In this document: positions 1-64,000 of the stretch, in pieces
How positions within the stretch are numbered: the stretch's first letter is position 1
Layout: each line of letters opens with the position of its first letter
NCBI GenBank assembly: GCA_040387855.1
Contig: JAZKCY010000001.1
Coordinates: 381,857-445,856, forward strand
Length of the DNA stretch: 64,000 nucleotides
Direction: 5' to 3'
Origin: Patescibacteria group bacterium
GTDB taxonomy: Bacteria > Patescibacteriota > Minisyncoccia > Phycocordibacterales > JAKAEA01
Program-made: the position numbers and the translations under genes
The notes under the pieces: generated by a model
Databases searched by the model: none
Seen by the model: the letters and a program-made list of their open reading frames with translations, nothing else
What the model was told of the DNA's origin: nothing

Positions 1-689
1 GGCTTTATTGTTTTATATGATTGAAAAAGATATTCATGAATTTGATCTTCAGTGACTTGTGCTACTTTGGCTGCTTCTGACCATGTAGCTGATCCATAAG
101 GTTCATTATGTGTTTCCCACATAATAATATTTTTATGAGAACTAAAACGCTTTATATATGTAGAATATGCATCAGTATAAACTTTGATTCCAGCAGGAGT
201 TTTTATAAGTTCCCATCGGAAGTTTCCATCTAGACTTTTTGGTTCACCTTCATAATTACCAGCTCCCATTACACATATAACAGAAATGTTATGCTTCTCA
301 GCTTTTGTTAAAAAGTCATCAAGATTTTTTGCATACTTTTTATGTAGTTCAAATTTACCATCTTTAAAATTGAATAGTGATTCCATCTGACAAAATGTAC
401 GAATTTTTGTAATTCCCATCGCTTGGATTTCTGCAAGATCTTTATCTATGAGCTTTGAATTGTATTTCTCATTAAGCCAATTATATTCTTCAACTCCATT
501 ATGCAAATCGAGCCATGGAAGATTAATACCAAGGTTATCGTTTGTATATGGTGAATTTGTGGAGCTTCGTACCAAAGCATTTGAACTTGAATAATGTGTT
601 GTGTGCTCTACCATGCTAAGCATGCAAATAAGTAAAATTATTCCTAGTAAGACACTATAAGCAATGATCAATCGGTGATAGTGAGTCAT
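1..689 (-). CDS. Glycoside hydrolase family 5-like (cellulase/mannanase-type), N-terminal signal/TM. Partial: the 3' end lies beyond the window start.
   Basis: Reverse-strand ORF opens at ATG 689..687 (MTHYHRLIIAYSVLLGIILL...). It is open to position 1, which is why it is missing from the ORF track (no in-window stop). It carries the GH5-type WETHNEP (NEP acid/base) motif and a GITKIRTF block. Confidence 0.6.
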   Translation of the reverse strand, partial: MTHYHRLIIAYSVLLGIILLICMLSMVEHTTHYSSSNALVRSSTNSPYTNDNLGINLPWLDLHNGVEEYNWLNEKYNSKLIDKDLAEIQAMGITKIRTFCQMESLFNFKDGKFELHKKYAKNLDDFLTKAEKHNISVICVMGAGNYEGEPKSLDGNFRWELIKTPAGIKVYTDAYSTYIKRFSSHKNIIMWETHNEPYGSATWSEAAKVAQVTEDQIHEYLFQSYKTIK

Positions 690-693
690 AGTT

Positions 694-2118
694 TTATTTT
701 TTAACAATATGGAATCCATTTGAAGGTGAAAATATTACTCCTAAGACCCCAATGCTTTCAATAATTGCAAAAAAGGGAATTAAAATTATTTGTGCTATAT
801 ACCAACCAATTCTTTTTACTACATTATGTATGCCGTGCTCATCTAGGTTAACTTTGAGTCCAATAACATAGAAAACAATGAAAGAAATAAATGAGAAATT
901 AGCAAAGAAATGTAGCCATGATGGGATAGAAAATCCCAAGAAAAAATAGGCAATAGTATAGAGAGCCGCGAAAGGTGCAATGGCCCATACGATTGTATTG
1001 AAACCAAGCAAAAGTCTCCATTTGAAATCGATTGGGGCATAGAGAGTAACTTTAAGTAGCCCTTCAAACCACCGACGTCGCTGACGAATAAAATCACCAA
1101 CAGAATGTGTTGATTGCTCTTCAATATATCCATTTACCCATCGAGATCTATATCCTTGTTGCATAGCAAGGAGTGACCAATAGGCATCTTCAGTAATTGA
1201 TCCTTTTGGACCAAAATCAAAACCAATCGATTTTTCTACATCATTTCTAACAACTATAAATGAGCCATGCAATCCAAAAATTGTAATACCTAAAAGGTGC
1301 TGAAAATGAAATCGTCCCAAATCGTCTCCGGTTCGAATACTGTCTGCAAGCGTTAAAATAGGATGTTCTTTCCATTTTCGGTGATAAAGAATAGTTCCTT
1401 GTCCTATTCGATATGTTTTTGCAGTTTCTTCTTCGCTAATCATTTCACAAATACCTTTGATACTTGAACTTGTAAGATGACTTTCTTCATCAAGATGAAC
1501 TATCCATGCGTCATTTGGTAGCTTGGAATTTTCAAGCGCATAATGAAGTGCACGTGCTTTATATAAAGAACCCTGTGAGGTTTTGTATGTCTGAGGTACG
1601 ACAATATATGATAAATGAGAGTTTTCTTTTGGAAGCTCTGGATTTTTTATATCAATAACTACTTCAATAATAAAAGGGAAGAATTGATTTCGTATCATTT
1701 CTTTTTGACAGTTTCGTATGGTTTGAGTAAGTGCTTCTGTATTTGTACCTCTAGATACGATACGGAATGAAACTAATGTCTTAATGGGTAGTACTGTATT
1801 TAAACTATGAGAATGTTCAAAACGAAGTAATCCAATGAATCCCATTACAGCAGGGATTGCAGCTGCCAACCATAAATATGCTCCTAAAGACCAAAGCTTT
1901 TCAAGTAGTGTATGAGGAGTCTGAGTAATTGGCCACAGATAATCTTGAATATAATACAAAATTACGATACCTAGAATGATGTAGATACTAGTTCGCAATC
2001 TGTGACCAGAAATTTTCCATAATTTCCAATCCCTTATTGGTTCAATTTCAGTATAGTAAAAATCACCGATAATATCGGAGAGAGTTACTTTTGAACGGGG
2101 AGATGCAGAGAGCTTCAT
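694..2118 (-). CDS. Processive family-2 glycosyltransferase (cellulose/chitin/hyaluronan-synthase-like polysaccharide synthase), multi-TM
   Basis: 474 aa with N- and C-terminal TM helices and a cytoplasmic GT-A core. It has the Q(R)xRRW-type motif (FIRQRRRWFEG) and D/ED motifs typical of processive beta-glycan synthases. Adjacent to a GH5 hydrolase gene. Confidence 0.7.
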   Translation of the reverse strand: MKLSASPRSKVTLSDIIGDFYYTEIEPIRDWKLWKISGHRLRTSIYIILGIVILYYIQDYLWPITQTPHTLLEKLWSLGAYLWLAAAIPAVMGFIGLLRFEHSHSLNTVLPIKTLVSFRIVSRGTNTEALTQTIRNCQKEMIRNQFFPFIIEVVIDIKNPELPKENSHLSYIVVPQTYKTSQGSLYKARALHYALENSKLPNDAWIVHLDEESHLTSSSIKGICEMISEEETAKTYRIGQGTILYHRKWKEHPILTLADSIRTGDDLGRFHFQHLLGITIFGLHGSFIVVRNDVEKSIGFDFGPKGSITEDAYWSLLAMQQGYRSRWVNGYIEEQSTHSVGDFIRQRRRWFEGLLKVTLYAPIDFKWRLLLGFNTIVWAIAPFAALYTIAYFFLGFSIPSWLHFFANFSFISFIVFYVIGLKVNLDEHGIHNVVKRIGWYIAQIILIPFFAIIESIGVLGVIFSPSNGFHIVKK

Positions 2119-2187
2119 TGACTTTTATAACAATAATGTAGAGATTGGAAACTAACATATATTTGTTACATTGTCAATTAATCTTTG

Positions 2188-2610
2188 TTAGGAAATAGGA
2201 TACTTCTTTTTCATATACTGGAATGACTTTTTGATGAGACTTAGGAGTACTTTCTCATCTACATCCTCAAGTTTATTTATATATAAACACCCGGCACTGG
2301 TTTTGTGCTTGCCCAGCTTTTTAAGATCGGGGTTATTTTGATTACCATTAATAATATAAAGTGTGAGGTTTTGTTTGCGAGGCGAGAATCCTACAAGTGG
2401 CCAGTCGCCCTCCTGAGTACTTCGTTCTGACTTGTAGTGATACATCCCAAAGCCAACAATACTTGGTCCCCACATTACCGCTTTTTCACCTGTCACTTTT
2501 TCAAACATCTCAAGTAGCACAAATGCATCTTTCTGCTTTTGATCAGGTTCAATGGATTTTAAAAACTTCTCAACACTTTCTTTTGTTGCTTTTGTTTTTA
2601 ATTCGGCCAT
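2188..2610 (-). CDS. DUF1801 (YdhG-like) family protein
   Basis: 140 aa. Overall resemblance to YdhG/DUF1801 proteins (N-term MAELKTKATKESVEKFLKSIE..., GPSIVGFGMYHYK). Confidence 0.5.
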   Translation of the reverse strand: MAELKTKATKESVEKFLKSIEPDQKQKDAFVLLEMFEKVTGEKAVMWGPSIVGFGMYHYKSERSTQEGDWPLVGFSPRKQNLTLYIINGNQNNPDLKKLGKHKTSAGCLYINKLEDVDEKVLLSLIKKSFQYMKKKYPIS

Positions 2611-2618
2611 GTTTTTAT

Positions 2619-3035
2619 TTATGCTTTTGGTCCAGCAATATTTACCATCCAGCTAATATCATATTTATCATTGAGAAGCCCAAACATGTCTCCCCATGGT
2701 GCTTTCTCTAACGGCATTGCAATATTTCCTCCTTCTGCAAGTTTATTCCAGTAGCCCTGGAGTTCTTCTTGATTATCTCCACTAAGAGAAATAGAAATAT
2801 TTCCACCTGCAATAAAAGGAACACCTGGAGGAGTATCAGATGCCATTAATGTCATACCGTTATCGGCCACGAGCATTGCATGCATAATCTTATCTGCATC
2901 TGCAGGACTGTGTGGCATGCCACCATCTTTAAAGGTGCTGAGATCCAATTTTCCACCAAACACTGTTTGATAAAACTGCATTGCTTCTTTGGCATTACCA
3001 TCAAAGTTGATATAAGGGTTTAGTTTACTTTGCAT
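2619..3035 (-). CDS. PhnB-like / VOC (glyoxalase-fold, 3-demethylubiquinone-9 3-methyltransferase-domain) protein
   Basis: 138 aa. MQSKLNPYINFDGNAKEAMQFYQTVFGG...MHAML...DKYDISWMVN is the typical PhnB-family pattern. Confidence 0.7.
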   Translation of the reverse strand: MQSKLNPYINFDGNAKEAMQFYQTVFGGKLDLSTFKDGGMPHSPADADKIMHAMLVADNGMTLMASDTPPGVPFIAGGNISISLSGDNQEELQGYWNKLAEGGNIAMPLEKAPWGDMFGLLNDKYDISWMVNIAGPKA

Positions 3036-3058
3036 AATGTTAAAAATTAAAAATAATA

Positions 3059-3541
3059 TTATTGTGTTGGTTCATCATCTGCTGATGGTCCGTAAATAGA
3101 TGGAACCTTTGCTCCCATTGCTCGGAGGAACGTGAGAAGCTGACCTCGGTGATGGATTGCATCAAAGAGGAACATCCATGACATATGATATCGAGTGTCA
3201 TGCATAGTTTCATTCCAACCAGCTTTTCCAGTCTCCCATACTTCATCAGTAATCGATTCAACAGCTTTCATTAATTCAGGCATACCTTCATCAAATTTTG
3301 AAAGCATGTCGGCTTTTGTGAGTCCATCCATTTCATGAGGATTGAAGCTTGGGATTCCGGTAGTAGCAATTGTTGCCAAGGCTTTCCATTGGATAGCAAG
3401 CTGACCTGCTAAGTTTCCTGCACTTCGAGCCCGTTCATGCACTTTATAATCATGCTTATCTTCAGGCAATGCCTCAATAGCTTTTCTGAATTTCGGTGCT
3501 TCTTCTTTTAGGACTTCGAGAAAAAATTGTTTATTTGTCAT
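3059..3541 (-). CDS. DinB/YfiT-like (DinB_2) metal-dependent hydrolase-fold protein
   Basis: 160 aa. Four-helix DinB pattern with conserved His residues (HDTRYHMSWMFLFDAIHHRGQL). Confidence 0.6.
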   Translation of the reverse strand: MTNKQFFLEVLKEEAPKFRKAIEALPEDKHDYKVHERARSAGNLAGQLAIQWKALATIATTGIPSFNPHEMDGLTKADMLSKFDEGMPELMKAVESITDEVWETGKAGWNETMHDTRYHMSWMFLFDAIHHRGQLLTFLRAMGAKVPSIYGPSADDEPTQ

Positions 3542-3608
3542 ATGCCCTGTACTTTAGCACTAATAGTTAAAATATAAAAAAAGTCGAATCTTGCCTCAAG
3601 CAAGTCGA

Positions 3609-3893
3609 CTAGGTTCCTCCGGGATCAGGGCCTCCACCACGCGCGTTCCACGTGGAGAGGGTATTGCCCCGGTCGTCTGCGAACTTGTGGGCGGCGTCGA
3701 ACACCTTTTGGGTCGTGTCGCCACCCACCTCGTGGAGGAAGGTGTACCTATCTGCCGGCGGAGTATCATCGCTGAATTCGTCGGGATACTCCGTGTGATC
3801 GTAGAAGGCCGTCATGGACCTTCCATCACTGCAGGCGTAAATCCGACCGCGATTGTAGAGTTCACGATCAAGCATCTCAGGTCGCGTATTCAT
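3609..3893 (-). CDS. Hypothetical acidic protein encoded in a ~60% GC islet
   Basis: 94-aa ORF. Its third codon positions are strongly GC-biased, unlike its neighbours. The opposite-strand ORF (3591..3950) is Arg/Gly-rich and reads as antisense. No recognisable domain. Confidence 0.4.
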   Translation of the reverse strand: MNTRPEMLDRELYNRGRIYACSDGRSMTAFYDHTEYPDEFSDDTPPADRYTFLHEVGGDTTQKVFDAAHKFADDRGNTLSTWNARGGGPDPGGT

Positions 3894-3986
3894 AAGACGC
3901 TCCCATGCGGCGAGGTTTGGTTGGGGTCTGAGATTATAATGCGCTACTGACTATAAAAGTCAACCACTATTTGCTAAGATAGGAAT

Positions 3987-4298
3987 ATGTCAAAGATAGA
4001 AATTTCTAGTGGTACAGCTCATCCATTACCAGACGATTTGCGAAAGGCTTTAGGCTCATCTCCGAAGGCTCTTGTATCCTGGGAGGATATTACTCCATTG
4101 GCCCGTAATGAATGGATTTGCTGGACTATATCTGTGAAGACTCAGGAAACAAGGGATGATCATGTAAAAAGAACTGTTGAAGAACTTATAGAAGGCAAGC
4201 GTCGACCTTGTTGTTGGATAGGCTGCATCCACCGCAAAGATAAAGCCATGAGTGCTTCTCAAAAATTTATACTTACTAAAAAAGCGAAAAAGAAATAA
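3987..4298 (+). CDS. YdeI/OmpD-associated (bacteriocin-protection-like) family protein
   Basis: 103 aa. The C-terminal CCWIGCIHRKDK motif and the size fit the YdeI-type domain. Confidence 0.45.
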   Translation: MSKIEISSGTAHPLPDDLRKALGSSPKALVSWEDITPLARNEWICWTISVKTQETRDDHVKRTVEELIEGKRRPCCWIGCIHRKDKAMSASQKFILTKKAKKK

Positions 4299-4305
4299 AT
4301 AAATT

Positions 4306-4677
4306 ATGAAAGAAGCTACAAAACAACACCGGATTTATACAATGACGTTTTCAAGTGTGTATCGTCTTTATATTACTAAAGTAGAAAGAAAAGGACGCAC
4401 CAAAACTGAAGTTGATGAAATAGTACGATGGCTTACGGGATACACACAGAAAAAATTGGATTCACAAATAGAGAAAACGGTAACGTTTGAAACTTTTTTT
4501 GATGAAGCTCCACATATGAATCCATCAAGGTCTCTCATTACAGGTAAAATTTGTGGAGTACAGATAGAAGAAATCAAAGAGCCTCTTATGCGAGAAATTC
4601 GATACCTCGATAAACTTATAGATGAATTGGCAAAAGGGAAGGCGATGGAGAAAATTTTGCGAAAAGTGCAAAATTAA
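4306..4677 (+). CDS. DUF2200 family protein
   Basis: 123 aa. Overall resemblance to DUF2200 ([38 protein letters not shown]). Confidence 0.55.
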
Positions 4678-5102
4678 ATTCTTGTAATAAGTGCATCTAC
4701 CTGTTTCTTCACTGCTTGAAATGTAGATTCAGATTCTAAAACGACAATAGTTTTATCTTTATTAATATCAGTATCAATTACATTCCATATTTCATGCTTG
4801 GGAATTTTTGCATGTAACGTTTGTTCACAGTATGTGGCGTGAGTTGGTTCCATAAATATTACGAGATCACTATCCTCGATCAGCTCTTTGGTAGTTTGGG
4901 TCCAATCTTTATTTGTATACTCAAGTATATTGTGATTCTGCAATGTATCTTTGGTATCCCAAGCTATCGCTCCTTCTATATTATTTACCGCATCAATGCC
5001 GCTTGATGTTGCTACCCAGTCTTTTATTTTGAGCGAGTTAAAATACGCCTCAGCCATTCTACTCCTAAATGTGTTGTTTGTGCATACAAAGTGAATTTTC
5101 AT
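4674..5102 (-). CDS. Low-molecular-weight phosphotyrosine phosphatase / ArsC-type arsenate reductase family
   Basis: 142 aa. N-terminal CX5R P-loop (VCTNNTFRS) and a conserved Asp downstream. Confidence 0.7.
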
Positions 5103-5178
5103 ATCTATAAGTATCCCAATAAATCAAATAAAATGCTAGTTGCTCTACATTAGTGGAAGTGAATGCTATACTTTTTCT

Positions 5179-5745
5179 ATGGGAAAAATAATCGCTGGAA
5201 TGTCCATGTCTGTGGACGGATATATTAATAATAAGGATGGCGGGGTAGGAGAGCTCTATACAGATTTTAAAGAAATGCATGATGTACCATCTTTTAAAGA
5301 AACCATAGCTACAACCGGTGCTGTTATTATGGGAAAGCACACATATGAAATGGCAGATCCGTTTGAGTGGGCTACTAGTGATTATGAATTCCAAACTCCT
5401 ATTTTTGTTTTGGTTCATACTGTTCCTGAAAAATATCCGCAAGGAAATGGCAAATTGAGCTTTATCTTTGTAACAGATGGAATTGAGAGCGCAGTTTCTC
5501 AGGCGAAAAAAACAGCAGGGGATAAAGATGTGCAGGTAATTGGTGCAAACACTATTCAGCAGCTTTTAAATGCTGGGCTTTGTGATGAATTGGTTGTAGA
5601 TATGATGCCTGTATTGCTTGGAAAAGGAATACGACTATTTGAAAATATAAATACAGATAAAATAAAGCTTGAAAGAGTTAAGGTGCTTGAGACAACTTCT
5701 CAAAGAACGAGTATTACGTTTAAAGTCGTGAAAACTAATAAATAA
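5179..5745 (+). CDS. Dihydrofolate reductase-like (RibD C-terminal domain family) protein
   Basis: MGKIIAGMSMSVDGYI... is the typical N-terminus of the RibD_C/YwjB family. I chose the ATG at 5179 rather than the TTG at 5140 used by the ORF track. Confidence 0.65.
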   Translation: MGKIIAGMSMSVDGYINNKDGGVGELYTDFKEMHDVPSFKETIATTGAVIMGKHTYEMADPFEWATSDYEFQTPIFVLVHTVPEKYPQGNGKLSFIFVTDGIESAVSQAKKTAGDKDVQVIGANTIQQLLNAGLCDELVVDMMPVLLGKGIRLFENINTDKIKLERVKVLETTSQRTSITFKVVKTNK

Positions 5746-5749
5746 AAAA

Positions 5750-5778
5750 GACGTCCTCAAGGGGGAACCTTGGGACGT
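5750..5778. terminator. Hairpin gacgtcc-N15-ggacgtc between convergent genes (bidirectional terminator candidate)
   Basis: 7-bp perfect inverted repeat. It starts 5 nt after the 5745 stop and lies 16 nt before the end of the minus-strand gene at 5794. It marks the boundary between 37% GC and ~60% GC sequence. Confidence 0.5.
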
Positions 5779-5793
5779 CTATGGACTGTTCTC

Positions 5794-6273
5794 TTAGTTT
5801 GCCGGGGTGGCGAGCTTGGCGGACAGTTCGTCCAAGCTCCTCTTGAGGTACCAGGCCTGGAACTCGATCTGCTTCATCATCTCGAGCCGGAGCTGGCTGA
5901 TCACCGCTTCGAGGGTGACCGTGTCCTCCTTGTTCGCTGGCTCGTTGGCGTTCTTGGCCATGAGCCGGCGCGCGACGGTGCGGAGCGTCGCGCACTTCTC
6001 CAGGCGGTCCCGGTTGAAGATGATCGAGAGTCCCTCGTCGGCGCTCAGGTTGGGGAACCTCTCCACGTCCTTGAGCAGGACGCCGACCGTCCGGCTCTCG
6101 TTCTCCGACTGCTTGAGCAGGTCGGTGTTGCCGGCGGCTCGCTCCTTGAGGAACTGCGCCTTGAGTTCCTGGAGGTTGGCCTGCTCTGCCGGCTTGGTGG
6201 TGGCGTCGGCGGCCATGAGCTGGCTCGGCATGAACGCGAGCAGGATCCCGAAGAGGGCGATGGATCGCAGCAT
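5794..6273 (-). CDS. Secreted coiled-coil hypothetical protein encoded in a ~60% GC islet
   Basis: Begins MLRSIALFGILLAFMPSQLMAADA (Sec signal with AxA site), preceded by GGAAGGAAG as the SD. High-GC codon usage. Both strands in 5735..6372 have long open frames, as expected for GC-rich DNA. I picked this frame for its signal peptide and protein-like composition. Confidence 0.45.
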   Translation of the reverse strand: MLRSIALFGILLAFMPSQLMAADATTKPAEQANLQELKAQFLKERAAGNTDLLKQSENESRTVGVLLKDVERFPNLSADEGLSIIFNRDRLEKCATLRTVARRLMAKNANEPANKEDTVTLEAVISQLRLEMMKQIEFQAWYLKRSLDELSAKLATPAN

Positions 6274-6445
6274 ACGATGCTTCCTTCCGTAATGAACTAA
6301 AACGAGTAAGGTGGCCGAAGTAGCAACCTTTAACTCCTTGCACTGTATACTACACATCTTACACTCTGTCAATAAAATGATGAGAGTTACTTTTATTAAT
6401 ACATAGTACTATATTCTTTTTATATAGGATGCTGACTAATATAAA

Positions 6446-6628
6446 TTATTGATCTTTATTTTCTTTCTTAAAGAATATTGTGATAAATGAAGGTAACATA
6501 ATTACTACACAAGTTATGTAAAGCCACGTATCTTCACGACCGTTTATCCACCAGATTATTCCAAGGAAAATAAGTGCTCCGATAAGTAATAGAGCTGCAA
6601 TAGCATGCACTTTAGATCTTGTTTTCAT
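6446..6628 (-). CDS. Small membrane protein (2 TM), hypothetical
   Basis: 60 aa with two hydrophobic helices. Confidence 0.4.
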   Translation of the reverse strand: MKTRSKVHAIAALLLIGALIFLGIIWWINGREDTWLYITCVVIMLPSFITIFFKKENKDQ

Positions 6629-6633
6629 ATATT

Positions 6634-7062
6634 TTATTTACTTGGAGTAAATTCAATTAACCATTCAATACCGTATTTATCTCGAAACATTCCGGCATAT
6701 GATCCCCAAGGACTATCACCCATAGGTCCTTCAACAGTGCCACCAACTGAAAGGCCATTAAATATTTTTTCTGCTTCTTCCTTAGTGTCAGTAGTAATTA
6801 AAATTTTACTTCGATTTTCGTTTTCATTTACAGCGCCCATAAATGAAGGCACATCGTTTGCTATCAAAACACTGCCATTACCAATGGGGAGAGCAATATA
6901 CATTACCTTCTCTGCTTCGGCTTCTGGCATTTGTACTTCTGCAGTTGCAATATCTTTAAAACGAACAATCTTTGAAAACTCACCACCGAATACTGATTTA
7001 TAAAATGTAAGCGCTTCTTCAGCGTTGCCGTTGAAGTTAATCCAAGGGTTTATTGTTGCCAT
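6634..7062 (-). CDS. PhnB-like / VOC family protein (paralog of 2619..3035)
   Basis: MATINPWINFNGNAEEALTFYKSVFGG...DKYGIEWLI. Clearly homologous to the 2619..3035 product. Confidence 0.7.
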   Translation of the reverse strand: MATINPWINFNGNAEEALTFYKSVFGGEFSKIVRFKDIATAEVQMPEAEAEKVMYIALPIGNGSVLIANDVPSFMGAVNENENRSKILITTDTKEEAEKIFNGLSVGGTVEGPMGDSPWGSYAGMFRDKYGIEWLIEFTPSK

Positions 7063-7087
7063 AGGGGGATCATATCATAGACGGCAA

Positions 7088-7121
7088 TAAAAAATCACCT
7101 TGCTCACAAGGTGATTTTTTT
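7088..7121. terminator. Terminator hairpin with the AAAAATCACCTTG...CAAGGTGATTTTT stem (family copy 1)
   Basis: Stem aaaatcacctt / aaggtgatttt flanked by A- and T-runs. Downstream of mscL. Confidence 0.6.
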
Positions 7122-7138
7122 GCAGGTAATTATGTGTG

Positions 7139-7540
7139 TTATGCAATAACCTGTGTGCAATATGAACAACGTTTTGCCTCAAGCGGGATTTCGCTAAGAC
7201 ATTCTTTGCACTTTTTGGTAGTTGGGTCTGCTGGGGCTTCCTTTCGTGATTTTGCAATTAGATAATTCATCGGTTTAATGACAAAGAAAAAGATTGCTGC
7301 TGCGACAAGAACAAATGATACAAGGGCGTTAATGAAATGACCATACATAAACTGACTACCATTCACAGTAAATGAAAGCCCCGCAAAATCTGGTACTTTT
7401 GCGATTGCACCTATAAGTGGAGTGAGGAGATCTGTTACTAATGCAGTGACAACCGTTCCAAAAGCCGCTCCGATAACAACACCGACTGCCAAGTCAACAA
7501 CGTTGCCTCTGAGTAGAAACTGCTTGAAATCTTTTATCAT
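7139..7540 (-). CDS. mscL: Large-conductance mechanosensitive channel MscL with a C-terminal CxxC...CxxC zinc-ribbon extension
   Basis: MIKDFKQFLLRGNVVDLAVGVVIGAAFG... is the MscL signature, followed by two TM helices. The C-terminus carries KKCKECLSEIPLEAKRCSYCTQ. Confidence 0.85.
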   Translation of the reverse strand: MIKDFKQFLLRGNVVDLAVGVVIGAAFGTVVTALVTDLLTPLIGAIAKVPDFAGLSFTVNGSQFMYGHFINALVSFVLVAAAIFFFVIKPMNYLIAKSRKEAPADPTTKKCKECLSEIPLEAKRCSYCTQVIA

Positions 7541-7603
7541 AAAATAATAATTATTTAAAACTAGTTATAGTATAACAAAAGTCCTGAACACTGTCGGGGT
7601 AAC

Positions 7604-7635
7604 AAAAAATCACCTTGATAAATAGGGTGATTTTA
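7604..7635. terminator. Terminator hairpin with the shared ...AAAAAATCACC stem (family copy 2)
   Basis: ggtaacaaaaaatcaccttgataaatagggtgatttt, downstream of the kinase gene. Confidence 0.55.
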
Positions 7636-7669
7636 AGTGCTCACATGGTTGGAAGCAATTCGAACCTAT

Positions 7670-8215
7670 TTAATGTGAGGTAACTTTGCTAATCCAGTTA
7701 ATAAGGTCTTGAGAAACTTCTTCAGGGGATCGATTACTTGTATCTATAATTACAAAATCATTTTGTTCACTATCTTTTTTCAGAAGGGAAGTAACATAGA
7801 CATTATCTTGGATAAATTTTTCTACTGACTTATTTGTAACTCTTTCAAGATTTTTGATACTTTCTTCTGTTTGATACCTACCTAATAATCTTTTCTCGAG
7901 GTTTTCTTTGTTGATGTCTAAAAAACAAACTACAGGACGTATCTCAAGCTTATTAGAAGCTTCAATTATTTCTGCTGGCTTCATGAAACCACAAATAATA
8001 GTAGATATTCTTTTTAGCAAATTACTTTTGCTTAGTTCTAACCAATATAAAGTCTCTGATTGTCTCCATATTCTATCGACATTATCAGGAACGCCTCGTT
8101 CGTCGAAGTCATGAATTTCAAAATTGTGAGAAAGCTTTGACTGAAGCAGGGGAATAAGAGTAGTTTTGCCTACGCCATTTGGACCGATGATAAGGAATAT
8201 GTTTGAGCTATTCAT
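7670..8215 (-). CDS. P-loop NTPase / small-molecule kinase-like protein (AAA_33/AAA_18-type)
   Basis: Walker A IIGPNGVGKTT at the N-terminus. I chose the start at MNSSNIF (8215). Confidence 0.5.
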   Translation of the reverse strand: MNSSNIFLIIGPNGVGKTTLIPLLQSKLSHNFEIHDFDERGVPDNVDRIWRQSETLYWLELSKSNLLKRISTIICGFMKPAEIIEASNKLEIRPVVCFLDINKENLEKRLLGRYQTEESIKNLERVTNKSVEKFIQDNVYVTSLLKKDSEQNDFVIIDTSNRSPEEVSQDLINWISKVTSH

Positions 8216-8255
8216 TTTTATAGTATACCAAAGGTTCAAAACATCTAGCTGGTAA

Positions 8256-8289
8256 CAAAAAATCACCCTGTAAAACAAGGTGATTTTTT
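8256..8289. terminator. Terminator hairpin with the shared ...AAAAAATCACC stem (family copy 3)
   Basis: ggtaacaaaaaatcaccctgtaaaacaaggtgatttttt. It lies 3' of the tRNA-Asn on the minus strand. Confidence 0.55.
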
Positions 8290-8294
8290 CGATG

Positions 8295-8366
8295 CTCCTC
8301 CGGCAGGGATCGAACCTGCGACCAATCGCTTAACAGGCGACTGCTCTACCGCTGAGCTACAGAGGA
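8295..8366 (-). tRNA. tRNA-Asn (anticodon GUU)
   Basis: Hand-folded cloverleaf. Acceptor stem UCCUCUG/CGGAGGA with one G-U pair. D stem GCUC/GAGC. Anticodon loop CUGUUAA. T arm GCAGG-UUCGAUC-CCUGC. Discriminator G. No CCA encoded. Confidence 0.85.
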
Positions 8367-8544
8367 ATATGCTTCGTTCTCTCGAGCTTGCGCTCGGGGA
8401 ACGAACTTTTAGCATCATAGCAAAAAAACAGAAAATGTAAATATTGGACTTTATATAGATTTTGGGTGCGTATAAAACAGACTGATCGTACGTCTGATAT
8501 ACTATAAGGGTAGGTGTAATAATTGGTATAATTTAACTATATAT

Positions 8545-8955
8545 ATGAGTATCAATATCAAAGCTACGAATTTGGAGTTAACAACAGAAATCGACGGGTA
8601 TCTTACAAAAAAGCTTGAATCATTGAAACATATTGTTGATTTTGATGCAGATAATGCTTTCGCTCAGGTAGAACTTGCAAAGACAACAAATCATCACAAA
8701 ACAACAGAAAGCATGTATCGTGCAGAAATAAATTACCGTGTTGATGGTATGAATGGCCGAGTAGTGAGTGAGAATGAAGATCTTAATGCTGCTATTGATG
8801 AAATGAAAGATCAGCTCGCTCGAGAAATCAAAGCAAAGCAAGAAAAGGACAGAGATGATAAGCGACATGGCGGAGCAGAGCTCAAACAAATGTCACGAGA
8901 AGATGGAGAAGCTGTAGCCGATGAAGTAGATGATAAATACGAAGACGTTCAGTAA
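8545..8955 (+). CDS. hpf: Ribosome hibernation-promoting factor / RaiA family (short form) with an acidic C-terminal tail
   Basis: MSINIKATNLELTTEIDGYLTKKLESL... is the HPF/YfiA signature. Confidence 0.8.
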   Translation: MSINIKATNLELTTEIDGYLTKKLESLKHIVDFDADNAFAQVELAKTTNHHKTTESMYRAEINYRVDGMNGRVVSENEDLNAAIDEMKDQLAREIKAKQEKDRDDKRHGGAELKQMSREDGEAVADEVDDKYEDVQ

Positions 8956-8968
8956 AATCTAAGTAAAA

Positions 8969-9832
8969 CTAGAGAGAAAGGATAAATGTATCGTAATCCA
9001 TTTCTTTTTTACCTTCAGGAACTACACGATCAATAAAGAGCTCATTATGTTCAAAATCATAGTGAGCTTTTTTGATGACTACACGAATCTTTTTATCTCC
9101 TTTTTGAGCGAAGAAAAAAGTGCCCGGCCATTGGTGGAATGCTTGGAACTTTAAGAATTCTTCATAGGGATTGTGCGTGAGAGAAAGCTCGCCATCTGCT
9201 TTTTCTATTTTTCGAGTGTAGGTTGCTTTTGAATGATCTTGTTCAAGAGGTGTAACTTCTCCTGCAATCCATTTTGGAATAGTCTTTACTAAAAGTTTTG
9301 CTCCAGCAGTAACAATTGCTTCTCCAAGTTGTTTTGCCAATGGTGGCCACGGCTCCATAATCACTTCCTCTTGAGCTAAAATTGGTCCATGATCCATTTC
9401 GGCATCAAGGAGCATAATAGTCACTCCTGTGCGTTTTACATCTTGCAAGATTGCAGTTTCGATAGGTGATGCGCCTCGAAGCTTTGGAAGGAGAGAACCA
9501 TGAATATTTAAAATGCCATGCTTCGGGCTATCAATTACTTCTTGCGGAATTATTTTTCCATACGCGACTACTACACCAATATCAAAATTGCCATTTTTAT
9601 ATGCATCGAGAAACGCAGGGTCTTTTAATTTTTCTGGCTGGAGAACTGGTACAGAATGTAATTCCGCCCATACTTTTACTGGAGGCGGAGTAATAACCAA
9701 ATCTCTACCTGCTGGTTTATCAGGCATAGTAACAATGAGGTCGGGAGTCATTCCTGATGCATGCATTTCTTCTAATACCATCACTGCATATCGAGGTGTG
9801 CCAAAAAAAACTATTTTAGGTTTATTGTTCAT
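8969..9832 (-). CDS. fmt: Methionyl-tRNA formyltransferase
   Basis: N-terminal formyltransferase domain (NIHGSLLPKLRGASPIE) plus C-terminal domain. It sits in the conserved def-fmt arrangement. Confidence 0.9.
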   Translation of the reverse strand: MNNKPKIVFFGTPRYAVMVLEEMHASGMTPDLIVTMPDKPAGRDLVITPPPVKVWAELHSVPVLQPEKLKDPAFLDAYKNGNFDIGVVVAYGKIIPQEVIDSPKHGILNIHGSLLPKLRGASPIETAILQDVKRTGVTIMLLDAEMDHGPILAQEEVIMEPWPPLAKQLGEAIVTAGAKLLVKTIPKWIAGEVTPLEQDHSKATYTRKIEKADGELSLTHNPYEEFLKFQAFHQWPGTFFFAQKGDKKIRVVIKKAHYDFEHNELFIDRVVPEGKKEMDYDTFILSL

Positions 9833-10364
9833 CTGATTGGTGTGTTTGAGGTGGCTGATCTTCTATATCTTCTGCTTTGTCTATAAAAAGAATTCCATCA
9901 AGATGATCTATTTCATGTTGAAAGATTTGTGCTAAAAGGCCTGCTGCTCCGCGTTCAAATTTTTCACCTTTCTCATTGTAGTATTCAATAGTTGCTTGAA
10001 TCGATCGTTGTACATTTCCATACAGCCATCGCACTGAAAGGCATCCTTCAGCCATTTTCTTTTTTCGCTTTGAGAGCTTGAGAATTTTTGGATTGATGCA
10101 TACTAGATCAACGGGAATATGGGTGTCTGGTTCTATATCTGGATAATTGGGAACAAATACTTTTCCTGATACGAGAAAAATACGCACAGGTTCACCGATT
10201 TGAGGTGCTGCAATAGCGACTGCATCATCTTCGCCATGCATGGCAATCTGCATGCGTTTAATAACATCTTTAATTTTTGGAGATATGATTTCTGAGACCG
10301 GTACATCTTGAGCTATGCCACGAAGTACAGGATCTCCTTTTTGAACAATGGGTACCATAGACAT
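9822..10364 (-). CDS. def: Peptide deformylase
   Basis: GIAAPQIG, EGCLS and HEIDHLDG motifs. The start is uncertain. I chose MSMVPIV so that it does not overlap the end of priA. Confidence 0.85.
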   Translation of the reverse strand: MSMVPIVQKGDPVLRGIAQDVPVSEIISPKIKDVIKRMQIAMHGEDDAVAIAAPQIGEPVRIFLVSGKVFVPNYPDIEPDTHIPVDLVCINPKILKLSKRKKKMAEGCLSVRWLYGNVQRSIQATIEYYNEKGEKFERGAAGLLAQIFQHEIDHLDGILFIDKAEDIEDQPPQTHQSDEQ

Positions 10365-10371
10365 GACTATA

Positions 10372-12267
10372 TTATAGAAGACTCTCCGGATCAACATTTA
10401 CAGAAATATGAGGTGGAAGAGAGAGAAGCCGCTCAAGTAAGTCTTTATTGACCCATGTGCCTTGATCAAGCTTGAGAAGTGCGTGCATTACGGTCTTTTT
10501 GTTTACGGTTTCAATAAATGCAGGGAATACAAGTGGATTGTAATCTTCCAAAAGCTTTTCTACAAAGTCCATATCACTCGTTACTTGTTCCCGGGTTCCT
10601 TTAATGGTGATTTTTATGAGATTACTAAATGGTGGGTAGCTAAGCTTTTTTCGCTCTTCGATTTCTTCACGATAAAAATCCATAAGATTGCCCTTTGTGG
10701 CATAATCAAAAATACGCTGGTTGCGTGATCGAGTCTGCACTACATAAATCTTTTGAGTAATAGATCTAATCTTCAAAAGAATATTCATGATTTTTTCGTT
10801 GATACGAAAATCAGGAATAGAGAAAAGGGAATCTATAGCTGCAACACCAGAGTTTTCTACTGGTTTCTCAAGATAGGTAAGGGCCATTTCAGTACCAATC
10901 AAAATACTGCCAGGTGAGTTGTAAAATTCATTAACCACAGCCAATGCTTGCTTGTGCGTAGTAATGCTATCTTTATCCATTCTAAAAATCTTCATGTCAG
11001 GGAACATGTTTTGAATAGTATTTTCAATAAGCTCGATGCCAATACCTAGAGTTGTGAGTTTCCAACTATCACAGTTTTTACATCGTTCTTCTGCACTTCT
11101 TCGTTCACCACATCGATGACATAAGAAAAAGTTTTCTTCACCACGATGAAGAACTACAGGCGCAGTACACTTAGTACACAAAACAGTAGTTCCACAATCA
11201 CCACACACAGTCATGGGAGCTAGGCCTCGACGTGCAGCAAACAAAAACAAATTCTCATTATGATCTTTGCTTTGCTGGATCAATGCATCAAGCTCTTCGC
11301 CAATAATTCGAAAATCTGGGCGATCGAGTGTCTTGTATCGCTTCATATCTACAACAACTTCTTTTGATGTAGAAATAGATCTAAATTTAAGGGGAGCAAG
11401 CTCGGCAAGATCACCTTGCTTTGTTCGCCATAATGTTTCAACACGCAATAGATGATCTCCAAAGATAAGTTTGGCACCAATCCGAAGTGCTAAGAATTCT
11501 GCAAATCTTCGTGTGTCTACATACGGACGTATTTGAGCTTTGTATCCGTTTGAACTTTCTCGTTCCAAAATAATAGTACCAATATCAGTCCGAGGAATTC
11601 CAAGAAATGATCCTGTTGTAATAATTAAAACTGGGTGTGGTTCTTCTATAATCTTATTCCAAGTATTTAAGATCTCTTTTTTAGAAAGTGAAGAGTTTAG
11701 AACATAGGTATATTGCTCGATACCTTTTGGAAGGGTACTAAAGATGCGCTTTGTATCTTGAATAGTGGGCAAACAAAACAGCACCGACTTTTTCTTAGCA
11801 AATTGCTCGCGGATCAAACTTTTGTAGTGAGCCAATCGTTCTTCTTCATCTGCTTGAATAGTATAAGGTTCGTGTCGTTCGTTTTGATCAGGTACACTAT
11901 CGGGAATATCTTTTTGTGGGACAACTTTTTCTGCTTGTTCCAAAATTACTTTTGGTGTGACAAGTGCAAGCACACTACCTGTAGATCCTGCAAAATATTC
12001 TGCAGCATCTTGAGCTGCTTTTATAAAGCCTGGGAGGAAGAGGGGAAGGACATTGAGCTTACCAATCTTTTTAAGTGTATAGGTAGAATTTTTTAAATCA
12101 GTTTTTGCTTCAGCTGCTGATTTCATGCCAATAACAAGAGCTGGTACTTCACGGCTTCGTATAGGCACTTTTACTATTGAGCCCGGTTTGATTTCAGACG
12201 TAGTGAAGTAGGAGAGCATTTCTGCGCCTATGCCGCGCGCTATGGGAACTACGTTTACGATGTACAT
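10372..12267 (-). CDS. priA: Primosomal protein N' (PriA)-like with degenerate helicase motifs and an intact Cys-rich zinc region
   Basis: PriA-like domain order with a 4xCxxC-type region (CGDCG...CTKC...CHRCG...CKNC). There is no GxGKT Walker A, and DEEH is replaced (IILERESSNGYK aligns to the lIvDEEHdssyK block). Confidence 0.7.
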   Translation of the reverse strand: MYIVNVVPIARGIGAEMLSYFTTSEIKPGSIVKVPIRSREVPALVIGMKSAAEAKTDLKNSTYTLKKIGKLNVLPLFLPGFIKAAQDAAEYFAGSTGSVLALVTPKVILEQAEKVVPQKDIPDSVPDQNERHEPYTIQADEEERLAHYKSLIREQFAKKKSVLFCLPTIQDTKRIFSTLPKGIEQYTYVLNSSLSKKEILNTWNKIIEEPHPVLIITTGSFLGIPRTDIGTIILERESSNGYKAQIRPYVDTRRFAEFLALRIGAKLIFGDHLLRVETLWRTKQGDLAELAPLKFRSISTSKEVVVDMKRYKTLDRPDFRIIGEELDALIQQSKDHNENLFLFAARRGLAPMTVCGDCGTTVLCTKCTAPVVLHRGEENFFLCHRCGERRSAEERCKNCDSWKLTTLGIGIELIENTIQNMFPDMKIFRMDKDSITTHKQALAVVNEFYNSPGSILIGTEMALTYLEKPVENSGVAAIDSLFSIPDFRINEKIMNILLKIRSITQKIYVVQTRSRNQRIFDYATKGNLMDFYREEIEERKKLSYPPFSNLIKITIKGTREQVTSDMDFVEKLLEDYNPLVFPAFIETVNKKTVMHALLKLDQGTWVNKDLLERLLSLPPHISVNVDPESLL

Positions 12268-12336
12268 ATATTAAGCGTATTTTAGCTTAAATACGTAAGA
12301 AATAATAATTGATCTTATGTGGGTTTTATTTTGTAA

Positions 12337-13896
12337 TTAAAACTCTCTTAAGATAGAAATCTTTGCTCCTATAGAATTGAGTCTGGTAACAATATCTTCA
12401 TACCCTCTATTGATCGAGTAAATGTTTCGGAGGATAGAAGTACCAGGAGCTGCTAGCATTCCAATCAAGAGAATTGCAGCTGGGCGGAGCGCTGGAGGGC
12501 AAATTACTTCTGCAGGCTTTAGCTTTGTAGGACCAGTGATATAGAGTCGGTGTGGGTCTACAAGATTTGTATTTGCTCCGAGTTTATCTATGTCTTTTGT
12601 ATAAATAGCACGTTTTTCATATGGCCAGTCGTGAAGAAGAGTAGTTCCTTTGGCTTGTGAGGCAATGATTGCAAAGAAGGGAAGATTGTCCATGTTGAGT
12701 CCTGGAAACGGACGGCATTCAATTTTTTCTTCAAGAGCAGTAAGCTTTGATGGTGATGTTTTAATATCTACTAAATTAGTATAGCCGTTGAGAGCTTTGT
12801 ATTTTTTTGAAAGCTTGTACTTGAATCCCATCTTCTCCAATTTGAGAAGTTCTAATTCTAGAAAATCTATTGGGGCTCGTTTAATAGTGAGAGAAGAGTT
12901 TGTAACGATAGCAGTAGCTAGGAAAAACATTGCGTCGATAGGATCTTCTGAAAGGTAGTAGGTAACAGGTTTGTCGATCTTTTCGATACCATGAATGGTA
13001 AGAGTTGTTGTTCCAATTCCTTCGATCTTAACGCCACAGGCTTCTAAGAAGTAACACACTTCCTGCACCATGTAATTTGCAGATGCAAATTTAATAACAG
13101 ATGTACCAGGAATAAGTGCAGCGGCAATAACAGCATTTTCAGTTACGGTATCTCCAGATTCATAGAGCACCATTTCAACAGGCTTAAGCACAGGTGCTTT
13201 TACAAGATAATGATTTTCTTTTGCTTCGATTTCAACTCCATAATTTTCTAAAGCATAGAGATGTGGTTTTACTGTACGTGAACCAAGCTTACATCCTCCA
13301 GGCTGAGGGAGATTAAACTTCTTAAATTGGTGAATAAGTGAACCAATGAGCATCACAATAGAACGAGTCTTTTCAGCTGCCACTTTATCCATGTTCTTAA
13401 GATCAATCTTTTCTGGTGGTTTGATTTCAAGATCGTTTCCATTCCATTTAATAGATACTCCAATAGACTCAAATACTTCTATCATACGCTGCACTTCTTC
13501 GATCTTAGGAACGTTCTTAAGAGTGGTTTTGTTTTTATTTAAAAGGGAAGCGGCAAGGATACCCATGGCTCCGTTCTTTGAAGTCTTTGTAATAATTTCA
13601 CCTGAAAGCTTGTGACCTCCTTCAATTTTTACGTTCAATGCACCCTTAGATACATGGACGATATCACGATTGAGCGCATCGCTAATCTTAGCCAACATTT
13701 CGGTAGATAGGTTTTGTTCACCTCGTTCGATGCGCGCGATAGCACTTTGAGTAGTCCCTAATTTTTGAGCAAATTCATGTTGGGTAATAGACCGTTCTTG
13801 TCGCAATGCAGAAATAAGTTTTCCAATTTGTAAAAGGTTCTTATCAGCAGATGTGGGTTCGGTAGCTACTGTCTGATTTTGGGTTTCTTCAGCCAT
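12337..13896 (-). CDS. murA: Fusion protein: N-terminal XRE-family HTH domain plus UDP-N-acetylglucosamine 1-carboxyvinyltransferase (MurA)
   Basis: Start MAEETQNQ at 13896. Residues ~25-85 form an HTH_3 (LRQERSITQHEFAQKLGTTQSAIARIERGEQNLSTEMLAKISDAL). The rest is a full-length MurA including the active-site PGGCKLG Cys. The ORF track's 584-aa version includes upstream read-through. Confidence 0.8.
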   Translation of the reverse strand: MAEETQNQTVATEPTSADKNLLQIGKLISALRQERSITQHEFAQKLGTTQSAIARIERGEQNLSTEMLAKISDALNRDIVHVSKGALNVKIEGGHKLSGEIITKTSKNGAMGILAASLLNKNKTTLKNVPKIEEVQRMIEVFESIGVSIKWNGNDLEIKPPEKIDLKNMDKVAAEKTRSIVMLIGSLIHQFKKFNLPQPGGCKLGSRTVKPHLYALENYGVEIEAKENHYLVKAPVLKPVEMVLYESGDTVTENAVIAAALIPGTSVIKFASANYMVQEVCYFLEACGVKIEGIGTTTLTIHGIEKIDKPVTYYLSEDPIDAMFFLATAIVTNSSLTIKRAPIDFLELELLKLEKMGFKYKLSKKYKALNGYTNLVDIKTSPSKLTALEEKIECRPFPGLNMDNLPFFAIIASQAKGTTLLHDWPYEKRAIYTKDIDKLGANTNLVDPHRLYITGPTKLKPAEVICPPALRPAAILLIGMLAAPGTSILRNIYSINRGYEDIVTRLNSIGAKISILREF

Positions 13897-13926
13897 GAAT
13901 TTGTGGTTAGTTCTAATGCTCAACAT

Positions 13927-13944
13927 TATAGCATATATGCTATA
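13927..13944. promoter_or_regulatory. 18-bp perfect palindrome TATAGCATATATGCTATA overlapping a TATAAT -10 box upstream of HTH-murA (candidate operator)
   Basis: Perfect dyad seen directly, 30 nt upstream of the murA start. On the coding strand it reads ttgcgc-N16-tataat, with the palindrome spanning the spacer and the -10. Confidence 0.5.
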
Positions 13945-13990
13945 TGGCGCAAATATACCGATTTCCATAACTATAGTATTCTGTATACAT

Positions 13991-14335
13991 ATGCCACCTA
14001 TGAAATTTGAAGGAGCTTCGTATGATGATGAAGGGAACAAACAAGAAGATACTTCTAAAGACAAGAAAATTGAACCAGGAGAGTATCCCATGTCTACATT
14101 TGAAGAAGTAACAGATGTTATGGTTCATAGATGCAGTCCTATAATATTACAGACTCGACATATTCATCCAAACATAATAGTAGAACAGATAAAACTCGCT
14201 GGAACCTATTCTACAAAACAAATTGTCGAGATACTTAACAATTCAACGTCATTAGATTGGAATATGAAACCAGGTTTTTATAAAGCCTTGGCGTTAGAAA
14301 TTGCCGAAAGAGTAAGAAGAAATAAGCTTAGATAA
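13991..14335 (+). CDS. Hypothetical protein
   Basis: 114-aa ORF starting MPPMKFEGASYDDEGN. The longer track ORF (13895..) overlaps the murA start region, so I used the internal start. No recognisable domain. Confidence 0.35.
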   Translation: MPPMKFEGASYDDEGNKQEDTSKDKKIEPGEYPMSTFEEVTDVMVHRCSPIILQTRHIHPNIIVEQIKLAGTYSTKQIVEILNNSTSLDWNMKPGFYKALALEIAERVRRNKLR

Positions 14336-14376
14336 GTTTGATTTGTAAATTCATCAGAAATCTATATTATTGACCT

Positions 14377-15390
14377 ATGTCTATGTTTTCTAAAAAGCTC
14401 GGGATTGATTTAGGTACCGCAAATACATTGGTGTTTTTACCGGGTAAAGGGATTGTGTTAAATGAACCATCAGTAGTTGCTATTTCTGAGCAAGATAATC
14501 GGATTTTGGCAGTAGGAGCCGATGCAAAACAAATGATTGGCCGAACTCCAGACAATATTATTGCGTATCGACCAATGAAAGACGGTGTTATTGCTGATTA
14601 CCGAGTTACTGAAGCAATGCTTAGATACTATATTAATAAAGCATTAGGTAAGTGGAGTTTTTTTAAGCCTGAAGTAATGGTTTCAGTGCCAGCCGGAGTT
14701 ACATCTACAGAACGACGCGCTGTTATTGAAGCTGCAATTAAGGCTGGAGCAAAAAATGCTTATGTAGTGAAAGAGCCTATTCTTGCTGCTATCGGAGCTG
14801 GTATTTCTATTCAAGAACCTGTAGGTCGCATGATTGTTGATATTGGAGGAGGTACAACAGACGTTGCTGTGATATCTCTTGGTGGTATTGTGTCGTGTAC
14901 ATCAGTCAAAGTTGCTGGAAATAAAGTGGATACTGCAATCATAGACTATATAAAGAAGACATTTAACCTTTCTATTGGAGATAAAACCGCTGAGGATATC
15001 AAAATTCAGATTGGATCGGCTATTCCGCTTGAAGAGGAACTCTCAATGACTATCAAGGGGCGTGATTTTGTAACTGGCCTTCCACGATCTGTTGAAATTA
15101 AAACTAATGAAATCGTAAAGTGTTTGGCAAAAGAACTTCGGGAGATGATTAATGCTATTAAGACTGTATTGCAGGATACTCCACCAGAACTTGCTTCAGA
15201 TATTATTGACCAGGGAATTATTATGACGGGTGGATCATCACAATTGAGAAATCTCCCAGAACTTGTATTCCGAAGAACTGGTGTTAAAGCCACTCTTGCT
15301 GACGATGCACTCTTTTGTGTTGCAAAAGGAACTGGTATTGCACTCGAACATCTTGATACTTACAAGAAGAGTATTATATCTAAGCGATAA
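14377..15390 (+). CDS. mreB: Rod-shape/actin-like protein MreB (paralog 1)
   Basis: GIDLGTANTLV N-terminal actin-fold phosphate-1 motif. Conserved throughout. Confidence 0.85.
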   Translation: MSMFSKKLGIDLGTANTLVFLPGKGIVLNEPSVVAISEQDNRILAVGADAKQMIGRTPDNIIAYRPMKDGVIADYRVTEAMLRYYINKALGKWSFFKPEVMVSVPAGVTSTERRAVIEAAIKAGAKNAYVVKEPILAAIGAGISIQEPVGRMIVDIGGGTTDVAVISLGGIVSCTSVKVAGNKVDTAIIDYIKKTFNLSIGDKTAEDIKIQIGSAIPLEEELSMTIKGRDFVTGLPRSVEIKTNEIVKCLAKELREMINAIKTVLQDTPPELASDIIDQGIIMTGGSSQLRNLPELVFRRTGVKATLADDALFCVAKGTGIALEHLDTYKKSIISKR

Positions 15391-16023
15391 ATGTTCCAGC
15401 TACCGCTTTCACATGCATATATAGTAGAAGGTAATGCTGAGGAGATTCGTCCAAGTCTTTTTGAGTTTCTTGAAAACACTCTCAAATTTCCAATAGCAGG
15501 TAATCCTGACTTTTGGCATGAGATTCATGAATCACTAACTATTGATGCTGCGCGTGCATTGCGAGAGACCCAGTCTAAGAAGGCCATCGGTGGAGATCGA
15601 AAAATATTCATTATCGAGGCAAGAGGCATGAGCATTGAAGCTCAAAATGCGTTGTTAAAGGCATTTGAAGAACCAACACCAGGTACTCACTTCTTTTTAA
15701 TACTTCCGTCTATAGAAGTTGTATTACCGACTCTTCGTTCACGAGTTCAAATAATTTCTGGACAAAATTCGTATGAGAATGCAAAGCAGCTTGCGCAAGA
15801 GTATAAAAAACTTTCTGTAGGTGACCGAATGAAAAAAGCTGCCGCTATTGCTGAAGAAAAAGATAAAGCTCTTGCTATGCAGATTGTGGATGGACTTATG
15901 TATGTAATGAGAGATTCACAGAAGCCATTTGTGATGCAAGAGCTATTACAATGTAGATCATATCTTAATGATAGATCACCATCAATAAAGATGATTCTCG
16001 AGCATATAGCTTTAATTATATAA
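15391..16023 (+). CDS. holB: DNA polymerase III delta-prime subunit-like (short, no P-loop)
   Basis: 210 aa. AAA-like clamp-loader core without Walker A. LPTLRSRVQ sensor-type motif. Confidence 0.55.
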   Translation: MFQLPLSHAYIVEGNAEEIRPSLFEFLENTLKFPIAGNPDFWHEIHESLTIDAARALRETQSKKAIGGDRKIFIIEARGMSIEAQNALLKAFEEPTPGTHFFLILPSIEVVLPTLRSRVQIISGQNSYENAKQLAQEYKKLSVGDRMKKAAAIAEEKDKALAMQIVDGLMYVMRDSQKPFVMQELLQCRSYLNDRSPSIKMILEHIALII

Positions 16024-16064
16024 AAAGTAGAATAAGTTTAAGAATCTGATACAATACACACACT

Positions 16065-16616
16065 ATGAATTACGATTTTTCACCGCTTAAAAAGAAATTA
16101 AAAGATGTAGAAGAATGGCTTAAGAAAGAGCAGTCACAGATTCGCACAGGGCGAGCTTCTTCTTCAATTCTTGATAATGTACGCGTAGATGCATATGGAA
16201 CTCCCACTCCATTAAATCAACTTGGCTCAGTATCAAATGAAGATCCGAGAACACTTAGAGTTTCATTGTGGGATACAAGCCAGATTAGAGACGCTGAAAA
16301 GGCAATTGTTGCAGCAAATCTTGGGGTAGCTGTAGCAGTGGATGATAAAGGAATCCGTGTTTCATTTCCTGAACTTACTGGTGAACGACGTTTGGCGGTA
16401 GTTAAAACAGCAAAGGAGAAAGCAGAACAAGCAAAAGTTTCCATTCGAAAGGTACGTGATGAAATTTGGAACGATATTCAGGCAAAGGAAAAAGAAGGTG
16501 GTATGGGAGAGGATGAAAAATTTAGATTTAAGGATACTATGGAAAAAGCAATTCAAGAGGCAAATAAGCTTGTTGATGAATTACATGCTCGAAAGGAAAA
16601 GGAAATTATAAGTTAG
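16065..16616 (+). CDS. frr: Ribosome recycling factor
   Basis: 183 aa. Conserved RRF pattern (IRTGRAS..LDNVRVDAYG). Confidence 0.9.
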   Translation: MNYDFSPLKKKLKDVEEWLKKEQSQIRTGRASSSILDNVRVDAYGTPTPLNQLGSVSNEDPRTLRVSLWDTSQIRDAEKAIVAANLGVAVAVDDKGIRVSFPELTGERRLAVVKTAKEKAEQAKVSIRKVRDEIWNDIQAKEKEGGMGEDEKFRFKDTMEKAIQEANKLVDELHARKEKEIIS

Positions 16617-16639
16617 TAACTCAATCTACATAAAATCAC

Positions 16640-17737
16640 ATGACTGTCATTATATTTTTAATTGTTCTCGCAGTACTAGTATTTGTTCATGAACTAGGAC
16701 ATTTTCTTGCTGCAAAGGCATCTGGCATTCGTGTTGATGAATTTGGTATTGGATTTCCACCAAAACTATTTGGATTTAAGCGTGGTGAGACAACATACAC
16801 ACTTAATGCAATTCCATTTGGAGGCTTTGTGAAAATTTTTGGTGAAAATCCTGATGAAGAATCTATTGGTGGACCAGATAAAGCTCGAAGTTTTTTCAAT
16901 AAGCCAAAATATCTTCAGGTTATGGTTCTTGCTGCTGGAGTTACATTCAATATTATATTTGCGTGGTTATTAATTTCTATTGGATTTATGATTGGTATGC
17001 CTGCTCAACAAGGATACTCATCACAGGTTGCTACAGAAAATTCACAAGCAACTATTCTTGCAGTACCTCAAGGTTCACCTGCTGAATTAGGAGGACTTAA
17101 AGCAGGAGATAAAGTAGTGAAACTTACTGCGGGTGCAGAAAGCACTCAGGGCAAGCTATCTGTAGAGCAAATTCAAAGTTTTGTTGCGACAAAAAAGGAT
17201 CAGCCGGTAACTTTTGATGTTACTCGTGGATCAGAGGCTATTTCTGTGCAAGTTACTCCTAAAGAAGGAATTGTGGCTGATAGAGCTGCTATAGGAGTAC
17301 AACTTGGTGAAGTAGGAATCTTGAAGCTCAATTTTTTCCAAGCTTTCATTGAAGGTGCAAAGTATACTGCATATATTATTCAGGCTACTGCTGTAGGGTT
17401 AGCTCAGTTTTTGTTCCAAGCGGTAACAGGTAGAGCTGATTTTGCTACTGTTACTGGTCCTGTAGGTATTGCGGGTATGGTTGGTGATGCTACACGACTA
17501 GGAATTGTATACCTTTTATCTTTCACAGCTATTATTTCTGTAAATCTTGCTGTTATCAATCTTATTCCGTTTCCAGCACTTGATGGAGGAAGAATTCTCT
17601 TTGTAATTATTGAAAAAATAAAGGGATCTGCAATTAGTCCAAAATTTGCTAATGCAGTGAATGCAGCTGGATTCGCATTATTGCTCTTACTTATGCTTGT
17701 TGTTACATTCAACGACATACTAAACCTCTTTAAATAA
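16640..17737 (+). CDS. rseP: RIP metalloprotease RseP (site-2 protease) with PDZ domain
   Basis: HELGH zinc motif in TM1. PDZ region. NLIPFPALDGGR motif. Confidence 0.85.
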   Translation: MTVIIFLIVLAVLVFVHELGHFLAAKASGIRVDEFGIGFPPKLFGFKRGETTYTLNAIPFGGFVKIFGENPDEESIGGPDKARSFFNKPKYLQVMVLAAGVTFNIIFAWLLISIGFMIGMPAQQGYSSQVATENSQATILAVPQGSPAELGGLKAGDKVVKLTAGAESTQGKLSVEQIQSFVATKKDQPVTFDVTRGSEAISVQVTPKEGIVADRAAIGVQLGEVGILKLNFFQAFIEGAKYTAYIIQATAVGLAQFLFQAVTGRADFATVTGPVGIAGMVGDATRLGIVYLLSFTAIISVNLAVINLIPFPALDGGRILFVIIEKIKGSAISPKFANAVNAAGFALLLLLMLVVTFNDILNLFK

Positions 17738-17821
17738 AAGTTGTCCACAGTTAACAGTAGTAGTGAGCGTGCTCATCTGATACAATAACTACATCACTAA
17801 ATTAGTTAAGTATTAAAAGCC

Positions 17822-18475
17822 ATGGGTATTTCAGAAATTAAAAAAATAGTAGCACTGACAACAATCCTTTCAGTTGCATCGGTTGGATTGTATGTTGCAG
17901 CTGAACCACAGATTTCAAGCGCACAGGCAACTGCAGATGATACTGTTATTATTACACTTAACGTTGATGCGGGTATCTCTATCACAAGTCCTGCAGACTC
18001 TTCAATGAGTACAAACTTGGGTGTTTCTGTAAATAAGGCTATTGCTACAACCACTTGGAATGTTAAAACTAATAACAATCTTGGATATACTCTTGCTGTA
18101 AAAGCATCTCAGGATCCTGCAATGCAGTCAGCTGGTGATGAAGTGTTAGATTACACTGAATCTGTAGGAGGTACACCTGAGACATGGTCTGTAGGTGCAA
18201 GTACCGCAGAATTCGGATATTCAGCATTCGGAACCGATGTTCCAACTGGTACATGGGGAACAGGCTCACAGTGTTCTTCAACTGTTAATGCAAACTCAAC
18301 TACTCTTAAGTACGTAGGTTTTAGTACATCTGATAAAACTATTGCAACACGATCTTCAACTACAACTCCTTCTGGCATTGATTCTACAGTATGCTATGCT
18401 GTAGAACAAAATGGTTTCTATATTCCATCTGGAACATATACAGCTACCATTACAGCAACTGCGACCACCCTCTAA
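17822..18475 (+). CDS. Secreted Ser/Thr-rich surface protein, WxL-domain-like
   Basis: Signal peptide. TTWNVKTNNNLGYTLAVKAS resembles the first WxL motif. Clear paralog of 19491..20237. Confidence 0.5.
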   Translation: MGISEIKKIVALTTILSVASVGLYVAAEPQISSAQATADDTVIITLNVDAGISITSPADSSMSTNLGVSVNKAIATTTWNVKTNNNLGYTLAVKASQDPAMQSAGDEVLDYTESVGGTPETWSVGASTAEFGYSAFGTDVPTGTWGTGSQCSSTVNANSTTLKYVGFSTSDKTIATRSSTTTPSGIDSTVCYAVEQNGFYIPSGTYTATITATATTL

Positions 18476-18498
18476 TTTAACTTGGTTACATAAATAAA

Positions 18499-19482
18499 AT
18501 GCCTAAGGTTGGAAAGAAAGCACAAATATTAGCGAGCTGGACTACTTTAATCCTACTTATCGCTATTTTACTGCCTCTTACTCCTGCCCAAGCTTTTGAG
18601 GTTTCAAACCAGAATGTAGAAGATAAGAACGACTTTGTTCTTGAACCGGGTAAAGTAGAACTATTCCTTAATCCTGGTGAAGAAGCAACAAAAGCTGTAA
18701 TAGTTACAAGCCGTATTCGAGAGACAACTACGTTTAAAATTGAAATCGAAGATTTCATTGGTTCGCGAGATGCAAATCAACCTGTAATTCTATTGGGTAA
18801 TGATAAAAGCCCGTATTCAATCAAAGATTCTATTGTTCCGGAAATTTCAGAGTTTACCTTGGAGTTTGGTCAACGAATCGCTATTCCTGTAAAAATTACA
18901 GTTCCTGAAGCAACACAACCAGGTGGATTTTATGCATCAGTACTTGTTTCAAGTCAGGCACGAGAAACTCCAGCAACAGCAGCCCAAGGACGTACACGAG
19001 TTGTATCACGAGTCGGATCATTGATGTTTATTCGTGTAAACGGTGATGCTAACGAAAGTGGAGCGGTAGAAGATTTTCGAATTGCGGGCGAAAAGAAGTC
19101 TGTGTATGAAAAAGGACCCTTCACATTTCAGGTGCTTTTCAATAACACAGGTAATGTGCACCTTGTACCGTATGGAACAGTCACAATCAAAAATACACTA
19201 GGTAAGTCAATTTCAACACTGCCTCTTGATGCTTATTTCTCTCTACCTAACTCATTGCGTCATAGAGAAGTGCAATGGTCATCTGGATTCCTTTTTGGAC
19301 GTTATAAAGCAGAATTAGACCTCAACCGTGGGTATGGTGGAACTATGGACCATAAAGAAATTACTTTCTGGGTACTCCCATGGAAAATCGTAGTTGCTGT
19401 ACTCTTTGGATTCCTTCTTATTTCTTCAATACTAGTTTATATTCTTCGAAATTTTGAATTTAAGAAAAAAGGAGCTAAGTAA
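18499..19482 (+). CDS. Cell-surface protein with N-terminal signal peptide and C-terminal TM anchor (DUF916/DUF3324-like architecture)
   Basis: 327 aa. The signal peptide ends AQA. Beta-rich body. C-terminal hydrophobic helix followed by KKKGAK. Confidence 0.45.
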   Translation: MPKVGKKAQILASWTTLILLIAILLPLTPAQAFEVSNQNVEDKNDFVLEPGKVELFLNPGEEATKAVIVTSRIRETTTFKIEIEDFIGSRDANQPVILLGNDKSPYSIKDSIVPEISEFTLEFGQRIAIPVKITVPEATQPGGFYASVLVSSQARETPATAAQGRTRVVSRVGSLMFIRVNGDANESGAVEDFRIAGEKKSVYEKGPFTFQVLFNNTGNVHLVPYGTVTIKNTLGKSISTLPLDAYFSLPNSLRHREVQWSSGFLFGRYKAELDLNRGYGGTMDHKEITFWVLPWKIVVAVLFGFLLISSILVYILRNFEFKKKGAK

Positions 19483-19490
19483 TTTAAGCT

Positions 19491-20237
19491 GTGAAAGGTA
19501 CTAAGCATTCAAAATTTTTATATCTCAATGCTTTTTTACCGGTTCTCTTTGTGTTTGCTGTGATGGGAAGTACAAACTATAAAATGGAAAGTGATACCGT
19601 AAACCCAGCTGGAAATCTTTCTACAAGTACAAATTACTCGCTCGGTGATACATTGGGAGAAGTTGGAACTGGTACTTCTACAAGTGCGACCTATGGGATG
19701 AATGCTGGTTTCTGGCAAATGCAGAGTGGATATATTTCTATCAGCGTAGAAGCTGATCAGGCAATGAGTTCTATTGGTGGCTTTTCTGGTGCTATTAGTA
19801 CATCCACATCCGTATGGACAGTTATTACTGATAACACTGCTGGGTATTCTTTGTTTGTACGGGCAGCTACAAGCCCTGCCCTTAAGAGTCCAGAAGATGC
19901 ATTCTTTTCAGATTATGATTTAGGAGGAGGAGCACCTCATTATGATTTTTCTGCTGATTCAAACTTATCTGTTTTTGGATTTACACCTGAGGGTGAAGAT
20001 ATTACTGATTTCTATAAGGACAATGGACTTGAGTGTAACAGTGGGGGATCAGATACTGTAGATAAATGTTGGGCTGGTTTTACTACAACAGATCAGGAAG
20101 TGTCACAAAGAGCAACATCAAATCATCCGTCTGGAACTCAAACAACATTAAAATATCGAGCAGAAGTGGGATCAAATAAACTTCAAGATGCTGGTTCATA
20201 TTCAGCTGAAATTACAGTAACAGCACTTATGCTTTAA
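19491..20237 (+). CDS. Secreted Ser/Thr-rich surface protein, WxL-domain-like (paralog 2)
   Basis: GTG start and signal peptide. SVWTVITDNTAGYSLFVRAATSPALKSPED is parallel to NLGYTLAVKASQDPAMQSAGDE in the 17822 product. Confidence 0.5.
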   Translation: MKGTKHSKFLYLNAFLPVLFVFAVMGSTNYKMESDTVNPAGNLSTSTNYSLGDTLGEVGTGTSTSATYGMNAGFWQMQSGYISISVEADQAMSSIGGFSGAISTSTSVWTVITDNTAGYSLFVRAATSPALKSPEDAFFSDYDLGGGAPHYDFSADSNLSVFGFTPEGEDITDFYKDNGLECNSGGSDTVDKCWAGFTTTDQEVSQRATSNHPSGTQTTLKYRAEVGSNKLQDAGSYSAEITVTALML

Positions 20238-20238
20238 T

Positions 20239-21609
20239 ATGTTAATTCGTATTTTACTAAGCACAATCATACTCCTCACTCCAGCACTTAGCTTTGCTGC
20301 GACAAGTAGCAATGGTGTTGACGTGAATATGTTTATACTGGGGTGTAATGATAACGCAATTTGTGAACCACTTTCTGGCGAAGATGTTAATTCTTGTCCA
20401 TTGGACTGTACGGTAATAACGCCACCTCCACCACCGCCTTCTAATTTTTCTGGACCTGCAGCACCGTATTCTGGTGGAGGATATTTTTCACCAGCAACGT
20501 ATACTTCTTTTGAAATAACTCCAGGTGATAATTATGCTGTTTTCACGTGGACAACAGACAACAACACTATCAATACATTTTCATGGGGAGAAACTCCTGA
20601 TTACGAATTTGGAAGTATGTCTGAAGTTACATATCACAAAAACCATTCGGTAAAAATCCAAGGTTTAAAACCAGGTGTCGATTATTATTATAAAATTACA
20701 ACGCAAGATGCTTCAGGAGCAACTCTTGTGAAAGATGGAACATATCGACTTCCTGTTTCAGAAGATCACACACCACCTTCAAATCCTAGTGCTTTTTATG
20801 CACAACAACGACAACAAGATGTCTTGCTAACATGGAAGAATCCAAAAGAATTGGATTTTAAAAATGTATTGATAGTAAGATCACCATACGGCTATCCGCA
20901 GAGTGGGTTGGAAGGAAAAATCGTATACGAAGGAAAAGGGAACTATGTTCTTGATTCTGATACTCAAATTGATGCTACCTATTACTACACAATTTTTGCA
21001 TATGATGAAGTATCAAACAGATCGTCTGGAGCAATAGCACGAATAAAAATTGTAGCCCCTGGATCACCAATACCTTCAAATTCAACAGTACCTCCGATTA
21101 CAGGAGAGGTTACTGCAAGTAGTACATTATCGCTTATCGATTTTGATTTTAGTCAAAGGGGGAGAGGTATTTCTTTTCTGCAAGATGTTGTACCGGTAAA
21201 TTCTGCTGATGCAATTACTGTGTCTCTTGCTCGTGAAAAAGTACCAAAAAATGTTAAATATATTGTGCTAACACTAAAAGATGAGGTTCCATGGAATTCA
21301 TACCTTTTCTCAGATAATTTTGATAAGACAACAAGTGAAACTTCAATTGCGGCATTAGAACGAGTTGGGGTGGTTGCTTTTGAACTAAATATTGCATATC
21401 AAGGTTCAGATTCTGTTACAAAAATTGAAGGATATTTTAAAACAACATCACTACAACCTCAGCTTGGGGAAAAGCGAGTGAGTTTTTGGGAAAATTTTCT
21501 TAAATTAACACATATCTATCGGGGTATTTTGCTAATAGTGCTTTTGATCATTATAATCATAATTCTGGGGATAATTCGGCACAAAAAAGACAAGCGAGCC
21601 ATGCTATAA
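20239..21609 (+). CDS. Secreted protein with two fibronectin type III domains and a C-terminal TM anchor
   Basis: Signal peptide and Pro-rich linker. Two FN3 units (FTWTTD...GLKPGVDYYYKI and LLTWKNPKE...ATYYYTIFAYD). C-terminal hydrophobic stretch plus RHKKDKR. Confidence 0.6.
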   Translation: MLIRILLSTIILLTPALSFAATSSNGVDVNMFILGCNDNAICEPLSGEDVNSCPLDCTVITPPPPPPSNFSGPAAPYSGGGYFSPATYTSFEITPGDNYAVFTWTTDNNTINTFSWGETPDYEFGSMSEVTYHKNHSVKIQGLKPGVDYYYKITTQDASGATLVKDGTYRLPVSEDHTPPSNPSAFYAQQRQQDVLLTWKNPKELDFKNVLIVRSPYGYPQSGLEGKIVYEGKGNYVLDSDTQIDATYYYTIFAYDEVSNRSSGAIARIKIVAPGSPIPSNSTVPPITGEVTASSTLSLIDFDFSQRGRGISFLQDVVPVNSADAITVSLAREKVPKNVKYIVLTLKDEVPWNSYLFSDNFDKTTSETSIAALERVGVVAFELNIAYQGSDSVTKIEGYFKTTSLQPQLGEKRVSFWENFLKLTHIYRGILLIVLLIIIIIILGIIRHKKDKRAML

Positions 21610-21621
21610 TAAGGCCTATAA

Positions 21622-24600
21622 ATGGGCACTATTTTTACGAAAAAACTTTTCAGTTCTTATGCTCTTTCTCTCTTCATTTTAGTTTCATTTATTGTAACTT
21701 CATGTTTTGGAATTGTGCTTCCAGAAGTTGCATCTGCTGCTCTCAACAAACAAATAAATTATCAAGGAAAACTTACAAATGCTTCTAATGTTGCAGTAGC
21801 CAACGGTACCTATGAAATGGTTTTTAATCTTTATACAGTTTCTTCTGGAGGATCTCCAATTTGGACTGAAACACGAAGTGGTGGAAGTGAGGTGACTGTT
21901 ACCAACGGACTTTTCAGTGTGATGCTTGGAGAAGTCGCAACACTTGATGCCGTAAATTTTAATCAGACATTGTACCTCGGAGTAACCATCGAAGCTGATG
22001 CAGAAATGTCACCTCGAAAAAAATTGGGAGTTGTGCCTGGTGCAATTGATTCAGAACGACTTGGAGGATTAAACAGTTCACAATTTTTACGAGCTGATGC
22101 AGCAAATGCAACATCAACTGCTTCTACATATCTTACTGTCACACAAAACGGAGCAGGAAAAATTGCAGAATTTTTTGGACCAAGTTCAGCATCAGTACTT
22201 TCAATTACAGCTGATGGAAAAGTGGGGATTGGCACAACAACTCCGTATGCAAAACTTTCGGTAGCGGGGGCAATTGTCGGTGAATATTTTGTTGGAACTT
22301 CAACTGCGACCTCTACACTTGGTGGAGGTCTTTCTGCAACTCGTTTCCAAGCAACAGCAACATCAACAATGGCAGGCATTAATCTTGCTTCTGGATGTTA
22401 TGCCATTGCAGGAGCATGTATTGGTGGATCAAGTCTGTTGGGGACTACAGGTCAGGTTGCATATTTTAGTGGTACCAATACTGCTGTAGGTACTTCATCA
22501 CTTTCGTTTGATAATGCTGGTAATGTGAGTATCGCTAAAAACTTGTTTGGAGGTATTTGGACTATTGACCAAAATGGTATTTTTTATGGTACTTCAACAA
22601 ATTCTCTTGGGGCATCGTATGGTAATTACACAGGATTTGCTGTTGCAGTAAATAGCGGAGGATATGTAATTGATGATCAGGGTAACACATTGTCAACATT
22701 ATTTGCTGATGAAGCAGGTAATTCACTTACTGCAAATTATGCAGCAAACAACTTTGGACAATTCTTTACCGGAAATGGTTTTACGTTAGATGCAAATAAT
22801 CAAAAAATCACAAGTATTGGTTTGGGATCTACATCAGCTCCTTCACTTTCTTTCAATAGTGATTCAAATACCGGTATCTTTTCTCCGGGTGCAGATAGTA
22901 TTGCATTCTCAATTGGTGGAGCAGAGCGAGTAACTATTGGATCAACAGGTAACTTTGGAATTGGAACAACATCACCATACGCAAAACTTTCAGTAGCAGG
23001 TGAAGTTGTTGCCTCACATTTTACTGCAACTTCGACAACCGCAACATCAACATTCGCAAATGGTTTAAATATTACTGGTGGATGTTATGCCGTAGCAGGA
23101 GTCTGTCTTTCATCAGGTTCAAGTCTTACTGGTACAACTGGCCAGCTCGCATATTTTAGTGGGACAAATACTGCGATTGGAACATCATCAATTTTCCTAG
23201 CAACAAATCAAAATGTGGGAATCGGTTCTACTACACCTGGTTCAAAACTTTCAGTAAACGGAACAGTTGCTGCTGATTCATTTAATGTTCTTACCAATAA
23301 TGAAGGTTATAAAATTAGAGGTACAACTATTTTGAATGCATCATCTTCAATTTCAAGTCTTACAATTGGTGTTAATGCGGGTGCAAATCTTGGAGGCAAC
23401 TCTTCTTCAAACGTTGCGATCGGATCATTTGCAATGAATTCTACATTGAGCGGAGATTCAAACATTGCCCTTGGATACAGTTCTTTGTACACAAATGAAA
23501 CAGGAAATAATAACATCGCTATTGGTTATTCTGCTTTAGATGCATTGCTTGCAAATTCAGATAACGTTGCGCTTGGTACAGAAGCAGGTAAAAATACTAC
23601 AGGTTCAAACAACCTTTTCTTAGGTCATGGAGCAGGATATAACGGCGGAACAAATGCGATTACTTCTGGCTCAAATAATATTCTCATTGGATACAATGTA
23701 ACTGGTACATCATCAACAGCAACAAACTTTTTAAATATAGGTAATGCACTCTATGGAAACTTATCAAATGGAAATATTGGAATTGGTTCAACATCGCCAA
23801 ACTCAAAGCTTTCTATTGTAAGCCAAAATGCTGTTGGTTTAGAGATTTCAGCTGGTGATGCTAATTCTTATACAGGACTTTCTCTTGGTAGACTTGCAGC
23901 TGATGCAAATTTCTCAATCGCTGGTACTGGAGGACAATGGGCTCAGGATGCTACATCAGGAGATTTAATTATACGAACACAAACTACTGATATGTTCTTT
24001 GATACGAATGGCGGAGTGGGCACCTCAGCATTTACTATTCTTTCAGGTAATGGAAATGTAGGAATTGGAACAACCTCACCTTATGCAAAACTTTCTGTAG
24101 CTGGAACTGTAGTTGGACAGAATTTTGTTGCGACATCAACAACTGCAACATCAACATTTGCTGGTGGTTTAGTTGCAGGAGGGACTACTGGTCTGATTGT
24201 ATTACAAAATGGAAATGTAGGAATTGGTACAACCACTCCTAATCAAGGCTCAGCTGGAGGAGGAGCCGCAAAAGTTTTAAGCTTCAGTGATCCTTTAAAT
24301 ACAGTATTAAGAGTTACTGGGGGAGATGTTAATGCTGTATTTCAAACTCTAAATAATGATGCTGTATATGTTGGACCTACATCGGCGCATTCCCTTAATT
24401 TGGTTACAGAAGGATCATCAAAATTAACCATATTAAGTGGAGGAAATGTTGGAATCGGTACTACAACACCATATGCAAAACTTTCAGTTGCAGGAACTAT
24501 TGTAGGAGCAAATTTTGTTGGTACCACAACTGCAACCTCTACACTTGGTGGTGGATTATCAGCAACTCGTTTTCAAGCGACAGCAACATCAACAATGGCA

Positions 24601-26688
24601 GGTATTGATCTTACTTCTGGATGTTATGCCATTGCAGGAACATGTCTTTCAACTGGTGGATCAAGTCAATGGACAACTGCCGGAAATAATATTCACTTTA
24701 ATACAGGTAATGTAGGTATCGGAACAACATCTCCATTATCAGCACTAGCTCTTGGTACATCTACAACCGCCGCGGGAACAGCTGGTATTTATGAGTTTTT
24801 AACACTCAATAGTGCTTCTGGTGCAACACAGTTTGGAAATCAAATGTATGTAGTAAATGCACCTACAGGATCTGCAAATACTATGGTCGCTCAAATGATT
24901 CGAGTTGAAGATAGTACTGCACTCACAAATACCGTGCGAGGTCTTGAAGTACAAGCACACAGAGGTACAAATACATTGGGAGAAAATACTGGAGTTTCAG
25001 CATTCGGAAGAACATTCGGTATTAAGGGAGTAACTATTGGTGATGCCGGTGGGACACTTGCACCTGCTGGAGTCTACGGAGAAACTCGAGGAACAACACA
25101 GGGTAACGCATTCCGAGGATATTCAAATACTATTACTTCATCAAACCTTTCATATTTGTATCAAGAAACATCCGCATTTACTGGTGATGTATTTCGAGCC
25201 GATGTAGGAAATGGAGCTGGATCATTTAGTGGAAATCTTTTGAGATTGCAAGTTGCCGGAGTAAATAAATTTAATGTAAGTGCACATGGGACAACTACCA
25301 TTGGGGATGGAGTGAATTTTGCAGGTCTTGTGGTCTCAAATGGAGCCCTTACTGTAAGTGGTACTGCTACCTCAACATTCTCAAATGGAATAAATATAGC
25401 AGGAGGATGTTTTGCTGTTTCAGGAAGTTGTTTGTCAACAGGTGGTACAAGTCTTATCGGAACGACTGGTCAGTTTGCGTACTTTAGTGACACAAATACT
25501 GCAGTTGGTACTTCATCATTATTCTTGGCAACAAATGGTAATGTAGGAATTGGAACTACCTCACCATATGCAAAGCTTTCTGTTGTTGGTGAAATAGTAG
25601 CTTCACACTTTACTGGTACCACAACAGCAACCTCAACATTGGGAGGAGGTCTTTCTGCAACTCGTTTCCAAGCAACAGCAACCTCAACGATGGCAGGTAT
25701 AAATTTAACTGGTGGATGTTTTTCTATTTCAGGAACATGTCTTTCAGCAGGTGGTGGCTCTGGAACGGTTGGAGCTGGAACTACAGGATATGTGCCATTT
25801 TATGCAGCAGGTGGAACAACACTTACTGCAACATCTTCACTATTTATAGCTGCAAATGGAAATATTGGAATTAACACTGTAAGTCCAACAGCAGATCGAC
25901 TTCACATTGGGGCAGATAGTTCATGGACTGGTCTTCGGGTAGATGCTGGAACTGCAGGAACAAGTGGTGCGTATATTGATTTTTATGATCATCTTGGATC
26001 AAAGGCCGGAGGATTCGTGTATGACGAACTTGATGGTGACTCATTAAAGTTTAAAACATATTTTGGAAGTAATGATATAAAATTCATCACAAATAATAGT
26101 GATGAGCGAATGACTATTTCGGGTGCTAATGGATATGTTGGTATAGGAACCACATCACCTTATGCCGCACTCTCAGTAGCCGGTGCATCTGGAGTTGTTG
26201 CTAATATTTTTAATGCGACATCAACTACTGCAACATCAACATTTGCCGGAGGTCTTTCAATTGCAACCAACGGATTGGTATATGATCGTTCAACGGGATA
26301 TGTGGGTGTGGGAACTGCATTGGCAAAACGAAAGCTTGATGTAACTGATGCTTCAAATCCTCAAATGCGTTTGAGTCAAACAAACAACTCTGTATTTTCT
26401 GATTTTAAGGTTGCAGCAACAACTGGAGATCTTACTGTAAGTATAAATACTACAGCTGAAAATGTTATATTCAATCAGCCATCCGGTACAACAGGAGCAA
26501 ACGTATGGGCTTGTCAGGGAGACGCATGTCCTACTGCATATCTAAATCTTGCTGATGGAGGTAACTTTGTAGCAGAAAAAGCATACTACTTTGGAAACGG
26601 ATTTAAGATCTCAACTGTAGATGCATCTACAACAGCTGTCTACGACACTACAAATACAATCATCCTACAATTCGACGAAGCACCGTAA
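21622..26688 (+). CDS. Giant (1688 aa) secreted Gly/Thr/Ser-rich repeat protein (tail-fibre-like / beta-helical adhesin-like)
   Basis: Signal peptide. At least 7 copies of a GNVGIGTT(S/T)PYAKLSVAG module. Five copies of a GC(Y/F)A(I/V)(A/S)G(T/A/V)C Cys pair. About 120-bp repeats of ~85-90% identity at 22283, 24506 and 25615. Confidence 0.6.
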   Translation: MGTIFTKKLFSSYALSLFILVSFIVTSCFGIVLPEVASAALNKQINYQGKLTNASNVAVANGTYEMVFNLYTVSSGGSPIWTETRSGGSEVTVTNGLFSVMLGEVATLDAVNFNQTLYLGVTIEADAEMSPRKKLGVVPGAIDSERLGGLNSSQFLRADAANATSTASTYLTVTQNGAGKIAEFFGPSSASVLSITADGKVGIGTTTPYAKLSVAGAIVGEYFVGTSTATSTLGGGLSATRFQATATSTMAGINLASGCYAIAGACIGGSSLLGTTGQVAYFSGTNTAVGTSSLSFDNAGNVSIAKNLFGGIWTIDQNGIFYGTSTNSLGASYGNYTGFAVAVNSGGYVIDDQGNTLSTLFADEAGNSLTANYAANNFGQFFTGNGFTLDANNQKITSIGLGSTSAPSLSFNSDSNTGIFSPGADSIAFSIGGAERVTIGSTGNFGIGTTSPYAKLSVAGEVVASHFTATSTTATSTFANGLNITGGCYAVAGVCLSSGSSLTGTTGQLAYFSGTNTAIGTSSIFLATNQNVGIGSTTPGSKLSVNGTVAADSFNVLTNNEGYKIRGTTILNASSSISSLTIGVNAGANLGGNSSSNVAIGSFAMNSTLSGDSNIALGYSSLYTNETGNNNIAIGYSALDALLANSDNVALGTEAGKNTTGSNNLFLGHGAGYNGGTNAITSGSNNILIGYNVTGTSSTATNFLNIGNALYGNLSNGNIGIGSTSPNSKLSIVSQNAVGLEISAGDANSYTGLSLGRLAADANFSIAGTGGQWAQDATSGDLIIRTQTTDMFFDTNGGVGTSAFTILSGNGNVGIGTTSPYAKLSVAGTVVGQNFVATSTTATSTFAGGLVAGGTTGLIVLQNGNVGIGTTTPNQGSAGGGAAKVLSFSDPLNTVLRVTGGDVNAVFQTLNNDAVYVGPTSAHSLNLVTEGSSKLTILSGGNVGIGTTTPYAKLSVAGTIVGANFVGTTTATSTLGGGLSATRFQATATSTMAGIDLTSGCYAIAGTCLSTGGSSQWTTAGNNIHFNTGNVGIGTTSPLSALALGTSTTAAGTAGIYEFLTLNSASGATQFGNQMYVVNAPTGSANTMVAQMIRVEDSTALTNTVRGLEVQAHRGTNTLGENTGVSAFGRTFGIKGVTIGDAGGTLAPAGVYGETRGTTQGNAFRGYSNTITSSNLSYLYQETSAFTGDVFRADVGNGAGSFSGNLLRLQVAGVNKFNVSAHGTTTIGDGVNFAGLVVSNGALTVSGTATSTFSNGINIAGGCFAVSGSCLSTGGTSLIGTTGQFAYFSDTNTAVGTSSLFLATNGNVGIGTTSPYAKLSVVGEIVASHFTGTTTATSTLGGGLSATRFQATATSTMAGINLTGGCFSISGTCLSAGGGSGTVGAGTTGYVPFYAAGGTTLTATSSLFIAANGNIGINTVSPTADRLHIGADSSWTGLRVDAGTAGTSGAYIDFYDHLGSKAGGFVYDELDGDSLKFKTYFGSNDIKFITNNSDERMTISGANGYVGIGTTSPYAALSVAGASGVVANIFNATSTTATSTFAGGLSIATNGLVYDRSTGYVGVGTALAKRKLDVTDASNPQMRLSQTNNSVFSDFKVAATTGDLTVSINTTAENVIFNQPSGTTGANVWACQGDACPTAYLNLADGGNFVAEKAYYFGNGFKISTVDASTTAVYDTTNTIILQFDEAP

Positions 26689-26698
26689 AAATACTGCT

Positions 26699-27460
26699 AT
26701 GATAATTTCCGAACTGAAAGATTTATTAAAAAATATTGTACGATGGGCATTTGCATTCATAGCTTTGTCTACTTTTTTCTTTCTATTTTCTACACAAACG
26801 GTGACGATAAAAGGCAGGGAAGTGCCAGTGCCTTGGATGACTGATTCATCATATACGATTCAGTTTTTTGATACATTACAGCGTACATTGATACCAAGTG
26901 AAGTAGATCTTATTGTTACAAATCCATTCGATGCTTTTTTTATAGAGGTTAAATTATCTTTATTTTTAGCCTTTATTGTATTGTCGCCTTTTCTTTTGTG
27001 GGGAATACTACGATACCTTTCGCCAGCATTAAAACAGTCAGAAAGAAAATCATTATATAAAGTTGTATTACCATCTACTATTTTGTTTTTTAGCGGATGT
27101 CTATTTGCATATGCATACATTATTCCTTCTACGATAAAAATAATGTATGCACATGCGCCCAATATCAAAGCAATTCAGTACTTCAATGTTAATGATTTTA
27201 TTTCATTAGCACTCATGATGATGGTTGCTACGGGAATAATGTTTGTTCTTCCTGTGTGCATGGTTATCTCAAGTTATCTTGGGATAGTTAACCCCGTTAT
27301 TTGGAAACAGTATTGGCGCCAGGCAATTTTTGGATGTCTGTTAGTTACAGCAGTAATCACACCCGATGGTAGTGGAATTACCATGGCAATGCTTGCGATT
27401 CCACTCTGTTTACTCTATATAGTAGGCCTTTTTATCAGCTGGCGGTATAAAACTAGTTAG
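26699..27460 (+). CDS. tatC: Twin-arginine translocase subunit TatC
   Basis: Six TM helices with a TatC-like pattern (LSPFLLWGILRYLSPAL, ILFFSGCLFAYAYIIP). ATG at 26699 sits 11 nt after the giant gene's stop. Confidence 0.75.
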   Translation: MIISELKDLLKNIVRWAFAFIALSTFFFLFSTQTVTIKGREVPVPWMTDSSYTIQFFDTLQRTLIPSEVDLIVTNPFDAFFIEVKLSLFLAFIVLSPFLLWGILRYLSPALKQSERKSLYKVVLPSTILFFSGCLFAYAYIIPSTIKIMYAHAPNIKAIQYFNVNDFISLALMMMVATGIMFVLPVCMVISSYLGIVNPVIWKQYWRQAIFGCLLVTAVITPDGSGITMAMLAIPLCLLYIVGLFISWRYKTS

Positions 27461-27504
27461 TATATACTTATAGATAAGTAAAGCTTATAAATTATATAAA
27501 ATCT

Positions 27505-27711
27505 ATGTTTGGATTAGGCGTACCAGAACTCATAATTATAGTATTAGCGTTTGGATTACTCTTTTTTGGTAGTAGTAAAATATCTGAATTTTCACGAAGT
27601 CTGGGAAGAATGTCTGGAGAATATAAAAAGAGCAAGCGTGAGATTGAAAAAGAAATTGAGGAAAGTGAACTAAAAACAACTGATCAGAAAAAAACTGATA
27701 CAACTAGTTAG
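27505..27711 (+). CDS. tatA: Twin-arginine translocase subunit TatA/E
   Basis: MFGLGVPELIIIVLAFGLLFFGSSKISEFSRSLGR is the canonical TatA N-terminus. Confidence 0.85.
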   Translation: MFGLGVPELIIIVLAFGLLFFGSSKISEFSRSLGRMSGEYKKSKREIEKEIEESELKTTDQKKTDTTS

Positions 27712-27725
27712 TTCTAATTTGGTAT

Positions 27726-27986
27726 ATGGCAGTACATCACAAACATACGGCTTCAGAAGAAGTACAAAAAAAGACACGTCGAAACATGATCAAACTTGCA
27801 CTTTTTGGAGGTGCTGCTTTTGTACTTGGGAAAGTATTTAATTCTGTTACTGAACATTTCTCAGATAAAGTAATACGTAATGTAGATTTTCAGAATTTCA
27901 ATTTTCAAGAATCAGAAAAAAAACTCACTATATCTGAAAAAGATGGTGAGCCACTGCTTATCATCGAAAAAGATTCATTTAAATAA
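27726..27986 (+). CDS. Small protein (86 aa) with a twin-arginine (Tat) signal peptide
   Basis: KKTRRNMIKLALFGGAAFVLG fits S/T-R-R-x-hydrophobic-hydrophobic-K plus an h-region. The gene lies immediately downstream of tatA. Confidence 0.5.
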   Translation: MAVHHKHTASEEVQKKTRRNMIKLALFGGAAFVLGKVFNSVTEHFSDKVIRNVDFQNFNFQESEKKLTISEKDGEPLLIIEKDSFK

Positions 27987-28001
27987 TTCTGCCTACATGC
28001 C

Positions 28002-29540
28002 ATGACGGACACTGAATTACAGGCACAAGCAGCACATGCACAAGGTTTAGCATACTTAGAAAAAGGTATGTTTGGTGAGGCACTATTTCATCTAAAAAAA
28101 GCAATTACATTAGTCCCTAATTATTTAGAAGCACACAACACTTTGGGGCGAGCCTATAATGAAACAGGTGACTTCGAGTTGTCTATACAAACATGTCTCC
28201 ATATACTAAGTCAAAATCCACAGGCATATTTTGTGTTACAAAATATTGCTAAATCGTATGGAGAAATGGGACGACACGCTGAAGCACTGTCGTATTATTA
28301 CAGGTATATCGCTCTTAGTCCTACTGCGGCTACAGCCTACAGTGACCTTTTTTTAACACTAAATTATCTACCAATGTCGCGTGAAGCAATGTTTGTAGAA
28401 CATTATAAGTTTCATATATTTGATAAAAATAATACAAATAGTAACTATCTGTATCAGAAAAATATTCATGATAGTAGTAAAAGAAAAATCAAAGTTGGTT
28501 ATGTTTCAGGGGATTTAAGAGAGCATCCTGTAGCGCATCTTTTTGTTCCTGTTATAAAAAATCATGACAGATCAAAATTCAATATTCATATCTATAATAA
28601 TACGCATAGTCAAGATGATGTTACCAAGAAAATAAAGAATTATGGTGATACCTGGCGCGATATACAAGCACTTTCGCATGAAGATACACTAGAACTCATT
28701 AGGTCAGATAATTTAGATATTCTTGTGGATTTATCTGGACATACTGGCAGTAATAGACTTTTGATTTTTGCAGCTCGGGCTGCTCCAATACAGGTAGCGT
28801 GGTTGGGATATATGAATACTACGGGTCTTAAAAATATGGATTATAGAATTACAGATTTTAATTTGTCAGTACCTGATTCTGAAAAATACTATACTGAAAA
28901 GTTATGGCGAGTTACAAATTCTTTTACGTTCGATCCACTTATGGAGTTGCCTGATATCGATGATTTACCAGCTTTAAAAAATGGGTTTATAACATTTGCC
29001 TCATTAAATAATTATAAAAAGATTACTTCTCATGTTTATGATGTATGGGCAGATATTTTAAGAAAGATACCAACATCACGCTTGGTATTTTCGCTCAAGG
29101 GTAATGACACGCTTAAACAGTCGGTACTTACAAAATTTGAACTAAGAGGTATTAGTTCAGATCGAATTAAAATAATTGATCAAAAATTGATTGAAGATTA
29201 TGTGAAATTTTTCAATGATATAGATATATTATTAGATCCATTTCCATTTACAGGGTGTATTACTGTATTTCATGGTCTGTGGGGTGGAGTGCCATCTATC
29301 GTTATGGAAGGAGTAACAGAATATGAGCGTAACGGTCCAACTGTTATGAAAAAAGTTGGATTAGATTCATGTATTGCACATAATCCTCAAGAATATGTAG
29401 ATATCGCAGTTTATTGGGCAAGTCATTTTGATGAATTGGCTGAATTGCGTAAAAAAATGCGTGAAAAGTTCCCTAAAAATGAGGATAAACTAGTAACAAA
29501 AGGCATTGAAGACGCATTTATAAAAATGTATAATAGATAG
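28002..29540 (+). CDS. TPR-repeat protein fused to a GT41 (O-GlcNAc-transferase-like) glycosyltransferase domain
   Basis: N-terminal TPRs. The C-terminal KIKVGYVSGDLREHPVAHLFVPV...NIHIYN block matches the OGT/GT41 catalytic-domain signature (LRVGYVSSDF.NHPTSHLM). Confidence 0.65.
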   Translation: MTDTELQAQAAHAQGLAYLEKGMFGEALFHLKKAITLVPNYLEAHNTLGRAYNETGDFELSIQTCLHILSQNPQAYFVLQNIAKSYGEMGRHAEALSYYYRYIALSPTAATAYSDLFLTLNYLPMSREAMFVEHYKFHIFDKNNTNSNYLYQKNIHDSSKRKIKVGYVSGDLREHPVAHLFVPVIKNHDRSKFNIHIYNNTHSQDDVTKKIKNYGDTWRDIQALSHEDTLELIRSDNLDILVDLSGHTGSNRLLIFAARAAPIQVAWLGYMNTTGLKNMDYRITDFNLSVPDSEKYYTEKLWRVTNSFTFDPLMELPDIDDLPALKNGFITFASLNNYKKITSHVYDVWADILRKIPTSRLVFSLKGNDTLKQSVLTKFELRGISSDRIKIIDQKLIEDYVKFFNDIDILLDPFPFTGCITVFHGLWGGVPSIVMEGVTEYERNGPTVMKKVGLDSCIAHNPQEYVDIAVYWASHFDELAELRKKMREKFPKNEDKLVTKGIEDAFIKMYNR

Positions 29541-29545
29541 TATCT

Positions 29546-29938
29546 ATGGCTATAAATGTATCGCGTAATCGAATTGACTTTAATGATATTCGTGCGGAGT
29601 CTGCTGAATTTAGAGACAGTGCAGAAAGTGTAAATGCAATTGGTAGTGCGTCAGGTGCTGAGGCAATTGATTATTCACTGGGCAATGTCGTAACAGCAAC
29701 AACAACTGGTGCAACTGTCTGGTCTGTGACAAATCCACCTGCATCAGGAAAAGCTGGGAGTTTTACCCTTATTCTTACAAACGGCGGTAGCCAGACTCAA
29801 ACATGGATGAGTGGTACAAAATGGCCAAGTGGAGCAGCGCCAACACTTACTTCGTCAGGGATAGATATACTTACCTTTTTTACGGTTGATGCTGGTACTA
29901 CATGGTATGGAGTGTTGGCAATGAGTGCTATGGCTTAA
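29546..29938 (+). CDS. Hypothetical Thr/Gly-rich protein
   Basis: 130-aa ORF, tightly spaced within the operon. No domain recognised. Confidence 0.35.
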   Translation: MAINVSRNRIDFNDIRAESAEFRDSAESVNAIGSASGAEAIDYSLGNVVTATTTGATVWSVTNPPASGKAGSFTLILTNGGSQTQTWMSGTKWPSGAAPTLTSSGIDILTFFTVDAGTTWYGVLAMSAMA

Positions 29939-29979
29939 TATTTTTTGATTATTGCACTATGTTTGGACTAGGAGCAAAA

Positions 29980-32900
29980 ATGAGAGCAATTCAACAAACG
30001 GTTGTAGCTATTATTGATAATAGTTATCTTTTTGGTTGGGGGAAAAATACTTCCGGTCAAATTGGTAATAGCTCATTAACGAGTCAATCAAGTCCTGTTG
30101 GTCTAGGTACAACTTCTGATTGGAAAATGCTCTCTGGAGCATACACATTTTCGGCGGGAATCAAGACAAATGGGACACTATGGACATGGGGCGCTGGGAT
30201 ATTCGGAACTTTGGGGGATAATACAGATTCAGTTGCAAAATCAAGTCCAATTCAAGTTGGAACACTCAGTGATTGGGATACTGTTAGTACAGCAAAATTT
30301 CATGCTTTAGCTCGTAAAACAAATGGAACGATCTGGGGATGGGGGTTTAATGGTGGTGGTCAACTTGGCCAAAATAATATTACAGATAGATCAAGCCCAG
30401 TTCAGATTGGGACTTTAGGTACTTGGACCCATATTTTTACCGGTGGTCAAATATCAGGTGCGCGAAAAAGTGATGGAACACTGTGGTCATGGGGCCGAAA
30501 CACCTATGGGGCACTTGGAATCAATGCTGCAGGAGATAGATCAAGTCCTATTCAAATTGGAACTTTGACAACATGGGATCATATGTCTTTCGGATACCGA
30601 ACTGGATTGGCAAGAAAAACCGATGGTACCATTTGGGGATGGGGCAATAACAATCTTGGACAAATTGGTAACAGTACGGTTGTTAACAGATCAAGCCCTG
30701 GACAAATCGGTACTCTTACAACCTGGAGTAGTATTCATGCAGGGAACTTACATGGTATAGGCCGAAGGTCAGATGGTACATTGTGGGGTTGGGGTTGGGC
30801 TGGAAAAGTTGGAGATAATACTGCAACCAATAAATCAAGTCCAGTACAAATTGGAACATTAAGCTCATGGCTACATGTCGCTACTGGTTATGACCACACA
30901 CTGGCAAAAAGATCAGATGGAACTATTTGGAGTTGGGGATATGCTACATACGGTCGTTTGGGGGATAATGCCACTACTGATAGATCGAGTCCTGTGCAAA
31001 TTGGAACACTAACAGAATGGGATTCCATTTTTGCAGGGAGCAGTTCTCATTCTTCGTTTGCTTTAAAAAGATATAATCTAGGTATGTTTGCATGGGGAGT
31101 AGGTTCCCTCGGTCAAATAGGAAATAATGATGTAAGTCAACAAGATAGTCCGTTACAAGTGGGTACACTCACTTCATGGGAGGGTGTAGCTGTTGGTGCT
31201 AGTACCGTGCATGCATGGAAATCAGATGGAACACTGTGGACATGGGGTAGAAACTCATACGGTCGTTTGGGAGATAACACAACCACGAACAGATCAAGTC
31301 CAGTCCAAATTGGTACCCTTAATGTATGGAAAATGGCAGCTTCAGGTACAGGCCACTCAAGTGCTGTAAGAACTAACGGAACATTGTGGTCATGGGGATC
31401 TGGTGCAAACGGAGAAATGGGAGATAACACAGCAATTTCTAAATCAAGTCCAGTACAAGTAGGAACACTCTCAATTTGGGCAGAAACGTCCGCAGGAAGT
31501 ACATTCACCGTTGCGCGTCGAACAAATAATACTATTTGGTCATGGGGTAGTAACTTGTATGGTCGTTTGGGTCAAAGCACTACTACAAATAGATCTAGTC
31601 CAGTGCAAATTGGAACATTAAGTAACTGGTCTGGTATTTCTGCAGGAGGCCAACATGCACTAGGAATAAAAACTGACGGTGGTATTTGGGCATGGGGTCT
31701 GAACACCTCTGGACAAATGGGAGATAATACTGCTGTTACAAAATCAAGTCCTGTTCGTATTGGGACTCTTACAAACTGGAAAGGTATTTCAGCGGGTGCA
31801 TCTCACAATGTTGCGTGGAAAACTGACGGATCATTATGGGCATGGGGAATAAATACAAACGGAAGATTGGGAGATAATACTACTACAACCAGATCAAGTC
31901 CTGTGCGTATTGGGACTTTATCTGATTGGGCTTCAGCTTCTGCCCAACTAGAGCATACTATTGCTCGAAAGACAGACGGTACGCTATGGGCCTGGGGAAA
32001 GGGAGACTATGGTCAGCTTGGAGATGGAATTGCACGACTTAAGAACACACCACTTCAAATCGGTACGCTAACAAACTGGGGAACTGTATCTATGGGAGCC
32101 TCACACACCGTTGCATGGAAAACAAATAATACTATTTGGGGATGGGGAATTGGGGGCCAAGTGGGAGACAATACCGCTGTTACAAGATCAAGCCCCGTAC
32201 AAATTGGAACGCTATCTACATGGCAATCTATTGATACTGGTGATTCACATACTGTAGCTATAAAGACTGACGGTACAATGTGGGCATGGGGAGCAAACAC
32301 GTCAGGCCAAGTAGGAGACAATACGAATGTTACAAAATCAAGTCCTGTACAGATTGGAACTTTAAACACATGGGCAAGTGTGTCGGCTGGAAATATTCAC
32401 TCTATTGCTCGAAAAACAGATAGTAGTATTTGGTCATGGGGACTTGGAAGTGTGGGTGCACTTGGAGATAATACAGCCACTACCAAATCAAGCCCGGTAC
32501 GAATTGGTACACTTAATACCTGGGCAAGTGTGACTGCTGGTGGAAACCACTCTCATGCAATAAAAGCTGATGGATCATTGTGGTCATGGGGTTACAATTT
32601 TTATGGGCAATTAGGCGATAGTTCAAATGTGGCTAAATCAAGTCCTGTTCGAGTTGGTACGCTCAATGATTGGTCAATTGTATCAGCAGGAATTCAGCAT
32701 TCATTAGCAATCAAAACAAACGGGACATTGTGGGCATGGGGATTTGGAACTTCCGGACAGCTTGGAGATAATACGGGTGGAACCTTCTCAAGTCCAATTC
32801 AAATTGGTACGCTCACTACTTGGGCTGGGGTGTCTGCAGGTGCAGAACACTCTCTTGGATGGAAAGCTGATGGAACTTTGTGGGCCTGGGGCTACAATGC

Positions 32901-33174
32901 ATCCGGACAATTGGGAGACGGTACATTTACTCAATATCTTAGTCCTATTCAAGTTGGTACGGTTTCTACATGGAGTACTGCTTCAGCTGGACCAAACCAC
33001 AGTGGTGCTGTGAGAGCCGATGGGACATTATGGATGTGGGGAACTCGTCTTAATGGTAGAATCGGAGATAACAACATGCCGGGTAAATCGAGCCCAATTA
33101 AAATAGGTACCATGAACGATTGGCGTACATTGGGTAACGGTCCAAATGGACTGATGAGTATTTCAATTAAATAA
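29980..33174 (+). CDS. RCC1/BLIP-II-type beta-propeller repeat protein (about 20 repeats), no signal peptide
   Basis: About 50-aa repeats (GTLWxWGxNxxGQLGDNTxxxxSSPVQIGTLxxW) occur at regular intervals. ATG at 29980 is preceded by AGGAG. The track's longer version starts at 29902. Confidence 0.7.
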   Translation: MRAIQQTVVAIIDNSYLFGWGKNTSGQIGNSSLTSQSSPVGLGTTSDWKMLSGAYTFSAGIKTNGTLWTWGAGIFGTLGDNTDSVAKSSPIQVGTLSDWDTVSTAKFHALARKTNGTIWGWGFNGGGQLGQNNITDRSSPVQIGTLGTWTHIFTGGQISGARKSDGTLWSWGRNTYGALGINAAGDRSSPIQIGTLTTWDHMSFGYRTGLARKTDGTIWGWGNNNLGQIGNSTVVNRSSPGQIGTLTTWSSIHAGNLHGIGRRSDGTLWGWGWAGKVGDNTATNKSSPVQIGTLSSWLHVATGYDHTLAKRSDGTIWSWGYATYGRLGDNATTDRSSPVQIGTLTEWDSIFAGSSSHSSFALKRYNLGMFAWGVGSLGQIGNNDVSQQDSPLQVGTLTSWEGVAVGASTVHAWKSDGTLWTWGRNSYGRLGDNTTTNRSSPVQIGTLNVWKMAASGTGHSSAVRTNGTLWSWGSGANGEMGDNTAISKSSPVQVGTLSIWAETSAGSTFTVARRTNNTIWSWGSNLYGRLGQSTTTNRSSPVQIGTLSNWSGISAGGQHALGIKTDGGIWAWGLNTSGQMGDNTAVTKSSPVRIGTLTNWKGISAGASHNVAWKTDGSLWAWGINTNGRLGDNTTTTRSSPVRIGTLSDWASASAQLEHTIARKTDGTLWAWGKGDYGQLGDGIARLKNTPLQIGTLTNWGTVSMGASHTVAWKTNNTIWGWGIGGQVGDNTAVTRSSPVQIGTLSTWQSIDTGDSHTVAIKTDGTMWAWGANTSGQVGDNTNVTKSSPVQIGTLNTWASVSAGNIHSIARKTDSSIWSWGLGSVGALGDNTATTKSSPVRIGTLNTWASVTAGGNHSHAIKADGSLWSWGYNFYGQLGDSSNVAKSSPVRVGTLNDWSIVSAGIQHSLAIKTNGTLWAWGFGTSGQLGDNTGGTFSSPIQIGTLTTWAGVSAGAEHSLGWKADGTLWAWGYNASGQLGDGTFTQYLSPIQVGTVSTWSTASAGPNHSGAVRADGTLWMWGTRLNGRIGDNNMPGKSSPIKIGTMNDWRTLGNGPNGLMSISIK

Positions 33175-33180
33175 TATTTT

Positions 33181-35124
33181 ATGGCAACCCTTACTGAAAT
33201 TCTAGAAATATCTGGAACATTAGAAAAAGCAGAAGAAATAGCTCGGCAATTAGTAGTGCAAGATCCAACATATATGTTGGATCTTCAGCTTATATTGAGC
33301 GCTCGTGGTAAAGTTGCAGAATCTAAAAAAATTATTGAAGATCTGAGTAATAAGTTTCCCAATGATCATAGAATAGCTTTCAACCAAGGATGGCACGTAT
33401 TGAATGAAGGTGATTTACAGCGGGGAATGGAACTCATAGATCGAGGAAGAAATGTGGGGGTATTTGGTTCACCCGCACTTCAAACAGATAAGCCCTTATG
33501 GGATGGGAAAAATGCCAAAGGAAAAACTATTTTACTTCGATGTGAAGGAGGATTGGGAGATGAAATTCTTAATATTCGTTTTGCTAAAGATATAGCAGAG
33601 AGAGGTGGAACAGTTATAGTAGCTTGTGATAAAGGTTTGCAAAGCGTGTTCTCTCGAGTTTCAGGCGTCGCCAAAACTATTTCTTTAGATCACATTCAAG
33701 ATGAGTACTTTGATGCATGGGTACCTGCTATGAGCGCTGTAAGAGTGTGTGGTCACACTTATGAAACACTTCCAAGTGAAGCTTATATTACTGCTTTACC
33801 AGAGAAAATTGCAGAATGGAATAAGACTGTTAATGCTGATAATGGAGTGTTGAAAGTTGGAATACGCTGGTCTGGCAATGCAGAATTTGAACATGAACAA
33901 ATGCGAAGATTCCCTTTCAAGCATATCTTGGATGTATTTGAAACTCCCAATGCTAAATTTTTTAGTTTACAACGTGATTCGGATTTGAAAGTGTTACCTC
34001 CTGAAGTTGTCGATTTAAGTGGTCTTATGAATACATGGGAAGATACAGCAGGAGTTATTGCAAACTTAGATTTAGTAATAACTTCATGTACAAGTGTTGC
34101 TCATATGGCGGCAGCAATGGGCAAAGAAACATGGATTATTGTTCCACTAATGCCATATTATACGTGGGCTATGCCTGGGAATAAAACTCCATGGTATAAA
34201 AGCGTGACGTTGTATAGACAAGAATCAGACACAAACTGGGAAGCCTCATTTATAAAGGTACGACAAGCATTAGAAGAATCGACAACTCAAGTAATACGTA
34301 CTAGTATTGATCCAATGCAAAATCACACAAAAAAGACGCTCCATTTCGTAGCAGGACTACCGCGTTCTGGTAGTACTATGCTCATTAGTTTGCTTGCCCA
34401 AAATCCTACTATTTTCGGTGCACCCGTTTCAGGTTTGGCTGGTATTGTAAACGGAGTAAATACTAATTGGGATAAAATAGAATTTCATAAGGAAGTTCCT
34501 AATGAAGAAGCAAAGATGTATACCTTGCGAGCTATTTTAGATAGCTATCATGCTGCAACATCTAAACCAATTATCCTAGATAAAGAGCGTCATTGGATTC
34601 GTTATATTTTATTGCTTGAAAAGTTATTAGACAGAAAAGTGAAAGTAATTGTTCCTGTTCGTCCTATTGCAGAAATACTCACTTCATTTGAAGTATTGCG
34701 ACAAAAGAATCCATTAACTCTCACAATGGTGGATGAAGTACTTGGTCCGAAATCTACATTATCTACACGTTGTGATTACTTTATGAATGAAGAAGGTCCT
34801 GTAGGGAGTTGTATCAATTATACTCGTGATGCTGTCATTTCCGGCTTGAGTGATCGTTTATTATTTGTGGATTACAATAAATTTATTGCTAATCCCGAGC
34901 GTGATCTAAAACGAATATATAGTTTCTTAGAAATCCCTTATTTTGAGCATGATTTGCATAACATAAAGCAGCTTACTATGAGTGATGATTCAATATGGAA
35001 GTATCCAGGATTACATGATGTTCGATCTGTCGTATCAAAAATCTCTGCTGATCCTATAAGTGTCCTTGGTCCTGAGCTTGTAGCAAAGTTTAGTCAGGGT
35101 GAACCATGGGAAAATTGGACATAA
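33181..35124 (+). CDS. Tri-partite enzyme: TPR-like N-terminus, GT9 (heptosyltransferase-like) glycosyltransferase, and a C-terminal sulfotransferase domain
   Basis: GT9 motifs KTILLRCEGGLGDEI and DLVITSCTSVAHMAAAMGKETWII. The C-terminus has a PAPS-binding-type LPRSGSTML P-loop (5'-PSB) and a downstream basic motif. Confidence 0.6.
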   Translation: MATLTEILEISGTLEKAEEIARQLVVQDPTYMLDLQLILSARGKVAESKKIIEDLSNKFPNDHRIAFNQGWHVLNEGDLQRGMELIDRGRNVGVFGSPALQTDKPLWDGKNAKGKTILLRCEGGLGDEILNIRFAKDIAERGGTVIVACDKGLQSVFSRVSGVAKTISLDHIQDEYFDAWVPAMSAVRVCGHTYETLPSEAYITALPEKIAEWNKTVNADNGVLKVGIRWSGNAEFEHEQMRRFPFKHILDVFETPNAKFFSLQRDSDLKVLPPEVVDLSGLMNTWEDTAGVIANLDLVITSCTSVAHMAAAMGKETWIIVPLMPYYTWAMPGNKTPWYKSVTLYRQESDTNWEASFIKVRQALEESTTQVIRTSIDPMQNHTKKTLHFVAGLPRSGSTMLISLLAQNPTIFGAPVSGLAGIVNGVNTNWDKIEFHKEVPNEEAKMYTLRAILDSYHAATSKPIILDKERHWIRYILLLEKLLDRKVKVIVPVRPIAEILTSFEVLRQKNPLTLTMVDEVLGPKSTLSTRCDYFMNEEGPVGSCINYTRDAVISGLSDRLLFVDYNKFIANPERDLKRIYSFLEIPYFEHDLHNIKQLTMSDDSIWKYPGLHDVRSVVSKISADPISVLGPELVAKFSQGEPWENWT

Positions 35125-35139
35125 TCCAATACGTTAAGT

Positions 35140-36459
35140 ATGAAACATTTCCATACAAATATTCAAGGATGGTTTTTTGCAGAATATTTTTTTGCTGACA
35201 TTGTTAAAAATGCACCTGATGGTGCGCATTTTGTTGAAGTTGGAAGTTGGAAAGGAAAGAGTGCTGTTTTTATGGCAGTTGAGATTGCCAACAGTGGAAA
35301 GCGAATAAAATTTGATTGTATTGACCATTGGAAGGGCTCGAAAGATACATACTTAGAAAACGAAGATCAAGCTGTTAAAGACGGTAATCTTTTTGAGGTT
35401 TTTAAAGAGAATATTGAGCCAGTACAAGAGTACATAAATGCTATCGATGGAGATAGCGCTGCTACAGCTTCACGTTATGCAGACGGATCTCTTGATTTTA
35501 TCTATATAGATGCTGCACATGATTATGAAAGCGTAAAAAGAGATATTAAGGCTTGGTTACCCAAATTAAAGTCAGATGGAGTCATTGCTGGGGATGATTT
35601 TACTGAAGCATTCCCTGGATTAGTTCAAGCTGTGCAAGAAATATTCCCTCAAGGATTATCAGTAATTCACCCTACATGGGTTGTGGATCGACGTACAATA
35701 AATTCAGAACAAGGATGTTCGATAATCTTTAGATGCCATACTGGTGATAATGTTCATGATGGAGTACGATTTGCTGGGGTAAGTAAAACAGAACTTGTTG
35801 TTAAGTGTTTTAAATCTATAGTGTCGGCAGCAGAAATTGTAAACCGTGATATTGAAATTGTGATTGTAGATGATCATTCAGAAAAGAAATGTATTGAAGC
35901 ACTTGAAGATGTGCTAACAACTTCACGACATCCACATAAAATAATTCATGTAACAGACACAGGTAATAAAGCATCGTTACGAGAATCATTCGAATATGCT
36001 CGTGATTATGGTAAAGAGCTTGTTTATTTTGTGGAGGATGATTATTTACACCTCCCTACATCATTACTGGAAATGATCGAGCAACAAACTGAGTTTAAAA
36101 ATAACTTAAACAATAAAGAAGTGGCATTTTATCCCGTTGATTATCCAGATCGATATCAACCTCAAGGAATATATCAATCAATGATAGTTCTTGGCAAACA
36201 CCGTCACTGGAGAACTACTCGACACTCAACACTTACTTTTTTTTCTTCTCGGAAAGCAGTTTTTGAATATTGGGAATTATTTGAAAAAATGTGGCAAGGG
36301 GAGGGTAATTTTGTAGATGAAGATCAAACGGTAAATAAACTGTGGGGTCCAGATATTCAGCTCTTTTCTCCAATTCCAACACTCGCTATTCATATGCAAT
36401 TCGAAGAACACAAACCTCCTTTTGTTGATTGGCAAAAGTATTGGGATGCTATACAGTAA
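35140..36459 (+). CDS. Fusion: class I SAM-dependent methyltransferase (Methyltransf_24/TylF-MycF/CmcI-like) plus GT-A-fold glycosyltransferase domain
   Basis: The N-terminus has VEVGSWKGKSAVFMA and DFIYIDAAHDYESV. The C-terminal ~250 aa (IVIVDDHS...YFVEDDYLH...HW(R)T...LAIHM) is paralogous to 37046..37816 and 37813..38580. Confidence 0.6.
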   Translation: MKHFHTNIQGWFFAEYFFADIVKNAPDGAHFVEVGSWKGKSAVFMAVEIANSGKRIKFDCIDHWKGSKDTYLENEDQAVKDGNLFEVFKENIEPVQEYINAIDGDSAATASRYADGSLDFIYIDAAHDYESVKRDIKAWLPKLKSDGVIAGDDFTEAFPGLVQAVQEIFPQGLSVIHPTWVVDRRTINSEQGCSIIFRCHTGDNVHDGVRFAGVSKTELVVKCFKSIVSAAEIVNRDIEIVIVDDHSEKKCIEALEDVLTTSRHPHKIIHVTDTGNKASLRESFEYARDYGKELVYFVEDDYLHLPTSLLEMIEQQTEFKNNLNNKEVAFYPVDYPDRYQPQGIYQSMIVLGKHRHWRTTRHSTLTFFSSRKAVFEYWELFEKMWQGEGNFVDEDQTVNKLWGPDIQLFSPIPTLAIHMQFEEHKPPFVDWQKYWDAIQ

Positions 36460-36463
36460 CACT

Positions 36464-37033
36464 ATGAAATTAAATCTTGGCTGTGGCTTCAATAAACTGG
36501 ATGGATATATAAATGTAGATAATTCGGCTGTATGTAAGCCTGATCAGGTGTTTGATATAGAATCGACCCCATGGCCTTGGCAAGATAGTTCGATTGACGA
36601 GATCAGATTAGATCATGTTTTGGAGCACATTGGTGTGGACCCAAAAACATATATTTCAGTATGGAAAGAAATATGGCGCGTATCAAAACCCAATGCTCAG
36701 ATTTTTATTCGAGTTCCACACTGGAGGCATGAAAACTTTGCACATGATCCTACACATGTACGTCCTATTACTCCTGTTGGTATTGCCATGTTTGATCAGC
36801 TACGTAACAGGGAAGACGAAAAGCGTGGAGGTCAAGAAACAAAGCTTGGACTTATGTATGCAATAGATGTTGCTATAGAACGTGTTGAATATGTGTTTGT
36901 CCCCGAAATACAGCAAGCTTTAGAAAAGAAATTTATATCTCAAGAAAAAGCTTCTTCACTTATGGAACATGAAAATAATGTATGTCAGGAAATTAAAATC
37001 GGTGTGCGAGTTATGAAGCCTTGTCGAGGCTAG
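36464..37033 (+). CDS. Class I SAM-dependent methyltransferase (Methyltransf_11-like)
   Basis: MKLNLGCGFNKLDGYINVD is the glycine-rich SAM-binding motif I. Confidence 0.6.
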   Translation: MKLNLGCGFNKLDGYINVDNSAVCKPDQVFDIESTPWPWQDSSIDEIRLDHVLEHIGVDPKTYISVWKEIWRVSKPNAQIFIRVPHWRHENFAHDPTHVRPITPVGIAMFDQLRNREDEKRGGQETKLGLMYAIDVAIERVEYVFVPEIQQALEKKFISQEKASSLMEHENNVCQEIKIGVRVMKPCRG

Positions 37034-37045
37034 CATCGATAAACT

Positions 37046-37816
37046 ATGAAATTAGATATTATTTTACGGACACATTCTTTAGGTAATGTGCATCCAGAAA
37101 AAAGAGTAATGACGGATTCTAAGGAAGAAATGCTTATTAAATGTGTTTTTTCTTTAATAAAATCAATAGATACTATCAAAGGTGCTCATGATATAAAGCT
37201 AGCAATAATAGATGATCACTCTTCTGAATTATGTATGCAGAAGCTTAAAAAAATGGTGAGTGATCTTAAATATCCCTATATATTAATACATCTTGAAGAT
37301 ACGGGAAATAATGCTTCTTTAAAAAAGTGTTATGAATATGCGCATGATAATGCGCGTGATGTTATTTATTTTGTAGAGGATGATTATCTACATAATCCGA
37401 GCGCTCTAGTAGAGATGATTGAATCATATGAGCTGTTCCAATCCAATTTAGGGGGAACAGATATCGCATTATTGCCGTATGATGATCCCGATAATTATAA
37501 ACCAGGTTGGATTCATCCCAGCCGAATAGTATTGAGCAAAAATCGCTATTGGAGAACAAATACAATTACAAATGGTACCTTCATGATATCAAAGAAAGTA
37601 CTATTGGATTTTTGGGATACATTTATGGCATTTACTCAATATGGTACAGGTTTGAAGTCTAATGAATCTGCAACAATAAATAAAATTTGGAGTGAGTCTG
37701 TTCGCCTTTTTACTCCTATGCCAAGCTTGGCAATTCATATGCATCATACATTGAGAATGTCTCCATTTATTGATTGGAAAAGTTTGTGGGATTCAATGGA
37801 TACATCACATTTATGA
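37046..37816 (+). CDS. GT-A-fold glycosyltransferase (DXD = EDDY), tandem paralog 2
   Basis: MKLDIILRTHS...IIDDHS...YFVEDDYLH...RYWRTN...LAIHMH. Its TGA overlaps the next gene's start (ATGA). Confidence 0.55.
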   Translation: MKLDIILRTHSLGNVHPEKRVMTDSKEEMLIKCVFSLIKSIDTIKGAHDIKLAIIDDHSSELCMQKLKKMVSDLKYPYILIHLEDTGNNASLKKCYEYAHDNARDVIYFVEDDYLHNPSALVEMIESYELFQSNLGGTDIALLPYDDPDNYKPGWIHPSRIVLSKNRYWRTNTITNGTFMISKKVLLDFWDTFMAFTQYGTGLKSNESATINKIWSESVRLFTPMPSLAIHMHHTLRMSPFIDWKSLWDSMDTSHL

Positions 37817-38580
37817 AATTAGATATTATTTTACGAACTCATTCTACAGGTAACTTGCGACCAGGCACACGTTTTCTACAAGTACCAAAAGAACAGTTGG
37901 TTTTAACATGTACCACTTCACTCATAAATTCTGCGAATCTCGTTTCGCCAGATGACCACGAAATAAAAATAGTAATAGTAGATGATCACTCAACAGAATC
38001 ATGCGTTGCTGGCTTGAAAAGAATTTTAGCAACTTCAAAACATCCAACACAACTAATTCAGATAGAACAACCGGGGCATGCTGCATCGCTTATGGCTTGC
38101 TATGAATATGGTAGAGATCATGCTCGAGATGTTATCTATTTTATTGAAGATGATTACCTTCACTTTCCGTCTGCGATCTCTGAAATGATTGAAATGTACG
38201 ATTGGGTAAAGGCTAGCCTGGGTGATAAAGAAGTTGCGCTCTTAGCAAATGATGATCCTGATAGTTATCGTAATCCTTGGATGGAACCAGCAAGGATTGT
38301 ATTAGGTAAGTATCGTCATTGGAGAACAAACTTGTTTTCTACTAGCTCATTTTGGTTTTCAAAAAAAACACTGCTTAAGTATTGGGACATTTATATGCGG
38401 CATACACATTACGGGGAACATGAAGTGATTCATGAGGGTACGACTGTCGATAGAGTATGGCGACATTCTGTTCAATTGTTTACTCCAATACCATCATTAG
38501 CTGTTCATATGGAATACACAGACAATATTGCTCCATTTGTTTATTGGGAAGGCCTGTGGAAAAGTATTATAGTGCCGTAG
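37813..38580 (+). CDS. GT-A-fold glycosyltransferase (DXD = EDDY), tandem paralog 3
   Basis: MKLDIILRTHSTGN...IVIVDDHS...YFIEDDYLH...RHWRTN...LAVHME. Confidence 0.55.
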   Translation: MKLDIILRTHSTGNLRPGTRFLQVPKEQLVLTCTTSLINSANLVSPDDHEIKIVIVDDHSTESCVAGLKRILATSKHPTQLIQIEQPGHAASLMACYEYGRDHARDVIYFIEDDYLHFPSAISEMIEMYDWVKASLGDKEVALLANDDPDSYRNPWMEPARIVLGKYRHWRTNLFSTSSFWFSKKTLLKYWDIYMRHTHYGEHEVIHEGTTVDRVWRHSVQLFTPIPSLAVHMEYTDNIAPFVYWEGLWKSIIVP

Positions 38581-38615
38581 TGTATAATCTAGAGTACGGA
38601 TTGGTATTCTAGATT

Positions 38616-39641
38616 ATGAAAAAACTACTAAATTTTGTTAAATATAATAACTTCTTTTCTCTCGGAGTTATGTTTCTGTTACTTGGAACTGGAGTGACTT
38701 TTGCTGCGAGTCCTACCGCACGTGATGCAATAGTTTTAAAAAATGAATCTGTTGTATCTATTGATAATACCTATATTATTAGTGTAAATTTAAATGCATT
38801 TAACCCAAATCTAAAGATTACTACAATTACTGAAGATGCAGTTAATTACAATGTAGGGTACAGCTACGATACAATTGATCTTATTGATGATATCTGGCAG
38901 CGTGCTACATTACAAAAAACGTTGGTAGTGTCTAAAGAAGCATTGCAAGGTAAAGATCTTGGATTATTTGTATCTGAGCAATTAAGTCAGATGGTAGATA
39001 GTCATTTGGCATATCTTAAAAATGTACAAAAGATAGAAATAACTAAAGGTGCTACACAAAAAATTGTTGCTACTGAATATTCCGGCCTTCTTGGAAGTGT
39101 ATTGAGTTCACAGGAAAAAGTATTCAATGGATATGTTCCTGTGATTCCTCCAGAAAATAAAGATGAAGAAAAGACAGAGACACTTGCTGTGAATGAAGAA
39201 CCAGAATCAGAACGATCAAAATCAATCGGAGCTGCAGAACGAGCTGCTATTCAACAGCAGAAAGATGAGGAAGCTCGACGACAATCTGAAGAAGCTAGAA
39301 TTAGAGATGAAGTGAATCGAATGCTTGAAGAACAAAATAAACCACAAGAAGAAGTTCCAGCTGAAACTGAAGAGCCAGCTCAACCAGTTGGATCTGCAAG
39401 TGGTAGTGAGTCAGAAATAGAAACTCCAACCCCGGAACCCACACCAACTCCGGAGCCTATACCAGAACCTGAACCAACTCCGACCCCAGAGCCAACTCCA
39501 ACACCGGAACCAGAACCCACACCAACCCCAGAACCTCAGCCTGAGCCAACACCGACTCCAGAACCAACTCCTACACCTGAGCCAGCACCAGAGGCCGAAG
39601 AGCCAGTTACAACCCCATCAGAACCTGCTCCTGATCAATAA
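38616..39641 (+). CDS. Secreted protein with a charged coiled-coil segment and a C-terminal (P-T/E-P) repeat tract
   Basis: Signal peptide ends AAS. The C-terminus is (T/E)P(T/E)P repeats of about 80 aa. Confidence 0.55.
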   Translation: MKKLLNFVKYNNFFSLGVMFLLLGTGVTFAASPTARDAIVLKNESVVSIDNTYIISVNLNAFNPNLKITTITEDAVNYNVGYSYDTIDLIDDIWQRATLQKTLVVSKEALQGKDLGLFVSEQLSQMVDSHLAYLKNVQKIEITKGATQKIVATEYSGLLGSVLSSQEKVFNGYVPVIPPENKDEEKTETLAVNEEPESERSKSIGAAERAAIQQQKDEEARRQSEEARIRDEVNRMLEEQNKPQEEVPAETEEPAQPVGSASGSESEIETPTPEPTPTPEPIPEPEPTPTPEPTPTPEPEPTPTPEPQPEPTPTPEPTPTPEPAPEAEEPVTTPSEPAPDQ

Positions 39642-39709
39642 AATACTGTTATTTTAGGCTTTATAATTAGTTTTGACCCAACAGGAATTTTCCTGTACTA
39701 TTCAACTAC

Positions 39710-40957
39710 ATGAAACAATCTTTTCTTTTCACAAAAACACGTCGGGAAGCACCAAAAGACGAAGTCTCAAAAAATGCTCAGCTTCTTATTAGAGCCGGAT
39801 ATATTCACAAAGAAATGGCAGGTGTGTATTCTTATTTACCACTTGGACTAAAAGTTTTAAATAATATTGAGAATGTTATTCGAGAAGAAATGAATGCAAT
39901 AGAAGGACAGGAAGTACAACTTACTGCGCTACAAGATAAAAATAAATGGGAAGCAGTAGATCGATGGGATGATAAGAATGTTGATGTATGGTTTAAGACT
40001 AAGTTAAAAAACGATACAGATATTAGTCTTGCGTATACTCATGAACCTGCAATTACTGTAGTAATGAAAGATTATATAACTTCATATAGAGATCTCCCTC
40101 AATATCCATATCAGTTTCAAACTAAATTTCGAAATGAAACACGAGCAAAAAGTGGAATCTTTCGTGGTAGAGAATTCTTGATGAAAGATTTGTATTCTTT
40201 CTCTAAAACTCAAGAAGAACTCGATACATTTTATGAGAAAGCTATTGTTGCATACAAAAATATATTTAATCGTGTGGGTCTTGGAGATAAAACATATTTA
40301 ACATTAGCAAGTGGTGGATCATTTGGTTCAAAATATTCTCATGAATTTCAAACACTTACTGGAGCAGGGGAAGATAATATCTATATCCATAAAGGGAAAA
40401 ATATAGCTATTAACGATGAAGTCTACAATGATGAAACTCTTGAAATGCTAGGTATTAAAAAAGAAGAATTAATACAGGATAAATCAGTTGAAGTAGGAAA
40501 TATCTACAAACTAGGGACATTTTATTCAGGACCACTTGAATTGAAATACACAACAAGTACAGGTGAAAGTAAGGAAGTTATTATGGGTAGTTATGGTATT
40601 GGTTTGGGACGTGTTATGGGAACCATAGTAGAAGTATTATCTGACGAAAAAGGTATTGTTTGGCCAGAAAGTATAGCACCATTTAAAATTCACCTTATAT
40701 TACTTGGTGGAAAAGATGATAAAGCAAAAAACTATGCTGATGAGCTCTACAAAAAGCTTAGTGAAAAAAATGTTGAAGTGCTTTATGACGATAGAGACGC
40801 TCGAGCAGGAGAAAAGTTTGCAGATTCAGATCTGATAGGAATTCCATATAGAGTAATAGTAAGTGACAAGGGAATGGAAGCTGGAAAACTAGAAATGAAA
40901 GTACGAAAGACAGGAGAGATACAAAGTATTACCGAAGAAGAACTGTTCACCCTATAA
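39710..40957 (+). CDS. proS: Prolyl-tRNA synthetase, short form with no INS editing domain
   Basis: The N-terminus is ProRS-like. Class II motifs (FRNETRAKSGIFRGREF). C-terminal anticodon-binding domain. 415 aa. Confidence 0.8.
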   Translation: MKQSFLFTKTRREAPKDEVSKNAQLLIRAGYIHKEMAGVYSYLPLGLKVLNNIENVIREEMNAIEGQEVQLTALQDKNKWEAVDRWDDKNVDVWFKTKLKNDTDISLAYTHEPAITVVMKDYITSYRDLPQYPYQFQTKFRNETRAKSGIFRGREFLMKDLYSFSKTQEELDTFYEKAIVAYKNIFNRVGLGDKTYLTLASGGSFGSKYSHEFQTLTGAGEDNIYIHKGKNIAINDEVYNDETLEMLGIKKEELIQDKSVEVGNIYKLGTFYSGPLELKYTTSTGESKEVIMGSYGIGLGRVMGTIVEVLSDEKGIVWPESIAPFKIHLILLGGKDDKAKNYADELYKKLSEKNVEVLYDDRDARAGEKFADSDLIGIPYRVIVSDKGMEAGKLEMKVRKTGEIQSITEEELFTL

Positions 40958-40973
40958 AGATTTAAAAAGTATA

Positions 40974-42041
40974 ATGTTCAAAAATTTCCGACAAAGACTT
41001 ACAAAAATGTTTAGCAATGAGATCGGCATCGATCTTGGAACTGCTAATACATTGGTCTATTTACGTGGTCGTGGAATTGTAATTAATGAACCATCAGTAG
41101 TTGCAATCAATCAGAAGACAGGAACTGTAGTTGCAATTGGAACACAAGCAAAAGATATGCTTGGACGTACTCCTCAGCATATTATCGCAGTAAAACCGCT
41201 TGTAGACGGAGTTATATCAGATTTTGAGGTGACAGAAGAAATGATTACCTATCTACTAAACAAAGCGCAGAAAGATACAAAAAAGTTTCTCGGTCCAAAA
41301 GTAGTGGTGGGTGTGCCATCAGGAATTACCAATGTTGAGACACGAGCAGTTCGAGATGCTACAAAAAACGCAGGAGCTAGAGAAGTATATATAGTTGAAG
41401 AGCCTATGGCCGCTGCTGTTGGTATTCGCTTGCCTGTAATGGAACCAGTTGGAAATATGATTATTGATATTGGTGGTGGAACAACCGATATTGCCGTTAT
41501 ATCACTTGGTGGTGTTGTTGTTTCAAAAAATCTAAAAATAGCAGGTGATAAGCTTAATGCAGATATCACTACCTATATCCGAAGTGAATTTAAAATTTTA
41601 ATTGGTGAAAAGACTGCAGAGCAAATTAAAATTACAATTGGCGCAGTATTGCCGGGAGAAACTCCCATGGAATCTATAATTAAGGGAAGAGATCTCGTTA
41701 CTGGTTTGCCACGTGAAGTAGTTATTACAGATGCTGATATCCGAGAAGCAACATCTCAATCTATAGAGACATTGCTTGAAGCTTCAAAAGAAGTTCTTGA
41801 AACTACACCTCCAGAAATTATTGCTGATGTCATGCACCGAGGGATTTACCTTACTGGTGGAGGGGCTCTTATAAAGGGACTTCATGTGTTACTTGCAGAC
41901 TTTCTGAAAATTCCTGTTCATGTGGCAGAGGATCCTCTTACTGCTGTTGCCCGTGGAACTGGTATTATTTTAGAAAATATACCAAAATATCAAGATATTT
42001 TGATTCAAAACGAAGATGATCTACCAGCCGCGAGATACTAA
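40974..42041 (+). CDS. mreB: Rod-shape protein MreB (paralog 2, in the mreBCD-mrdA operon)
   Basis: GIDLGTANTLVY. Full-length actin-fold. Confidence 0.9.
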   Translation: MFKNFRQRLTKMFSNEIGIDLGTANTLVYLRGRGIVINEPSVVAINQKTGTVVAIGTQAKDMLGRTPQHIIAVKPLVDGVISDFEVTEEMITYLLNKAQKDTKKFLGPKVVVGVPSGITNVETRAVRDATKNAGAREVYIVEEPMAAAVGIRLPVMEPVGNMIIDIGGGTTDIAVISLGGVVVSKNLKIAGDKLNADITTYIRSEFKILIGEKTAEQIKITIGAVLPGETPMESIIKGRDLVTGLPREVVITDADIREATSQSIETLLEASKEVLETTPPEIIADVMHRGIYLTGGGALIKGLHVLLADFLKIPVHVAEDPLTAVARGTGIILENIPKYQDILIQNEDDLPAARY

Positions 42042-42822
42042 ACGTAGAAGTCAAAAAAGAGCAGTCTCTGTTCTTATCATATTCGCTATTGCTGCTATTG
42101 TGGGTCTCATAAATTGGCTTTCTCCACAATTGTTTATGCCGGCAACACATGCTGCAGGTGTTCCTATCATGTACTCCCAAGCAGCTGTAGAAAATGCTAC
42201 AGATACTATTTGGGGAGTTTTAAAATCAAAACGAACGCTTCTTGAGCACAATCGTTCTTTGCGTGAACAACTAGCTCTCATGGAAGCTACTGTTTTAGAA
42301 AAAAATATTTTAACAGAAGAAAACGAATCACTACGAAAGTTACTAGGAAGAGAGAATGCATCCACTACTTCCATCGTAGCTCGAATTATTTCAAAACCAG
42401 GTTTTTCTCCTTATGACACTATTATAATTGATGCTGGAGATCAGGAGGGAGTTGTTGTTGGAGATACTGTTGTTGTTAACGGTTCAGTGCTTGTAGGCAA
42501 AGTTGCCACTACAGCTGCTCATAGTTCTAATGTTGTCCTGTATTCATCACCTGAACAGAAAGTTCAAGTGCTTATTGGTCCACAGGCCGTAGAGACCACT
42601 GCATTTGGAAAAGGAGGAGGGAATTTTGAAGTGAAATTACCTCGCAACGCCTCAATCAAAGAAGGAGACAGTGTTGTTATGGCAGAACATCCTGAATATA
42701 TATTTGGAGCAATTACTTCAATTCAAATTTCAGATGCAGACTCATTTGAAAAAGTTCTCTTTAGAAGTGCTATTGATGTGACAGAAACAAAATTTGTGAC
42801 TGTAGAGCAACCTATCAAATAG
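42016..42822 (+). CDS. mreC: Rod-shape protein MreC
   Basis: N-terminal TM, coiled coil (LREQLALMEATVLEKNILTEENESLRKLL), then beta-rich domain. Position after mreB. Confidence 0.75.
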   Translation: MIYQPRDTKRRSQKRAVSVLIIFAIAAIVGLINWLSPQLFMPATHAAGVPIMYSQAAVENATDTIWGVLKSKRTLLEHNRSLREQLALMEATVLEKNILTEENESLRKLLGRENASTTSIVARIISKPGFSPYDTIIIDAGDQEGVVVGDTVVVNGSVLVGKVATTAAHSSNVVLYSSPEQKVQVLIGPQAVETTAFGKGGGNFEVKLPRNASIKEGDSVVMAEHPEYIFGAITSIQISDADSFEKVLFRSAIDVTETKFVTVEQPIK

Positions 42823-42824
42823 TT

Positions 42825-43088
42825 ATGTCATACCGAATTCTTTTTGATTGCATCTTAGGTATCTCAATATTCTTTTTGCCTTGGTGGATTCCATTTTTAG
42901 CAGCTTGTATAGCCGTATTTTTTCTAGATTCATTTTATGAAATTGTTGTGCTGGGCGTGATCATTGATTCGCTGTATAATGCACCTATAGTTCGCTTTCA
43001 CAATATTCAGTTTGTAATTACATTTCTTGCTCTCTTTGTTACGTTGATAGGTTCATTTATAAAAAACAAATTAAGATTTTATAACTAA
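42825..43088 (+). CDS. mreD: Rod-shape protein MreD-like small membrane protein
   Basis: 87 aa with 3 TM. Placed between mreC and the PBP2 gene. Confidence 0.5.
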   Translation: MSYRILFDCILGISIFFLPWWIPFLAACIAVFFLDSFYEIVVLGVIIDSLYNAPIVRFHNIQFVITFLALFVTLIGSFIKNKLRFYN

Positions 43089-44803
43089 TGGTTAGGTTTA
43101 AGGACATTAAAAAAATATTCTCACGAAAAAGAACGTTTAATAATGTTGATATTGCTCCAGATGAGATTCTTATTGATGCATCAAATCTCCCAGAATTTGA
43201 TCAACATCAATTTGAAGGTCGAATTGAAAAACCGATTTCGCCGCGGATTATTATATTTCTCGGATTTATTTTTTTAGCAGTTGGTGGGGTATTCACATAT
43301 AAGGCTTGGTCACTTCAAATTGCTAATGGTGCAGAGTTTGCTGAGCGTAGTGAAAACAACAGCTTGCGTCATACTCTCGTATTTTCTGATCGAGGGGTTA
43401 TTTATGATCGCAATAAAACACTCTTGGCTTGGAATATTAAAAATCCTGAAGATGATGATTTCTCATTTAGAAGGTATGCAACAACAACAGGTCTTTCAAA
43501 TTTGATTGGATACATTAAATATCCGTCAAAAGACACCTCGGGTTTTTACTATCGAGAAGATTATCTCGGTATGGACGGAATCGAAAAGTTTTACAACGAA
43601 AAATTGAAGGGAACTAATGGTTTGAAAATTACCGAAACAGATGTTCACCGTACGGTGATTTCTCAGAGTGTATTGAATCCGCCAGAAACTGGAGGTGATG
43701 TTGTACTTTCAATAGATTCACGAATCCAGTCAAAGATGTATGACGTTATTGCACAAGTTGCACAGGAGCGTGGATTTACAGGAGGAGCTGGGGCAATGAT
43801 GGATGTTCGTACAGGGGAAATAATTGCTTCGGTTACATATCCAGAGTACAACTCTCAAGTACTCACCGATGGAACTGACCGTGAAAAAATCCAGCATTAC
43901 TTTACCGATAAAAGCACTCCTGTGCTCGATCGTGTTTCTTCTGGGTTGTATACACCTGGTTCTATTGTAAAGCCATTTATGTCTATTGCAGCGCTTAGTG
44001 AAAAGGTTATTACACCTGAAAAAGTGATTTATACAACAGGATCTATTTCACTTAAGAATCCATACAATCCAGATATTACCTATGTATTTCGTGATTGGAA
44101 AAATCATGGACCTGTAGATATGCGTAAAGCAATTGAACAATCTTCAGATGTGTATTTTTATGAGGTGGGTGGTGGATATCAAGATCAAAAGGGAATGGGG
44201 ATTTTAAATATAGAAAAATATTCTCGAATGTTTGGTTTTGGTCGCCCTGTAGGGTCAGACTTTTTTGGAAATAAAGCAGGAACAATTCCTAGTCCGGATT
44301 GGAAAAAAGCAACGTTTGATGGAGAAGAATGGACTGTGGGAAATACCTATCACTCGGTGATTGGTCAATATGGTTTTCAGGTAACGCCACTTCAGGTGGT
44401 GCGATCTGTAGCTGCTATCGCAAATTATGGAACGCTCGTTAAGCCAACTATTATTTCTGGAGACACAACAATGATGGATGAAACTGAAAAGATCAATTTA
44501 CCGCGGTCATATTTTAATGTGGCACATGAAGGAATGCGTCAGGCAGCTGTACAAGGCAGTGCACAGGCTCTCAATGTGTCATATGTGAAATTTGGAGCTA
44601 AGACTGGTACAGCAGAGCTTGGTGTAAAGAAGGATTTTGTAAACTCATGGGTAACAGGGTTTTTTCCTTATGAAAATCCCAAGTATTCGTTTGTTGTACT
44701 AATGGAGCGTGGACCGGTAAAAAACCTAGTAGGAGCTTCATCCGTTAGCCGACAGATCTTTGATTGGATGAATGTTAATACGCCAGAATACTTTGCAAAT
44801 TAA
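43088..44803 (+). CDS. mrdA: Penicillin-binding protein 2 (elongasome transpeptidase)
   Basis: SxxK (GSIVKPF), SSDVYF and KTGTA motifs. N-terminal TM and dimerisation domain. Its start overlaps the mreD stop. Confidence 0.85.
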   Translation: MVRFKDIKKIFSRKRTFNNVDIAPDEILIDASNLPEFDQHQFEGRIEKPISPRIIIFLGFIFLAVGGVFTYKAWSLQIANGAEFAERSENNSLRHTLVFSDRGVIYDRNKTLLAWNIKNPEDDDFSFRRYATTTGLSNLIGYIKYPSKDTSGFYYREDYLGMDGIEKFYNEKLKGTNGLKITETDVHRTVISQSVLNPPETGGDVVLSIDSRIQSKMYDVIAQVAQERGFTGGAGAMMDVRTGEIIASVTYPEYNSQVLTDGTDREKIQHYFTDKSTPVLDRVSSGLYTPGSIVKPFMSIAALSEKVITPEKVIYTTGSISLKNPYNPDITYVFRDWKNHGPVDMRKAIEQSSDVYFYEVGGGYQDQKGMGILNIEKYSRMFGFGRPVGSDFFGNKAGTIPSPDWKKATFDGEEWTVGNTYHSVIGQYGFQVTPLQVVRSVAAIANYGTLVKPTIISGDTTMMDETEKINLPRSYFNVAHEGMRQAAVQGSAQALNVSYVKFGAKTGTAELGVKKDFVNSWVTGFFPYENPKYSFVVLMERGPVKNLVGASSVSRQIFDWMNVNTPEYFAN

Positions 44804-44850
44804 TGTGAAAAAAGGTATACTTTGCTCAATTTTAAATTAAACAACGGCCA

Positions 44851-45321
44851 ATGAAAACTGATACAACACAGTACCTTACAAAAGAAAAACATGAAGAGCT
44901 TAAGAAAGAGCTCGAGCAACTTCGAACTGTAGGACGCCGTGAAGTAGCTGAAGAATTGGAATACTCAAAACAGTTGGGAGATCTTTCAGAAAATGCAGAA
45001 TATCATCAGGCACGAGAACGACAAGCTATTTTGGAAGAACGAATTAGTAAACTTGATGGACTCCTAAAGTCTGCATCTATTGTTGATGCTCATCATACAG
45101 AAGCCGTAAACGTGGGATCAGAAGTTGAGCTTCAGAAAGAAGGAAAAAAAGAAACAGTAAAATATACTATTGTAGGATCAGAAGAAGCAGACATGTCAAA
45201 GTTTAAACTTTCAGTTGCGTCTCCACTAGGACAAGCACTTCGGGGTAAAAAGAAAGGTGAAACATTTGTATTACAAACTCCTGGAGGAAAAGTGAGTTAT
45301 AAAGTTGTTAATATTGCGTAA
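44851..45321 (+). CDS. greA: Transcription elongation factor GreA
   Basis: N-terminal coiled coil with the acidic tip (GDLSENAEY) and a C-terminal FKBP-like domain. Confidence 0.9.
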   Translation: MKTDTTQYLTKEKHEELKKELEQLRTVGRREVAEELEYSKQLGDLSENAEYHQARERQAILEERISKLDGLLKSASIVDAHHTEAVNVGSEVELQKEGKKETVKYTIVGSEEADMSKFKLSVASPLGQALRGKKKGETFVLQTPGGKVSYKVVNIA

Positions 45322-45348
45322 GTATCTGAGTCAGCTTACACTTGAGTT

Positions 45349-47250
45349 ATGGCATCACTAGAAGAATTACGTGAAGCTCGGCTTCAAAAGCTAGAGCTTC
45401 TTAAAAAAGAGGGCATTAATCCATATCCTGCAAAAACAAAGCGTGATCATTCTATAGATCATGTTATTAGTAGTTTTGAAAATTTAGAGAAAGAACAAAC
45501 AACTATCACACTCGCAGGACGAGTAATGTCTATTCGAGCGCAAGGTGGATTGGTTTTCTTTAACTTATTTGACGGTACTGCAAAATTTCAAGGCTTACTA
45601 AAACAAGAAGAAGTAGATGCAAAAATCTATGATCTTTTTAATGCTGCAGTAGATATTGGAGACTTTGTAGAAGTAACCGGAACAGTATTTGTAACTAAGC
45701 GTGGAGAAAAAACACTCAGTGTTAAATCATGGGCAATGCTTTCAAAAACTATGTTGCCACTTCCAGAAAAATGGCATGGTCTACAGGATAATGATGAAAA
45801 GCTTCGTAAGCGATATTTAGATATTCTGTTTAATCCTGAACTTAAAGATCTTATAGAAAAGAAAGCAAAGTTTTGGCAATCAATGAGAAACTTTTTAATT
45901 ACTGAAGGTTTCTTAGAAGTTGAAACTCCAATTATAGAAAATACTACTGGAGGTGCAGATGCTCGACCTTTTGCTACTCACCACAATGCTTTAGATATTG
46001 ATGTATATCTTAGAATTTCAGCTGGTGAATTATGGCAAAAGAGATTAATGGTTGCTGGTTTTCCAAAAGTTTTTGAAATAGGACGAGTATTCCGAAATGA
46101 AGGAATGTCGCCAGAGCATGCTCAGGATTATACTCAGATGGAATTTTACTGGGGCTATGCTGATTATGAAAAAGGCATGGATTTAGTAGAGCGAATGTAC
46201 AAGTATGTAGCTCAGGAGACGTTTGGCAAACTTCAATTTAAAATTGGAGAATTTGATGTCGATTTAAACAAAACATGGGAACGATTTGATTATGCAGAAA
46301 CTATTAAGAAATTTACTGAAATAGATATTTCACAGGCTACTCTTCAAGAGATTGAAGAAAAATTAAGAGCACTTGAAATTAAATTTGATACTAATGGTTG
46401 GAACTTTTCTCGTGCAGTAGATATCCTTTGGAAATATTGTCGAAAGCAAATTAGTGGTCCTGGATTTCTAGTTAATGTACCAAAGTTTCTTTCACCACTT
46501 GCTAAGTCACATGAGGGAAATACAAATGTTGTACAGCAATTCCAGCCCCTCATTGCAGGTAGTGAGCTTGGGAAGGGTTATAGTGAGCTTAATGACCCAA
46601 TAGATCAAGCAGAACGATTTTTGGAGCAAGAGAAGCTACGTTTAGATGGTGATGAAGAAGCACAAATGAATGATACCGACTTTGTTGAGGCTCTTGAGCA
46701 TGGTATGCCTCCTACATGTGGGTTCGGAATTAGTGAGCGGTTATTCTCATATCTTGCAAATAAGCCTATTCGAGAAACTCAGATTTTCCCATTGATGAAA
46801 CCACTTCAAGAAGGTGGAGCAAAAAAGAAAGAAGCAAAAGTTGCGGTAGCTCTTATTAATAAGGGAGCAAACCTTGTAGGCTGGCAGGAAAAAAATGCTA
46901 TAGCTCATCTTACTGCAGCATTTGGCGCACGAAGAGGAAAAGAACTATTTAAATTTAATTCTGTAGCAACTTCGGATGATCAAAAGATTAATTTAAATAT
47001 TCAGCATGCTATCTTAATTAAAGATGCAGACTCATCTGATGCATTGTATAATGTATCTCACGTAGCAAAATCACAGGGACTCGAAGTTTCTGAATTTACC
47101 CGTGAAATGCTTGAGACAACCAACGATAAAAAGGTTGCTGAAAATACAAAGTCGAAACCTGTAAAAGATATAGAATTCCTTGGAGTTCTTGTCTTTGGGT
47201 ATAAATCAGAAGTTGACGAATTAACAAAACAGTTTAAACTTTCAGAATAA
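45349..47250 (+). CDS. lysS: Lysyl-tRNA synthetase (class II) with a ~150-aa C-terminal extension
   Basis: OB-fold N-domain and class II motifs 1-3 (FRNEG, GFGIGIDR-type). The canonical LysRS body ends near ...IFPLMKP (~aa 485). The remaining ~150 aa form an extra domain. Confidence 0.85.
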   Translation: MASLEELREARLQKLELLKKEGINPYPAKTKRDHSIDHVISSFENLEKEQTTITLAGRVMSIRAQGGLVFFNLFDGTAKFQGLLKQEEVDAKIYDLFNAAVDIGDFVEVTGTVFVTKRGEKTLSVKSWAMLSKTMLPLPEKWHGLQDNDEKLRKRYLDILFNPELKDLIEKKAKFWQSMRNFLITEGFLEVETPIIENTTGGADARPFATHHNALDIDVYLRISAGELWQKRLMVAGFPKVFEIGRVFRNEGMSPEHAQDYTQMEFYWGYADYEKGMDLVERMYKYVAQETFGKLQFKIGEFDVDLNKTWERFDYAETIKKFTEIDISQATLQEIEEKLRALEIKFDTNGWNFSRAVDILWKYCRKQISGPGFLVNVPKFLSPLAKSHEGNTNVVQQFQPLIAGSELGKGYSELNDPIDQAERFLEQEKLRLDGDEEAQMNDTDFVEALEHGMPPTCGFGISERLFSYLANKPIRETQIFPLMKPLQEGGAKKKEAKVAVALINKGANLVGWQEKNAIAHLTAAFGARRGKELFKFNSVATSDDQKINLNIQHAILIKDADSSDALYNVSHVAKSQGLEVSEFTREMLETTNDKKVAENTKSKPVKDIEFLGVLVFGYKSEVDELTKQFKLSE

Positions 47251-47260
47251 TTACAAATAT

Positions 47261-47905
47261 ATGAAAAATCGCAGTTCAAAAATAATAACAATAGTACTTG
47301 CTATAGTAGTAGTACTTATCGTTGGGGCATATCTTATTTACAAGTCAGTAGGTCCAAAGGTACTAGCATTCACTATAGAGCAACCATCATTGATTGCTAC
47401 AGGAAAGAAACTTTCAAATGTTGAAGTATGGGCAATTCAAAACAATGAAGGAAAAGAAGTTGCAGTAAAGCTTGGAGCCATGGAACTTCAGGAAGCAGAT
47501 GCAAATGGAAACCAGACATGGACAATGGAAGTGCCAGAAAAGCCATCAGCAGAGGTTACAAAGCTTGTCGCACGAGGTTATGCAAGTAGTTTCCGTGTTG
47601 GAACATTAGAACTTCCAGCCGCAACACCTGCAGATCTTAATGCAGAAGTATGGCCATCAAAATCAGTTGAAGGTATTACCGGAGGTATTAAATCTATTAC
47701 AGGTAAGAAAATGGAATTCGGAATGGATGTACCAGTAGGAGGAATGCTCAACGTGACCCTTGCTGACAACGTTAAAATAACCGATTCACGAGGACGACCT
47801 GCAGCAGTAAGCTTGCTTAAGCCACGAACTAGAATTGCAATTATCGGAGAATTTACAGACGATATTGAATTCATGGCAACAGCAATCGAAATTCTCGCTA
47901 AATAA
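47261..47905 (+). CDS. Membrane-anchored hypothetical protein
   Basis: N-terminal TM (IITIVLAIVVVLIVGAYLIY) followed by a soluble domain. Confidence 0.4.
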   Translation: MKNRSSKIITIVLAIVVVLIVGAYLIYKSVGPKVLAFTIEQPSLIATGKKLSNVEVWAIQNNEGKEVAVKLGAMELQEADANGNQTWTMEVPEKPSAEVTKLVARGYASSFRVGTLELPAATPADLNAEVWPSKSVEGITGGIKSITGKKMEFGMDVPVGGMLNVTLADNVKITDSRGRPAAVSLLKPRTRIAIIGEFTDDIEFMATAIEILAK

Positions 47906-47928
47906 ACCTCAAAATAACTTTAGTTTCA

Positions 47929-47962
47929 GAAAACAGCTTTACACATGAGTAAAGCTGTTTTC
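47929..47962. promoter_or_regulatory. Perfect 13-bp inverted repeat gaaaacagcttta-N8-taaagctgttttc
   Basis: Seen directly. Lies between the 47905 stop and the mraZ repeat array. No strong U-tract follows. Confidence 0.45.
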
Positions 47963-47984
47963 TATTGCCTCATTAAGCCATAAA

Positions 47985-48049
47985 GTGGATAAGTATGGTT
48001 GAGAATGGTTGAGAGTGGTATATAATGGTATGAAGTGGGATGAAGTGGT
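47985..48049 (+). promoter_or_regulatory. Array of seven GTGG(T/G)/TGGT(T/A) direct repeats at exact 10-bp phasing upstream of mraZ (candidate MraZ operator), overlapping a TATAAT box
   Basis: Motif positions 47985, 47996, 48006, 48015, 48027, 48035 and 48045. tataat at 48021-48026. mraZ starts at 48077. Confidence 0.6.
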
Positions 48050-48076
48050 ATATCCGACAAATAATAGAAACACATA

Positions 48077-48511
48077 ATGTTAATTGGCGAATATACACAC
48101 TCAATAGACGATAAGAACAGAATGTCTTTGCCAGCAAAATTCCGAAAGGAAGTTGGTAAGAAAGTCGTTCTAACTCATGGTCTAGATAATTGTTTATTCA
48201 TTTACCCACTAAAGGAATGGGAGAAGATTGCAGAGAAACTCTCTGGATTGAGTATGGGACAAGCAGATACTCGAGGGTTCAACCGATTTATGCTTGCAGG
48301 TGCAGCAGAAGTTGATGTTGATGCAGTTGGACGAATGCTTATCCCAGAGCATCTTGCCAATTTTGCAAAGCTTGAAGGAAAAGTAGTATGTGCTGGTGTG
48401 CATAACCGAATCGAATTATGGAACGAAACGACATGGATGGATTACAAGAAGAGAATTTCAGCACAAGCCGACCAACTAGCCGAAAAGCTCGGGGAGATCG
48501 GAGTATTGTAA
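48077..48511 (+). CDS. mraZ: Transcriptional regulator MraZ
   Basis: 144 aa with the duplicated MraZ domain. First gene of the dcw block. Confidence 0.9.
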   Translation: MLIGEYTHSIDDKNRMSLPAKFRKEVGKKVVLTHGLDNCLFIYPLKEWEKIAEKLSGLSMGQADTRGFNRFMLAGAAEVDVDAVGRMLIPEHLANFAKLEGKVVCAGVHNRIELWNETTWMDYKKRISAQADQLAEKLGEIGVL

Positions 48512-49416
48512 GTGCGCCATTTGGCCACATAAGTGTTCTTTTACATGAAGCAATAGATGGTTTGGACTTAAAGTCAGGCGATATCCTGCTTGATGGAACG
48601 CTCGGAAGCGGGGGACACACTGAAGGAGTGGTCAAACGACATGGAGATTCTATTAAGATAATCGCACTTGATGCAGATGAAGATGCTTTAGCTCGATCTA
48701 AAAAAAGATTGGCTGAGTATAAAAAATCTGACATTACCTTTGTTCAAGAGAATTTTAGAAATTTAGATAAAGTTCTAGATACTCTAAAAATAGAGCATGT
48801 TACTAAAGTGCTCTTGGATATCGGACTGAGTTCAAACCAATTTGAAGAGTCAGGAAGAGGATTCTCCTTCCAGAAAGATGAGCCTCTAGCTATGACTTTC
48901 AAAAAGAATCCATCTGAAGAAGATGTTACCGCACGAGTAATCGTCAATGAATGGAGTGAAGAAACACTCAATCTCATTTTGAAAGGCTATGGAGAAGAGC
49001 AGTTTGCCTACAAGATCGCAAAAGCGATTGTAGCAACACGCGAAGAATATCCCATAGAAACAACAGGAGAACTTGTAGCAATTATAGATGCTGTTGTGCC
49101 AGGGTGGTACAAGCACCGCAAAATGCATTTTGCAACAAAGACATTTCAAGCATTGCGAATTGCAGCAAATGATGAACTTAAGGCTTTGGAAGAGGGAATT
49201 AAAAAAGCCTTCGATAAATTGGAAAAAAATGGCAGATTAGCAGTCATATCATTCCATAGTTTAGAGGATCGCATCGTAAAACAATTTTTTAAACAGAAAC
49301 AAACTGAAGGTACGGCAATTCTTTTAACAAAAAAGCCAATTATACCCAGTGATGAAGAATTAGAAGTAAATAGAAGGGCACGTAGCGCAAAATTAAGAAT
49401 ATTAGTTAAACAGTAA
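48433..49416 (+). CDS. rsmH: 16S rRNA (cytosine1402-N4)-methyltransferase RsmH (MraW)
   Basis: HISVLLHEAIDGL, GTLGSGGHT and DIGLSSNQFE motifs. The exact start is uncertain: it is either the ATG at 48433 overlapping mraZ, or a non-ATG start near 48512. Confidence 0.85.
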   Translation: MDGLQEENFSTSRPTSRKARGDRSIVSAPFGHISVLLHEAIDGLDLKSGDILLDGTLGSGGHTEGVVKRHGDSIKIIALDADEDALARSKKRLAEYKKSDITFVQENFRNLDKVLDTLKIEHVTKVLLDIGLSSNQFEESGRGFSFQKDEPLAMTFKKNPSEEDVTARVIVNEWSEETLNLILKGYGEEQFAYKIAKAIVATREEYPIETTGELVAIIDAVVPGWYKHRKMHFATKTFQALRIAANDELKALEEGIKKAFDKLEKNGRLAVISFHSLEDRIVKQFFKQKQTEGTAILLTKKPIIPSDEELEVNRRARSAKLRILVKQ

Positions 49417-49420
49417 GCAT

Positions 49421-49750
49421 ATGAACTCACGAACAAAAACATTAAGTGTACCAGTATGGCATAAAGTTAGTACAAAGGTTCTTTTCTTTGTTCTTGCAAG
49501 CTGTCTTGTAACCGTGTTTGCTGTGTATGCTTTTATGGTGAATAAAACCATTATGAATGTGGTAGCTCGAGAAGATCTTGAGCAAGAAATTGCAAACCTA
49601 TCTTCAACAATAGGAGAACTTGAATTTAAATATATGAGTGTGAAGAGCAAAGTAACTCTTGATCTCGCATATGAAAAAGGATTTCAGGATGCTGTGCCAT
49701 CACAGTTTGTATCACGAACTGGTCCTGCACTTTCATACAACACTCGATAA
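49421..49750 (+). CDS. ftsL: Cell division protein FtsL-like (bitopic, coiled coil)
   Basis: 109 aa with a single TM and a coiled coil. Lies between rsmH and ftsI. Confidence 0.6.
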   Translation: MNSRTKTLSVPVWHKVSTKVLFFVLASCLVTVFAVYAFMVNKTIMNVVAREDLEQEIANLSSTIGELEFKYMSVKSKVTLDLAYEKGFQDAVPSQFVSRTGPALSYNTR

Positions 49751-49777
49751 TAGTCCGTGGTATACTAAAAGGGTATT

Positions 49778-51484
49778 ATGAGCTCCAACGTAACAAGAAT
49801 TCGACTTATTTCTATTGCAGTAATTATTTTTGCTGGAATGCTTGTTACAAAACTATATTATGTTCAAATCGTATCAGGTGATACGTTTTCAGAGCGTGCA
49901 GATCGACAATATACTCGTCCAGTTGGAGGGGTTTTTAATCGTGGAACAGTTTTCTTCCAAGCAAAAGATGGAACACTTATGGCAGCAGCGTCACTTAAGA
50001 CTGGATACACTGTTGCAGTAAATCCAAAGCTTTTAAAAAAGCCAGATGAAGTATATGAAAAAATAAATAAACTTTTACCACTTGAAAAAGAACTTTTTAT
50101 TACTAAAGCTACAAAGTTGAATGATCCTTATGAAGAAATTGCAAAGAGAATAGAACCTGATGTTGCTGTTTCTATAGATAATTTAAATATCCCAGGTGTA
50201 AATATTTATAAAGAAAAATGGAGATACTATCCGGGTGAAAATTTGGCATCACAAGTCTTAGGCTTCGTGGGTTTTAAAGGTGATTCACTCGGTGGACGAT
50301 ACGGTCTTGAAAATCAGTATGAAAGTGTACTAAAGCGAACTGATGAAAATGTGTATGTAAACTTTTTTGCTGAAATCTTTTCAGATATTCATAAAACCTT
50401 TACTGATACAGGTACAATAGAAGGAGATATTACATCAACTATAGAACCAAATGTTCAAACTTTCGTTGAAAAAGAATTGAAAGAACTAAATGAGAAGTTC
50501 AACTCAAAGCTTACTGGGGGAATCGTGATAGACCCAAATACTGGCGAGATAGTTTCAATGGCTGCATATCCTAGCTACAATCCAAATTCATTCCAAACCG
50601 AAAAGAATGTAGGTGTGTTTACAAACCCAATGGTACAAAATGTGTACGAAATGGGTTCTATTGTAAAACCTCTCACCGTAGCTGCGGGAATCGATTCAGG
50701 TGCTATTACTGCAGATACTACCTATTATGATGCAGGTTTTCTAACTATGAATGGTAAGACTATTTATAACTACGATAAAAAAGGAAGAGGTACGGTAGAC
50801 ATGCAGCAAGTGCTCAATAAGTCTCTCAACACTGGTGTATCGTTTATAGTTAAAAAAATGGGGAATAAAAAGTTCTCACAGTATATGCTTGATTTTGGTT
50901 TGGGCGAGAGAACAGGAATAGATTTACCAAACGAATCAAAAGGATTGGTTGAAAACCTAAAGAGTACTCGAGATATCGAACATGCCACTGCGTCATTCGG
51001 GCAAGGTATTGCTATGAGCCCAATTGCTATTACACGCGCACTTTCAACCTTAGCAAACGGAGGAAAATTAATTACTCCCCATGTTGTAAAAAAGATTGAT
51101 TACAAAGTGGGTTTTTCAAAAGAGATTACGTATCCTGAAGGTAAACAAGTGTTAAAGCCTGAAACATCAAAAGAAATATCTCGTATGCTTACCGAAGTCG
51201 TAGACAAAGCTTTGCTTGAAGGTAAAGTAAAAATGGATAATTATTCTATTGCTGCAAAAACCGGAACTGCTCAAATCGCAAACGGAGGAAGTAGAGGATA
51301 TACCGATGAGAAATATCTCCACTCATTCTTTGGATATTTCCCAGCAACTAATCCCAAATTTTTAGTTTTCTTGTATACTGTAGAGCCTCAGGGTGTGGAA
51401 TATGCCTCAAACTCTCTGACTGAGCCGTTTGTGGATATTACTAAATACTTGATAAACTATTACGAAGTACCACCAGACAGATAA
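49778..51484 (+). CDS. ftsI: Peptidoglycan D,D-transpeptidase FtsI (PBP3-class)
   Basis: GSIVKPL (SxxK), SLNTG (SxN) and KTGTAQ motifs. N-terminal TM. Confidence 0.85.
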   Translation: MSSNVTRIRLISIAVIIFAGMLVTKLYYVQIVSGDTFSERADRQYTRPVGGVFNRGTVFFQAKDGTLMAAASLKTGYTVAVNPKLLKKPDEVYEKINKLLPLEKELFITKATKLNDPYEEIAKRIEPDVAVSIDNLNIPGVNIYKEKWRYYPGENLASQVLGFVGFKGDSLGGRYGLENQYESVLKRTDENVYVNFFAEIFSDIHKTFTDTGTIEGDITSTIEPNVQTFVEKELKELNEKFNSKLTGGIVIDPNTGEIVSMAAYPSYNPNSFQTEKNVGVFTNPMVQNVYEMGSIVKPLTVAAGIDSGAITADTTYYDAGFLTMNGKTIYNYDKKGRGTVDMQQVLNKSLNTGVSFIVKKMGNKKFSQYMLDFGLGERTGIDLPNESKGLVENLKSTRDIEHATASFGQGIAMSPIAITRALSTLANGGKLITPHVVKKIDYKVGFSKEITYPEGKQVLKPETSKEISRMLTEVVDKALLEGKVKMDNYSIAAKTGTAQIANGGSRGYTDEKYLHSFFGYFPATNPKFLVFLYTVEPQGVEYASNSLTEPFVDITKYLINYYEVPPDR

Positions 51485-51502
51485 TTCCAGATAATAAATC
51501 AT

Positions 51503-52813
51503 ATGAAAACGTTATTTAAGAAAGCAGTTATTTCTATTCTTAGTTGGGAGGCTCGGATGGTTTTGAAGAAATATAAACCAAAGATTGTAGGAGTAACCGG
51601 ATCAGTTGGAAAGACTTCTACAAAAGATGCTATTTACACAGTCCTTTCAGCAAAATTTAAAACTCGAAAAAGTCAGAAAAGCTTTAATAGCGAATTTGGA
51701 GTGCCGCTTACAATTTTAGGATTGCCAAATGGTTGGAATAATCCTTTTATTTGGTTGCTAAATATTATAGAGGGATTTTTGTTTTTTGTTTTGCCATTTA
51801 AATATCCCGAGTGGCTCGTACTTGAGATTGGAGCTGACATGCCTGGTGATATTAAGAAAATTACTGAATGGGTAAAACCTGATGTTTCTGTTATTACTCG
51901 TTTTGGAGATGTTCCTGTGCATGTGGAATTTTTCCCATCTATTGAAGATCTCATAAATGAAAAGGGGCATCTTGCACGAGCATTAAAGCCAGATGGAACT
52001 CTTATTTTAAATAATGATGACAAGCGTGTTATTGCTTTTGGTGAAAGTGATCTCCATAAAAAAATTACCTATGGTAGAGAATTTGGTGCACAGGTACATG
52101 CAACAGATGAACGAATTGCTTACAAGAAATATGAAAATTCAGAATTAGAATTTCCAGAGGGAATTAATTTTAAGATTAATCATGCAGGCACAAGCATACC
52201 GGCATATGTGCATGAGACACTGGGATATCAGCACATGTATCCCATCTTAGCAGCAACTGCTGTGGGTATTTCACAAGGGATGAATCTTGTTGAAATTTCA
52301 GAAGCACTAGAAAATCATCAGTCACCAAAAGGACGAATGCGGCTTATTGCAGGAAACAGAGATACTCTTATTGTAGACGATACCTACAACTCTTCTCCTG
52401 TGGCTGCTCATGCTGCACTTGAAGCACTTACTGAACTTAAACTTGCTGGAAGAAAAATCGCTGTTCTTGGAGACATGATGGAGCTTGGTGATTATTCAAT
52501 TGATGAACATAAAAAGATAGGGGAAGCAGCTGCAAAGACTGTTGATTTGTTTGTGGCTGTGGGTATTCGAATGCGAGGTGCTGCAGAGGCTGCGCTTGAT
52601 GCACAGATGGATGAAATGAGTGTTATGCAGTTTGATACATCAGTTGAAGCCGCACAGTTCTTAGAGAAAATAATTAAGCCCGGAGATATTGTGCTTATTA
52701 AAGGCTCTCAGTCTATGCGTATGGAACGAGCAGTAGAAGAAATCATGAGACATCCAGAACATGCAGAAGATCTCTTAGTACGCCAGGATAAACAGTGGAT
52801 TGCTAAAAAGTAG
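51503..52813 (+). CDS. murF: UDP-N-acetylmuramoyl-tripeptide--D-alanyl-D-alanine ligase MurF
   Basis: VGVTGSVGKTSTKD P-loop and the Mur ligase middle and C-terminal domains. Confidence 0.85.
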   Translation: MKTLFKKAVISILSWEARMVLKKYKPKIVGVTGSVGKTSTKDAIYTVLSAKFKTRKSQKSFNSEFGVPLTILGLPNGWNNPFIWLLNIIEGFLFFVLPFKYPEWLVLEIGADMPGDIKKITEWVKPDVSVITRFGDVPVHVEFFPSIEDLINEKGHLARALKPDGTLILNNDDKRVIAFGESDLHKKITYGREFGAQVHATDERIAYKKYENSELEFPEGINFKINHAGTSIPAYVHETLGYQHMYPILAATAVGISQGMNLVEISEALENHQSPKGRMRLIAGNRDTLIVDDTYNSSPVAAHAALEALTELKLAGRKIAVLGDMMELGDYSIDEHKKIGEAAAKTVDLFVAVGIRMRGAAEAALDAQMDEMSVMQFDTSVEAAQFLEKIIKPGDIVLIKGSQSMRMERAVEEIMRHPEHAEDLLVRQDKQWIAKK

Positions 52814-52857
52814 TTTTTTAGGTAGTTTTACATAATGACTTGCTAAGCAGGTCTAAG

Positions 52858-52929
52858 GGCCTCATCGTCTAACGGTTAGGACAGAAGCTTCTCAAGCTTT
52901 AAATCGGGGTTCGATTCCCCGTGAGGTCA
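52858..52929 (+). tRNA. tRNA-Glu (anticodon CUC)
   Basis: Hand fold. Acceptor GGCCUCA/UGAGGUC with one G-U pair. Anticodon stem GAAGC/GCUUU. Loop UUCUCAA. T arm CGGGG-UUCGAUU-CCCCG. Discriminator A. Confidence 0.75.
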
Positions 52930-52976
52930 CATTTACTCTCAAAATCACATCAGTATGGGTGTGCTATACTTCACCC

Positions 52977-54209
52977 ATGCCTGATAAGTCTCCTACAGAA
53001 AAACAGCGAGAAATGAGAGATAAGATAGTCGGAGATCAAAAGCGCCTAGGTGCTGTTGAGCAAACGACCCTTGTTAATTCCATCGAGGAAGAGTCATTCG
53101 ATCGTCTCACACGCCTTGCTTCAAAGCTATTAAAGACTCCTGTCTCATTTGTTACGCTTCTCGAAAAAGATCGTGATTTTGTGAAGAGTCATTATGGTCT
53201 GCCTCAGCCTATTTCAGAAAGCCGAGAAATTACTGCTCATCCTTCTTTTTGCCAACATATAATCACTCATCGTGAGCCTCTTATTATTGAAGATGCTCGT
53301 ACTTCTGAAATATTTAAAGATTTTCCATCTGTTAAACACATGGGTGTTGTGGCATATGCGGGAATGCCACTTATCACTCCTGAAGGGTATGCACTAGGTA
53401 CATGCTGTGTTCTTGATTTCAAAAAACGAAGTTGGACCGATGATGAAATTGAAATTCTCTCCGAGCTCACTAAATCAGTTTTAACTGAAATAGAATTGCG
53501 TAAACTTACTGTGAAACTTGAGAAAGAGACCGCTACAAAAGATGAATTCATTTCTATTGCTGCTCATGAGTTGAAGACACCTTTAACCAGTCTTAAAATG
53601 TTTTCTCAACTTTTACATAAAAAGATGATTATGGAGAAAGAAGAGCGTTTTATACCTGAGGTCAAAAAAATTGATGGGCAAGTCACAAAGATTCATAGTC
53701 TCATTTCACAGCTTTTTGATACAAGCTCAATGCAGAGAAGCAACATTTCCCTGCAAAAAAATGATGTAATTATTAATGAACTTATTGAAAAGACCGTAGA
53801 AGAATTTGTTGGCGATACATCAGAAGGGAAGCCCCCAATTATATTCACTACACAAGCTCTCTTTACCGTTTGCGTTGATCAAGATCGAATTACTCAGGTA
53901 GTAAGAAATTTACTTTCAAACGCGTTTAAGTATGCGCCGCATTCACAAAAAATTGATATTACTATTGAAGAAATAGATTCTCGTATAAAAGTATCTGTAA
54001 AAGATTATGGTCCAGGTATTTCAGAAGTTGAATCAAAAAAGATTTTTGATCGATTTTATCAAGTAAAAAATCCTAATGATCATGTGCCTGTCGGATTAGG
54101 ACTTGGATTGTATATTTGTGCAACGATTATTCAGGCGCATGGTGGTGTACTTGGTGTGGAAAGTGAGTTGGGTAAAGGTTCTACCTTTTATTTTACACTG
54201 CCAAAATAG
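52977..54209 (+). CDS. Cytoplasmic sensor histidine kinase with N-terminal GAF domain (orphan, no response regulator nearby)
   Basis: GAF-like region, HisKA H-box (AAHELKTPLTSL) and HATPase_c G-boxes (GLGLGLYIC...GKGSTFYFTLP). No TM. Start could be the GTG at 52959. Confidence 0.75.
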   Translation: MPDKSPTEKQREMRDKIVGDQKRLGAVEQTTLVNSIEEESFDRLTRLASKLLKTPVSFVTLLEKDRDFVKSHYGLPQPISESREITAHPSFCQHIITHREPLIIEDARTSEIFKDFPSVKHMGVVAYAGMPLITPEGYALGTCCVLDFKKRSWTDDEIEILSELTKSVLTEIELRKLTVKLEKETATKDEFISIAAHELKTPLTSLKMFSQLLHKKMIMEKEERFIPEVKKIDGQVTKIHSLISQLFDTSSMQRSNISLQKNDVIINELIEKTVEEFVGDTSEGKPPIIFTTQALFTVCVDQDRITQVVRNLLSNAFKYAPHSQKIDITIEEIDSRIKVSVKDYGPGISEVESKKIFDRFYQVKNPNDHVPVGLGLGLYICATIIQAHGGVLGVESELGKGSTFYFTLPK

Positions 54210-54326
54210 TTTGTTGAAGTTTGATTTTATTCTTCTATTTAGATACTCTAGCCTACAGAGTCGAGCAATCGACAAAGCTTTTGTACGCAGCTTGAAGCGT
54301 ACCGTTTGACAAGGAAAGGAAACGAC

Positions 54327-55010
54327 ATGTTTCCACAGAGAATTCGTGACCAACGGGGGTGGATCAAGGTGTATGAGGAACAGGGGGCCTACTGGCGACA
54401 CAATGGCCATGCCACTGCTCCTCATGCACTCCTCACAAAGGGAGATCACTCTGACGGTTTCTTTTTGAGCAGACTTGTCACGGATGACGATACGTTGCTG
54501 GGTGAAGCGTCCTCAGATCTGATGGACGCTTCGCGTGAGATTCTTGATCTGTGGAAGGTTAAGCGGATCGTAGGGCCTCAAACCGGCGCGACCAAACTCG
54601 CCCAAGCAGTCGCTGGGAAGATGCTGTTGGTCACCGGCAACAGCGTCGGTTGGGCTTCGCCAAAGAAGCCTGATGATGGCAAAGGCCCGATGACCTTCGA
54701 CGATCCTGCCAACATGGTCATGCCGGGGGAGATCGTCCTTCTCTGCGAGGACGTGGTGACCACTGGCGGTAGCGTGAAGCAGGCTGCCGATGCTGTCACG
54801 GCTGCAGGTGGGATCGTCCTGCCGTTTGTCCTTTCCCTCGTGAATCGTGGAGGACTTGAAGTTGCCCACGGTCGGAAGGTGATCGCGCTCATCAATCAGC
54901 CGATGAAGACTTGGTCACCGGCCGACTGCCCGTTGTGCCCGCGTTCCGAGGCGATCAGTCCCAAGCGCCCGGATGGCAATTGGCTTCGTCTCACCAAACA
55001 TGCTGCCTGA
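54327..55010 (+). CDS. Type I phosphoribosyltransferase (orotate PRTase-like) encoded in a ~60% GC islet
   Basis: PRPP-binding motif IVLLCEDVVTTGGSV. Overall orotate-PRTase-like order. AAGGAAAGGA is the SD. GC-rich third codon positions. Confidence 0.6.
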   Translation: MFPQRIRDQRGWIKVYEEQGAYWRHNGHATAPHALLTKGDHSDGFFLSRLVTDDDTLLGEASSDLMDASREILDLWKVKRIVGPQTGATKLAQAVAGKMLLVTGNSVGWASPKKPDDGKGPMTFDDPANMVMPGEIVLLCEDVVTTGGSVKQAADAVTAAGGIVLPFVLSLVNRGGLEVAHGRKVIALINQPMKTWSPADCPLCPRSEAISPKRPDGNWLRLTKHAA

Positions 55011-55056
55011 CAACAGGTGGTTTTTTTATTATCTAAATAGAAGCTATACTATCCTT

Positions 55057-55587
55057 ATGAATTACATCTATCACTGGGTGCCAGAAGATATGCAAGGAGA
55101 TACACTTTATCCATTAAATATACTAAAAGATCTCCATCCAGATTTGTATGCAACAGAAGCTTTAAAATATACAGGACGTGAACGAGTAATGCAGCAACAA
55201 ATTCCAATACTCAATTGTTTATGGAATGATGTTATTCATTTTTCTCCCATTCATCCATGGATAATTAAACAAGCACTTATTGATGCAGGAAGAACAAAAT
55301 CATTTACAACAAGTTTTTTTGAAATTGATCCACACCTTTTAACTCCAGAAAATACTATTGTCTATTTACATAAACACACGGACAAAACACATAAAATGAC
55401 TGAAGAGAACTTTGCCAAATTTGATCCAGATAATGTTGGTCAGTATGCAGAGCTTCCTCAAGTTACAAAAGACTACTATAAAGAAATGTATGGAAAAGGG
55501 GAGCGACCACTATTATTTGTAGGAGTACCGCATATTTTATATAAAGGTTCTATTAATACTAATGAAATAAAAAGAATCAGCTTGTAA
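55057..55587 (+). CDS. Hypothetical protein (host-like low GC) between two GC-rich islets
   Basis: 176-aa ORF. No domain recognised. Confidence 0.4.
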   Translation: MNYIYHWVPEDMQGDTLYPLNILKDLHPDLYATEALKYTGRERVMQQQIPILNCLWNDVIHFSPIHPWIIKQALIDAGRTKSFTTSFFEIDPHLLTPENTIVYLHKHTDKTHKMTEENFAKFDPDNVGQYAELPQVTKDYYKEMYGKGERPLLFVGVPHILYKGSINTNEIKRISL

Positions 55588-55591
55588 TGTT

Positions 55592-55619
55592 TTGACAGTA
55601 AAGGTAGATATGGTATAAA
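55592..55619 (+). promoter_or_regulatory. Near-consensus sigma70-type promoter TTGACA-N16-TATAAA (extended TGg) driving the GC-rich ORF at 55643
   Basis: ttgaca at 55592-55597 and tggtataaa at 55611-55619. Followed by AAAGGAG-N7-ATG. Confidence 0.5.
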
Positions 55620-55642
55620 GCAGGCTGAAAGGAGAACCTTCC

Positions 55643-56035
55643 ATGGCTAAAAAGCCTGCTGCTCGCGTTCGTCGTGGAGTAGACTTCGTCGAACAAATGA
55701 GGGTGTTACTCGCTAATGCAAAGTTCGAGGCTGGAAACGTCTACCATCGAACGGCTGTCGATGTCCTCGTGCTCATAGACGATGCTCGACAGCCGCGAAG
55801 CGAAGACCCATTACCCATTGTTAGGGTAAAGTGCAATGCACGATCCAGGAGGATCGCTGATTGGCTCGGGCTCGAGGTTGCACTTTTTTCAGTTGAGCAA
55901 AAAGCTGTCGTTGCCACAGGGACACTCAACATCGATGGTGAAGTGTGTTTTCGGAACACTAAGCCAGGTGCATATGAGCTTCGACCGTGGTCTGTTGAGC
56001 AAAATACATCCGTCCCCCCAGAGGTTAATTCTTAG
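55643..56035 (+). CDS. Hypothetical protein encoded in a ~55-58% GC islet
   Basis: 130 aa. Strong SD. High-GC codon usage. No recognisable domain. Confidence 0.45.
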   Translation: MAKKPAARVRRGVDFVEQMRVLLANAKFEAGNVYHRTAVDVLVLIDDARQPRSEDPLPIVRVKCNARSRRIADWLGLEVALFSVEQKAVVATGTLNIDGEVCFRNTKPGAYELRPWSVEQNTSVPPEVNS

Positions 56036-56152
56036 GGTGGCGGTTTTTTTATTGACATCCTACTCAACGATACGATACACTTATTTATAAGTATGAAAAC
56101 ATACGCACAACATTTTGGTTTTGCCGTCCGACCCGTCTTTATTCCTATCCAT

Positions 56153-56236
56153 GGGAGATGTTTTGCTGTATATAAAAACTAATTTTGTTTTAAATATAAT
56201 TTTTAGAAACATCTCCCGCAAGGAGATGTTTTTGTT
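56153..56236 (+). promoter_or_regulatory. Three copies of the GGAGATGTTTT element arranged as mutually exclusive hairpins (A ... A' loop A + T-run): attenuator-like leader or terminator
   Basis: gggagatgtttt at 56153-64. Its complement aaacatctccc is at 56206-16. ggagatgttttt at 56222-33 is followed by gttt. The A'-A pairing makes a 10-bp stem with a cgcaa loop and a U-tract. Confidence 0.45.
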
Positions 56237-56337
56237 TGGAATATGTGCGGTACTTGAGGTAATGCATATGTTCCAGACTGGATGTTTGGAGTTTGCAACG
56301 TAGCAAGCTTGTTCTTTCAATCAGATTGGAGTACGTC

Positions 56338-56811
56338 ATGAGTCTTGTTCATGTTGAGGCTACCCGTGGCAGTGTCGCACTCACGATCTCGGCCGTCGCC
56401 GGTACTCGAGCCTGTGCTGTGCTCGATCGTTTGGCTGAGCCTCACAACGGCACAAAAACCATCTCGGTCTTTCCCGAACCATGGGTCGACAATCGTCGGC
56501 ATGGTCTCGTGACCTTGGTGAAAGGGATCGATGTGAAGATCCCACTCACACTTGTGCGGGTGAATCGATCAGAGGATGCTGAGGGTGTGCTCATGGTCGA
56601 TGCCATGGGTGTCGATGTGACATTATTCTCAATGCCGTACCGAGTGGATGAAGGACGAGGGTTGTGTCTCATGTCCATCGGTGCTCATGTCGTCGACGGA
56701 CAGATCGACAAGATCGCTCGCAATGTTCTGGCCATTCTTGCTGCATGCACAAGCTTTGCTAAGGATGCTCAGGGTCGAATGTATTTTGATCCACATCTGA
56801 AGCTCAGCTAG
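56338..56811 (+). CDS. Hypothetical protein encoded in a ~60% GC islet
   Basis: 157 aa from ATG 56338. High-GC codon usage. No confident domain. Confidence 0.45.
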   Translation: MSLVHVEATRGSVALTISAVAGTRACAVLDRLAEPHNGTKTISVFPEPWVDNRRHGLVTLVKGIDVKIPLTLVRVNRSEDAEGVLMVDAMGVDVTLFSMPYRVDEGRGLCLMSIGAHVVDGQIDKIARNVLAILAACTSFAKDAQGRMYFDPHLKLS

Positions 56812-56822
56812 GTGCAAGTATT

Positions 56823-56850
56823 CTGGAAGCGTATCGCTTCCAGTTTTTTA
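56823..56850. terminator. Rho-independent terminator ctggaagcg-tat-cgcttccag + TTTTTT (bidirectional, between convergent genes)
   Basis: 9-bp GC-rich stem followed by a U-tract. The minus-strand gene ends at 56848. Confidence 0.7.
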
Positions 56851-57447
56851 TTTGGGAAAATATCTTTGCTCGGCAAATGTTAATTCTGCTTCAGACAATT
56901 CTTTTTTGCTTGCAAATGCCCATAGCTCAAAATCTTGTATTCGTCTTTTCCCAATTACAGATTTAAAGCCAACTGATTTCAAAGAATATAAAAGTACAGG
57001 AAGCGTAAAACCTGTTTTATGTGTCATATATGTTTTACCTTCTGCTATTGCTTTGCGAAAACCATAGAGCATATCTAAAGGGGTGACTGGACCCTCAGGG
57101 GACATATATATTTCTTCAAGTAATTTACCCTCAGCCACTAAAGATGCAATAGCTTGAAGATCTGGGCATGCGATAAGCACAAATCCATCAGAGTTAAGAA
57201 CACGAATAAATTCATCAAATGCTTTGTGAACCTCTTGTGGATAGAGATGTTCTACGGTATGAGATGTAAACACAGCATCAAAAGATTCTGTGGCTATTTG
57301 TGGCATATTGGTTATATCACCAACAACATCTGGTTTTAGTTCGGGATCAAGATCTAATCGTGTTTCTTTCCATTCATCAGGTTCAAATGATACAGGGATT
57401 TCTCGGTAGGTCTTTTCACCACTACCTGCATGTAAAAGTGATTTCAT
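56848..57447 (-). CDS. Class I SAM-dependent methyltransferase (Methyltransf_11-like)
   Basis: Typical motif spacing (DVVGDITNMP, FDAVFTSHTVEHL, LNSDGFVLIACPD). Confidence 0.6.
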   Translation of the reverse strand: MKSLLHAGSGEKTYREIPVSFEPDEWKETRLDLDPELKPDVVGDITNMPQIATESFDAVFTSHTVEHLYPQEVHKAFDEFIRVLNSDGFVLIACPDLQAIASLVAEGKLLEEIYMSPEGPVTPLDMLYGFRKAIAEGKTYMTHKTGFTLPVLLYSLKSVGFKSVIGKRRIQDFELWAFASKKELSEAELTFAEQRYFPK

Positions 57448-57467
57448 AGATGCCAGTAATACAGTGA

Positions 57468-58295
57468 TTAATACACTCGCTCAATATTATCTAAATGTTC
57501 TTGATACGTTCGTGCTGTATGGATCTTTCCATTGTCATCATGCAAATAGAAAAATGCATCTGTTTTTCCAGGATTTAATGCTGCTTCAATTGCAGCTTCA
57601 CCAGGATTTGAAATTGCTGATGGGGGAAGTCCTTTGTTTTTGTACGTATTAAATGGTGATTCGATGTATTTGTCAGCAGGGACTACTTTTGGCCACCACT
57701 TAGTCTTACTACCTTTTGCATATTGAAGTGTGGCATCCATATCGAGTGACATTCCTTCAAAGAGTCGATTCCAGATCACACCTGAAATAATCTTCATGTC
57801 ACTTTTACTTCCTGCTTCTCGTTGAATGATAGAAGCTATTTTAATTGCAGTGTCCATATTAATGACATTTGTTTTAAGCTTTTCATTGCTCTCAACTACT
57901 TCTTCATTAAATGCAGTTATGATCTTTTTACTTACATCAGGTGCTTTTGCACGAAGGGGGACTACATAATTGCCAGGGAAAAAATATCCTTCAGTTGCAC
58001 CTTTGGTTGCTTCAGAATGAATGGCGAGTAACTTTCGCTTTTCAGTTTCAGACCATCCAAGAGTTTTACCAAATCGTTCAATAACTTCTTCTTTGCGCAT
58101 ACCTTCAGTGATTCGTACATTACGTAAATATGGATTAGCAATATTTTGATACATCTCAACTGCTGTGAGACCAAAATAAGATTTCATCTTAAAAAAATAT
58201 CCACCAAAAATAATACCAATAGAAAGAAACGATATGCCCACTACGAGAAGGCCCGACTTCTTTTTTGATGACTTCTTTTTCTTGAGTTTTTTCAC
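57468..58295 (-). CDS. mltG: Endolytic murein transglycosylase MltG (YceG-like)
   Basis: Lys-rich N-terminus plus TM. YceG domain motifs (GYFFPGNY, GLPPSAISNPGEAAIEAALNP). Confidence 0.8.
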   Translation of the reverse strand: MKKLKKKKSSKKKSGLLVVGISFLSIGIIFGGYFFKMKSYFGLTAVEMYQNIANPYLRNVRITEGMRKEEVIERFGKTLGWSETEKRKLLAIHSEATKGATEGYFFPGNYVVPLRAKAPDVSKKIITAFNEEVVESNEKLKTNVINMDTAIKIASIIQREAGSKSDMKIISGVIWNRLFEGMSLDMDATLQYAKGSKTKWWPKVVPADKYIESPFNTYKNKGLPPSAISNPGEAAIEAALNPGKTDAFFYLHDDNGKIHTARTYQEHLDNIERVY

Positions 58296-58404
58296 TTTGT
58301 TATTATATCCTGGATAGTCAGACTACTCAATGAATATTTCATGAAATATTTCCATTTTTCGTACGACTATAGTAGTGTAATACTTCTATTCTATATATAA
58401 ATAT

Positions 58405-59973
58405 ATGAAAAAAGCGACATTATCTATTTTAGCTCTAGCAACTATTCTCTTTGGAATAACCATTATAGAAGTACATGCTCAAACAGCGGACGCAACAGTT
58501 ACAGTGACTACACCCGGACCAATTCAACCAGGGCAGTATATAGATGTGTCATGGAGTCTTTCTGAAGAAGATCACAGATCAAGAGATTGGATAGGTCTTT
58601 ATAAATCAGGTGCAACAAACTCATCATATTTAAATTGGAAGTATGCTGAGGATCCACAAGGCTCAGCTTCTCTATATGTACCTCGAGAATCAGGTACCTA
58701 TGAAATCCGGTATATGTCACGTAATGGATTTACGAGTATTGCCAAAAGTTCTAGCTTTACTGTAGGGACGGGAACTGATGGTGGAAATAATAACGGAGGC
58801 AATAATGGCAATGCAACAACAACATCTGGGTATTCTTTAACATTGTCATCTACAAATATTCAATCTGGACAACCGCTTCAAGTATCATGGAAAACTCCCG
58901 ACGATGTTTCTATTTCAAGAGATTGGATTGCTGTGTTTAAAAGTAATTCACAAAATAATAATTATCTCGATTGGGCATATACTTCAGGTAATCGAGAGGG
59001 AACACTGAATCTCTACCCACCAAAAGAAGCTGGATCATATGAGGTTCGATATTTAAAAAAGAATGGGTACACCAGTGTGGCTGAAGTAGCGTTCACTATT
59101 ACTGTTGTAGGAACGAATCCGGATAATGGCAATGGAACTACTACTCCAAATCCCAATCCTGGAACAAATAGTTATAGTGTAACTGCATCTCCGTCTGGAA
59201 ATATATCACCGGGTGCTACTGTCACAATTAGTTGGACAGCACCTCAGGACACAAAGATCTCAAGAGATTGGGTGGGGATTTTTGGTGTTGGTACATCAAA
59301 CCGACAATACTATGAATGGAGTTATACAAATGGAAGAACAGGATCGGTAACACTTAAAGCACCTACAACTGAAGGGGATTATGAAGTAAGATATTTAAAA
59401 AATAATGGATATACAAGTGTTGCAAAGAGTGCTCCATTTAAAATACAACTCGGTAGTATCCCAAATAATAAAAAGATTATAGCTTTTGGTGATAGCTTAA
59501 CTGCTGGTTTTGGAGCTACTGAAGGGAATGATTATGTATCTGTGCTGTCTCGAAGAATTAATCAGCCTATAGAAAATGCTGGAGTCATAGGTGATACAAC
59601 TGCTGAGGCGCTTACTCGCTTGGAAACAAGTGTTTTAAGTAAAAATCCTGATGTTGTCATAATTCTTTTGGGAGGTAATGATGTAATTCAGCGTGTGCCT
59701 CGATCTGAAACATTTGAAAATATTAAAACCATAATAGAAAGAATTAAAGCACGAGGTGCCGATGTTGTTTTAGTGGGAATTCATCAGACTATCTACAATT
59801 CAAATTACAGATCAATAGCCAATCAAACAGATTCGTATTTTGTTCCTGAAGTATTGAGTGGGATTTTAGGACGTAATGATTTAACCGCAGATCTTATTCA
59901 TCCAAATGATGCAGGGTATGTGATAGTCGCTCAGAGAATTGATCCTGTAGTGCGAGTTGCTTTAGCACAATAA
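58405..59973 (+). CDS. Secreted SGNH/GDSL hydrolase with three tandem ~100-aa N-terminal repeat domains
   Basis: Signal peptide. Three copies of (ISRDWIxxFK...YLxWxY...GxYEVRYLKxNGYTSVA). The C-terminus has GDSL (AFGDSLTAG), GGNDV and DLIHPNDAGY motifs. Confidence 0.7.
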   Translation: MKKATLSILALATILFGITIIEVHAQTADATVTVTTPGPIQPGQYIDVSWSLSEEDHRSRDWIGLYKSGATNSSYLNWKYAEDPQGSASLYVPRESGTYEIRYMSRNGFTSIAKSSSFTVGTGTDGGNNNGGNNGNATTTSGYSLTLSSTNIQSGQPLQVSWKTPDDVSISRDWIAVFKSNSQNNNYLDWAYTSGNREGTLNLYPPKEAGSYEVRYLKKNGYTSVAEVAFTITVVGTNPDNGNGTTTPNPNPGTNSYSVTASPSGNISPGATVTISWTAPQDTKISRDWVGIFGVGTSNRQYYEWSYTNGRTGSVTLKAPTTEGDYEVRYLKNNGYTSVAKSAPFKIQLGSIPNNKKIIAFGDSLTAGFGATEGNDYVSVLSRRINQPIENAGVIGDTTAEALTRLETSVLSKNPDVVIILLGGNDVIQRVPRSETFENIKTIIERIKARGADVVLVGIHQTIYNSNYRSIANQTDSYFVPEVLSGILGRNDLTADLIHPNDAGYVIVAQRIDPVVRVALAQ

Positions 59974-59999
59974 ATACTTATTAAAAATAGAAACAATAC

Positions 60000-60040
60000 A
60001 CCCCCAGTCGCCTCTACGACTGGGGGTGGGTTTGGTGTTT
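60000..60040. terminator. GC-rich hairpin cccccagtcg-cctcta-cgactggggg between convergent genes
   Basis: 10-bp perfect stem. T-rich on the minus-strand side. The minus-strand gene ends at 60077. Confidence 0.55.
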
Positions 60041-60076
60041 CGAAACAAAGAGCTGTGAGTTACTGTTGGTATGTCG

Positions 60077-60694
60077 CTACTTCGCGATATCAGCCGCGTG
60101 GGTTTTGAAGTTCACAATGTAGGAGAAGGCTTGCACCTTCCTACCTGAGTTCTTCACAGCCGTGAACGTACCCATTTCTGGGTTGCTCAAGACCTTGGGG
60201 AAGATCTTGATCCGCTTGCCCGGAGCAAGTTCGATCGGTTTCCCATCTTGAAGCCCTTTGAGCGTGACGCTGAACGAGAACGTGTTCTCGACTTCAGCAT
60301 ACGACTCACGGGCTGTCATCATGGGATCGACGTAGAGCTTGTTCTTGGGACGGTCGGCGTTCCTCGGCGGCAGTTCCGGTGTTGCCGGTGCTGTTGTCGG
60401 GGTAGCCACCTTCGCGGGCTGCTGACCAGATTGACCTGTGAGGATCCCGTTTAGGCTGATCAGCTTAGGCGGGGTGAGCTTCACGATGGTCGGCTGGGCT
60501 GGCTTTGCCGCCCGCCTGGTCGATGGCTGGGTTTGCGCGGTCGGCTTGGTTGTCGGTCCCATGGTGCTTTCACCACGCGGACCAAACCAATGAGCCGGCA
60601 GTGGCCAACCTAGATCCTTGAGGTGGTTGATCCCTGCGACACAAGCTCCGAACAGTACGATTCCAACAGCTAACGGAATGGACATCTTAATCAT
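60077..60694 (-). CDS. Membrane-anchored Pro/Thr-rich hypothetical protein encoded in a ~58% GC islet
   Basis: Start MIKMSIPLAVGIVLFGA (a TM helix), preceded by GAGGA as the SD. A P/T/A-rich linker is followed by a ~90-aa C-terminal domain. High-GC codon usage. Confidence 0.45.
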   Translation of the reverse strand: MIKMSIPLAVGIVLFGACVAGINHLKDLGWPLPAHWFGPRGESTMGPTTKPTAQTQPSTRRAAKPAQPTIVKLTPPKLISLNGILTGQSGQQPAKVATPTTAPATPELPPRNADRPKNKLYVDPMMTARESYAEVENTFSFSVTLKGLQDGKPIELAPGKRIKIFPKVLSNPEMGTFTAVKNSGRKVQAFSYIVNFKTHAADIAK

Positions 60695-60849
60695 CGAATT
60701 CCTCGGTAGGACCACAACAAATGGTCTCAGTTTCTCTTGCTGTATTATATCACACTATTATGCATATTGTCAATATATAAAAAGAGGGTAATAATCATGT
60801 GTAATAGCCGTCATTAAAGCCGTAGAATTAGCAGTTAACTATAAAATAT

Positions 60850-60936
60850 ATGGCAGATGAAACAGAAGAAGAATCTAATGAAACGGTAAACGATCCTGAC
60901 CACAACTCTGGAGATGATGGTCAAGATGGTAAATAA
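60850..60936 (+). CDS. Possible small acidic peptide (28 aa: MADETEEESNETVNDPDHNSGDDGQDGK)
   Basis: ORF below the track size cut-off. The stop is followed by a clean terminator. Could well be non-coding. Confidence 0.2.
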   Translation: MADETEEESNETVNDPDHNSGDDGQDGK

Positions 60937-60940
60937 AAAT

Positions 60941-60971
60941 AAAAAAGCCTCACATATATGAGGCTTTTTTA
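60941..60971. terminator. Bidirectional rho-independent terminator aaaaagcctca-tatata-tgaggcttttt
   Basis: 11-bp stem flanked by an A-run and a T-run. Lies between the small ORF and the KGG gene. Confidence 0.7.
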
Positions 60972-60987
60972 TTATGCAGATATAAGC

Positions 60988-61176
60988 TTATGCTTGTAAT
61001 CTGCGTGATCTACTTCGTCGTCCACCTTTTCTACCAGCTTCTCGAGCTTCATCTGATGTAAATTCGTGTGCAGTACCTCTTTCGTGAGCTGCCTTGCCTC
61101 CACGGCTGGCAATTTCTTTCTGTTTTTCTTTATCCATACTTGCGAAGCCTCGTCTGCTCGTATTATTTCCTGCCAT
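60988..61176 (-). CDS. KGG-repeat general stress protein (YciG/con-10-like)
   Basis: 62 aa. RGFASMDKEKQKEIASRGGKAAHERG and GRKGG repeats. Confidence 0.65.
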   Translation of the reverse strand: MAGNNTSRRGFASMDKEKQKEIASRGGKAAHERGTAHEFTSDEAREAGRKGGRRSRSRRLQA

Positions 61177-61292
61177 AAGTTAATTCACAATTGGCCAATA
61201 ATACCGACCTACAGTACTTCAGACGTACACAAGAGGAAAAATTACAATAGTTGTGACTGTATCTTGCTAATAGTATTTGTCAACCAGGACTT

Positions 61293-61739
61293 TTATCGCG
61301 TAACACTAATTATTTCTCCCAATTCTGCACTCGGTGCTGTTAGTGTAATTCTTTTTGTCGTTGCATCTTGCAGAATAGTATAGCCAGTTGTGTATTCTGT
61401 CGACGTGATAGAGCCATTAGATGGGTCAACCGGTATGTCAGTCATGTAATTTGGAATAATACAGTCACGAATATCATACGCTGATGAACTAATGATTGTT
61501 GCAGTGGCTGGTAATGCTCCTTCAGCACAGGTAAACGTGCCTTTATTGTCTGCGATATTTTGGCCTACAGCATTTAATACCGCATTTACATTACTGATTC
61601 GTTGAGTATTACGGGCCTGAGCAAATTGTCTGCCGGGATTTACAGCAACGAGTACAACTGTAGCTAATACAGCTATGATGCCAATGACAACTAATACTTC
61701 TATTAGAGTAAAACCCTGTTTTTTATGTGTGTATTTCAT
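61293..61739 (-). CDS. Type IV pilin (prepilin with N-terminal methylation motif)
   Basis: MKYTHKKQGFTLIEVLVVIGIIAVLATVV is the class III signal G|FTLIE. Confidence 0.8.
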   Translation of the reverse strand: MKYTHKKQGFTLIEVLVVIGIIAVLATVVLVAVNPGRQFAQARNTQRISNVNAVLNAVGQNIADNKGTFTCAEGALPATATIISSSAYDIRDCIIPNYMTDIPVDPSNGSITSTEYTTGYTILQDATTKRITLTAPSAELGEIISVTR

Positions 61740-61783
61740 ATATACAAGTAAATAACACTCTATATAAAATAAACCTCAAGAAT

Positions 61784-62176
61784 TTATTTAGAATTATGAA
61801 AGATTCTATCTTGTTGCTGGATTAGTAAAGTATCAGATGAAATAGTAGTCATAAATTCTGAGTATGAAAGGGTACTAGATGCAATTGTTGTATACGTATA
61901 TGTATCCAGTTCGGTCGAAATACTACTGATGTAACATGTCTTTGAAAACACAGGATAATATTCGTCTCCAGAATATATAGCATTAGACTGTAATTGCATT
62001 TGTGCTATTTCCGAACATGATAGTGCAGCAAATAAAGTTTCTTGCTTGTCGAGGTTAATTAAATAGGTCTGTTGAAGAAAACGGGTTCTAAGTACAAGAC
62101 TCAGACTAGCAACTGAAAAAAATCCACTGATAAGAATAACAGATAAGAGTGCGACAAATCCTGAAGTATATTTCAT
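61784..62176 (-). CDS. Pilin-like minor pilus component (non-canonical N-terminus)
   Basis: MKYTSGFVALLSVILISGFFSV hydrophobic N-terminus. Lies within the pilin operon. Confidence 0.4.
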   Translation of the reverse strand: MKYTSGFVALLSVILISGFFSVASLSLVLRTRFLQQTYLINLDKQETLFAALSCSEIAQMQLQSNAIYSGDEYYPVFSKTCYISSISTELDTYTYTTIASSTLSYSEFMTTISSDTLLIQQQDRIFHNSK

Positions 62177-62361
62177 GTCTCACTAAGCATTAAAAAATTG
62201 GTTTCTAATTCTTGTGTGATCCTTACATCCATATACTGAGAAAAAGTGCTAAAAGACACCAGGGAGAAGCATGATACGGTAATTAGACCTGAAAGCAATG
62301 CACTATATATGATAGTTTCGATAAGTGTAAAGCCAGATCGGTTTTTTATAGTAGGTATCAT
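62173..62361 (-). CDS. Minor (pseudo)pilin, 62 aa
   Basis: NRSGFTLIETIIYSALLSGL is the prepilin cleavage/methylation motif. Confidence 0.6.
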   Translation of the reverse strand: MIPTIKNRSGFTLIETIIYSALLSGLITVSCFSLVSFSTFSQYMDVRITQELETNFLMLSET

Positions 62362-63631
62362 AATAATGTTGTGATCGTGGTCCCTTCGCAGTCAATATCT
62401 TTGGGTGCTTGCATATATTCTTTTACAGGTACAGACATGACCTGGCTTGTTGTTGCCACATCTATTTTTGAAATATGATTACGGGCAGTTGTAAGGCTTG
62501 CATAGATACTTGAGTTTAGAATACAAAATCCAGTAATAGTACTTTTGAAGTATGCTGAGGTGATAAGTGTGGGTGAAAGAGGATTTGAACTATCAACCAT
62601 AACAAACTCGGGATTTTGTGGAAGTGTAGATCGCTTTCTACCAATATATAAAATATCTCCAGCTCGAATAATTTTCTGTGAATCTTCATTGCCGCTAAAT
62701 GATATAGATGAAACTTCTAAAATACTTGAAGGATTAGAAACATTTAGAATTATTACGTCTTTTGTATTACCAGAAGTTGCGAGATAGGCATAGGGCCAAT
62801 CTACTGTTATGTCATTTATATTGTGGTTTATTTCACGTGAGCCAAGCCACACTGGTTGCGATGGGTTTTCTACATCGAAAATATGAAATTCTCTTCCTGC
62901 GGTACGGTGAGTACCAATATATACTCGAGATCGATAATACTGAATACTTATGGCATCAGGATATGAGCCACTTACACCAGGGAGTGTTGCCTTCGAAATA
63001 CTTGTTGCTGACAATGGTTCGGCAATATCTACTATGTGAAACTGGGTAGTTGTTCCTGTAGCTGCTATAAACATATGTGATTGAGTCACGTCAACAGCTC
63101 GGATGCCTTGGTTTAAATGTATCTTAATAGCTTGAGAAGTATCTGAAATGTCTTTTGGAAATATATAAAGACTTGGTTCTGTTGTGCTTGATACCAATGC
63201 TCCTACATATACATGATCATTCAGTACATCGAGCGATGTAGCATTTGGGACAGTTATTTCTTTGAATGTAATTGAATGGGACTGCTGAATAGGAATCCCT
63301 CCGCAGTCATCTCCATAATCCATGAGGGTTTGTGTGTCTGCATGAAGTACTTGTGCATTAATTGCGACAAGACACGGTGTGGAGTACGATAAATTTTTCC
63401 AGGATGTTGTAGCTGTTTCATTCAGAATAAGATTTTTAATAGTTTGAGTGCTCTTTACGAGAGTTTGTAGTTGAGCTCTTAACGTAGTAGTTCTTTCCAC
63501 TGATGTATATGTAGTGCTTAATGATAGTGTCACTATTGAAACTGTAAACGCAGAAAGGGCTAATGCAATTGTTAATTCAATAAGCATACTACCTCTCGTC
63601 AAAGCTTTTTTTGAGAAATTGTAATTCTTCA
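62358..63631 (-). CDS. Prepilin-type protein fused to an LVIVD-repeat beta-propeller domain (candidate pilus-tip adhesin)
   Basis: Leader MKNYNFSKKALTRG | SMLIELTIALAL. Five or more LVIVD-like blades (HVYVGAL, HMFIAATG..FHIVDIAEP, RVYIGTH..FHIFDVENP, YAYLATSG..VIILNVSNP, ILYIGRK..FVMVDSSNP). The track's longer ORF starts at 63713. Confidence 0.6.
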
Positions 63632-63762
63632 TGAGTAATTGAAACCTCTGTTGAGGCGAGATTTTGAAGTGCACTGAAATAAAGCGTAGTATCGACCCAA
63701 ATTCCTGATGCACACAAGATCATAATAATTCCCAAGGTGATAGCTAATTCTAGTACTGACAT
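63586..63762 (-). CDS. Possible small pilin-like ORF (58 aa)
   Basis: MSVLELAITLGIIMILCASGI is a hydrophobic N-terminus but has no Gly before the helix. It overlaps the next gene's start by 45 nt. Below the track cut-off. Confidence 0.2.
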
Positions 63763-63786
63763 ATATATACATGTAAAGTAACTATT

Positions 63787-64000
63787 TCAATGCTTAATAT
63801 TCTGAGTGATGCTGTAGAGTGGAGTGAGCATTGAAAGTGCAACAAAACCTACAATTAGTCCCATTACGATCATAAGTAGCGGCTCAAGCATTCTTGAATA
63901 TGCTTTTGAAAGAGATTCAACCTGCTCATCCAATAACTCAGCACAATATATACATGTCTCTGGAAGTGTTCCTGCCATTTCTGCTGTTGCGAGTAATGTA
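63787..64000 (-). CDS. pilC: Type IV pilus assembly platform protein PilC/GspF family, C-terminal end (partial; the 5' end lies beyond the window)
   Basis: LEPLLMIVMGLIVGFVALSMLTPLYSI is the conserved C-terminal TM segment of GspF/PilC. The ORF is open to the window end. Confidence 0.6.
   Translation of the reverse strand, partial: TLLATAEMAGTLPETCIYCAELLDEQVESLSKAYSRMLEPLLMIVMGLIVGFVALSMLTPLYSITQNIKH

Follow-up and report, generated by a model that had tools for sequence, protein, structure and literature searches.

The window analysed here, a 64-kb stretch (GC 0.385) of a low-GC Patescibacteria chromosome, harbors six segments of 340-680 bp with 52-63% GC, embedded in a 38% GC background (Table 1). 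Their edges were located by maximum-likelihood two-change-point fits (flanks 0.32-0.39 GC; 2*deltaLL 39-119) and fall within ~10-100 bp of those proposed in a preliminary description, which confirms six sharply bounded GC islets. The 54 host ORFs have a GC content of 0.378 +/- 0.025 and a third-position GC (GC3) of 0.254 +/- 0.041 (maximum 0.369), and the islet genes lie 5-15 sd above them in GC3. The strongly G/C-biased third positions reported earlier are observed in four islet genes, while those of islets 4 and 5 are only moderately biased (GC3 0.46 and 0.54). Each islet carries one credible gene rather than exactly one ORF: the strand first assigned to islet 1 was wrong, and islet 2 has overlapping ORFs. 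No further segment of this type is present elsewhere in the window. The other GC peaks correspond to two tRNAs and an RCC1-repeat gene, plus a 330-bp bump at 39338-39665.

Table 1. Features of the six islets. Segments are those of the change-point fit; promoter scores are consensus matches.
Islet	Feature	Position	Strand	Description
1	Segment	3593-3930		GC 0.59
1	Gene	3609-3893	-	94-aa acidic protein; GC 0.58, GC3 0.66
1	Promoter-like site	3934-3963	-	TTGACT ... TATAAT, spacing non-optimal
1	Intrinsic terminator	3575-3610	-	Stem-loop + U7; -12.9 kcal/mol, z = -3.9
2	Segment	5752-6290		GC 0.63
2	Gene	5794-6273	-	159 aa; signal peptide, then helical mature part; GC3 0.86, computed on the longer 192-aa ORF 5794-6372
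2	Promoter	6344-6372	-	TTGACA-17-TATACA, 10/12
2	Intrinsic terminator	5744-5780	-	-20.2 kcal/mol, z = -6.2
3	Segment	54345-55021		GC 0.58
3	Gene	54327-55010	+	227-aa PyrE-like phosphoribosyltransferase; GC3 0.63
3	Terminator	55002-55028	+	8-bp stem + U7
4	Segment	55620-56044		GC 0.52
4	Gene	55643-56035	+	130-aa protein; GC 0.51, GC3 0.46
4	Promoter	55592-55619	+	TTGACA-16-TATAAA, 11/12
4	Terminator	56010-56050	+	Stem-loop + U7; -15 kcal/mol
5	Segment	56358-56776		GC 0.55
5	Gene	56338-56811	+	157-aa alpha/beta protein; GC3 0.54
5	Promoter	56052-56081	+	TTGACA-18-TACACT, 10/12; L074 counterpart TTGACA-16-TAGAAT
5	Leader	56088-56337	+	~250 nt, AT-rich (GC 0.36), structured
5	Leader segment 1	56153-56163	+	GGGAGATGTTT
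5	Leader segment 2	56207-56217	+	AAACATCTCCC
5	Leader segment 3	56222-56237	+	GGAGATGTTT + T-run
5	Leader hairpins	56238-56274, 56289-56310	+	Followed by SD
5	Terminator	56823-56849	+	-14 kcal/mol, z = -5.1
6	Segment	60000-60676		GC 0.57
6	Gene	60077-60694	-	205 aa; GC3 0.67
6	Promoter	60744-60773	-	TTGACA-18-TATAAT + extended TG, 12/12
6	Terminator	59999-60028	-	13-bp GC-rich stem; -27.2 kcal/mol, z = -5.1

A stem-loop followed by a U-run closes all six genes, with folds at -9.8 to -27.2 kcal/mol, and most of them also have an SD and a sigma-70 promoter close to consensus. The whole 64 kb contains four promoters scoring at least 11/12, two of which are located immediately 5' of islet genes. 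Hairpin terminators had been placed at the GC boundaries in general; they are found at the 3' edge of each unit, whereas the 5' edge is a promoter or leader.

The earlier product assignments hold: the islets encode a PRTase, a helical protein that is secreted, a Pro-rich protein anchored in the membrane and three unknowns. Direct reading of the sequence shows that the islet 1 terminator overlaps the stop codon, and the SD of this gene, GGGAG, lies 6 nt ahead of the ATG. A 119-aa ORF on the plus strand of islet 1 was rejected as a shadow, since promoter, SD and terminator are all on the minus strand. Four long ORFs overlap in islet 2, and only the one starting with a signal peptide (MLRSIALFGILLAFMPSQLMA) is credible; its promoter is followed by a 5' UTR of ~65 nt and the SD GGAAGGAAG. 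In the islet 6 protein, a single N-terminal TM helix is joined by a linker rich in Pro, Thr and Ala to a C-terminal domain of ~85 aa. The proteins from islets 2 and 6 (MES2436793.1, V4519_02175, and MES2436846.1, V4519_02450, in the NCBI annotation) are orphans that hit only themselves among 5.8 billion proteins, and a viral search gave no relative of the latter. The proteins from islets 1 and 4 match no family in Pfam, PHROG, NCBIfam or PADLOC; no relative was retrieved by plasmid, phage and viral searches for islet 1, or by plasmid and viral searches for islet 4. The single-sequence AF2 model of the islet 4 protein is unusable (pLDDT = 38).

Since this is metagenome-derived MAG sequence, high-GC fragments of other organisms might have been mis-joined into a low-GC contig through chimeric assembly or contamination. 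However, Logan contig SRR26324620_329415 is 100% identical to the 981,549-bp NCBI contig over 11,099 bp that span islets 3-6, with islets 1 and 2 outside of the retrieved contig. This independent assembly agrees across eight junctions, establishing the contiguity of islets 3-6 with their flanks, and a chimera is therefore unlikely. Moreover, every insert corresponds to one intact ORF with promoter/SD on one side and terminator on the other, twelve exact chimeric joins would be implausible, and similar islets occur in many unrelated MAGs of other studies. Taken together, the probability of mis-joining is practically negligible.

The islets occupy two accessory zones on either side of a block of core genes. 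This block, from 8 to 53 kb, includes def, fmt, PriA, MurA, MreB, RRF, TatC, aaRS, PBPs, MraW and a Mur ligase, and contains no islet. The islets are surrounded by small accessory genes, those for DUF1801, two PhnB-like proteins, DinB, YdeI, DUF2200, LMW-PTP and RibD_C, and those for HK, a methyltransferase, a GDSL lipase, KGG and pilins. The pilin genes adjoin islet 6, and secretion ATPase and platform genes are localized just outside the window. We found no close relative of this genome, the best YceG match being 41% identical.

Genes with their own promoter and terminator and a GC content unlike that of their neighbours correspond to the published definition of morons, the HK97/HK022-type independent transcription units described by Cumby, Davidson & Maxwell 2012 (PMC3594210). 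Like morons, the islets are single genes with intrinsic terminators inserted between unrelated genes, and the GC deviation is read in both cases as horizontal spread. Unlike morons, they lie outside any phage or prophage, next to housekeeping and accessory genes of the chromosome; their GC exceeds that of the recipient, and several are found within a few kb of one another. No phage genes surround them, their sole PHROG match is a weak hit of the PRTase, and no relatives of the islets tested were present in IMG/VR or INPHARED. Integron gene cassettes are likewise small, mostly single-ORF, foreign in composition, often ORFans and ended by an imperfect hairpin. In contrast, the islet hairpins are ordinary terminators with U-runs, every islet has its own promoter, and the units are dispersed rather than arrayed. 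The ~50 window ORFs scanned include no integrase or transposase, and neither target duplications nor flanking direct repeats beyond chance were detected. The six islets have no sequence in common, and no end motif, end repeat or attC-like core element is shared among them. They are thus very unlikely to represent morons of a prophage, cassettes of an integron or cassettes mobilised site-specifically in some other way.

The islet 3 protein matches PF00156 (26.8 bits) and carries the invariant residues of its own family. It shares the PRTase fold with PyrE, and its best model matches are pyrE, but it scores well short of the equivalog cutoffs (61 against 150 bits for TIGR01367, pyrE_Therm; 41 against 107 for TIGR00336), and HSxGFFxS and a C-terminal CPLC are conserved motifs peculiar to its family. 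Our search yielded 74 homologues, including 67 close ones (E <= 2e-33, 39-53% identity) that are all labelled Patescibacteria or unclassified. The same labels apply to 40 of the 42 genome loci with close PRTases (39-52% identity; flank GC 0.33-0.62). The islet 3 PRTase thus appears to belong to a PyrE-like family confined to Patescibacteria, except that two loci (L038 and L041) carry other MAG labels, Oligoflexia and Gammaproteobacteria. In more than 20 Patescibacteria relatives, pyrF (OMP decarboxylase) directly follows the PRTase gene, whereas the window copy, whose orotate activity is putative, has no pyrF within 64 kb; such a solo gene is expected under single-gene capture. In many loci, PRTase GC3 follows genome composition (L030, 0.26; L008, 0.38; L014, 0.39). 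Outliers, with GC3 minus flank GC > 0.2, comprise the window copy and those of L012, L015, L016, L023, L028 and L041. The tree is star-like, and these outliers fall on long branches scattered across it. The family is thus not GC-rich by nature, and its genes have apparently been transferred repeatedly. Because the best homologue is only 53% identical, a recent transfer would need an unsampled donor lineage.

An actinobacterial host had been suggested, speculatively, as the donor, genes passing from a high-GC host to its episymbiotic CPR bacterium. The islet GC (0.52-0.63) and the islet 2 GC3 (0.86) would suit an Actinomycetota donor, two of the products are secreted or membrane-anchored and could act at a cell-cell interface, and the four ORFans are compatible with any donor. 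However, no islet searched gave an actinobacterial homologue. The PRTase relatives are Patescibacteria or unclassified apart from the Oligoflexia and Gammaproteobacteria MAG contigs, those of islet 5 are found in contigs of 27-40% GC, and the 5.8 billion proteins searched yielded no relative of islets 2 and 6 despite the dense sampling of Actinomycetota. To our knowledge, only Saccharibacteria among CPR groups live on Actinomycetota, and nothing in the window ties this Patescibacterium to them. Transfer from such a host is thus highly improbable. One common high-GC donor is not supported either, given the spread of GC3 (0.46-0.86) and the lack of shared sequence or end motifs, and an actinobacterial host finds still less support. 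Best homologues lying all in low-GC relatives were initially regarded as evidence against import; this pattern is seen in part for the two islets with homologues, and islets 2 and 6 have none.

The islet 5 leader aligns with that of a homologous unit in an unrelated contig, L074 (nhmmer E = 3.8e-19). Nucleotide identity is 65% in the leader and 49% in the CDS, against a shuffle baseline of 48%. The leader folds have z = -4.9 and -6.6, and 16 of the 46 consensus pairs display compensatory changes, among only three sequences. Three leader segments are predicted to pair alternatively (1:2 or 2:3) into antiterminator/terminator-like folds, as in riboswitches and protein- or tRNA-mediated attenuators, with a U-run after the 2:3 hairpin and, 3' of it, another two conserved hairpins and then the SD. 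In contrast to known attenuator leaders, it matches no Rfam family, has no conserved leader peptide and is represented by three examples only. The homologous unit shares this promoter and leader, which thus came together with the gene, and the conserved, structured leader travels with it. The view that some islets use host-style promoters is accordingly doubtful for islet 5. A plain donor-to-recipient model does not lead one to expect what is seen for this family: its CDS is saturated, yet each copy with DNA (3 of 3) is a GC-rich islet within low-GC surroundings.

The cassettes might instead have resided for long in low-GC Patescibacteria, or circulate among them as a pool, with a coding GC kept high either by selection or because a dedicated mobile reservoir feeds a rapid turnover, and not be recent imports from a high-GC cell. 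The islet 5 family, with just five remote relatives in 1.84 billion representatives, points in this direction. All three copies with DNA are GC-rich (GC 0.51-0.55, GC3 0.53-0.59) beside low-GC neighbours (GC3 0.23-0.36; 0.43 for gyrB, 3' in L076), and their CDS is no more similar than shuffled sequence, unlike the AT-rich leader. PRTase GC also exceeds flank GC in 41 of the 42 close loci, and other CPR loci of low GC repeatedly carry short GC-rich ORFans that match no Pfam family. On the other hand, PRTase GC3 equals that of the host in roughly half of the loci and falls to 0.26, so that there is no family-wide constraint, and the whole-gene GC excess partly stems from amino-acid composition (GC1/GC2). 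The sample is small and biased (n = 3 for islet 5; PRTase-centred loci), no mechanism is known, and no mobile-element genes are nearby in the window. We consider such maintained GC-richness rather unlikely.

We favor, with a probability of roughly 65%, the reading that the six islets are independent, horizontally acquired, self-contained single-gene units that do not come from one donor. The repeated acquisition of single genes proposed at the outset is the best reading, as each islet holds a single, apparently expressible, compositionally foreign gene. A typical unit would combine a promoter and an SD with a single ORF and its intrinsic terminator. DNA might enter via the pilus/competence uptake route typical of these bacteria and insert into intergenic sites by illegitimate recombination; the units would then be retained because their own promoter and terminator allow expression without disturbing the neighbours. 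The PRTase and islet 5 units, the two with relatives, draw on the gene pool of Patescibacteria, whose loci examined here span ~33-62% GC, or of low-GC ultra-small bacteria, the other four genes being ORFans. Different donors and/or different degrees of amelioration could account for the GC3 differences.

Individually transferred genes are common in 125 aquifer Patescibacteria genomes, with 83% of transfers from other Patescibacteria and pili/ComEC invoked as the DNA-uptake route (mSystems 2025, PMC12455944). Our PRTase and islet 5 results fit such frequent, mostly intra-phylum single-gene HGT. That study needed an identified donor MAG, whereas no donor is at hand for four of our six genes, which are ORFans, and it described neither promoter-plus-terminator cassettes nor a systematic GC-rich bias. 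In 20 low-GC Patescibacteria loci, we counted 28 ORFs more than 0.10 above the locus median GC and 4 below it by that margin; the corresponding numbers in 18 mid/high-GC loci are 14 and 13. This direction of the outliers is as expected if genes are acquired from a pool whose GC is intermediate. Acquired genes are reportedly AT-richer than their recipient in most cases, and the islet genes, being GC-richer, deviate in the opposite direction.

Six GC-rich islets, each holding one credible gene, were delineated in the window by sliding-window GC and maximum-likelihood change-point fits, which reproduced to about 10-100 bp the coordinates of a preliminary description of this DNA. Islet GC is 0.52-0.63, as compared with 0.32-0.39 in the flanks (2*deltaLL 39-119) and 38.5% over the whole 64 kb. 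The 54 host ORFs used as a reference have a GC of 0.378 +/- 0.025 and a GC3 of 0.254 +/- 0.041, with a highest GC3 of 0.369. The islet genes, which represent 6 of the 64 window ORFs, exceed this GC3 by 5-15 sd. The strongly G/C third positions previously attributed to all of them are found in islets 1, 2, 3 and 6, whereas islets 4 and 5 reach only a moderate GC3. Both GC3 and the change points thus give the islet genes the atypical composition of horizontally acquired genes. Structured-RNA genes were ruled out as the identity of the islets: a Rfam scan of the window returned two tRNAs and nothing else above gathering score, so that the islets correspond to no known RNA gene, and all six hold intact ORFs.

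Between islets 3 and 4 lies a low-GC gene of 176 aa that belongs to no family and lacks homologues in the retrieved loci; therefore, the GC-rich units at 54.3-56.8 kb are interleaved with AT-rich DNA and do not form one island. A 330-bp GC bump (0.51) at the 3' end of a 341-aa ORF without Pfam family contains no separate gene. Two minor GC peaks belong to a gene encoding a 1090-aa protein with about 15 RCC1 repeats (PF00415, PF25390) and are not islets; this gene sits among glycosyltransferase, sulfotransferase and methyltransferase genes (28-38.6 kb cluster).

Coordinates of the islets, their signals and other features, in the window unless a locus from another genome (L-number) is named.
Feature	Position (strand)	Promoter	GC3	Content
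Accessory zone	2-7 kb			DUF1801, two PhnB-like, DinB, YdeI, DUF2200, LMW phosphatase, RibD_C
PhnB-like paralogues	2619-3035 (-), 6634-7062 (-)			PF06983/glyoxalase
Islet 1 segment	3593-3930	TTGACT...TATAAT	0.66	gene 3609-3893 (-), 94 aa
Islet 2 segment	5752-6290	TTGACA-17-TATACA	0.86	gene 5794-6273 (-)
Core block	8-53 kb			def, fmt, PriA, MurA, two MreB, RRF, RseP, TatC, two aaRS, MreC, PBPs, GreA, MraW, Mur ligase
HTH_3/MurA-type fusion	12337-14091 (-)
MreB paralogues	14377-15390 (+), 40974-42041 (+)
Large ORF	21622-26688 (+)			1688 aa
RCC1-repeat gene	29902-33174 (+)			GC peaks 31889-32121, 32717-32933
GC bump	39338-39665			ORF 38616-39641
aaRS/DUF2000 fusion	45349-47250 (+)
Accessory zone	53-61 kb			histidine kinase, methyltransferase, YceG, GDSL lipase, KGG, pilins
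Islet 3 segment	54345-55021		0.63	PRTase
Low-GC gene	55057-55587 (+)
Islet 4 segment	55620-56044	TTGACA-16-TATAAA	0.46
Islet 5 promoter + leader	56052-56337 (+); L074 721-1012; L076 about 396-530	TTGACA-18-TACACT		leader 56088-56337; segments 1, 2, 3: 56153-56163, 56207-56217, 56222-56237
Islet 5 segment	56358-56776		0.54
Islet 6 segment	60000-60676	TTGACA-18-TATAAT, extended TG, perfect match	0.67
Pilin, LVIVD-repeat genes	61.3-63.7 kb
PRTase/pyrF pairs (examples)	L010 10645-11481; L016 1650-2393; L032 10591-11400
Small GC-rich ORFans	L023 7315-7734 (-), L028 9746-10060 (-), L030 9450-9848 (+), L033 9329-9574 (-), L041 5003-5437 (-), L032 14190-14621 (-)		0.56-0.84	no Pfam family

A stem-loop followed by a U-run was observed directly 3' of all six islet genes (-9.8 to -27.2 kcal/mol), and most islet ORFs, one of which encodes the phosphoribosyltransferase (PRTase) of islet 3, have an identifiable SD. 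Promoters matching at least 11/12 positions occur four times in the 64 kb (both strands), two of them immediately upstream of islet genes. Inspection of islet 3 revealed an SD but no convincing promoter of its own, and no terminator separates it from the histidine-kinase gene that precedes it. Judged from their sequence, the islets are predicted to be self-contained transcription units with their own promoter and terminator, the promoter of islet 3 excepted. The gene of islet 1 lies on the minus strand, as do its promoter, SD (GGGAG) and terminator; a 119-aa plus-strand ORF was rejected as a shadow on the basis of these signals and of codon-position GC. Islet 2 contains four overlapping long ORFs, of which only the one listed has a signal peptide, SD, promoter, terminator and a GC3 far above GC2; by the same reasoning, the three others are shadows.

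The window comes from an NCBI MAG named 'Patescibacteria group bacterium' (locus tags V4519_, 981,549-bp contig), and chimeric assembly could in principle produce such GC jumps. An independent assembly, of run SRR26324620, provided a Logan contig that matches window 52902-64000 (11,099 bp) with 100% identity and spans every one of the eight junctions that bound islets 3-6. Exact-protein look-ups of genes near islets 1 and 2 matched no independent contig. Islets of like kind are seen in unrelated MAGs, and 12 chimeric joins, each framing one intact ORF between promoter and terminator, are not credible.

The islets are confined to two accessory zones, and the core block between them holds none. 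The zone with islets 1 and 2 is bracketed by two PhnB-like paralogues. Its small genes (DUF1801, DinB, YdeI, DUF2200, LMW-PTP, RibD_C) have a host-like GC and may be older acquisitions. No integrase, transposase or phage gene was found among the approximately 50 window ORFs scanned. Transposon or IS insertion is marked by a target-site duplication (TSD), terminal inverted repeats and a transposase, and no such signature was found; the longest flanking direct repeats (7-9 bp) were equalled in 22-150 of 200 shuffles and are not above chance. Integron cassettes have attC sites of common architecture and form a contiguous array that is associated with an IntI integrase, whereas the islets are dispersed, have their own promoters and lack common ends, and the scanned ORFs include no integrase. 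The ends of the six units show no mutual similarity. The six proteins are likewise mutually unrelated, a weak BLAST match between those of islets 4 and 5 (E = 0.017) being unconfirmed by hhalign.

Among named concepts, the nearest is the phage moron, which is transcribed as an independent unit from a promoter and to a terminator of its own and has a deviant GC (PMC3594210). The islets resemble morons in their GC, unlike that of their neighbours, and in their predicted promoters and terminators (islet 3 without a convincing promoter). Morons, however, sit in a phage or prophage, whereas the islets adjoin histidine kinase, YceG, GDSL lipase, pilin, DinB, PhnB-like and MscL genes. Because this defining location is lacking, the islets are moron-like but are not morons. 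A viral origin was rejected, with no match in five IMG/VR scans for islet proteins or in two for leader DNA motifs, and none for islet 1 in INPHARED (tblastn). PHROG gave a single weak match, to the PRTase, and PADLOC (defence systems) nothing above noise.

We searched for homologues of the islet proteins, those of islets 1 and 4 in family libraries and in plasmid, phage or IMG/VR collections. The PRTase barely passes PF00156 (26.8 vs a cutoff of 26.3 bits). Its best curated models are those for PyrE, yet the equivalog cutoffs are missed by far (TIGR01367, 61 vs 150.25 bits; TIGR00336, 41.1 vs 106.8). This analysis revealed 74 homologues, including 67 close ones (E <= 2e-33, 39-53% identity), and all close homologues with a named source are from Patescibacteria (Paceibacterota, Taylor-, Nomura- and Parcubacteria). 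When each GTDB species was represented by one genome, 42 close PRTase loci were recovered, of which 40 bear a Patescibacteria label or are unclassified, the other two being MAGs labelled Oligoflexia and Gammaproteobacteria (L038, L041). Flank GC over the PRTase loci is 0.33-0.62, and no close match carries an Actinomycetota label. The OMP decarboxylase gene (pyrF, PF00215) lies directly 3' of the PRTase in most of the Patescibacteria relatives (more than 20 loci), which identifies the family as a predicted PyrE-like enzyme belonging to a pyrE-pyrF pair. In some loci the two genes together make up a GC-rich islet. In the window the PRTase stands alone, with no pyrF partner within 64 kb.

In about half of the loci, the PRTase GC3 is at the level of its neighbours (0.26 in L030, 0.38 in L008, 0.39 in L014), whereas it is a strong outlier in scattered ones (0.63 vs 0.28 in L023, 0.67 vs 0.33 in L028, 0.82 vs 0.40 in L041, and also in L016 and the window). 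High GC is therefore not a property of the family. Islet-type copies are dispersed over a star-like tree, and the overall pattern is that expected from repeated transfer inside a phylum whose GC varies widely. Co-transfer of the islets was rejected, the other islet proteins being missing from all 67 PRTase loci.

Islets 2 and 6 matched only themselves among 5.8 billion proteins; being ORFans with a secreted and a membrane-anchored product, respectively, they are candidates for a role at the cell surface or in interaction with a host. Islets 1 and 4 have no family in Pfam, PHROG, NCBIfam or PADLOC, and no relative was found for islet 1 among plasmids, phages and IMG/VR or for islet 4 among plasmids and IMG/VR (plasmids by tblastn for both). 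The 90% cluster of islet 4 comprises this genome alone, its single-sequence structure model has a pLDDT of 38, and the exact sequence of islet 1 is absent from the collection.

Five remote relatives of islet 5 (34-41% identity) emerged when 1.84 billion representatives were scanned exhaustively with HMMER. Two of them have DNA (loci L074 and L076), in low-GC contigs that share no synteny with the window. These homologues have a GC of 0.51-0.55 and a GC3 of 0.53-0.59, among low-GC neighbours with a GC3 of 0.23-0.36; gyrB, downstream in L076, has a GC3 of 0.43. In all three unrelated low-GC genomes for which its DNA is available, the family is a GC-rich gene. The coding sequences of the window and L074 have 49% nucleotide identity and are thus saturated (shuffle baseline 48%), while the promoter and an AT-rich leader of about 250 nt have 65%. 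This conservation against an unrelated contig indicates, at the sequence level, that promoter and leader move together with the gene, and contradicts, for islet 5, the host-style promoters previously proposed for some islets.

The leader is strongly structured (fold z = -4.9 and -6.6). Three of its segments can form alternative antiterminator/terminator helices, pairing either 1:2 or 2:3, the latter a predicted terminator with a U-run; the MFE fold has the 1:2 pairing in the window and the 2:3 terminator in L074. Two further hairpins show compensatory changes, which affect 16 of 46 pairs of the leader consensus, from three sequences only. The best Rfam scores are far under gathering (Phe_leader, 23.6 vs 55; PyrR, 18 vs 54), and the leader is a candidate for a new cis-regulatory RNA.

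The homologues are thus patchily distributed, as expected of horizontal acquisition, with islets 2 and 6 orphan, islet 5 limited to five remote relatives and islet-type PRTases scattered. The best reading, to which we assign a probability of about 0.65, is that the six islets were acquired horizontally on six separate occasions, each as a single-gene unit that was ready for expression and entered an intergenic site in an accessory region. Repeated single-gene acquisition, as put forward in the preliminary description, is supported by the foreign composition, the intact genes with their own signals and the patchy homologues. The reading also draws directly on the contiguity in an independent assembly and on the lack of any recombinase, TSD or attC signature. 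The single high-GC donor suggested for all islets is not borne out, and the GC3 spread of 0.46-0.86 would reflect differing donors and/or ages. An actinobacterial host as donor is disfavoured by the taxonomy of the close PRTase matches, by the absence of homologues for islets 2 and 6 and by the low-GC contigs that carry the islet 5 relatives. Pilin genes near the end of the window, and T2SSE and T2SSF just past it in L001, suggest that the DNA may have entered by pilus- or competence-mediated uptake. Insertion would have occurred by illegitimate recombination, and units carrying their own promoter and terminator would have been retained. The islets exemplify a known process in a clear and well-framed way. 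For the islets with homologues to check, the source pool is that of Patescibacteria themselves, and GC-rich islets in such genomes should not be taken as host-derived before their homologues are checked.

In 20 loci from low-GC Patescibacteria (median ORF GC < 0.45; 408 ORFs), 28 ORFs lie more than 0.10 GC above the locus median and 4 as far below; the figures for 18 mid/high-GC loci are 14 and 13, in a sample biased by the choice of loci via the PRTase. The direction of the outliers fits uptake from an intermediate-GC gene pool. Small ORFans that match no Pfam family are numerous among the GC-rich outliers, and some of them have a lipoprotein-like N-terminus. With its six islet genes, the window ranks with the more mosaic loci (4/29 ORFs in L023, 4/28 in L033). 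A metagenome scan revealed no close relative of the window genome, the best YceG match having 41% identity, and exact-protein look-ups led only to the Logan contig, which is from the same genome. In 125 aquifer Patescibacteria genomes, individually transferred genes are common and 83% of transfers are intra-phylum (PMC12455944). Ultra-small bacteria have genomes of about 1 Mb and depend on partners, and their acquired genes are thus visible adaptation experiments; in the window, about 1 ORF in 10 can be a recent ready-to-express single-gene import.

Foreign DNA is generally AT-richer than its recipient, whereas the window islets are GC-richer, opposite to the usual direction. Low-GC Patescibacteria might share a circulating pool of GC-rich single-gene cassettes, whose GC-richness would be a stable property and not the fading trace of a donor, with islet 5 as the type example and its leader as a new RNA class. 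Such cassettes would be self-contained, a promoter and a terminator enclosing a coding region that is mostly ORFan and is in some cases preceded by a structured AT-rich leader. We consider such a pool unlikely, and retain it because the promoter and leader of islet 5 appear to travel with the gene. Were it real, the leader would define a new attenuator- or riboswitch-like class of cis-regulatory RNA. Were GC-rich cassettes systematic in low-GC Patescibacteria, the rule of AT-rich foreign DNA would be reversed and a distinct mobile gene pool indicated. The direction of the bias across these genomes and the islet 5 leader RNA are thus worth following up.

Other genes were noted in the core block. 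A 1688-aa ORF has no Pfam family at E <= 1e-5. Two unusual fusions were observed, an HTH_3 domain N-terminal to a MurA-type enzyme (EPSP_synthase family) and a DUF2000 domain at the C-terminus of a class II aaRS of the Asp/Lys/Asn type. Finally, two full-length MreB paralogues are encoded, together with MreC and PBP2, inside 30 kb of this genome of about 1 Mb.

What the first reader, a model, noticed from the sequence alone, without database searches (positions are those of the whole stretch)
12337..13944. MurA fused to an N-terminal XRE-type HTH, with an 18-bp perfect palindrome over its own -10 box
A complete MurA (catalytic Cys in PGGCKLG) carries a ~90-aa N-terminal extension containing a textbook HTH_3 motif. 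Thirty nucleotides upstream of the start codon lies the perfect dyad TATAGCATATATGCTATA. It spans the spacer and the TATAAT of a ttgcgc-N16-tataat promoter. The arrangement suggests autoregulation: the first committed peptidoglycan enzyme may also act as a DNA-binding repressor of its own gene, directly linking enzyme level to transcription.
Basis: partly seen in the sequence, partly recalled or inferred. Interest (0 to 1): 0.75.

Follow-up and report, generated by a model that had tools for sequence, protein, structure and literature searches.

The report
MurA enzyme fused to its own repressor
In a large group of tiny uncultured bacteria (Paceibacteria), the first enzyme of cell-wall synthesis, MurA, carries a DNA-binding domain, and a matching palindromic DNA site lies on its own promoter, so the enzyme most likely switches off its own gene.

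Summary
The gene lies on the minus strand (12337-13896) and encodes 519 aa: an XRE-type HTH_3 domain, a short linker and a complete MurA with all catalytic residues. The 18-bp perfect palindrome (13927-13944) lies 30 nt upstream of the ATG. It overlaps an extended -10 element (TGcTATAAT).

The palindrome alone is not statistically exceptional in this window. Comparative evidence is what carries the case:
- 79 of 80 related species keep the fusion, with no conserved internal start.
- Those 79 also keep the same 16-bp core at the same promoter position, while the flanking DNA is unconserved.
- The one orthologue that lost the HTH also lost the palindrome.
- A Thr/Ser change in the recognition helix co-varies with a symmetric G:C to T:A change in both half-sites, in several separate lineages.
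- In metagenomes the same 18-mer sits upstream of unrelated genes that encode homologous HTH proteins, including antitoxins of Gp49-type toxin modules.

Best reading: a bifunctional enzyme and autorepressor, whose DNA-binding domain and operator were probably captured together from an antitoxin-like repressor. I found no description of it in the searchable literature, and databases name it plain MurA. DNA binding, repression and any control by MurA ligands remain untested.

The parts
12337..13896 (-). HTH-MurA coding sequence (519 aa plus stop codon)
   Evidence: ORF and translation. Pfam HTH_3 plus EPSP_synthase. NCBIfam MurA subfamily above its cut-off.
13660..13851 (-). XRE-type helix-turn-helix domain (aa 16-79; Pfam HTH_3 aa 28-79)
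   Evidence: The AlphaFold2 model has four helices at aa 16-34, 39-46, 50-57 and 65-74, with pLDDT about 80-87. Invariant residues R32, T38, Q39, A43, Q50, S51, A54, R55, E57, G59, Q61, N62.
13726..13755 (-). Predicted recognition helix and its lead-in, TTQSAIARIE (aa 48-57)
   Evidence: AF2 helix 50-57. Residue 49 (Thr or Ser) co-varies with operator positions 4 and 13. The same GT[TK]QSxI[AS]R motif occurs in stand-alone HTH proteins next to the same palindrome.
13633..13674 (-). Linker (aa 75-88) with the conserved pattern [ILV][VIL]x[LVI][SA]xG
   Evidence: Low pLDDT at aa 80-83. Column counts over 80 loci show no conserved Met and no stop.
12340..13632 (-). MurA (UDP-GlcNAc enolpyruvyl transferase) domain, aa 89-519
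   Evidence: Full-length alignment to solved MurA structures. Foldseek target-normalised TM up to 0.93 to MurA structures. Invariant K107, R178, C202, R207, D403, R429, R471.
13291..13293 (-). Codon of the catalytic Cys202 (equivalent to E. coli Cys115; the E. coli numbering is from established knowledge)
   Evidence: PGGCKLG aligns with PGGCAIG of solved MurAs. Invariant in 60 homologues.
13927..13944 (.). 18-bp perfect palindrome TATAGCATATATGCTATA (16-bp conserved core 13928-13943): predicted operator
   Evidence: Core present in 79 of 80 related loci. Information-content island. PWM score 30.9 bits against 6.1 for the next best site in the 64 kb window.
13925..13933 (-). Extended -10 promoter element TGcTATAAT (TG at 13933-13932, hexamer at 13930-13925)
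   Evidence: Read from the sequence. T at the last hexamer position in 76 of 80 loci although it lies outside the dyad symmetry. The start codon is 6-11 nt downstream of the hexamer in 42 of 80 loci.
13947..13952 (-). Candidate -35 hexamer TTGCGC (weak, 3 of 6 matches)
   Evidence: Read from the sequence. Not called by the promoter scan. Only weak T-richness at this position in relatives.
13897..13918 (-). Inferred 5' leader (about 22 nt, no Shine-Dalgarno motif). The transcription start near 13918 is inferred from the -10 position, not measured.
   Evidence: Geometry.

Best explanation
The gene encodes a bifunctional protein. The C-terminal 430 residues are a catalytically competent MurA, the first committed enzyme of peptidoglycan precursor synthesis.

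The N-terminal roughly 75 residues are an XRE/Cro-type helix-turn-helix domain. Two copies of it, in a protein dimer, probably bind the two half-sites of the palindrome ATAGCATA|TATGCTAT.

That site spans about -26 to -9 of the gene's own promoter. It covers the spacer, the TG of the extended -10 and most of the -10 hexamer, so occupancy should exclude RNA polymerase. The expected result is negative autoregulation: more MurA protein gives less murA transcription.

The domain and its operator were probably acquired together from an autorepressing antitoxin-like XRE gene that uses the same operator.

Shown here: the fusion, its conservation, the intact active site, the operator's conservation and promoter position, co-loss, and co-variation.

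Inferred: DNA binding, dimeric binding and repression.

Speculative: that MurA ligands (UDP-GlcNAc, PEP, UDP-MurNAc) modulate DNA binding.
For: Fusion is real and conserved
- All 120 best homologue clusters carry PF00275 plus PF01381 at about 500-520 aa.
- 79 of 80 species-level genome loci are fused. In the 80 fused sequences (79 loci plus the window) the junction is ungapped, with 0 stops and no more than 6 Met at any junction column.
- About 200 clusters at 50% identity match the N-terminal 135 aa at E<1e-10, and most of the 150 listed span the HTH-MurA junction.

Enzyme is intact
- Full-length alignment to solved MurAs, with the equivalents of K22, R91, C115, R120, D305, R371 and R397 invariant.
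- Confident AF2 model, with Foldseek target-normalised TM 0.83-0.93 to MurA structures.

Operator
- The 16-bp core is present with at most 4 mismatches in 79 of 80 loci, and is exact in about half.
- Information content is 1-2 bits at positions 0-19 and about 0 in the flanks. The left half, which has no promoter role, is as conserved as the right half.
- In 556 kb of loci, only one other site with at most 2 mismatches lies away from a murA upstream region.
- It is the only site in the 64-kb window by PWM scan.

Promoter geometry
- The start codon lies 6-11 nt after the -10 hexamer in 42 of 80 loci. This fits leaderless transcripts and fixes the -10 assignment.

Co-loss
- L039 has the same mreB/murA/priA synteny and a MurA 71% identical, but no HTH and no palindrome. 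It is nested inside the fused clade.

Co-variation
- With Thr at residue 49, G4/C13 is found in both half-sites in 54 of 63 sequences. With Ser, it is found in 1 of 17.
- Fisher p = 1e-9, not corrected for phylogeny.
- There are 6 parsimony changes and 8 separate Ser groups on a tree built from the MurA domain only.

Independent pairing
- Of 122 exact 18-mer sites in metagenome contigs, 76 lie just upstream of operons encoding a homologous HTH_3 protein with the same GT[TK]QS helix. These are solo regulators, Gp49-toxin/HTH-antitoxin pairs, or HTH-MurA.
- As a control, 0 of 10 sites in viral contigs showed this pairing.
Against: - No experiment exists: binding, stoichiometry and the sign of regulation are all inferred.
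- The AF2 model shows only four helices. The usual fifth, dimerising helix of XRE proteins is replaced by a low-confidence linker, and MurA enzymes are generally treated as monomers, so the dimerisation surface is unknown.
- The palindrome alone is not significant in the window.
- The right half of the palindrome is also constrained by the promoter, so part of its conservation has a second cause.
- The co-variation statistic is not phylogenetically corrected and rests on an NJ tree.
- Whether these genomes hold a second, unfused murA could not be checked.
- The TIGR01072 equivalog cut-off is not reached, so this MurA is divergent.
Confidence: 0.75

Rival explanations
1. The HTH is a protein-protein module, not a DNA binder. 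Like the XRE-type HTH of RodZ, which binds MreB, it would tether MurA to MreB filaments. The conserved murA-mreB adjacency would then reflect a physical partnership.
For: mreB is the divergent upstream neighbour in 64 of 81 loci, and in 31 of them its start lies only 37-105 nt from the palindrome. That RodZ uses a Cro/C1-type HTH to bind MreB is established knowledge, not tested here.
Against: There is no match to the RodZ-type HTH_25 family; the best match is HTH_3. This reading does not explain the conserved palindrome, the co-loss in L039 or the helix/operator co-variation. The same HTH type and palindrome occur in toxin-antitoxin loci with no mreB. The two functions are not mutually exclusive.
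Confidence: 0.07
2. The palindrome is a real operator, but a different, separately encoded XRE protein (for example an antitoxin with the same specificity) binds it. The MurA N-domain would be inactive on DNA or bind elsewhere.
For: Stand-alone HTH proteins with the same recognition helix and the same operator are common in metagenomes. They could coexist with HTH-MurA in these genomes.
Against: MurA's own residue 49 tracks the operator variant in several lineages. Loss of the fused HTH coincides with loss of the site. No second homologous HTH is encoded in the 64-kb window (tblastn) or was seen in the +/-3 kb flanks.
Confidence: 0.07
3. The protein is mainly a transcription factor that uses a MurA-like domain as a ligand sensor for a wider cell-wall regulon, and may or may not retain catalysis. 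In some lineages it would control murB, murC, an L,D-transpeptidase/M23 gene or mreB as well as itself.
For: - The same operator with the same -10 arrangement lies between HTH-murA and a divergent murB in L166.
- It lies 9 nt upstream of a Mur ligase next to murD in L169.
- It lies 20 nt upstream of a YkuD plus Peptidase_M23 protein in L128.
- Many loci have a compact shared murA-mreB intergenic region.
Against: These are three anecdotes among about 46 non-HTH sites whose other neighbours are heterogeneous. In the window, a PBP (49778-51484) and a Mur ligase (51503-52813) have no site. All catalytic residues are invariant, which argues that catalysis is retained.
Confidence: 0.15
4. The conserved sequence is only a strong extended -10 promoter whose symmetry is incidental, and the HTH is an evolutionary relic.
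For: The right half of the palindrome coincides with TGnTATAnT. A perfect 18-bp palindrome is not rare by chance in this window.
Against: The left half (positions 1-8) carries 1-2 bits per position with no promoter role. Changes are symmetric in both half-sites. The HTH has 12 invariant residues across 60 homologues. The same palindrome recurs next to homologous HTH genes in unrelated contexts.
Confidence: 0.03
5. The fusion is an assembly, frameshift or gene-calling artefact, and two separate genes exist.
For: None found. One related caution: the ATG inside the palindrome (catATATGct), when in frame, produces spurious longer N-termini ('MLY...') in mechanical ORF calls for some relatives.
Against: The reading frame is continuous in the 79 fused relatives from many studies and assemblers, and in the window. 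There is no conserved internal start.
Confidence: 0.01

Closest known systems
Bifunctional enzyme-repressors ('trigger enzymes' with a fused DNA-binding domain): BirA (biotin ligase plus winged HTH), PutA (ribbon-helix-helix plus proline dehydrogenase), NadR (HTH plus NMN adenylyltransferase)
   Same: [quoted passage not shown] The operator sits in the promoter of its own gene or pathway gene. The logic is enzyme-level homeostasis.
   Different: The enzyme family (MurA/EPSP synthase fold) and the DNA-binding family (XRE HTH_3) are both different. No such fusion is known for any peptidoglycan enzyme, as far as I could find. For BirA and PutA, ligand or redox control of DNA binding is demonstrated; here it is only a hypothesis. 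These comparisons rest on established knowledge and were not tested here.
XRE-type antitoxins and autorepressors of type II toxin-antitoxin modules (HigA-like partners of Gp49/PF05973 toxins; HipB, PezA, MqsA C-domain)
   Same: The N-domain is homologous: NCBIfam's best HTH hit is the Y4mF/HipB-type antitoxin, and the HMM built from the N-domain gives E 1e-21 to 1e-23 against Gp49-linked antitoxins. The 18-bp operator is identical and sits just upstream of the operon. The recognition helix GT[TK]QSxI[AS]R is shared.
   Different: There is no toxin gene next to murA, and the divergent 81-aa ORF has no Pfam match. The C-terminal partner is a housekeeping enzyme fused in cis, not a toxin bound in trans.
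Canonical MurA (E. coli / Enterobacter cloacae MurA; Gram-positive MurAA)
   Same: Full-length fold and all catalytic and ligand-binding residues.
   Different: Canonical MurAs have no N-terminal domain. Their known control is post-translational: feedback by UDP-MurNAc, and ClpCP proteolysis through ReoM/PrkA in Firmicutes (established knowledge). It is not transcriptional self-repression.
XRE HTH fused to shikimate kinase (NCBIfam PRK08154, 'anaerobic benzoate catabolism transcriptional regulator')
   Same: An XRE HTH at the N-terminus of a small-molecule enzyme. The MurA N-terminus aligns to residues 10-89 of that model (E 1.6e-8).
   Different: The enzyme partner is different, and that family is poorly characterised. 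No shared operator was examined.
RodZ (Cro/C1-type HTH that binds MreB)
   Same: An XRE-superfamily HTH in a cell-wall morphogenesis protein, with a genomic link to mreB.
   Different: There is no HTH_25 match, no transmembrane segment and no RodZ C-domain. The evidence here points to DNA recognition.

Membership tests
MurA (UDP-N-acetylglucosamine 1-carboxyvinyltransferase) | EPSP-synthase/MurA two-domain inside-out alpha/beta barrel fold over the full length | tested here: met
   Pfam PF00275 covers aa 92-506 and profile positions 2-417 of 417. AF2 pLDDT is mostly above 90 in this region. Foldseek target-normalised TM is 0.83-0.93 to solved MurAs.
MurA (UDP-N-acetylglucosamine 1-carboxyvinyltransferase) | Curated family score thresholds | tested here: inconclusive
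   NCBIfam subfamily PRK09369 scores 315.1 against a cut-off of 297 (met). Equivalog TIGR01072 scores 311.7 against 392.7 (not met). AroA scores only 78 bits. The result is a divergent MurA that is clearly closer to MurA than to AroA.
MurA (UDP-N-acetylglucosamine 1-carboxyvinyltransferase) | Catalytic loop Cys (E. coli C115) and the K22, R91, R120, D305, R371 and R397 equivalents | tested here: met
   C202, K107, R178, R207, D403, R429 and R471 align to these positions in solved MurAs. They are invariant in 60 homologues. The E. coli numbering is from established knowledge.
MurA (UDP-N-acetylglucosamine 1-carboxyvinyltransferase) | Enolpyruvyl transfer from PEP to UDP-GlcNAc; fosfomycin sensitivity | not testable with these tools
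   Needs an enzyme assay.
XRE / Cro-C1 HTH_3 DNA-binding domain | Sequence match above the Pfam gathering score | tested here: met
   PF01381 scores 55.9 bits against a cut-off of 23, at aa 28-79.
XRE / Cro-C1 HTH_3 DNA-binding domain | Compact helical bundle with a helix-turn-helix (helices 2 and 3) | tested here: met
   AF2 places helices at aa 16-34, 39-46, 50-57 and 65-74. The fifth helix typical of the family is not predicted.
XRE / Cro-C1 HTH_3 DNA-binding domain | Binds a palindromic operator as a dimer | not testable with these tools
   Indirect support only: the conserved palindrome, co-variation and co-loss.
Bifunctional enzyme/autorepressor (trigger enzyme with a fused DNA-binding domain) | Intact enzyme and DNA-binding domain in one conserved polypeptide | tested here: met
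Bifunctional enzyme/autorepressor (trigger enzyme with a fused DNA-binding domain) | Cognate operator in the promoter of its own gene or pathway gene | tested here: met
   The operator overlaps the extended -10 in the 79 fused relatives and in the window.
Bifunctional enzyme/autorepressor (trigger enzyme with a fused DNA-binding domain) | DNA binding modulated by the enzyme's substrate, product or catalytic state | not testable with these tools
   No data. The linker is short and of low confidence, so coupling is possible but unproven.
Type II toxin-antitoxin module (Gp49/HigB-like toxin plus XRE antitoxin) | Antitoxin-type HTH with an operator upstream of the operon | tested here: met
   The N-domain is homologous to Gp49-linked antitoxins and the 18-mer is identical.
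Type II toxin-antitoxin module (Gp49/HigB-like toxin plus XRE antitoxin) | Adjacent toxin gene | tested here: not met
   There is no Gp49 or other toxin family next to murA. The neighbours are a priA-like gene, an 81-aa ORF with no Pfam match, and mreB. The locus is therefore not a toxin-antitoxin module; only the HTH and operator are shared.
RodZ-like MreB-binding HTH | HTH_25 domain followed by a transmembrane segment and the RodZ C-domain | tested here: not met
   No HTH_25 match at E up to 0.01. The C-terminal part is MurA.

The most novel reading that the evidence does not exclude
HTH-MurA is a metabolite-sensing trigger enzyme. The large open-to-closed movement of MurA on binding UDP-GlcNAc, PEP or the feedback ligand UDP-MurNAc would change how the tethered HTH domains pair on the operator. 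Transcription of murA would then track the state of the cell-wall precursor pool directly. In some lineages this could extend to murB, a murC-like ligase, an L,D-transpeptidase/M23 gene and the divergent mreB. It would be the first enzyme-repressor known for peptidoglycan synthesis. It would have arisen by capture of a complete antitoxin-type repressor-plus-operator cassette, and it may be the main cell-wall regulator in an entire class of ultra-small bacteria that have few transcription factors.
Probability: 0.3. Interest if true: 0.85.

Novelty: new variant of a known kind. Interest (0 to 1): 0.66.

Why it matters
How the Candidate Phyla Radiation / Patescibacteria regulate anything is largely unknown. 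They have small genomes, few transcription factors and almost no cultured representatives.

This finding gives a concrete, testable regulatory circuit for an essential pathway across a whole class. The operator is defined, the promoter can be predicted, and there is a specificity rule (Thr49 with G:C, Ser49 with T:A) that can be checked with short oligonucleotides and a roughly 90-aa domain expressed in E. coli.

It would add the first committed peptidoglycan enzyme, which is also the fosfomycin target, to the short list of enzymes that repress their own genes.

It also gives a clear example of a DNA-binding domain and its binding site moving together from a toxin-antitoxin-type repressor onto a housekeeping gene.

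In practice, databases currently label these proteins as plain MurA, so the regulatory half is invisible to annotation-based studies.

Tried and rejected
- Sigma-70 consensus scan of 12200-14500. It did not call the murA promoter because TTGCGC matches at only 3 of 6 positions. I therefore rely on the extended -10 and on comparative geometry.
- Palindrome statistics in the window alone. Not significant; I dropped this as an argument.
- Literature. No paper in the held library describes an HTH-MurA fusion or contains the operator sequence. Candidate hits (an XRE-motif paper and the lipocone paper) matched on author names or unrelated text. One search failed on a term-syntax error.
- PDB sequence and fold searches. 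No solved structure combines the two domains, and the N-domain hits only generic XRE proteins.
- Plasmid collection tblastn with the N-domain. It returned only uncharacterised 'helix-turn-helix transcriptional regulator' hits at 40-55% identity. I did not follow these up.
- Viral contig scan for the 18-mer. Ten sites, none next to a homologous HTH. Useful only as a negative control.
- Search for further operator sites. None in the window, and essentially none within +/-3 kb of murA in relatives. A genome-wide regulon could not be tested because only short flanks can be fetched.
- The DnaA-box-like motif upstream of the operator in relatives. It is real there but absent from this window, and I left it unresolved.
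- A toxin-antitoxin reading of the locus. Rejected because no toxin gene is adjacent.
- One script mistranslated the L169 murC fragment in the wrong frame. This was corrected through.
Full report
WHAT IS THERE

The feature lies on the minus strand. An ORF runs from the ATG at 13896 to the stop at 12337 and encodes 519 aa. Pfam finds HTH_3 at aa 28-79 (E 4e-15) and EPSP_synthase at aa 92-506 (E 1e-45). NCBIfam places the C-terminal part in the MurA subfamily PRK09369 (315 bits, cut-off 297). It falls below the stricter TIGR01072 equivalog cut-off and scores far above AroA.

The MurA part aligns end to end with solved MurA structures. The residues matching E. coli K22, R91, C115, R120, D305, R371 and R397 are K107, R178, C202, R207, D403, R429 and R471. 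All are invariant in 60 homologues. The E. coli numbering is from established knowledge.

An AlphaFold2 model (mean pLDDT 86.8) has three parts: a four-helix HTH domain (aa 16-74), a low-confidence linker (aa 75-85) and a confident MurA fold. Foldseek matches the MurA fold to solved MurAs with target-normalised TM 0.83-0.93. No PDB entry combines the two domains.

The palindrome TATAGCATATATGCTATA is at 13927-13944, 30 nt upstream of the ATG. It is unique in the window even with 3 mismatches allowed. On the coding strand the region reads TTGCGC, 16 nt, TATAAT, and the bases before the hexamer give an extended -10, TGcTATAAT. The -35 candidate matches at only 3 of 6 positions and was not called by the consensus scan. 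A perfect 9+9 palindrome is not unusual in this AT-rich window: 3 are observed, 0.44 are expected, and 35% of shuffles contain at least one. The window alone therefore proves little.

IS THE FUSION REAL?

Yes. All 120 best protein clusters (70-90% identity; Parcubacteria/Paceibacteria MAGs from NCBI, JGI, ENA and Logan) carry both domains at about 500-520 aa, and their sources name them simply MurA. A scan of one genome per species returned 288 relatives. I examined the best 80 (59-82% identity).

Seventy-nine of those 80 are fused. Across the 80 fused sequences (79 loci plus the window) the junction aligns without gaps, has no stop codon and has no column with more than 6 Met. There is therefore no conserved internal start. 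A search with the N-terminal 135 aa against representatives at 50% identity found about 200 clusters at E<1e-10. Most of the 150 listed span the junction, down to about 40% identity.

IS THE PALINDROME FUNCTIONAL?

Five independent lines say yes.

(a) Conservation. The 16-bp core ATAGCATATATGCTAT is present upstream of the gene in 79 of 80 loci with at most 4 mismatches, and is exact in about half. Anchored on the core, information content is 1-2 bits per position from position 0 to 19 and about 0 in both flanks. The left half has no promoter role, yet it is as conserved as the right half. Position 19 is the final T of TATAnT and lies outside the dyad symmetry. It is T in 76 of 80 loci, which marks the -10 hexamer.

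(b) Geometry. In 42 of 80 loci the start codon lies 6-11 nt after that hexamer. This is where transcription should begin, so these are leaderless mRNAs. In 35 loci the leader is 18-37 nt, usually without a Shine-Dalgarno motif; the window has 28 nt. The operator therefore spans about -26 to -9, a repressing position.

(c) Specificity. In 556 kb of related loci, only one further site with at most 2 mismatches lies away from a murA upstream region. A PWM built from the relatives scores the murA site at 30.9 bits. The next best site in the 64 kb window scores 6.1, which is chance level.

(d) Co-loss. L039 keeps the mreB/murA/priA synteny and a MurA 71% identical to the query, but has neither HTH nor palindrome. 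It is nested inside the fused clade.

(e) Co-variation. Residue 49 sits at the start of the recognition helix (G-T-T/S-Q-S).
- When residue 49 is Thr, operator positions 4 and 13 are G and C in both half-sites in 54 of 63 sequences.
- When it is Ser, they are T/A or C/A in 14 of 17 sequences, mixed in 2, and G/C in 1.
- Fisher p = 1e-9, not corrected for phylogeny.
- On an NJ tree built from the MurA domain only, Ser appears in 8 separate groups (6 parsimony changes), and there is one apparent reversal (L066) with a matching operator.

AN UNEXPECTED EXTENSION

About 8 of the contigs are HTH-MurA loci.

Seventy-six sites lie immediately upstream of an operon that encodes an HTH_3 protein homologous to the MurA N-domain:
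- In 45, a short HTH protein is the first gene. These include about 95-aa stand-alone regulators.
- In 26, the HTH protein comes second, downstream of another gene. In the cases checked, that gene is a Gp49-like (PF05973) toxin, which makes the HTH the antitoxin.
- In 5, the HTH protein is more than 300 aa and is an HTH-MurA.

Nearly all of these proteins share the helix GT[TK]QSxI[AS]R[IL]E. The Gp49-linked antitoxins resemble the MurA N-domain right through its C-terminal strand-like segment. An example is ...GTTQSAVARIEQGKQNLTVDMLAKIAKGLNRRLEIELV against ...GTTQSAIARIERGEQNLSTEMLAKISDALNRDIVHVS. In viral contigs the 18-mer occurs 10 times, never next to such an HTH. The association is therefore not produced by the method.

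The operator and the HTH thus form a pre-existing matched pair, typical of autorepressing antitoxins. The simplest history is that such a cassette (promoter, operator and HTH) was captured in frame at the 5' end of murA in an ancestor of these Paceibacteria.

MECHANISM

Most likely, two HTH domains bind the two half-sites, whose centres are about one helical turn apart. This blocks RNA polymerase access to the extended -10 and gives negative autoregulation of MurA.

- Shown: the anatomy, conservation, co-loss, co-variation and the shared pairing.
- Inferred: binding, dimerisation and repression.
- Unknown: the dimer interface. The usual fifth helix is missing and the linker is of low confidence. 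The linker does keep a conserved alternating hydrophobic pattern, which corresponds to the C-terminal strand of the related antitoxins.
- Speculative: ligand control through the open/closed states of MurA or the known tight UDP-MurNAc complex (established knowledge).

RIVALS

A RodZ-like role, with the HTH binding MreB, is suggested by the conserved divergent mreB (64 of 81 loci). It has no sequence support, since there is no HTH_25 match, and it does not explain the DNA evidence.

A separate trans-acting XRE protein could in principle use the site. MurA's own helix tracks the operator, which argues against this.

A wider cell-wall regulon is a lead, not a result. The same operator-promoter unit occurs in three further contexts:
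- between HTH-murA and a divergent murB (L166);
- 9 nt upstream of a Mur ligase beside murD (L169);
- 20 nt upstream of a YkuD plus M23 protein (L128).

The other sites without an adjacent HTH have unrelated neighbours. In the window, a PBP and a Mur ligase have no site.

The promoter-only and artefact readings are contradicted.

COMPARISON WITH KNOWN SYSTEMS AND NOVELTY

Functionally the protein resembles BirA, PutA and NadR, which are enzymes carrying their own DNA-binding domain. Its DNA-binding half belongs with XRE antitoxins. Its enzyme half is a divergent but complete MurA. It is not a toxin-antitoxin module, because no toxin is adjacent, and it is not RodZ.

Eight literature searches, two paper look-ups and one search for the operator sequence found no description of it. 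The library covers only open-access papers, so this is absence of evidence. I rate it a new variant of a known kind. Interest is moderately high because it offers a defined, easily testable circuit for an essential pathway in a poorly understood bacterial radiation.

Noticed in passing
L001-L080, 9-28 nt 5' of the palindrome on the murA sense strand; absent upstream of murA in the window: A DnaA-box-like 9-mer, TTATCCACA (at most 1 mismatch), occurs just upstream of the operator in 30 of 80 related loci. About 0.01 per locus is expected. In the window its count equals chance. It could be a DnaA site, or part of the divergent mreB promoter read on the other strand (TGTGGATAA).
   Followed up: partly
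L081-L200 (metagenome contigs), e.g. L144 1928, L127 3661, L094 400, L081 819: The same 18-bp palindrome is the upstream element of Gp49-like toxin / HTH antitoxin operons and of about 95-aa solo XRE proteins ('MKRQHLDFEVWEKEALKDPK...'). These occur in contigs of 26-61% GC and share the helix GT[TK]QS. The operator/HTH pair is therefore widespread and apparently undescribed.
   Followed up: partly
L169 1955-1972; L166 1435-1452; L128 1348-1365: The identical operator plus -10 unit also precedes other cell-wall genes: a Mur ligase (murC-like) beside murD, a divergent murB opposite HTH-murA, and a YkuD (L,D-transpeptidase) plus Peptidase_M23 protein. This is a possible wider peptidoglycan regulon in some lineages.
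   Followed up: partly
L039 2935-4332: One orthologue in the same mreB/murA/priA synteny has a 445-aa MurA without the HTH, a roughly 60-nt intergenic region and no palindrome. It is nested within the fused clade, so this is a secondary loss.
   Followed up: yes
window 13933-13931 (ATG inside the palindrome) and 13926-13924; relatives L002, L058, L060, L071, L072, L077: The palindrome contains an ATG (catATATGct). When it is in frame with the gene, mechanical ORF calls give spurious N-terminal extensions beginning 'MLY...'. In the window an in-frame ATG also lies within the -10 box. This is an annotation hazard for the family.
   Followed up: partly
window 14090-14335 (+), between murA and mreB: An 81-aa ORF lies between murA and mreB. 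It has no Pfam match and no counterpart in any of the 80 related loci. In many relatives mreB is directly divergent from murA. The ORF may be a lineage-specific insertion or not a gene at all.
   Followed up: partly
window 33260-33285: A 26-bp perfect palindrome, AAGATCCAACATATATGTTGGATCTT, has the same CATATATG centre as the operator. It lies inside the coding ORF 33181-35124. It is the longest perfect palindrome in the window and remains unexplained.
   Followed up: no
window 58333-58350: Another 18-bp perfect palindrome, AATATTTCATGAAATATT. Its context was not examined.
   Followed up: no
window 29902-33174 (+): A 1090-aa ORF is made of about 20 tandem repeats of roughly 50 aa ('GTLWSWGxNxxGQLGDNTxxxxSSPVQIGTL'). 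The repeats resemble RCC1/beta-propeller repeats. It was not analysed.
   Followed up: no
window 49778-52813 (+): A class B penicillin-binding protein (Transpeptidase plus PBP_dimer) and an adjacent Mur ligase lie in the window with no operator-like site.
   Followed up: yes
L001-L080 and window, murA start region: About half of the species have the murA start codon 6-11 nt after the -10 hexamer, implying leaderless mRNAs. The longer leaders almost never carry a Shine-Dalgarno motif (3 of 38).
   Followed up: partly

Follow-up and report, generated by a model that had tools for sequence, protein, structure and literature searches.

The mosaic adhesive trimeric (MAT) fibres of Bdellovibrio bacteriovorus (e.g. 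Bd2133, Bd1334 and Bd3182) start with a signal peptide and a conserved β-rich N-terminal domain, continue as a long fibre with capping loops of the consensus NVGIGTTxPxAKL (Caulton et al. 2024, PMC10769870, Supplementary Fig. 18) and end in a variable C-terminal tip, which is either S74 or another domain. The fibre protein described in this report has the same layout. It matches solved segments of the MAT fibres in sequence, and its N-terminal domain is homologous to theirs in HMM comparisons. Bdellovibrio is a diderm predator, whereas the present protein belongs to a monoderm-type lineage of ultra-small epibionts, and the MAT table of Caulton et al. (PMC10769870) contains no Patescibacteria. 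With 1688 residues the protein is also longer than the Bdellovibrio MATs (~1000 residues). A fibre of the MAT/tail-fibre kind is already known; distinct from the MATs are the C-x6-C modules, the linkage to a Pam-like operon and a rare, non-S74 tip that is without a relative in the PDB or Pfam.

The type of capping-loop motif and the logic of a triple β-helix are also shared with S74 phage fibres and tailspikes such as the K1F endosialidase and the T5 L-shaped tail fibre (PF13884). Many close homologues of the fibre protein end in PF13884, but the protein itself has no S74 domain, is located outside a phage and carries its own secretion signal. In trimeric autotransporter adhesins (YadA-like), the head repeats resemble the NxAxGxxA repeats of residues 555–715. 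However, the fibre protein lacks the C-terminal membrane-anchor barrel, has no match to a Pfam family of these adhesins and starts with a different N-terminal domain. The absence of both the anchor domain and the Pfam family speaks against an identity as trimeric autotransporter.

The means by which ultra-small epibiotic bacteria locate and keep hold of their hosts are for the most part unknown, according to one account (PMC12206443). A recent preprint (Troman et al. 2026, 10.64898/2026.03.03.709456) describes the pam operon of CPR bacteria, which encodes PamT, membrane-anchored chaperones and an anchor composed of FnIII and a transmembrane (TM) helix. Pam pilins are found mainly in Saccharimonadia and Microgenomatia; a 'tail fibre-like protein' is consistently co-localised with pam operons (10.64898/2026.03.03.709456). 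The present locus likewise has a tail-fibre-like gene beside a Pam-like pilus operon with a distant PamT homologue. The fibre gene of the preprint is mentioned as a node of a neighbourhood network only; its likeness to the present one lies in gene position. Furthermore, the named relatives here are Paceibacterota, and the pilus genes are very divergent from those of the preprint.

The fibre gene is located at 21622..26688 on the forward strand of the window, i.e. the whole stretch of 64,000 nucleotides (64 kb) that was analysed. The ORF of 1688 residues proposed in the earlier note is borne out by the ORF list and the translation, and the product is identical in sequence to the NCBI entry 'MAG: hypothetical protein V4519_02275 [Patescibacteria group bacterium]'. 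Secretion, also proposed there, is suggested by the N-terminus (residues 1–39, 21622..21738, +). By inspection of the translation, this region is a putative Sec signal peptide with K7K8, a hydrophobic stretch at 9–33 and A37-S38-A39 preceding A40. Gly, Thr, Ala, Ser and Asn account for 58% of all residues. A search of Pfam with the whole protein yields no family at E≤0.1. Sequence searches of Pfam, NCBIfam and the PDB with the whole protein and with segments return MAT fibres and a sub-threshold TRL match only.

The N-terminal domain (residues 40–175, 21739..22146, +) is β-rich and conserved (INYQGKLT...NGLFSVMLG...EMSPRK..VPGA). It is present in 101 of 119 homologues. In the AlphaFold2 (AF2) model of the monomer, residues 45–135 are all β with pLDDT values above 89, and the fold is predicted to be β-sandwich-like. 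A fold search of the PDB with this model gives generic Ig-like sandwiches only, none of them at E<0.001; a PDB homologue is also lacking for the N-terminal domain of the Bdellovibrio MATs (Caulton et al. 2024, PMC10769870). In BFVD, the fold search yields weak matches with low TM-scores to phage proteins, some of them S74 or tail-fibre-like. An HMM of the domain matches a fibre from Nitrospirae (E=2e-32) as well as fibres of Chlorobi, Cloacimonadota and others. It also matches two Bdellovibrio ORFs weakly (L005 and L013, E=1.4e-7 and 8e-7, 15–18 bits), which are MAT-like genes of other strains and not the published HD100 proteins. Alignment with the Bdellovibrio counterpart by hhalign is collinear over 131 columns (E=0.006), and BLASTP of the domain against Bdellovibrio proteins gives no match. 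By analogy to the MATs, the N-terminal domain is presumed to be the cell-proximal anchor that would hold the fibre at the surface.

The shaft (residues 176–1558, 22147..26295, +) is delineated by capping-loop motifs and by homology to the β-helix of Bd2133. The core motif [VFI]G[IV][GN][TS]..P...L, one form of which is GxVGIGTTxPxxKL, occurs 12 times in the protein by pattern count, at nt 22222, 22954, 23215, 23776, 24058, 24217, 24448, 24712, 25543, 25864, 26137 and 26302 (+); the copy at 26302 opens the tip. It is absent from every other six-frame ORF of at least 80 residues in the 64-kb window. This recurring motif corresponds to the published capping-loop consensus of the MATs. In a phmmer search, the only sequence relatives in the PDB are Bdellovibrio MAT fibres (8OND/Bd2133, 8OL4 and 8OJN). 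Residues 808–986 align to two trimeric β-helix subdomains of 8OND/Bd2133 with E=3.2e-5. The earlier note had pointed to a resemblance to phage tail fibres and β-helical adhesins and had suggested an HMM search of tail-fibre families. Among the PHROG tail-fibre families, phrog_9942 is matched (E=2.7e-20), and the PHROG matches, the MAT structures and the capping-loop consensus support the resemblance. The matches to phage genes (tail fibre, endosialidase) are patches of 50–150 residues that cover 3–9% of the protein.

Two further regions of the shaft are widespread in the family. Short repeats of the type NxA(I/L)GxxAL (NxAxG block, residues 555–715, 23284..23766, +) are common to 61 homologues. 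They have local matches to tail fibres of Pelagibacter phages, no Pfam family at E≤10 and no match in the PDB. The central domain (residues 1040–1240, 24739..25341, +; VRGLEVQ..RGTNT.GENT...) is common to 62 homologues and has no match in Pfam. The AF2 model of residues 1020–1688, based on an alignment of 18 rows, has a mean pLDDT of 49 and was left out of the fold search; the first module has pLDDT values below 50. Thus, the structure prediction proposed in the earlier note is confident for the β-rich N-terminal domain, but not for shaft and tip, which are of low confidence as monomer.

The C-terminal tip domain (residues 1559–1688, 26296..26685, +) contains a C1631-x4-C1636 pair. It is rare: only five homologues possess it (P0045, P0052, P0066, P0121 and P0122), and it is C-terminal in every one of them. 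Searches of the PDB and Pfam give no relative of the tip apart from the sub-threshold TRL match. PF13884 is absent from the whole protein and from its C-terminal 134 residues, whereas many homologues end in this domain instead. The tip is the likely ligand-binding end. The homologues number more than 1,300, and almost all that carry a name belong to Patescibacteria or Paceibacterota. At the same position in the operon, orthologues range from 1688 to 2122 residues and differ in the number of modules and in the C-terminal domain. The syntenic orthologues are collinear over the first 230–300 residues only.

Cysteine residues outside the signal peptide are all arranged in close pairs, as is expected for an extracellular protein; the sole unpaired one is C28 in the signal peptide. 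All five copies that had been said to keep a conserved pair were found, with the spacing C-x6-C at residues 259/266, 488/495, 1001/1008, 1263/1270 and 1366/1373. The sixth pair is that of the C-terminal domain. The pair at 488–495 (23083..23106, +) belongs to the short module, and another one lies at 1263–1270 (25408–25431, +). A3, G24, C25 and C32 are invariant in the module alignment. The C-x6-C module occurs family-wide, and 80 fibre loci from other phyla contained none.

The remaining three pairs belong to long modules of ~70 residues (GNVGIGTT...SGCYAIAGxC), each composed of a capping loop, ATSTLGGGL, a gene-specific insert and C-x6-C. The full module is present in three copies only, at residues 197–266 (22210..22419, +), 939–1008 (24436..24645, +) and 1304–1373 (25531..25740, +), with 76–86% amino acid identity; other copies are shorter or partial. 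A count of at least seven, as given previously, therefore holds for the core motif with its 12 copies and not for the whole module. A repeat search at the DNA level finds ten copies of 57 nt in the gene. Over 210 nt, the second long copy is 82% identical to the first, and the third is 75–76% identical to the other two (pairwise values of 82%, 75% and 76%). The best windows of 120 nt reach 87% (22283 versus 24509), 79% and 78%. The 85–90% identity reported for segments of ~120 bp is thus reproduced for one pair and too high for the other two. The longest exact runs between the long copies are 38, 26 and 23 nt, the 38-nt run joining copy 1 (at 22324) and copy 3.

Directly upstream of the fibre gene, four genes on the same strand (17822..21609, +) form a Pam-like pilus module, as judged by synteny and architecture. 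They encode a pilin-like protein (17822–18475), a chaperone-like protein with a signal peptide and a C-terminal TM helix (18499–19482), a distant homologue of PamT (19491–20237) and a PamR-like protein with an fn3 domain (E=4e-4) and a C-terminal TM helix (20239–21609). The PamT homologue matches NF058579 with E=4e-9 and 36 bits, far under the family cut-off of 240; in orthologues, the PamT matches have E-values of 4e-8 to 3e-12. The other three genes have no sequence-family match and are likened to Pam components by their architecture only. The fibre gene starts 12 nt after the fn3+TM gene, and this gap is at most 12 nt in four genomes. The order pilin-like, signal peptide+TM, PamT-like, fn3+TM and fibre gene is identical in three other genomes (L083, L084 and L086). 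At a further locus (L085), the pilus module is clustered with fibre genes, and at two of the eight loci examined it is missing within 8 kb. The position of the fibre gene as the last gene of a Pam-like operon does not appear in the earlier note. Because of this position in a conserved operon, the fibre is most likely made together with the pilus, and co-transcription of the genes is inferred.

Taken together, the protein is probably a secreted surface fibre of the MAT/phage-tail-fibre type, most plausibly homotrimeric, that a Paceibacteria-type Patescibacterium makes together with a Pam-like pilus for attachment to its host. Trimerisation is suggested by analogy to the solved MAT fibres and by the sequence match to them; surface display and host binding are likewise inferred. 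The Sec signal peptide would export the protein, and the N-terminal domain would hold it at the cell surface by analogy to Bdellovibrio MATs. The shaft of ~1,380 residues would consist of β-helix segments punctuated by the 12 capping loops and would also hold the five family-specific C-x6-C modules, the NxAxG block and the central domain. The rare tip of 130 residues would contact the ligand, and fibre and pilus would act in one apparatus for contacting and holding the host. Within the family, the parts are shuffled, with a constant N-terminal domain, a variable shaft and swapped tips. The gene is part of a very large Patescibacterial family whose architecture is that of the fibres with which Bdellovibrio recognises its prey, and it is linked genetically to a CPR-specific pilus system that was described recently. 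Should the variable tips bind molecules of the host surface, the family would provide candidates, open to testing, for determinants of host range in lineages that are represented by metagenomes only.

The linkage to the pilus genes could also mean that the fibre is a physical part of the Pam-like pilus, either as a tip adhesin or tethered by the PamR-like fn3+TM protein. The short distance to the fn3+TM gene in four genomes and the co-localisation reported in the preprint are in line with this, but the same N-terminal domain and architecture are found in Bdellovibrio, Nitrospirae and Planctomycetes, phyla without reported Pam pili. Two homologous loci have no pilus module, and neither a donor-strand nor an acceptor feature was seen, which makes a pilus component rather unlikely. 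A more speculative extension, which we regard as doubtful, is a composite host-capture organelle of Paceibacteria-type CPR. In such an organelle, a trimeric adhesin would be coupled to a chaperone-assembled Pam-like pilus, swapped tips would set the host range and the C-x6-C modules would stiffen giant fibres as clamps formed by inter-chain disulfides or by metal. If so, the host specificity of uncultured CPR lineages would be readable from their genomes by way of this gene family. The size of the protein, its composition dominated by five residue types, its secretion and the abundance of the family in Patescibacteria would also suit an S-layer or another envelope scaffold with repeats serving lattice formation. 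This is very unlikely in view of the specific homology that links the protein to solved fibre segments from trimeric adhesins, the layout of constant N-terminal domain and variable tip and the lack of a match to an S-layer family. Least probable, and hardly to be expected, is a tail fibre of a prophage or tailocin left in the chromosome. The PHROG and local phage tail-fibre matches would agree with such an origin, but they cover only a small part of the protein, which moreover has its own signal peptide and is syntenic with the pilus module in several genomes. The genes around the locus are housekeeping and cell-wall genes, in agreement with the previous statement that phage structural genes are not nearby, and family searches with the larger ORFs of the 64 kb, mainly those between 10,000 and 54,300, gave no match to genes for capsid, tail, baseplate, integrase or terminase.

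The repeats had also been proposed as substrate of present-day length or phase variation. In such a contingency locus, RecA-dependent in-frame deletion or duplication between repeats would vary the fibre length or switch the fibre off. The long copies follow one another at in-frame distances of 2226 and 1095 nt, exact runs of up to 38 nt connect them and the lengths of orthologues differ. Moreover, the insert SATRFQATATSTMAGI is common to all three long copies and was matched in only one of the 119 homologues (P0043), and the module copies of another homologue (P0003) share a variant of their own. Inserts shared within genes point to past intragenic duplication or gene conversion. On the other hand, the copies are only 75–82% identical over 210 nt and their synonymous sites are largely randomised: the same codon is used at 36 of 59, 27 of 52 and 32 of 55 identical residues, compared to 25.9, 23.2 and 24.3 expected from codon usage. 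As this is only modestly above expectation, the copies are old and kept alike mainly by constraint on the protein. There are no simple-sequence tracts in the gene (TRF gives two trivial arrays only), and a repeat search of the whole window found no inverted repeats or invertible elements. Comparable intragenic DNA identity (60–83%) is also reached by the RCC1-repeat gene of this window. Present-day variation is thus unsupported, and a contingency locus is improbable. Searches for close relatives that could reveal variants in copy number found none, returning a 90% cluster with one member, four proteins for the tip query and one unrelated locus in a metagenome scan.

As structural elements, the repeats build up the fibre; they are ordinary construction units of this class and not a special genetic switch. 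Modules homogenised within genes, together with orthologues that differ in length and tips, show module shuffling on an evolutionary timescale. Duplication of modules, homogenisation within genes and shuffling between genes over evolutionary time are supported by these sequence comparisons. A diversity-generating retroelement was considered for the tip and rejected, as a search of the whole window found no pair of template and variable repeats. No reverse transcriptase was seen among the ORFs run through family searches, which were the larger ones and mainly those between 10,000 and 54,300. The antisense ORF at 21963–22379 (-) exists as described; its likeness to that at 24342–24527 (-), which had been called near-identical in translation, spans only ~31 residues. 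Both are by-products of the repeat on the sense strand. A true overlap of the fibre gene with the downstream tatC gene was discarded, the likely start of TatC being the ATG at 26700, 12 nt past the stop codon. The JGI names of two relatives (P0058 and P0130) include 'autotransporter adhesin'.

The gene at 21622–26688 (plus strand) encodes a 1688-residue, Patescibacterial, tail-fibre-like, predicted surface fibre of the mosaic adhesive trimeric (MAT) type. The protein is identical to an NCBI MAG entry ('Patescibacteria group bacterium', 981,549-bp contig) annotated only as hypothetical, and no Pfam or NCBIfam model was found for any part of it. Gly, Thr, Ala, Ser and Asn make up 58% of the residues. 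The motif [VFI]G[IV][GN][TS]..P...L is present in 12 copies and is absent from all other six-frame ORFs of the window. A DNA repeat search of the gene shows a 57-nt unit (ten copies) and a 207-nt unit (three copies). The earlier note described a module recurring at least seven times. The core motif agrees with this count, but the complete 70-residue form occurs only three times (residues 197–266, 939–1008 and 1304–1373) and the remaining copies are shorter or partial. The five copies reported to keep a cysteine pair correspond to five C-x6-C pairs. A sixth pair, C-x4-C, is located in the C-terminal domain and the sole remaining cysteine in the signal peptide.

A search of all PDB sequences showed that the only relatives of the fibre are fibre proteins of Bdellovibrio bacteriovorus. 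Residues 808–986 match 8OND (Bd2133) with E=3.2e-5, and a second segment matches 8OND, 8OL4/8ONF and 8OJN/8ONB/8ONC. These are the MAT fibres (Caulton et al. 2024, PMC10769870), which are defined by four features, among them a signal peptide, an intertwined trimeric β-helical fibre with 'capping loops' and a variable tip (S74 chaperone/protease domain or other). The recurrent motif of the fibre fits the capping loops aligned in that work, such as NVGIGTTTTTEKLN and NVGIGATSPSAKLQ. The resemblance to phage tail fibres suspected earlier is also seen in PHROGs, where tail-fibre families match the protein (phrog_9942, E=2.7e-20). In the literature searched, no description of MAT-type fibres in Patescibacteria was found beyond a one-line mention in a 2026 preprint. 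The protein would form a trimer, be displayed on the surface and bind a ligand; most likely, it serves attachment to a host cell.

In an AlphaFold2 model built on a 26-row alignment, residues 45–135 of the N-terminal domain are all β with pLDDT >89. The adjoining segment has low confidence, as expected when one chain of an intertwined oligomer is modelled. A fold search of the domain against the PDB gave no significant match, and the N-terminal domain of MAT fibres is likewise without one (PMC10769870). To collect Bdellovibrio N-termini, a Bd2133 fragment was scanned against one genome per species. Fibre genes were found in Bdellovibrio, Bacteriovorax, Nitrospirae, Planctomycetes, Chlorobi, Verrucomicrobia, Omnitrophota, Saccharibacteria and Parcubacteria, among others, and 14 of these ORFs open with the xxYQGxL... 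N-terminal domain. The Patescibacterial domain HMM matches a Nitrospirae ORF (L002) with 2e-32 and two Bdellovibrio ORFs with 1.4e-7 (L005) and 8e-7 (L013), the latter two as two collinear pieces flanking an insertion. Alignment of the domains by hhalign is collinear over 131 columns (E=0.006), whereas plain BLASTP between the Patescibacterial and Bdellovibrio domains gave no match. By these results, the homology is distant yet consistent.

More than 1,326 homologues of 1,059–2,952 residues were found; those with names are almost all from Patescibacteria or Paceibacterota, and many end in S74 (PF13884). Among the best 119, the N-terminal domain is shared by 101, the NxAxG repeat block (residues 555–715) by 61 and the central domain (residues 1040–1240) by 62. 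The C-terminal 130 residues, a rare non-S74 tip, are common to three homologues and two short database entries, and are C-terminal in all of them. For orthologues that occupy the same place in the operon, collinearity with the fibre is limited to the first 230–300 residues (55–62% identity); beyond these they vary in length, module number and tip. In this pattern the base is constant, the shaft varies and the tips are swapped. Giant relatives extend the family to 5–7.6 thousand residues (P0125, 5047; P0128, 6358; P0150, 7634), with up to 34 matches to a profile of ATSTF modules with or without C-x6-C.

The cysteine module, ...ATSTFxNGINLxxGC(F/Y)A(I/V)xGxC..., is specific to this family. It occurs in 83 copies in 37 of 120 proteins, and its G, C and C are invariant in all copies. 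Its profile, which also picks up ATSTF modules lacking cysteine, matches 1,843 representative proteins (E<=1e-3), in some of them over as many as 34 stretches, and the named ones are from Patescibacteria or Paceibacterota. The module was not found in 80 fibre ORFs of the genome scan, which cover many phyla and several Patescibacteria. The module may staple a turn through a disulfide, clamp chains to one another or bind a metal on the three-fold axis.

The repeats had been proposed as substrates for recombinational length or phase variation, partly on the basis of 85–90% DNA identity. Only one pair of the three long copies (22210–22419, 24436–24645 and 25531–25740) reaches this level, and only in its best 120 nt; over 210 nt the pairwise identities are 82, 75 and 76%. 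Exact runs between copies reach at most 38, 26 and 23 nt. The antisense ORFs cited as independent evidence of the repeat are near-identical over ~31 residues only, and both are by-products of the sense repeat. Residues identical between long copies use the same codon in 36/59, 27/52 and 32/55 cases, compared with 25.9, 23.2 and 24.3 expected from the codon usage of the gene; thus, the copies are old. Repeats of the RCC1-repeat gene (29902–33174) are 60–83% identical, so that the similarity seen in the fibre gene is usual for repeated protein modules in this genome. Furthermore, neither simple-sequence tracts nor inverted repeats were found in the window. A present-day switch is therefore not supported. 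All three long copies share a 16-residue insert matched in only one other homologue, and the copies of the homologue P0003 likewise share their own variant. Accordingly, intragenic duplication or gene conversion took place in the past, and the repeats reflect module shuffling on an evolutionary timescale. No close relative for strain-level comparison was found in the collections searched.

The fibre gene closes a putative Pam-like pilus operon. The four genes directly upstream all encode secreted or membrane proteins: a pilin-like protein (17822–18475, 217 residues), a protein with a signal peptide and a C-terminal TM helix (18499–19482, 327 residues), a PamT-like protein (19491–20237, 248 residues) that is a paralogue of the first (E=1e-20), and an fn3 protein with a C-terminal TM helix (20239–21609, 456 residues). 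The fibre gene starts 12 nt past the last of these, with AAGG upstream of its ATG. The pam operon comprises the tip pilin PamT, pilins, membrane-anchored chaperones and the FnIII+TM anchor PamR, and a protein resembling a tail fibre is consistently co-localised with it (Troman et al. 2026 preprint, 10.64898/2026.03.03.709456). The module at 17822–21609 fits this component list, but the match to PamT (NF058579, 'CPR-type pilus protein PamT') is distant (E=4e-9, far under the family cut-off; 4e-8 to 3e-12 for the orthologues). Named relatives here are Paceibacterota, whereas the Pam pilins of the preprint were placed mainly in Saccharimonadia and Microgenomatia.

Synteny was compared at seven homologous loci (L082–L088). 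In three (L083, L084 and L086) the same four genes precede the fibre gene directly and in the same order, L085 has the module within the same cluster and L082 part of it; at L087 and L088 it was not found within 8 kb. The fibre may be physically linked to the pilus. The fibre gene may also have an internal promoter: a promoter-like site (21529–21557, TTGCTA-17-TATAAT, 10/12 matches) lies within the 3' end of the fn3 gene, ~65 nt before the fibre start codon. In L083–L086 and L088, obg and gatB are located a few genes upstream of the fibre cluster, with a small MerR-type HTH gene in between in three of the five; L082 also has obg-gatB upstream. The cluster in the window follows frr and rseP instead.

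As listed, the TatC ORF (26621–27460) has 68 nt in common with the fibre gene. Its Pfam match begins at residue 32 and the ATG at 26700 gives MIISELKDLL.... Most likely, TatC starts there, 12 nt past the fibre stop codon, and the overlap is an ORF-calling artefact. TatC follows the fibre gene at none of the seven other loci.

No phage genes were found nearby, in agreement with the earlier note, which had named phage structural genes; the window contains mreB, frr, rseP, priA, dcw-cluster genes and glycosyltransferases. The RCC1 gene encodes 1090 residues with 18 repeats (PF00415, E=8.5e-168) and has extensive intragenic DNA repeats with a period of 150 nt. A sulfotransferase-domain protein and several glycosyltransferases are encoded next (33181–38580). 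Two MreB paralogues (14377–15390 and 40974–42041) share a 101-nt stretch near their 5' ends (75% identity), and MreC is located at 42016–42822. An EPSP-synthase-fold enzyme (12337–14091, minus strand; MurA/AroA type, PF00275) carries an N-terminal Cro/C1-type HTH, an unusual fusion. A class II aminoacyl-tRNA synthetase (45349–47250, D/K/N type) has a C-terminal DUF2000 domain. The N-terminal region of a GDSL lipase/acylhydrolase (58405–59973) matches the eukaryote-typical SKICH (E=1e-13) and HECW_N (1e-8) models, with no single stretch passing on its own.
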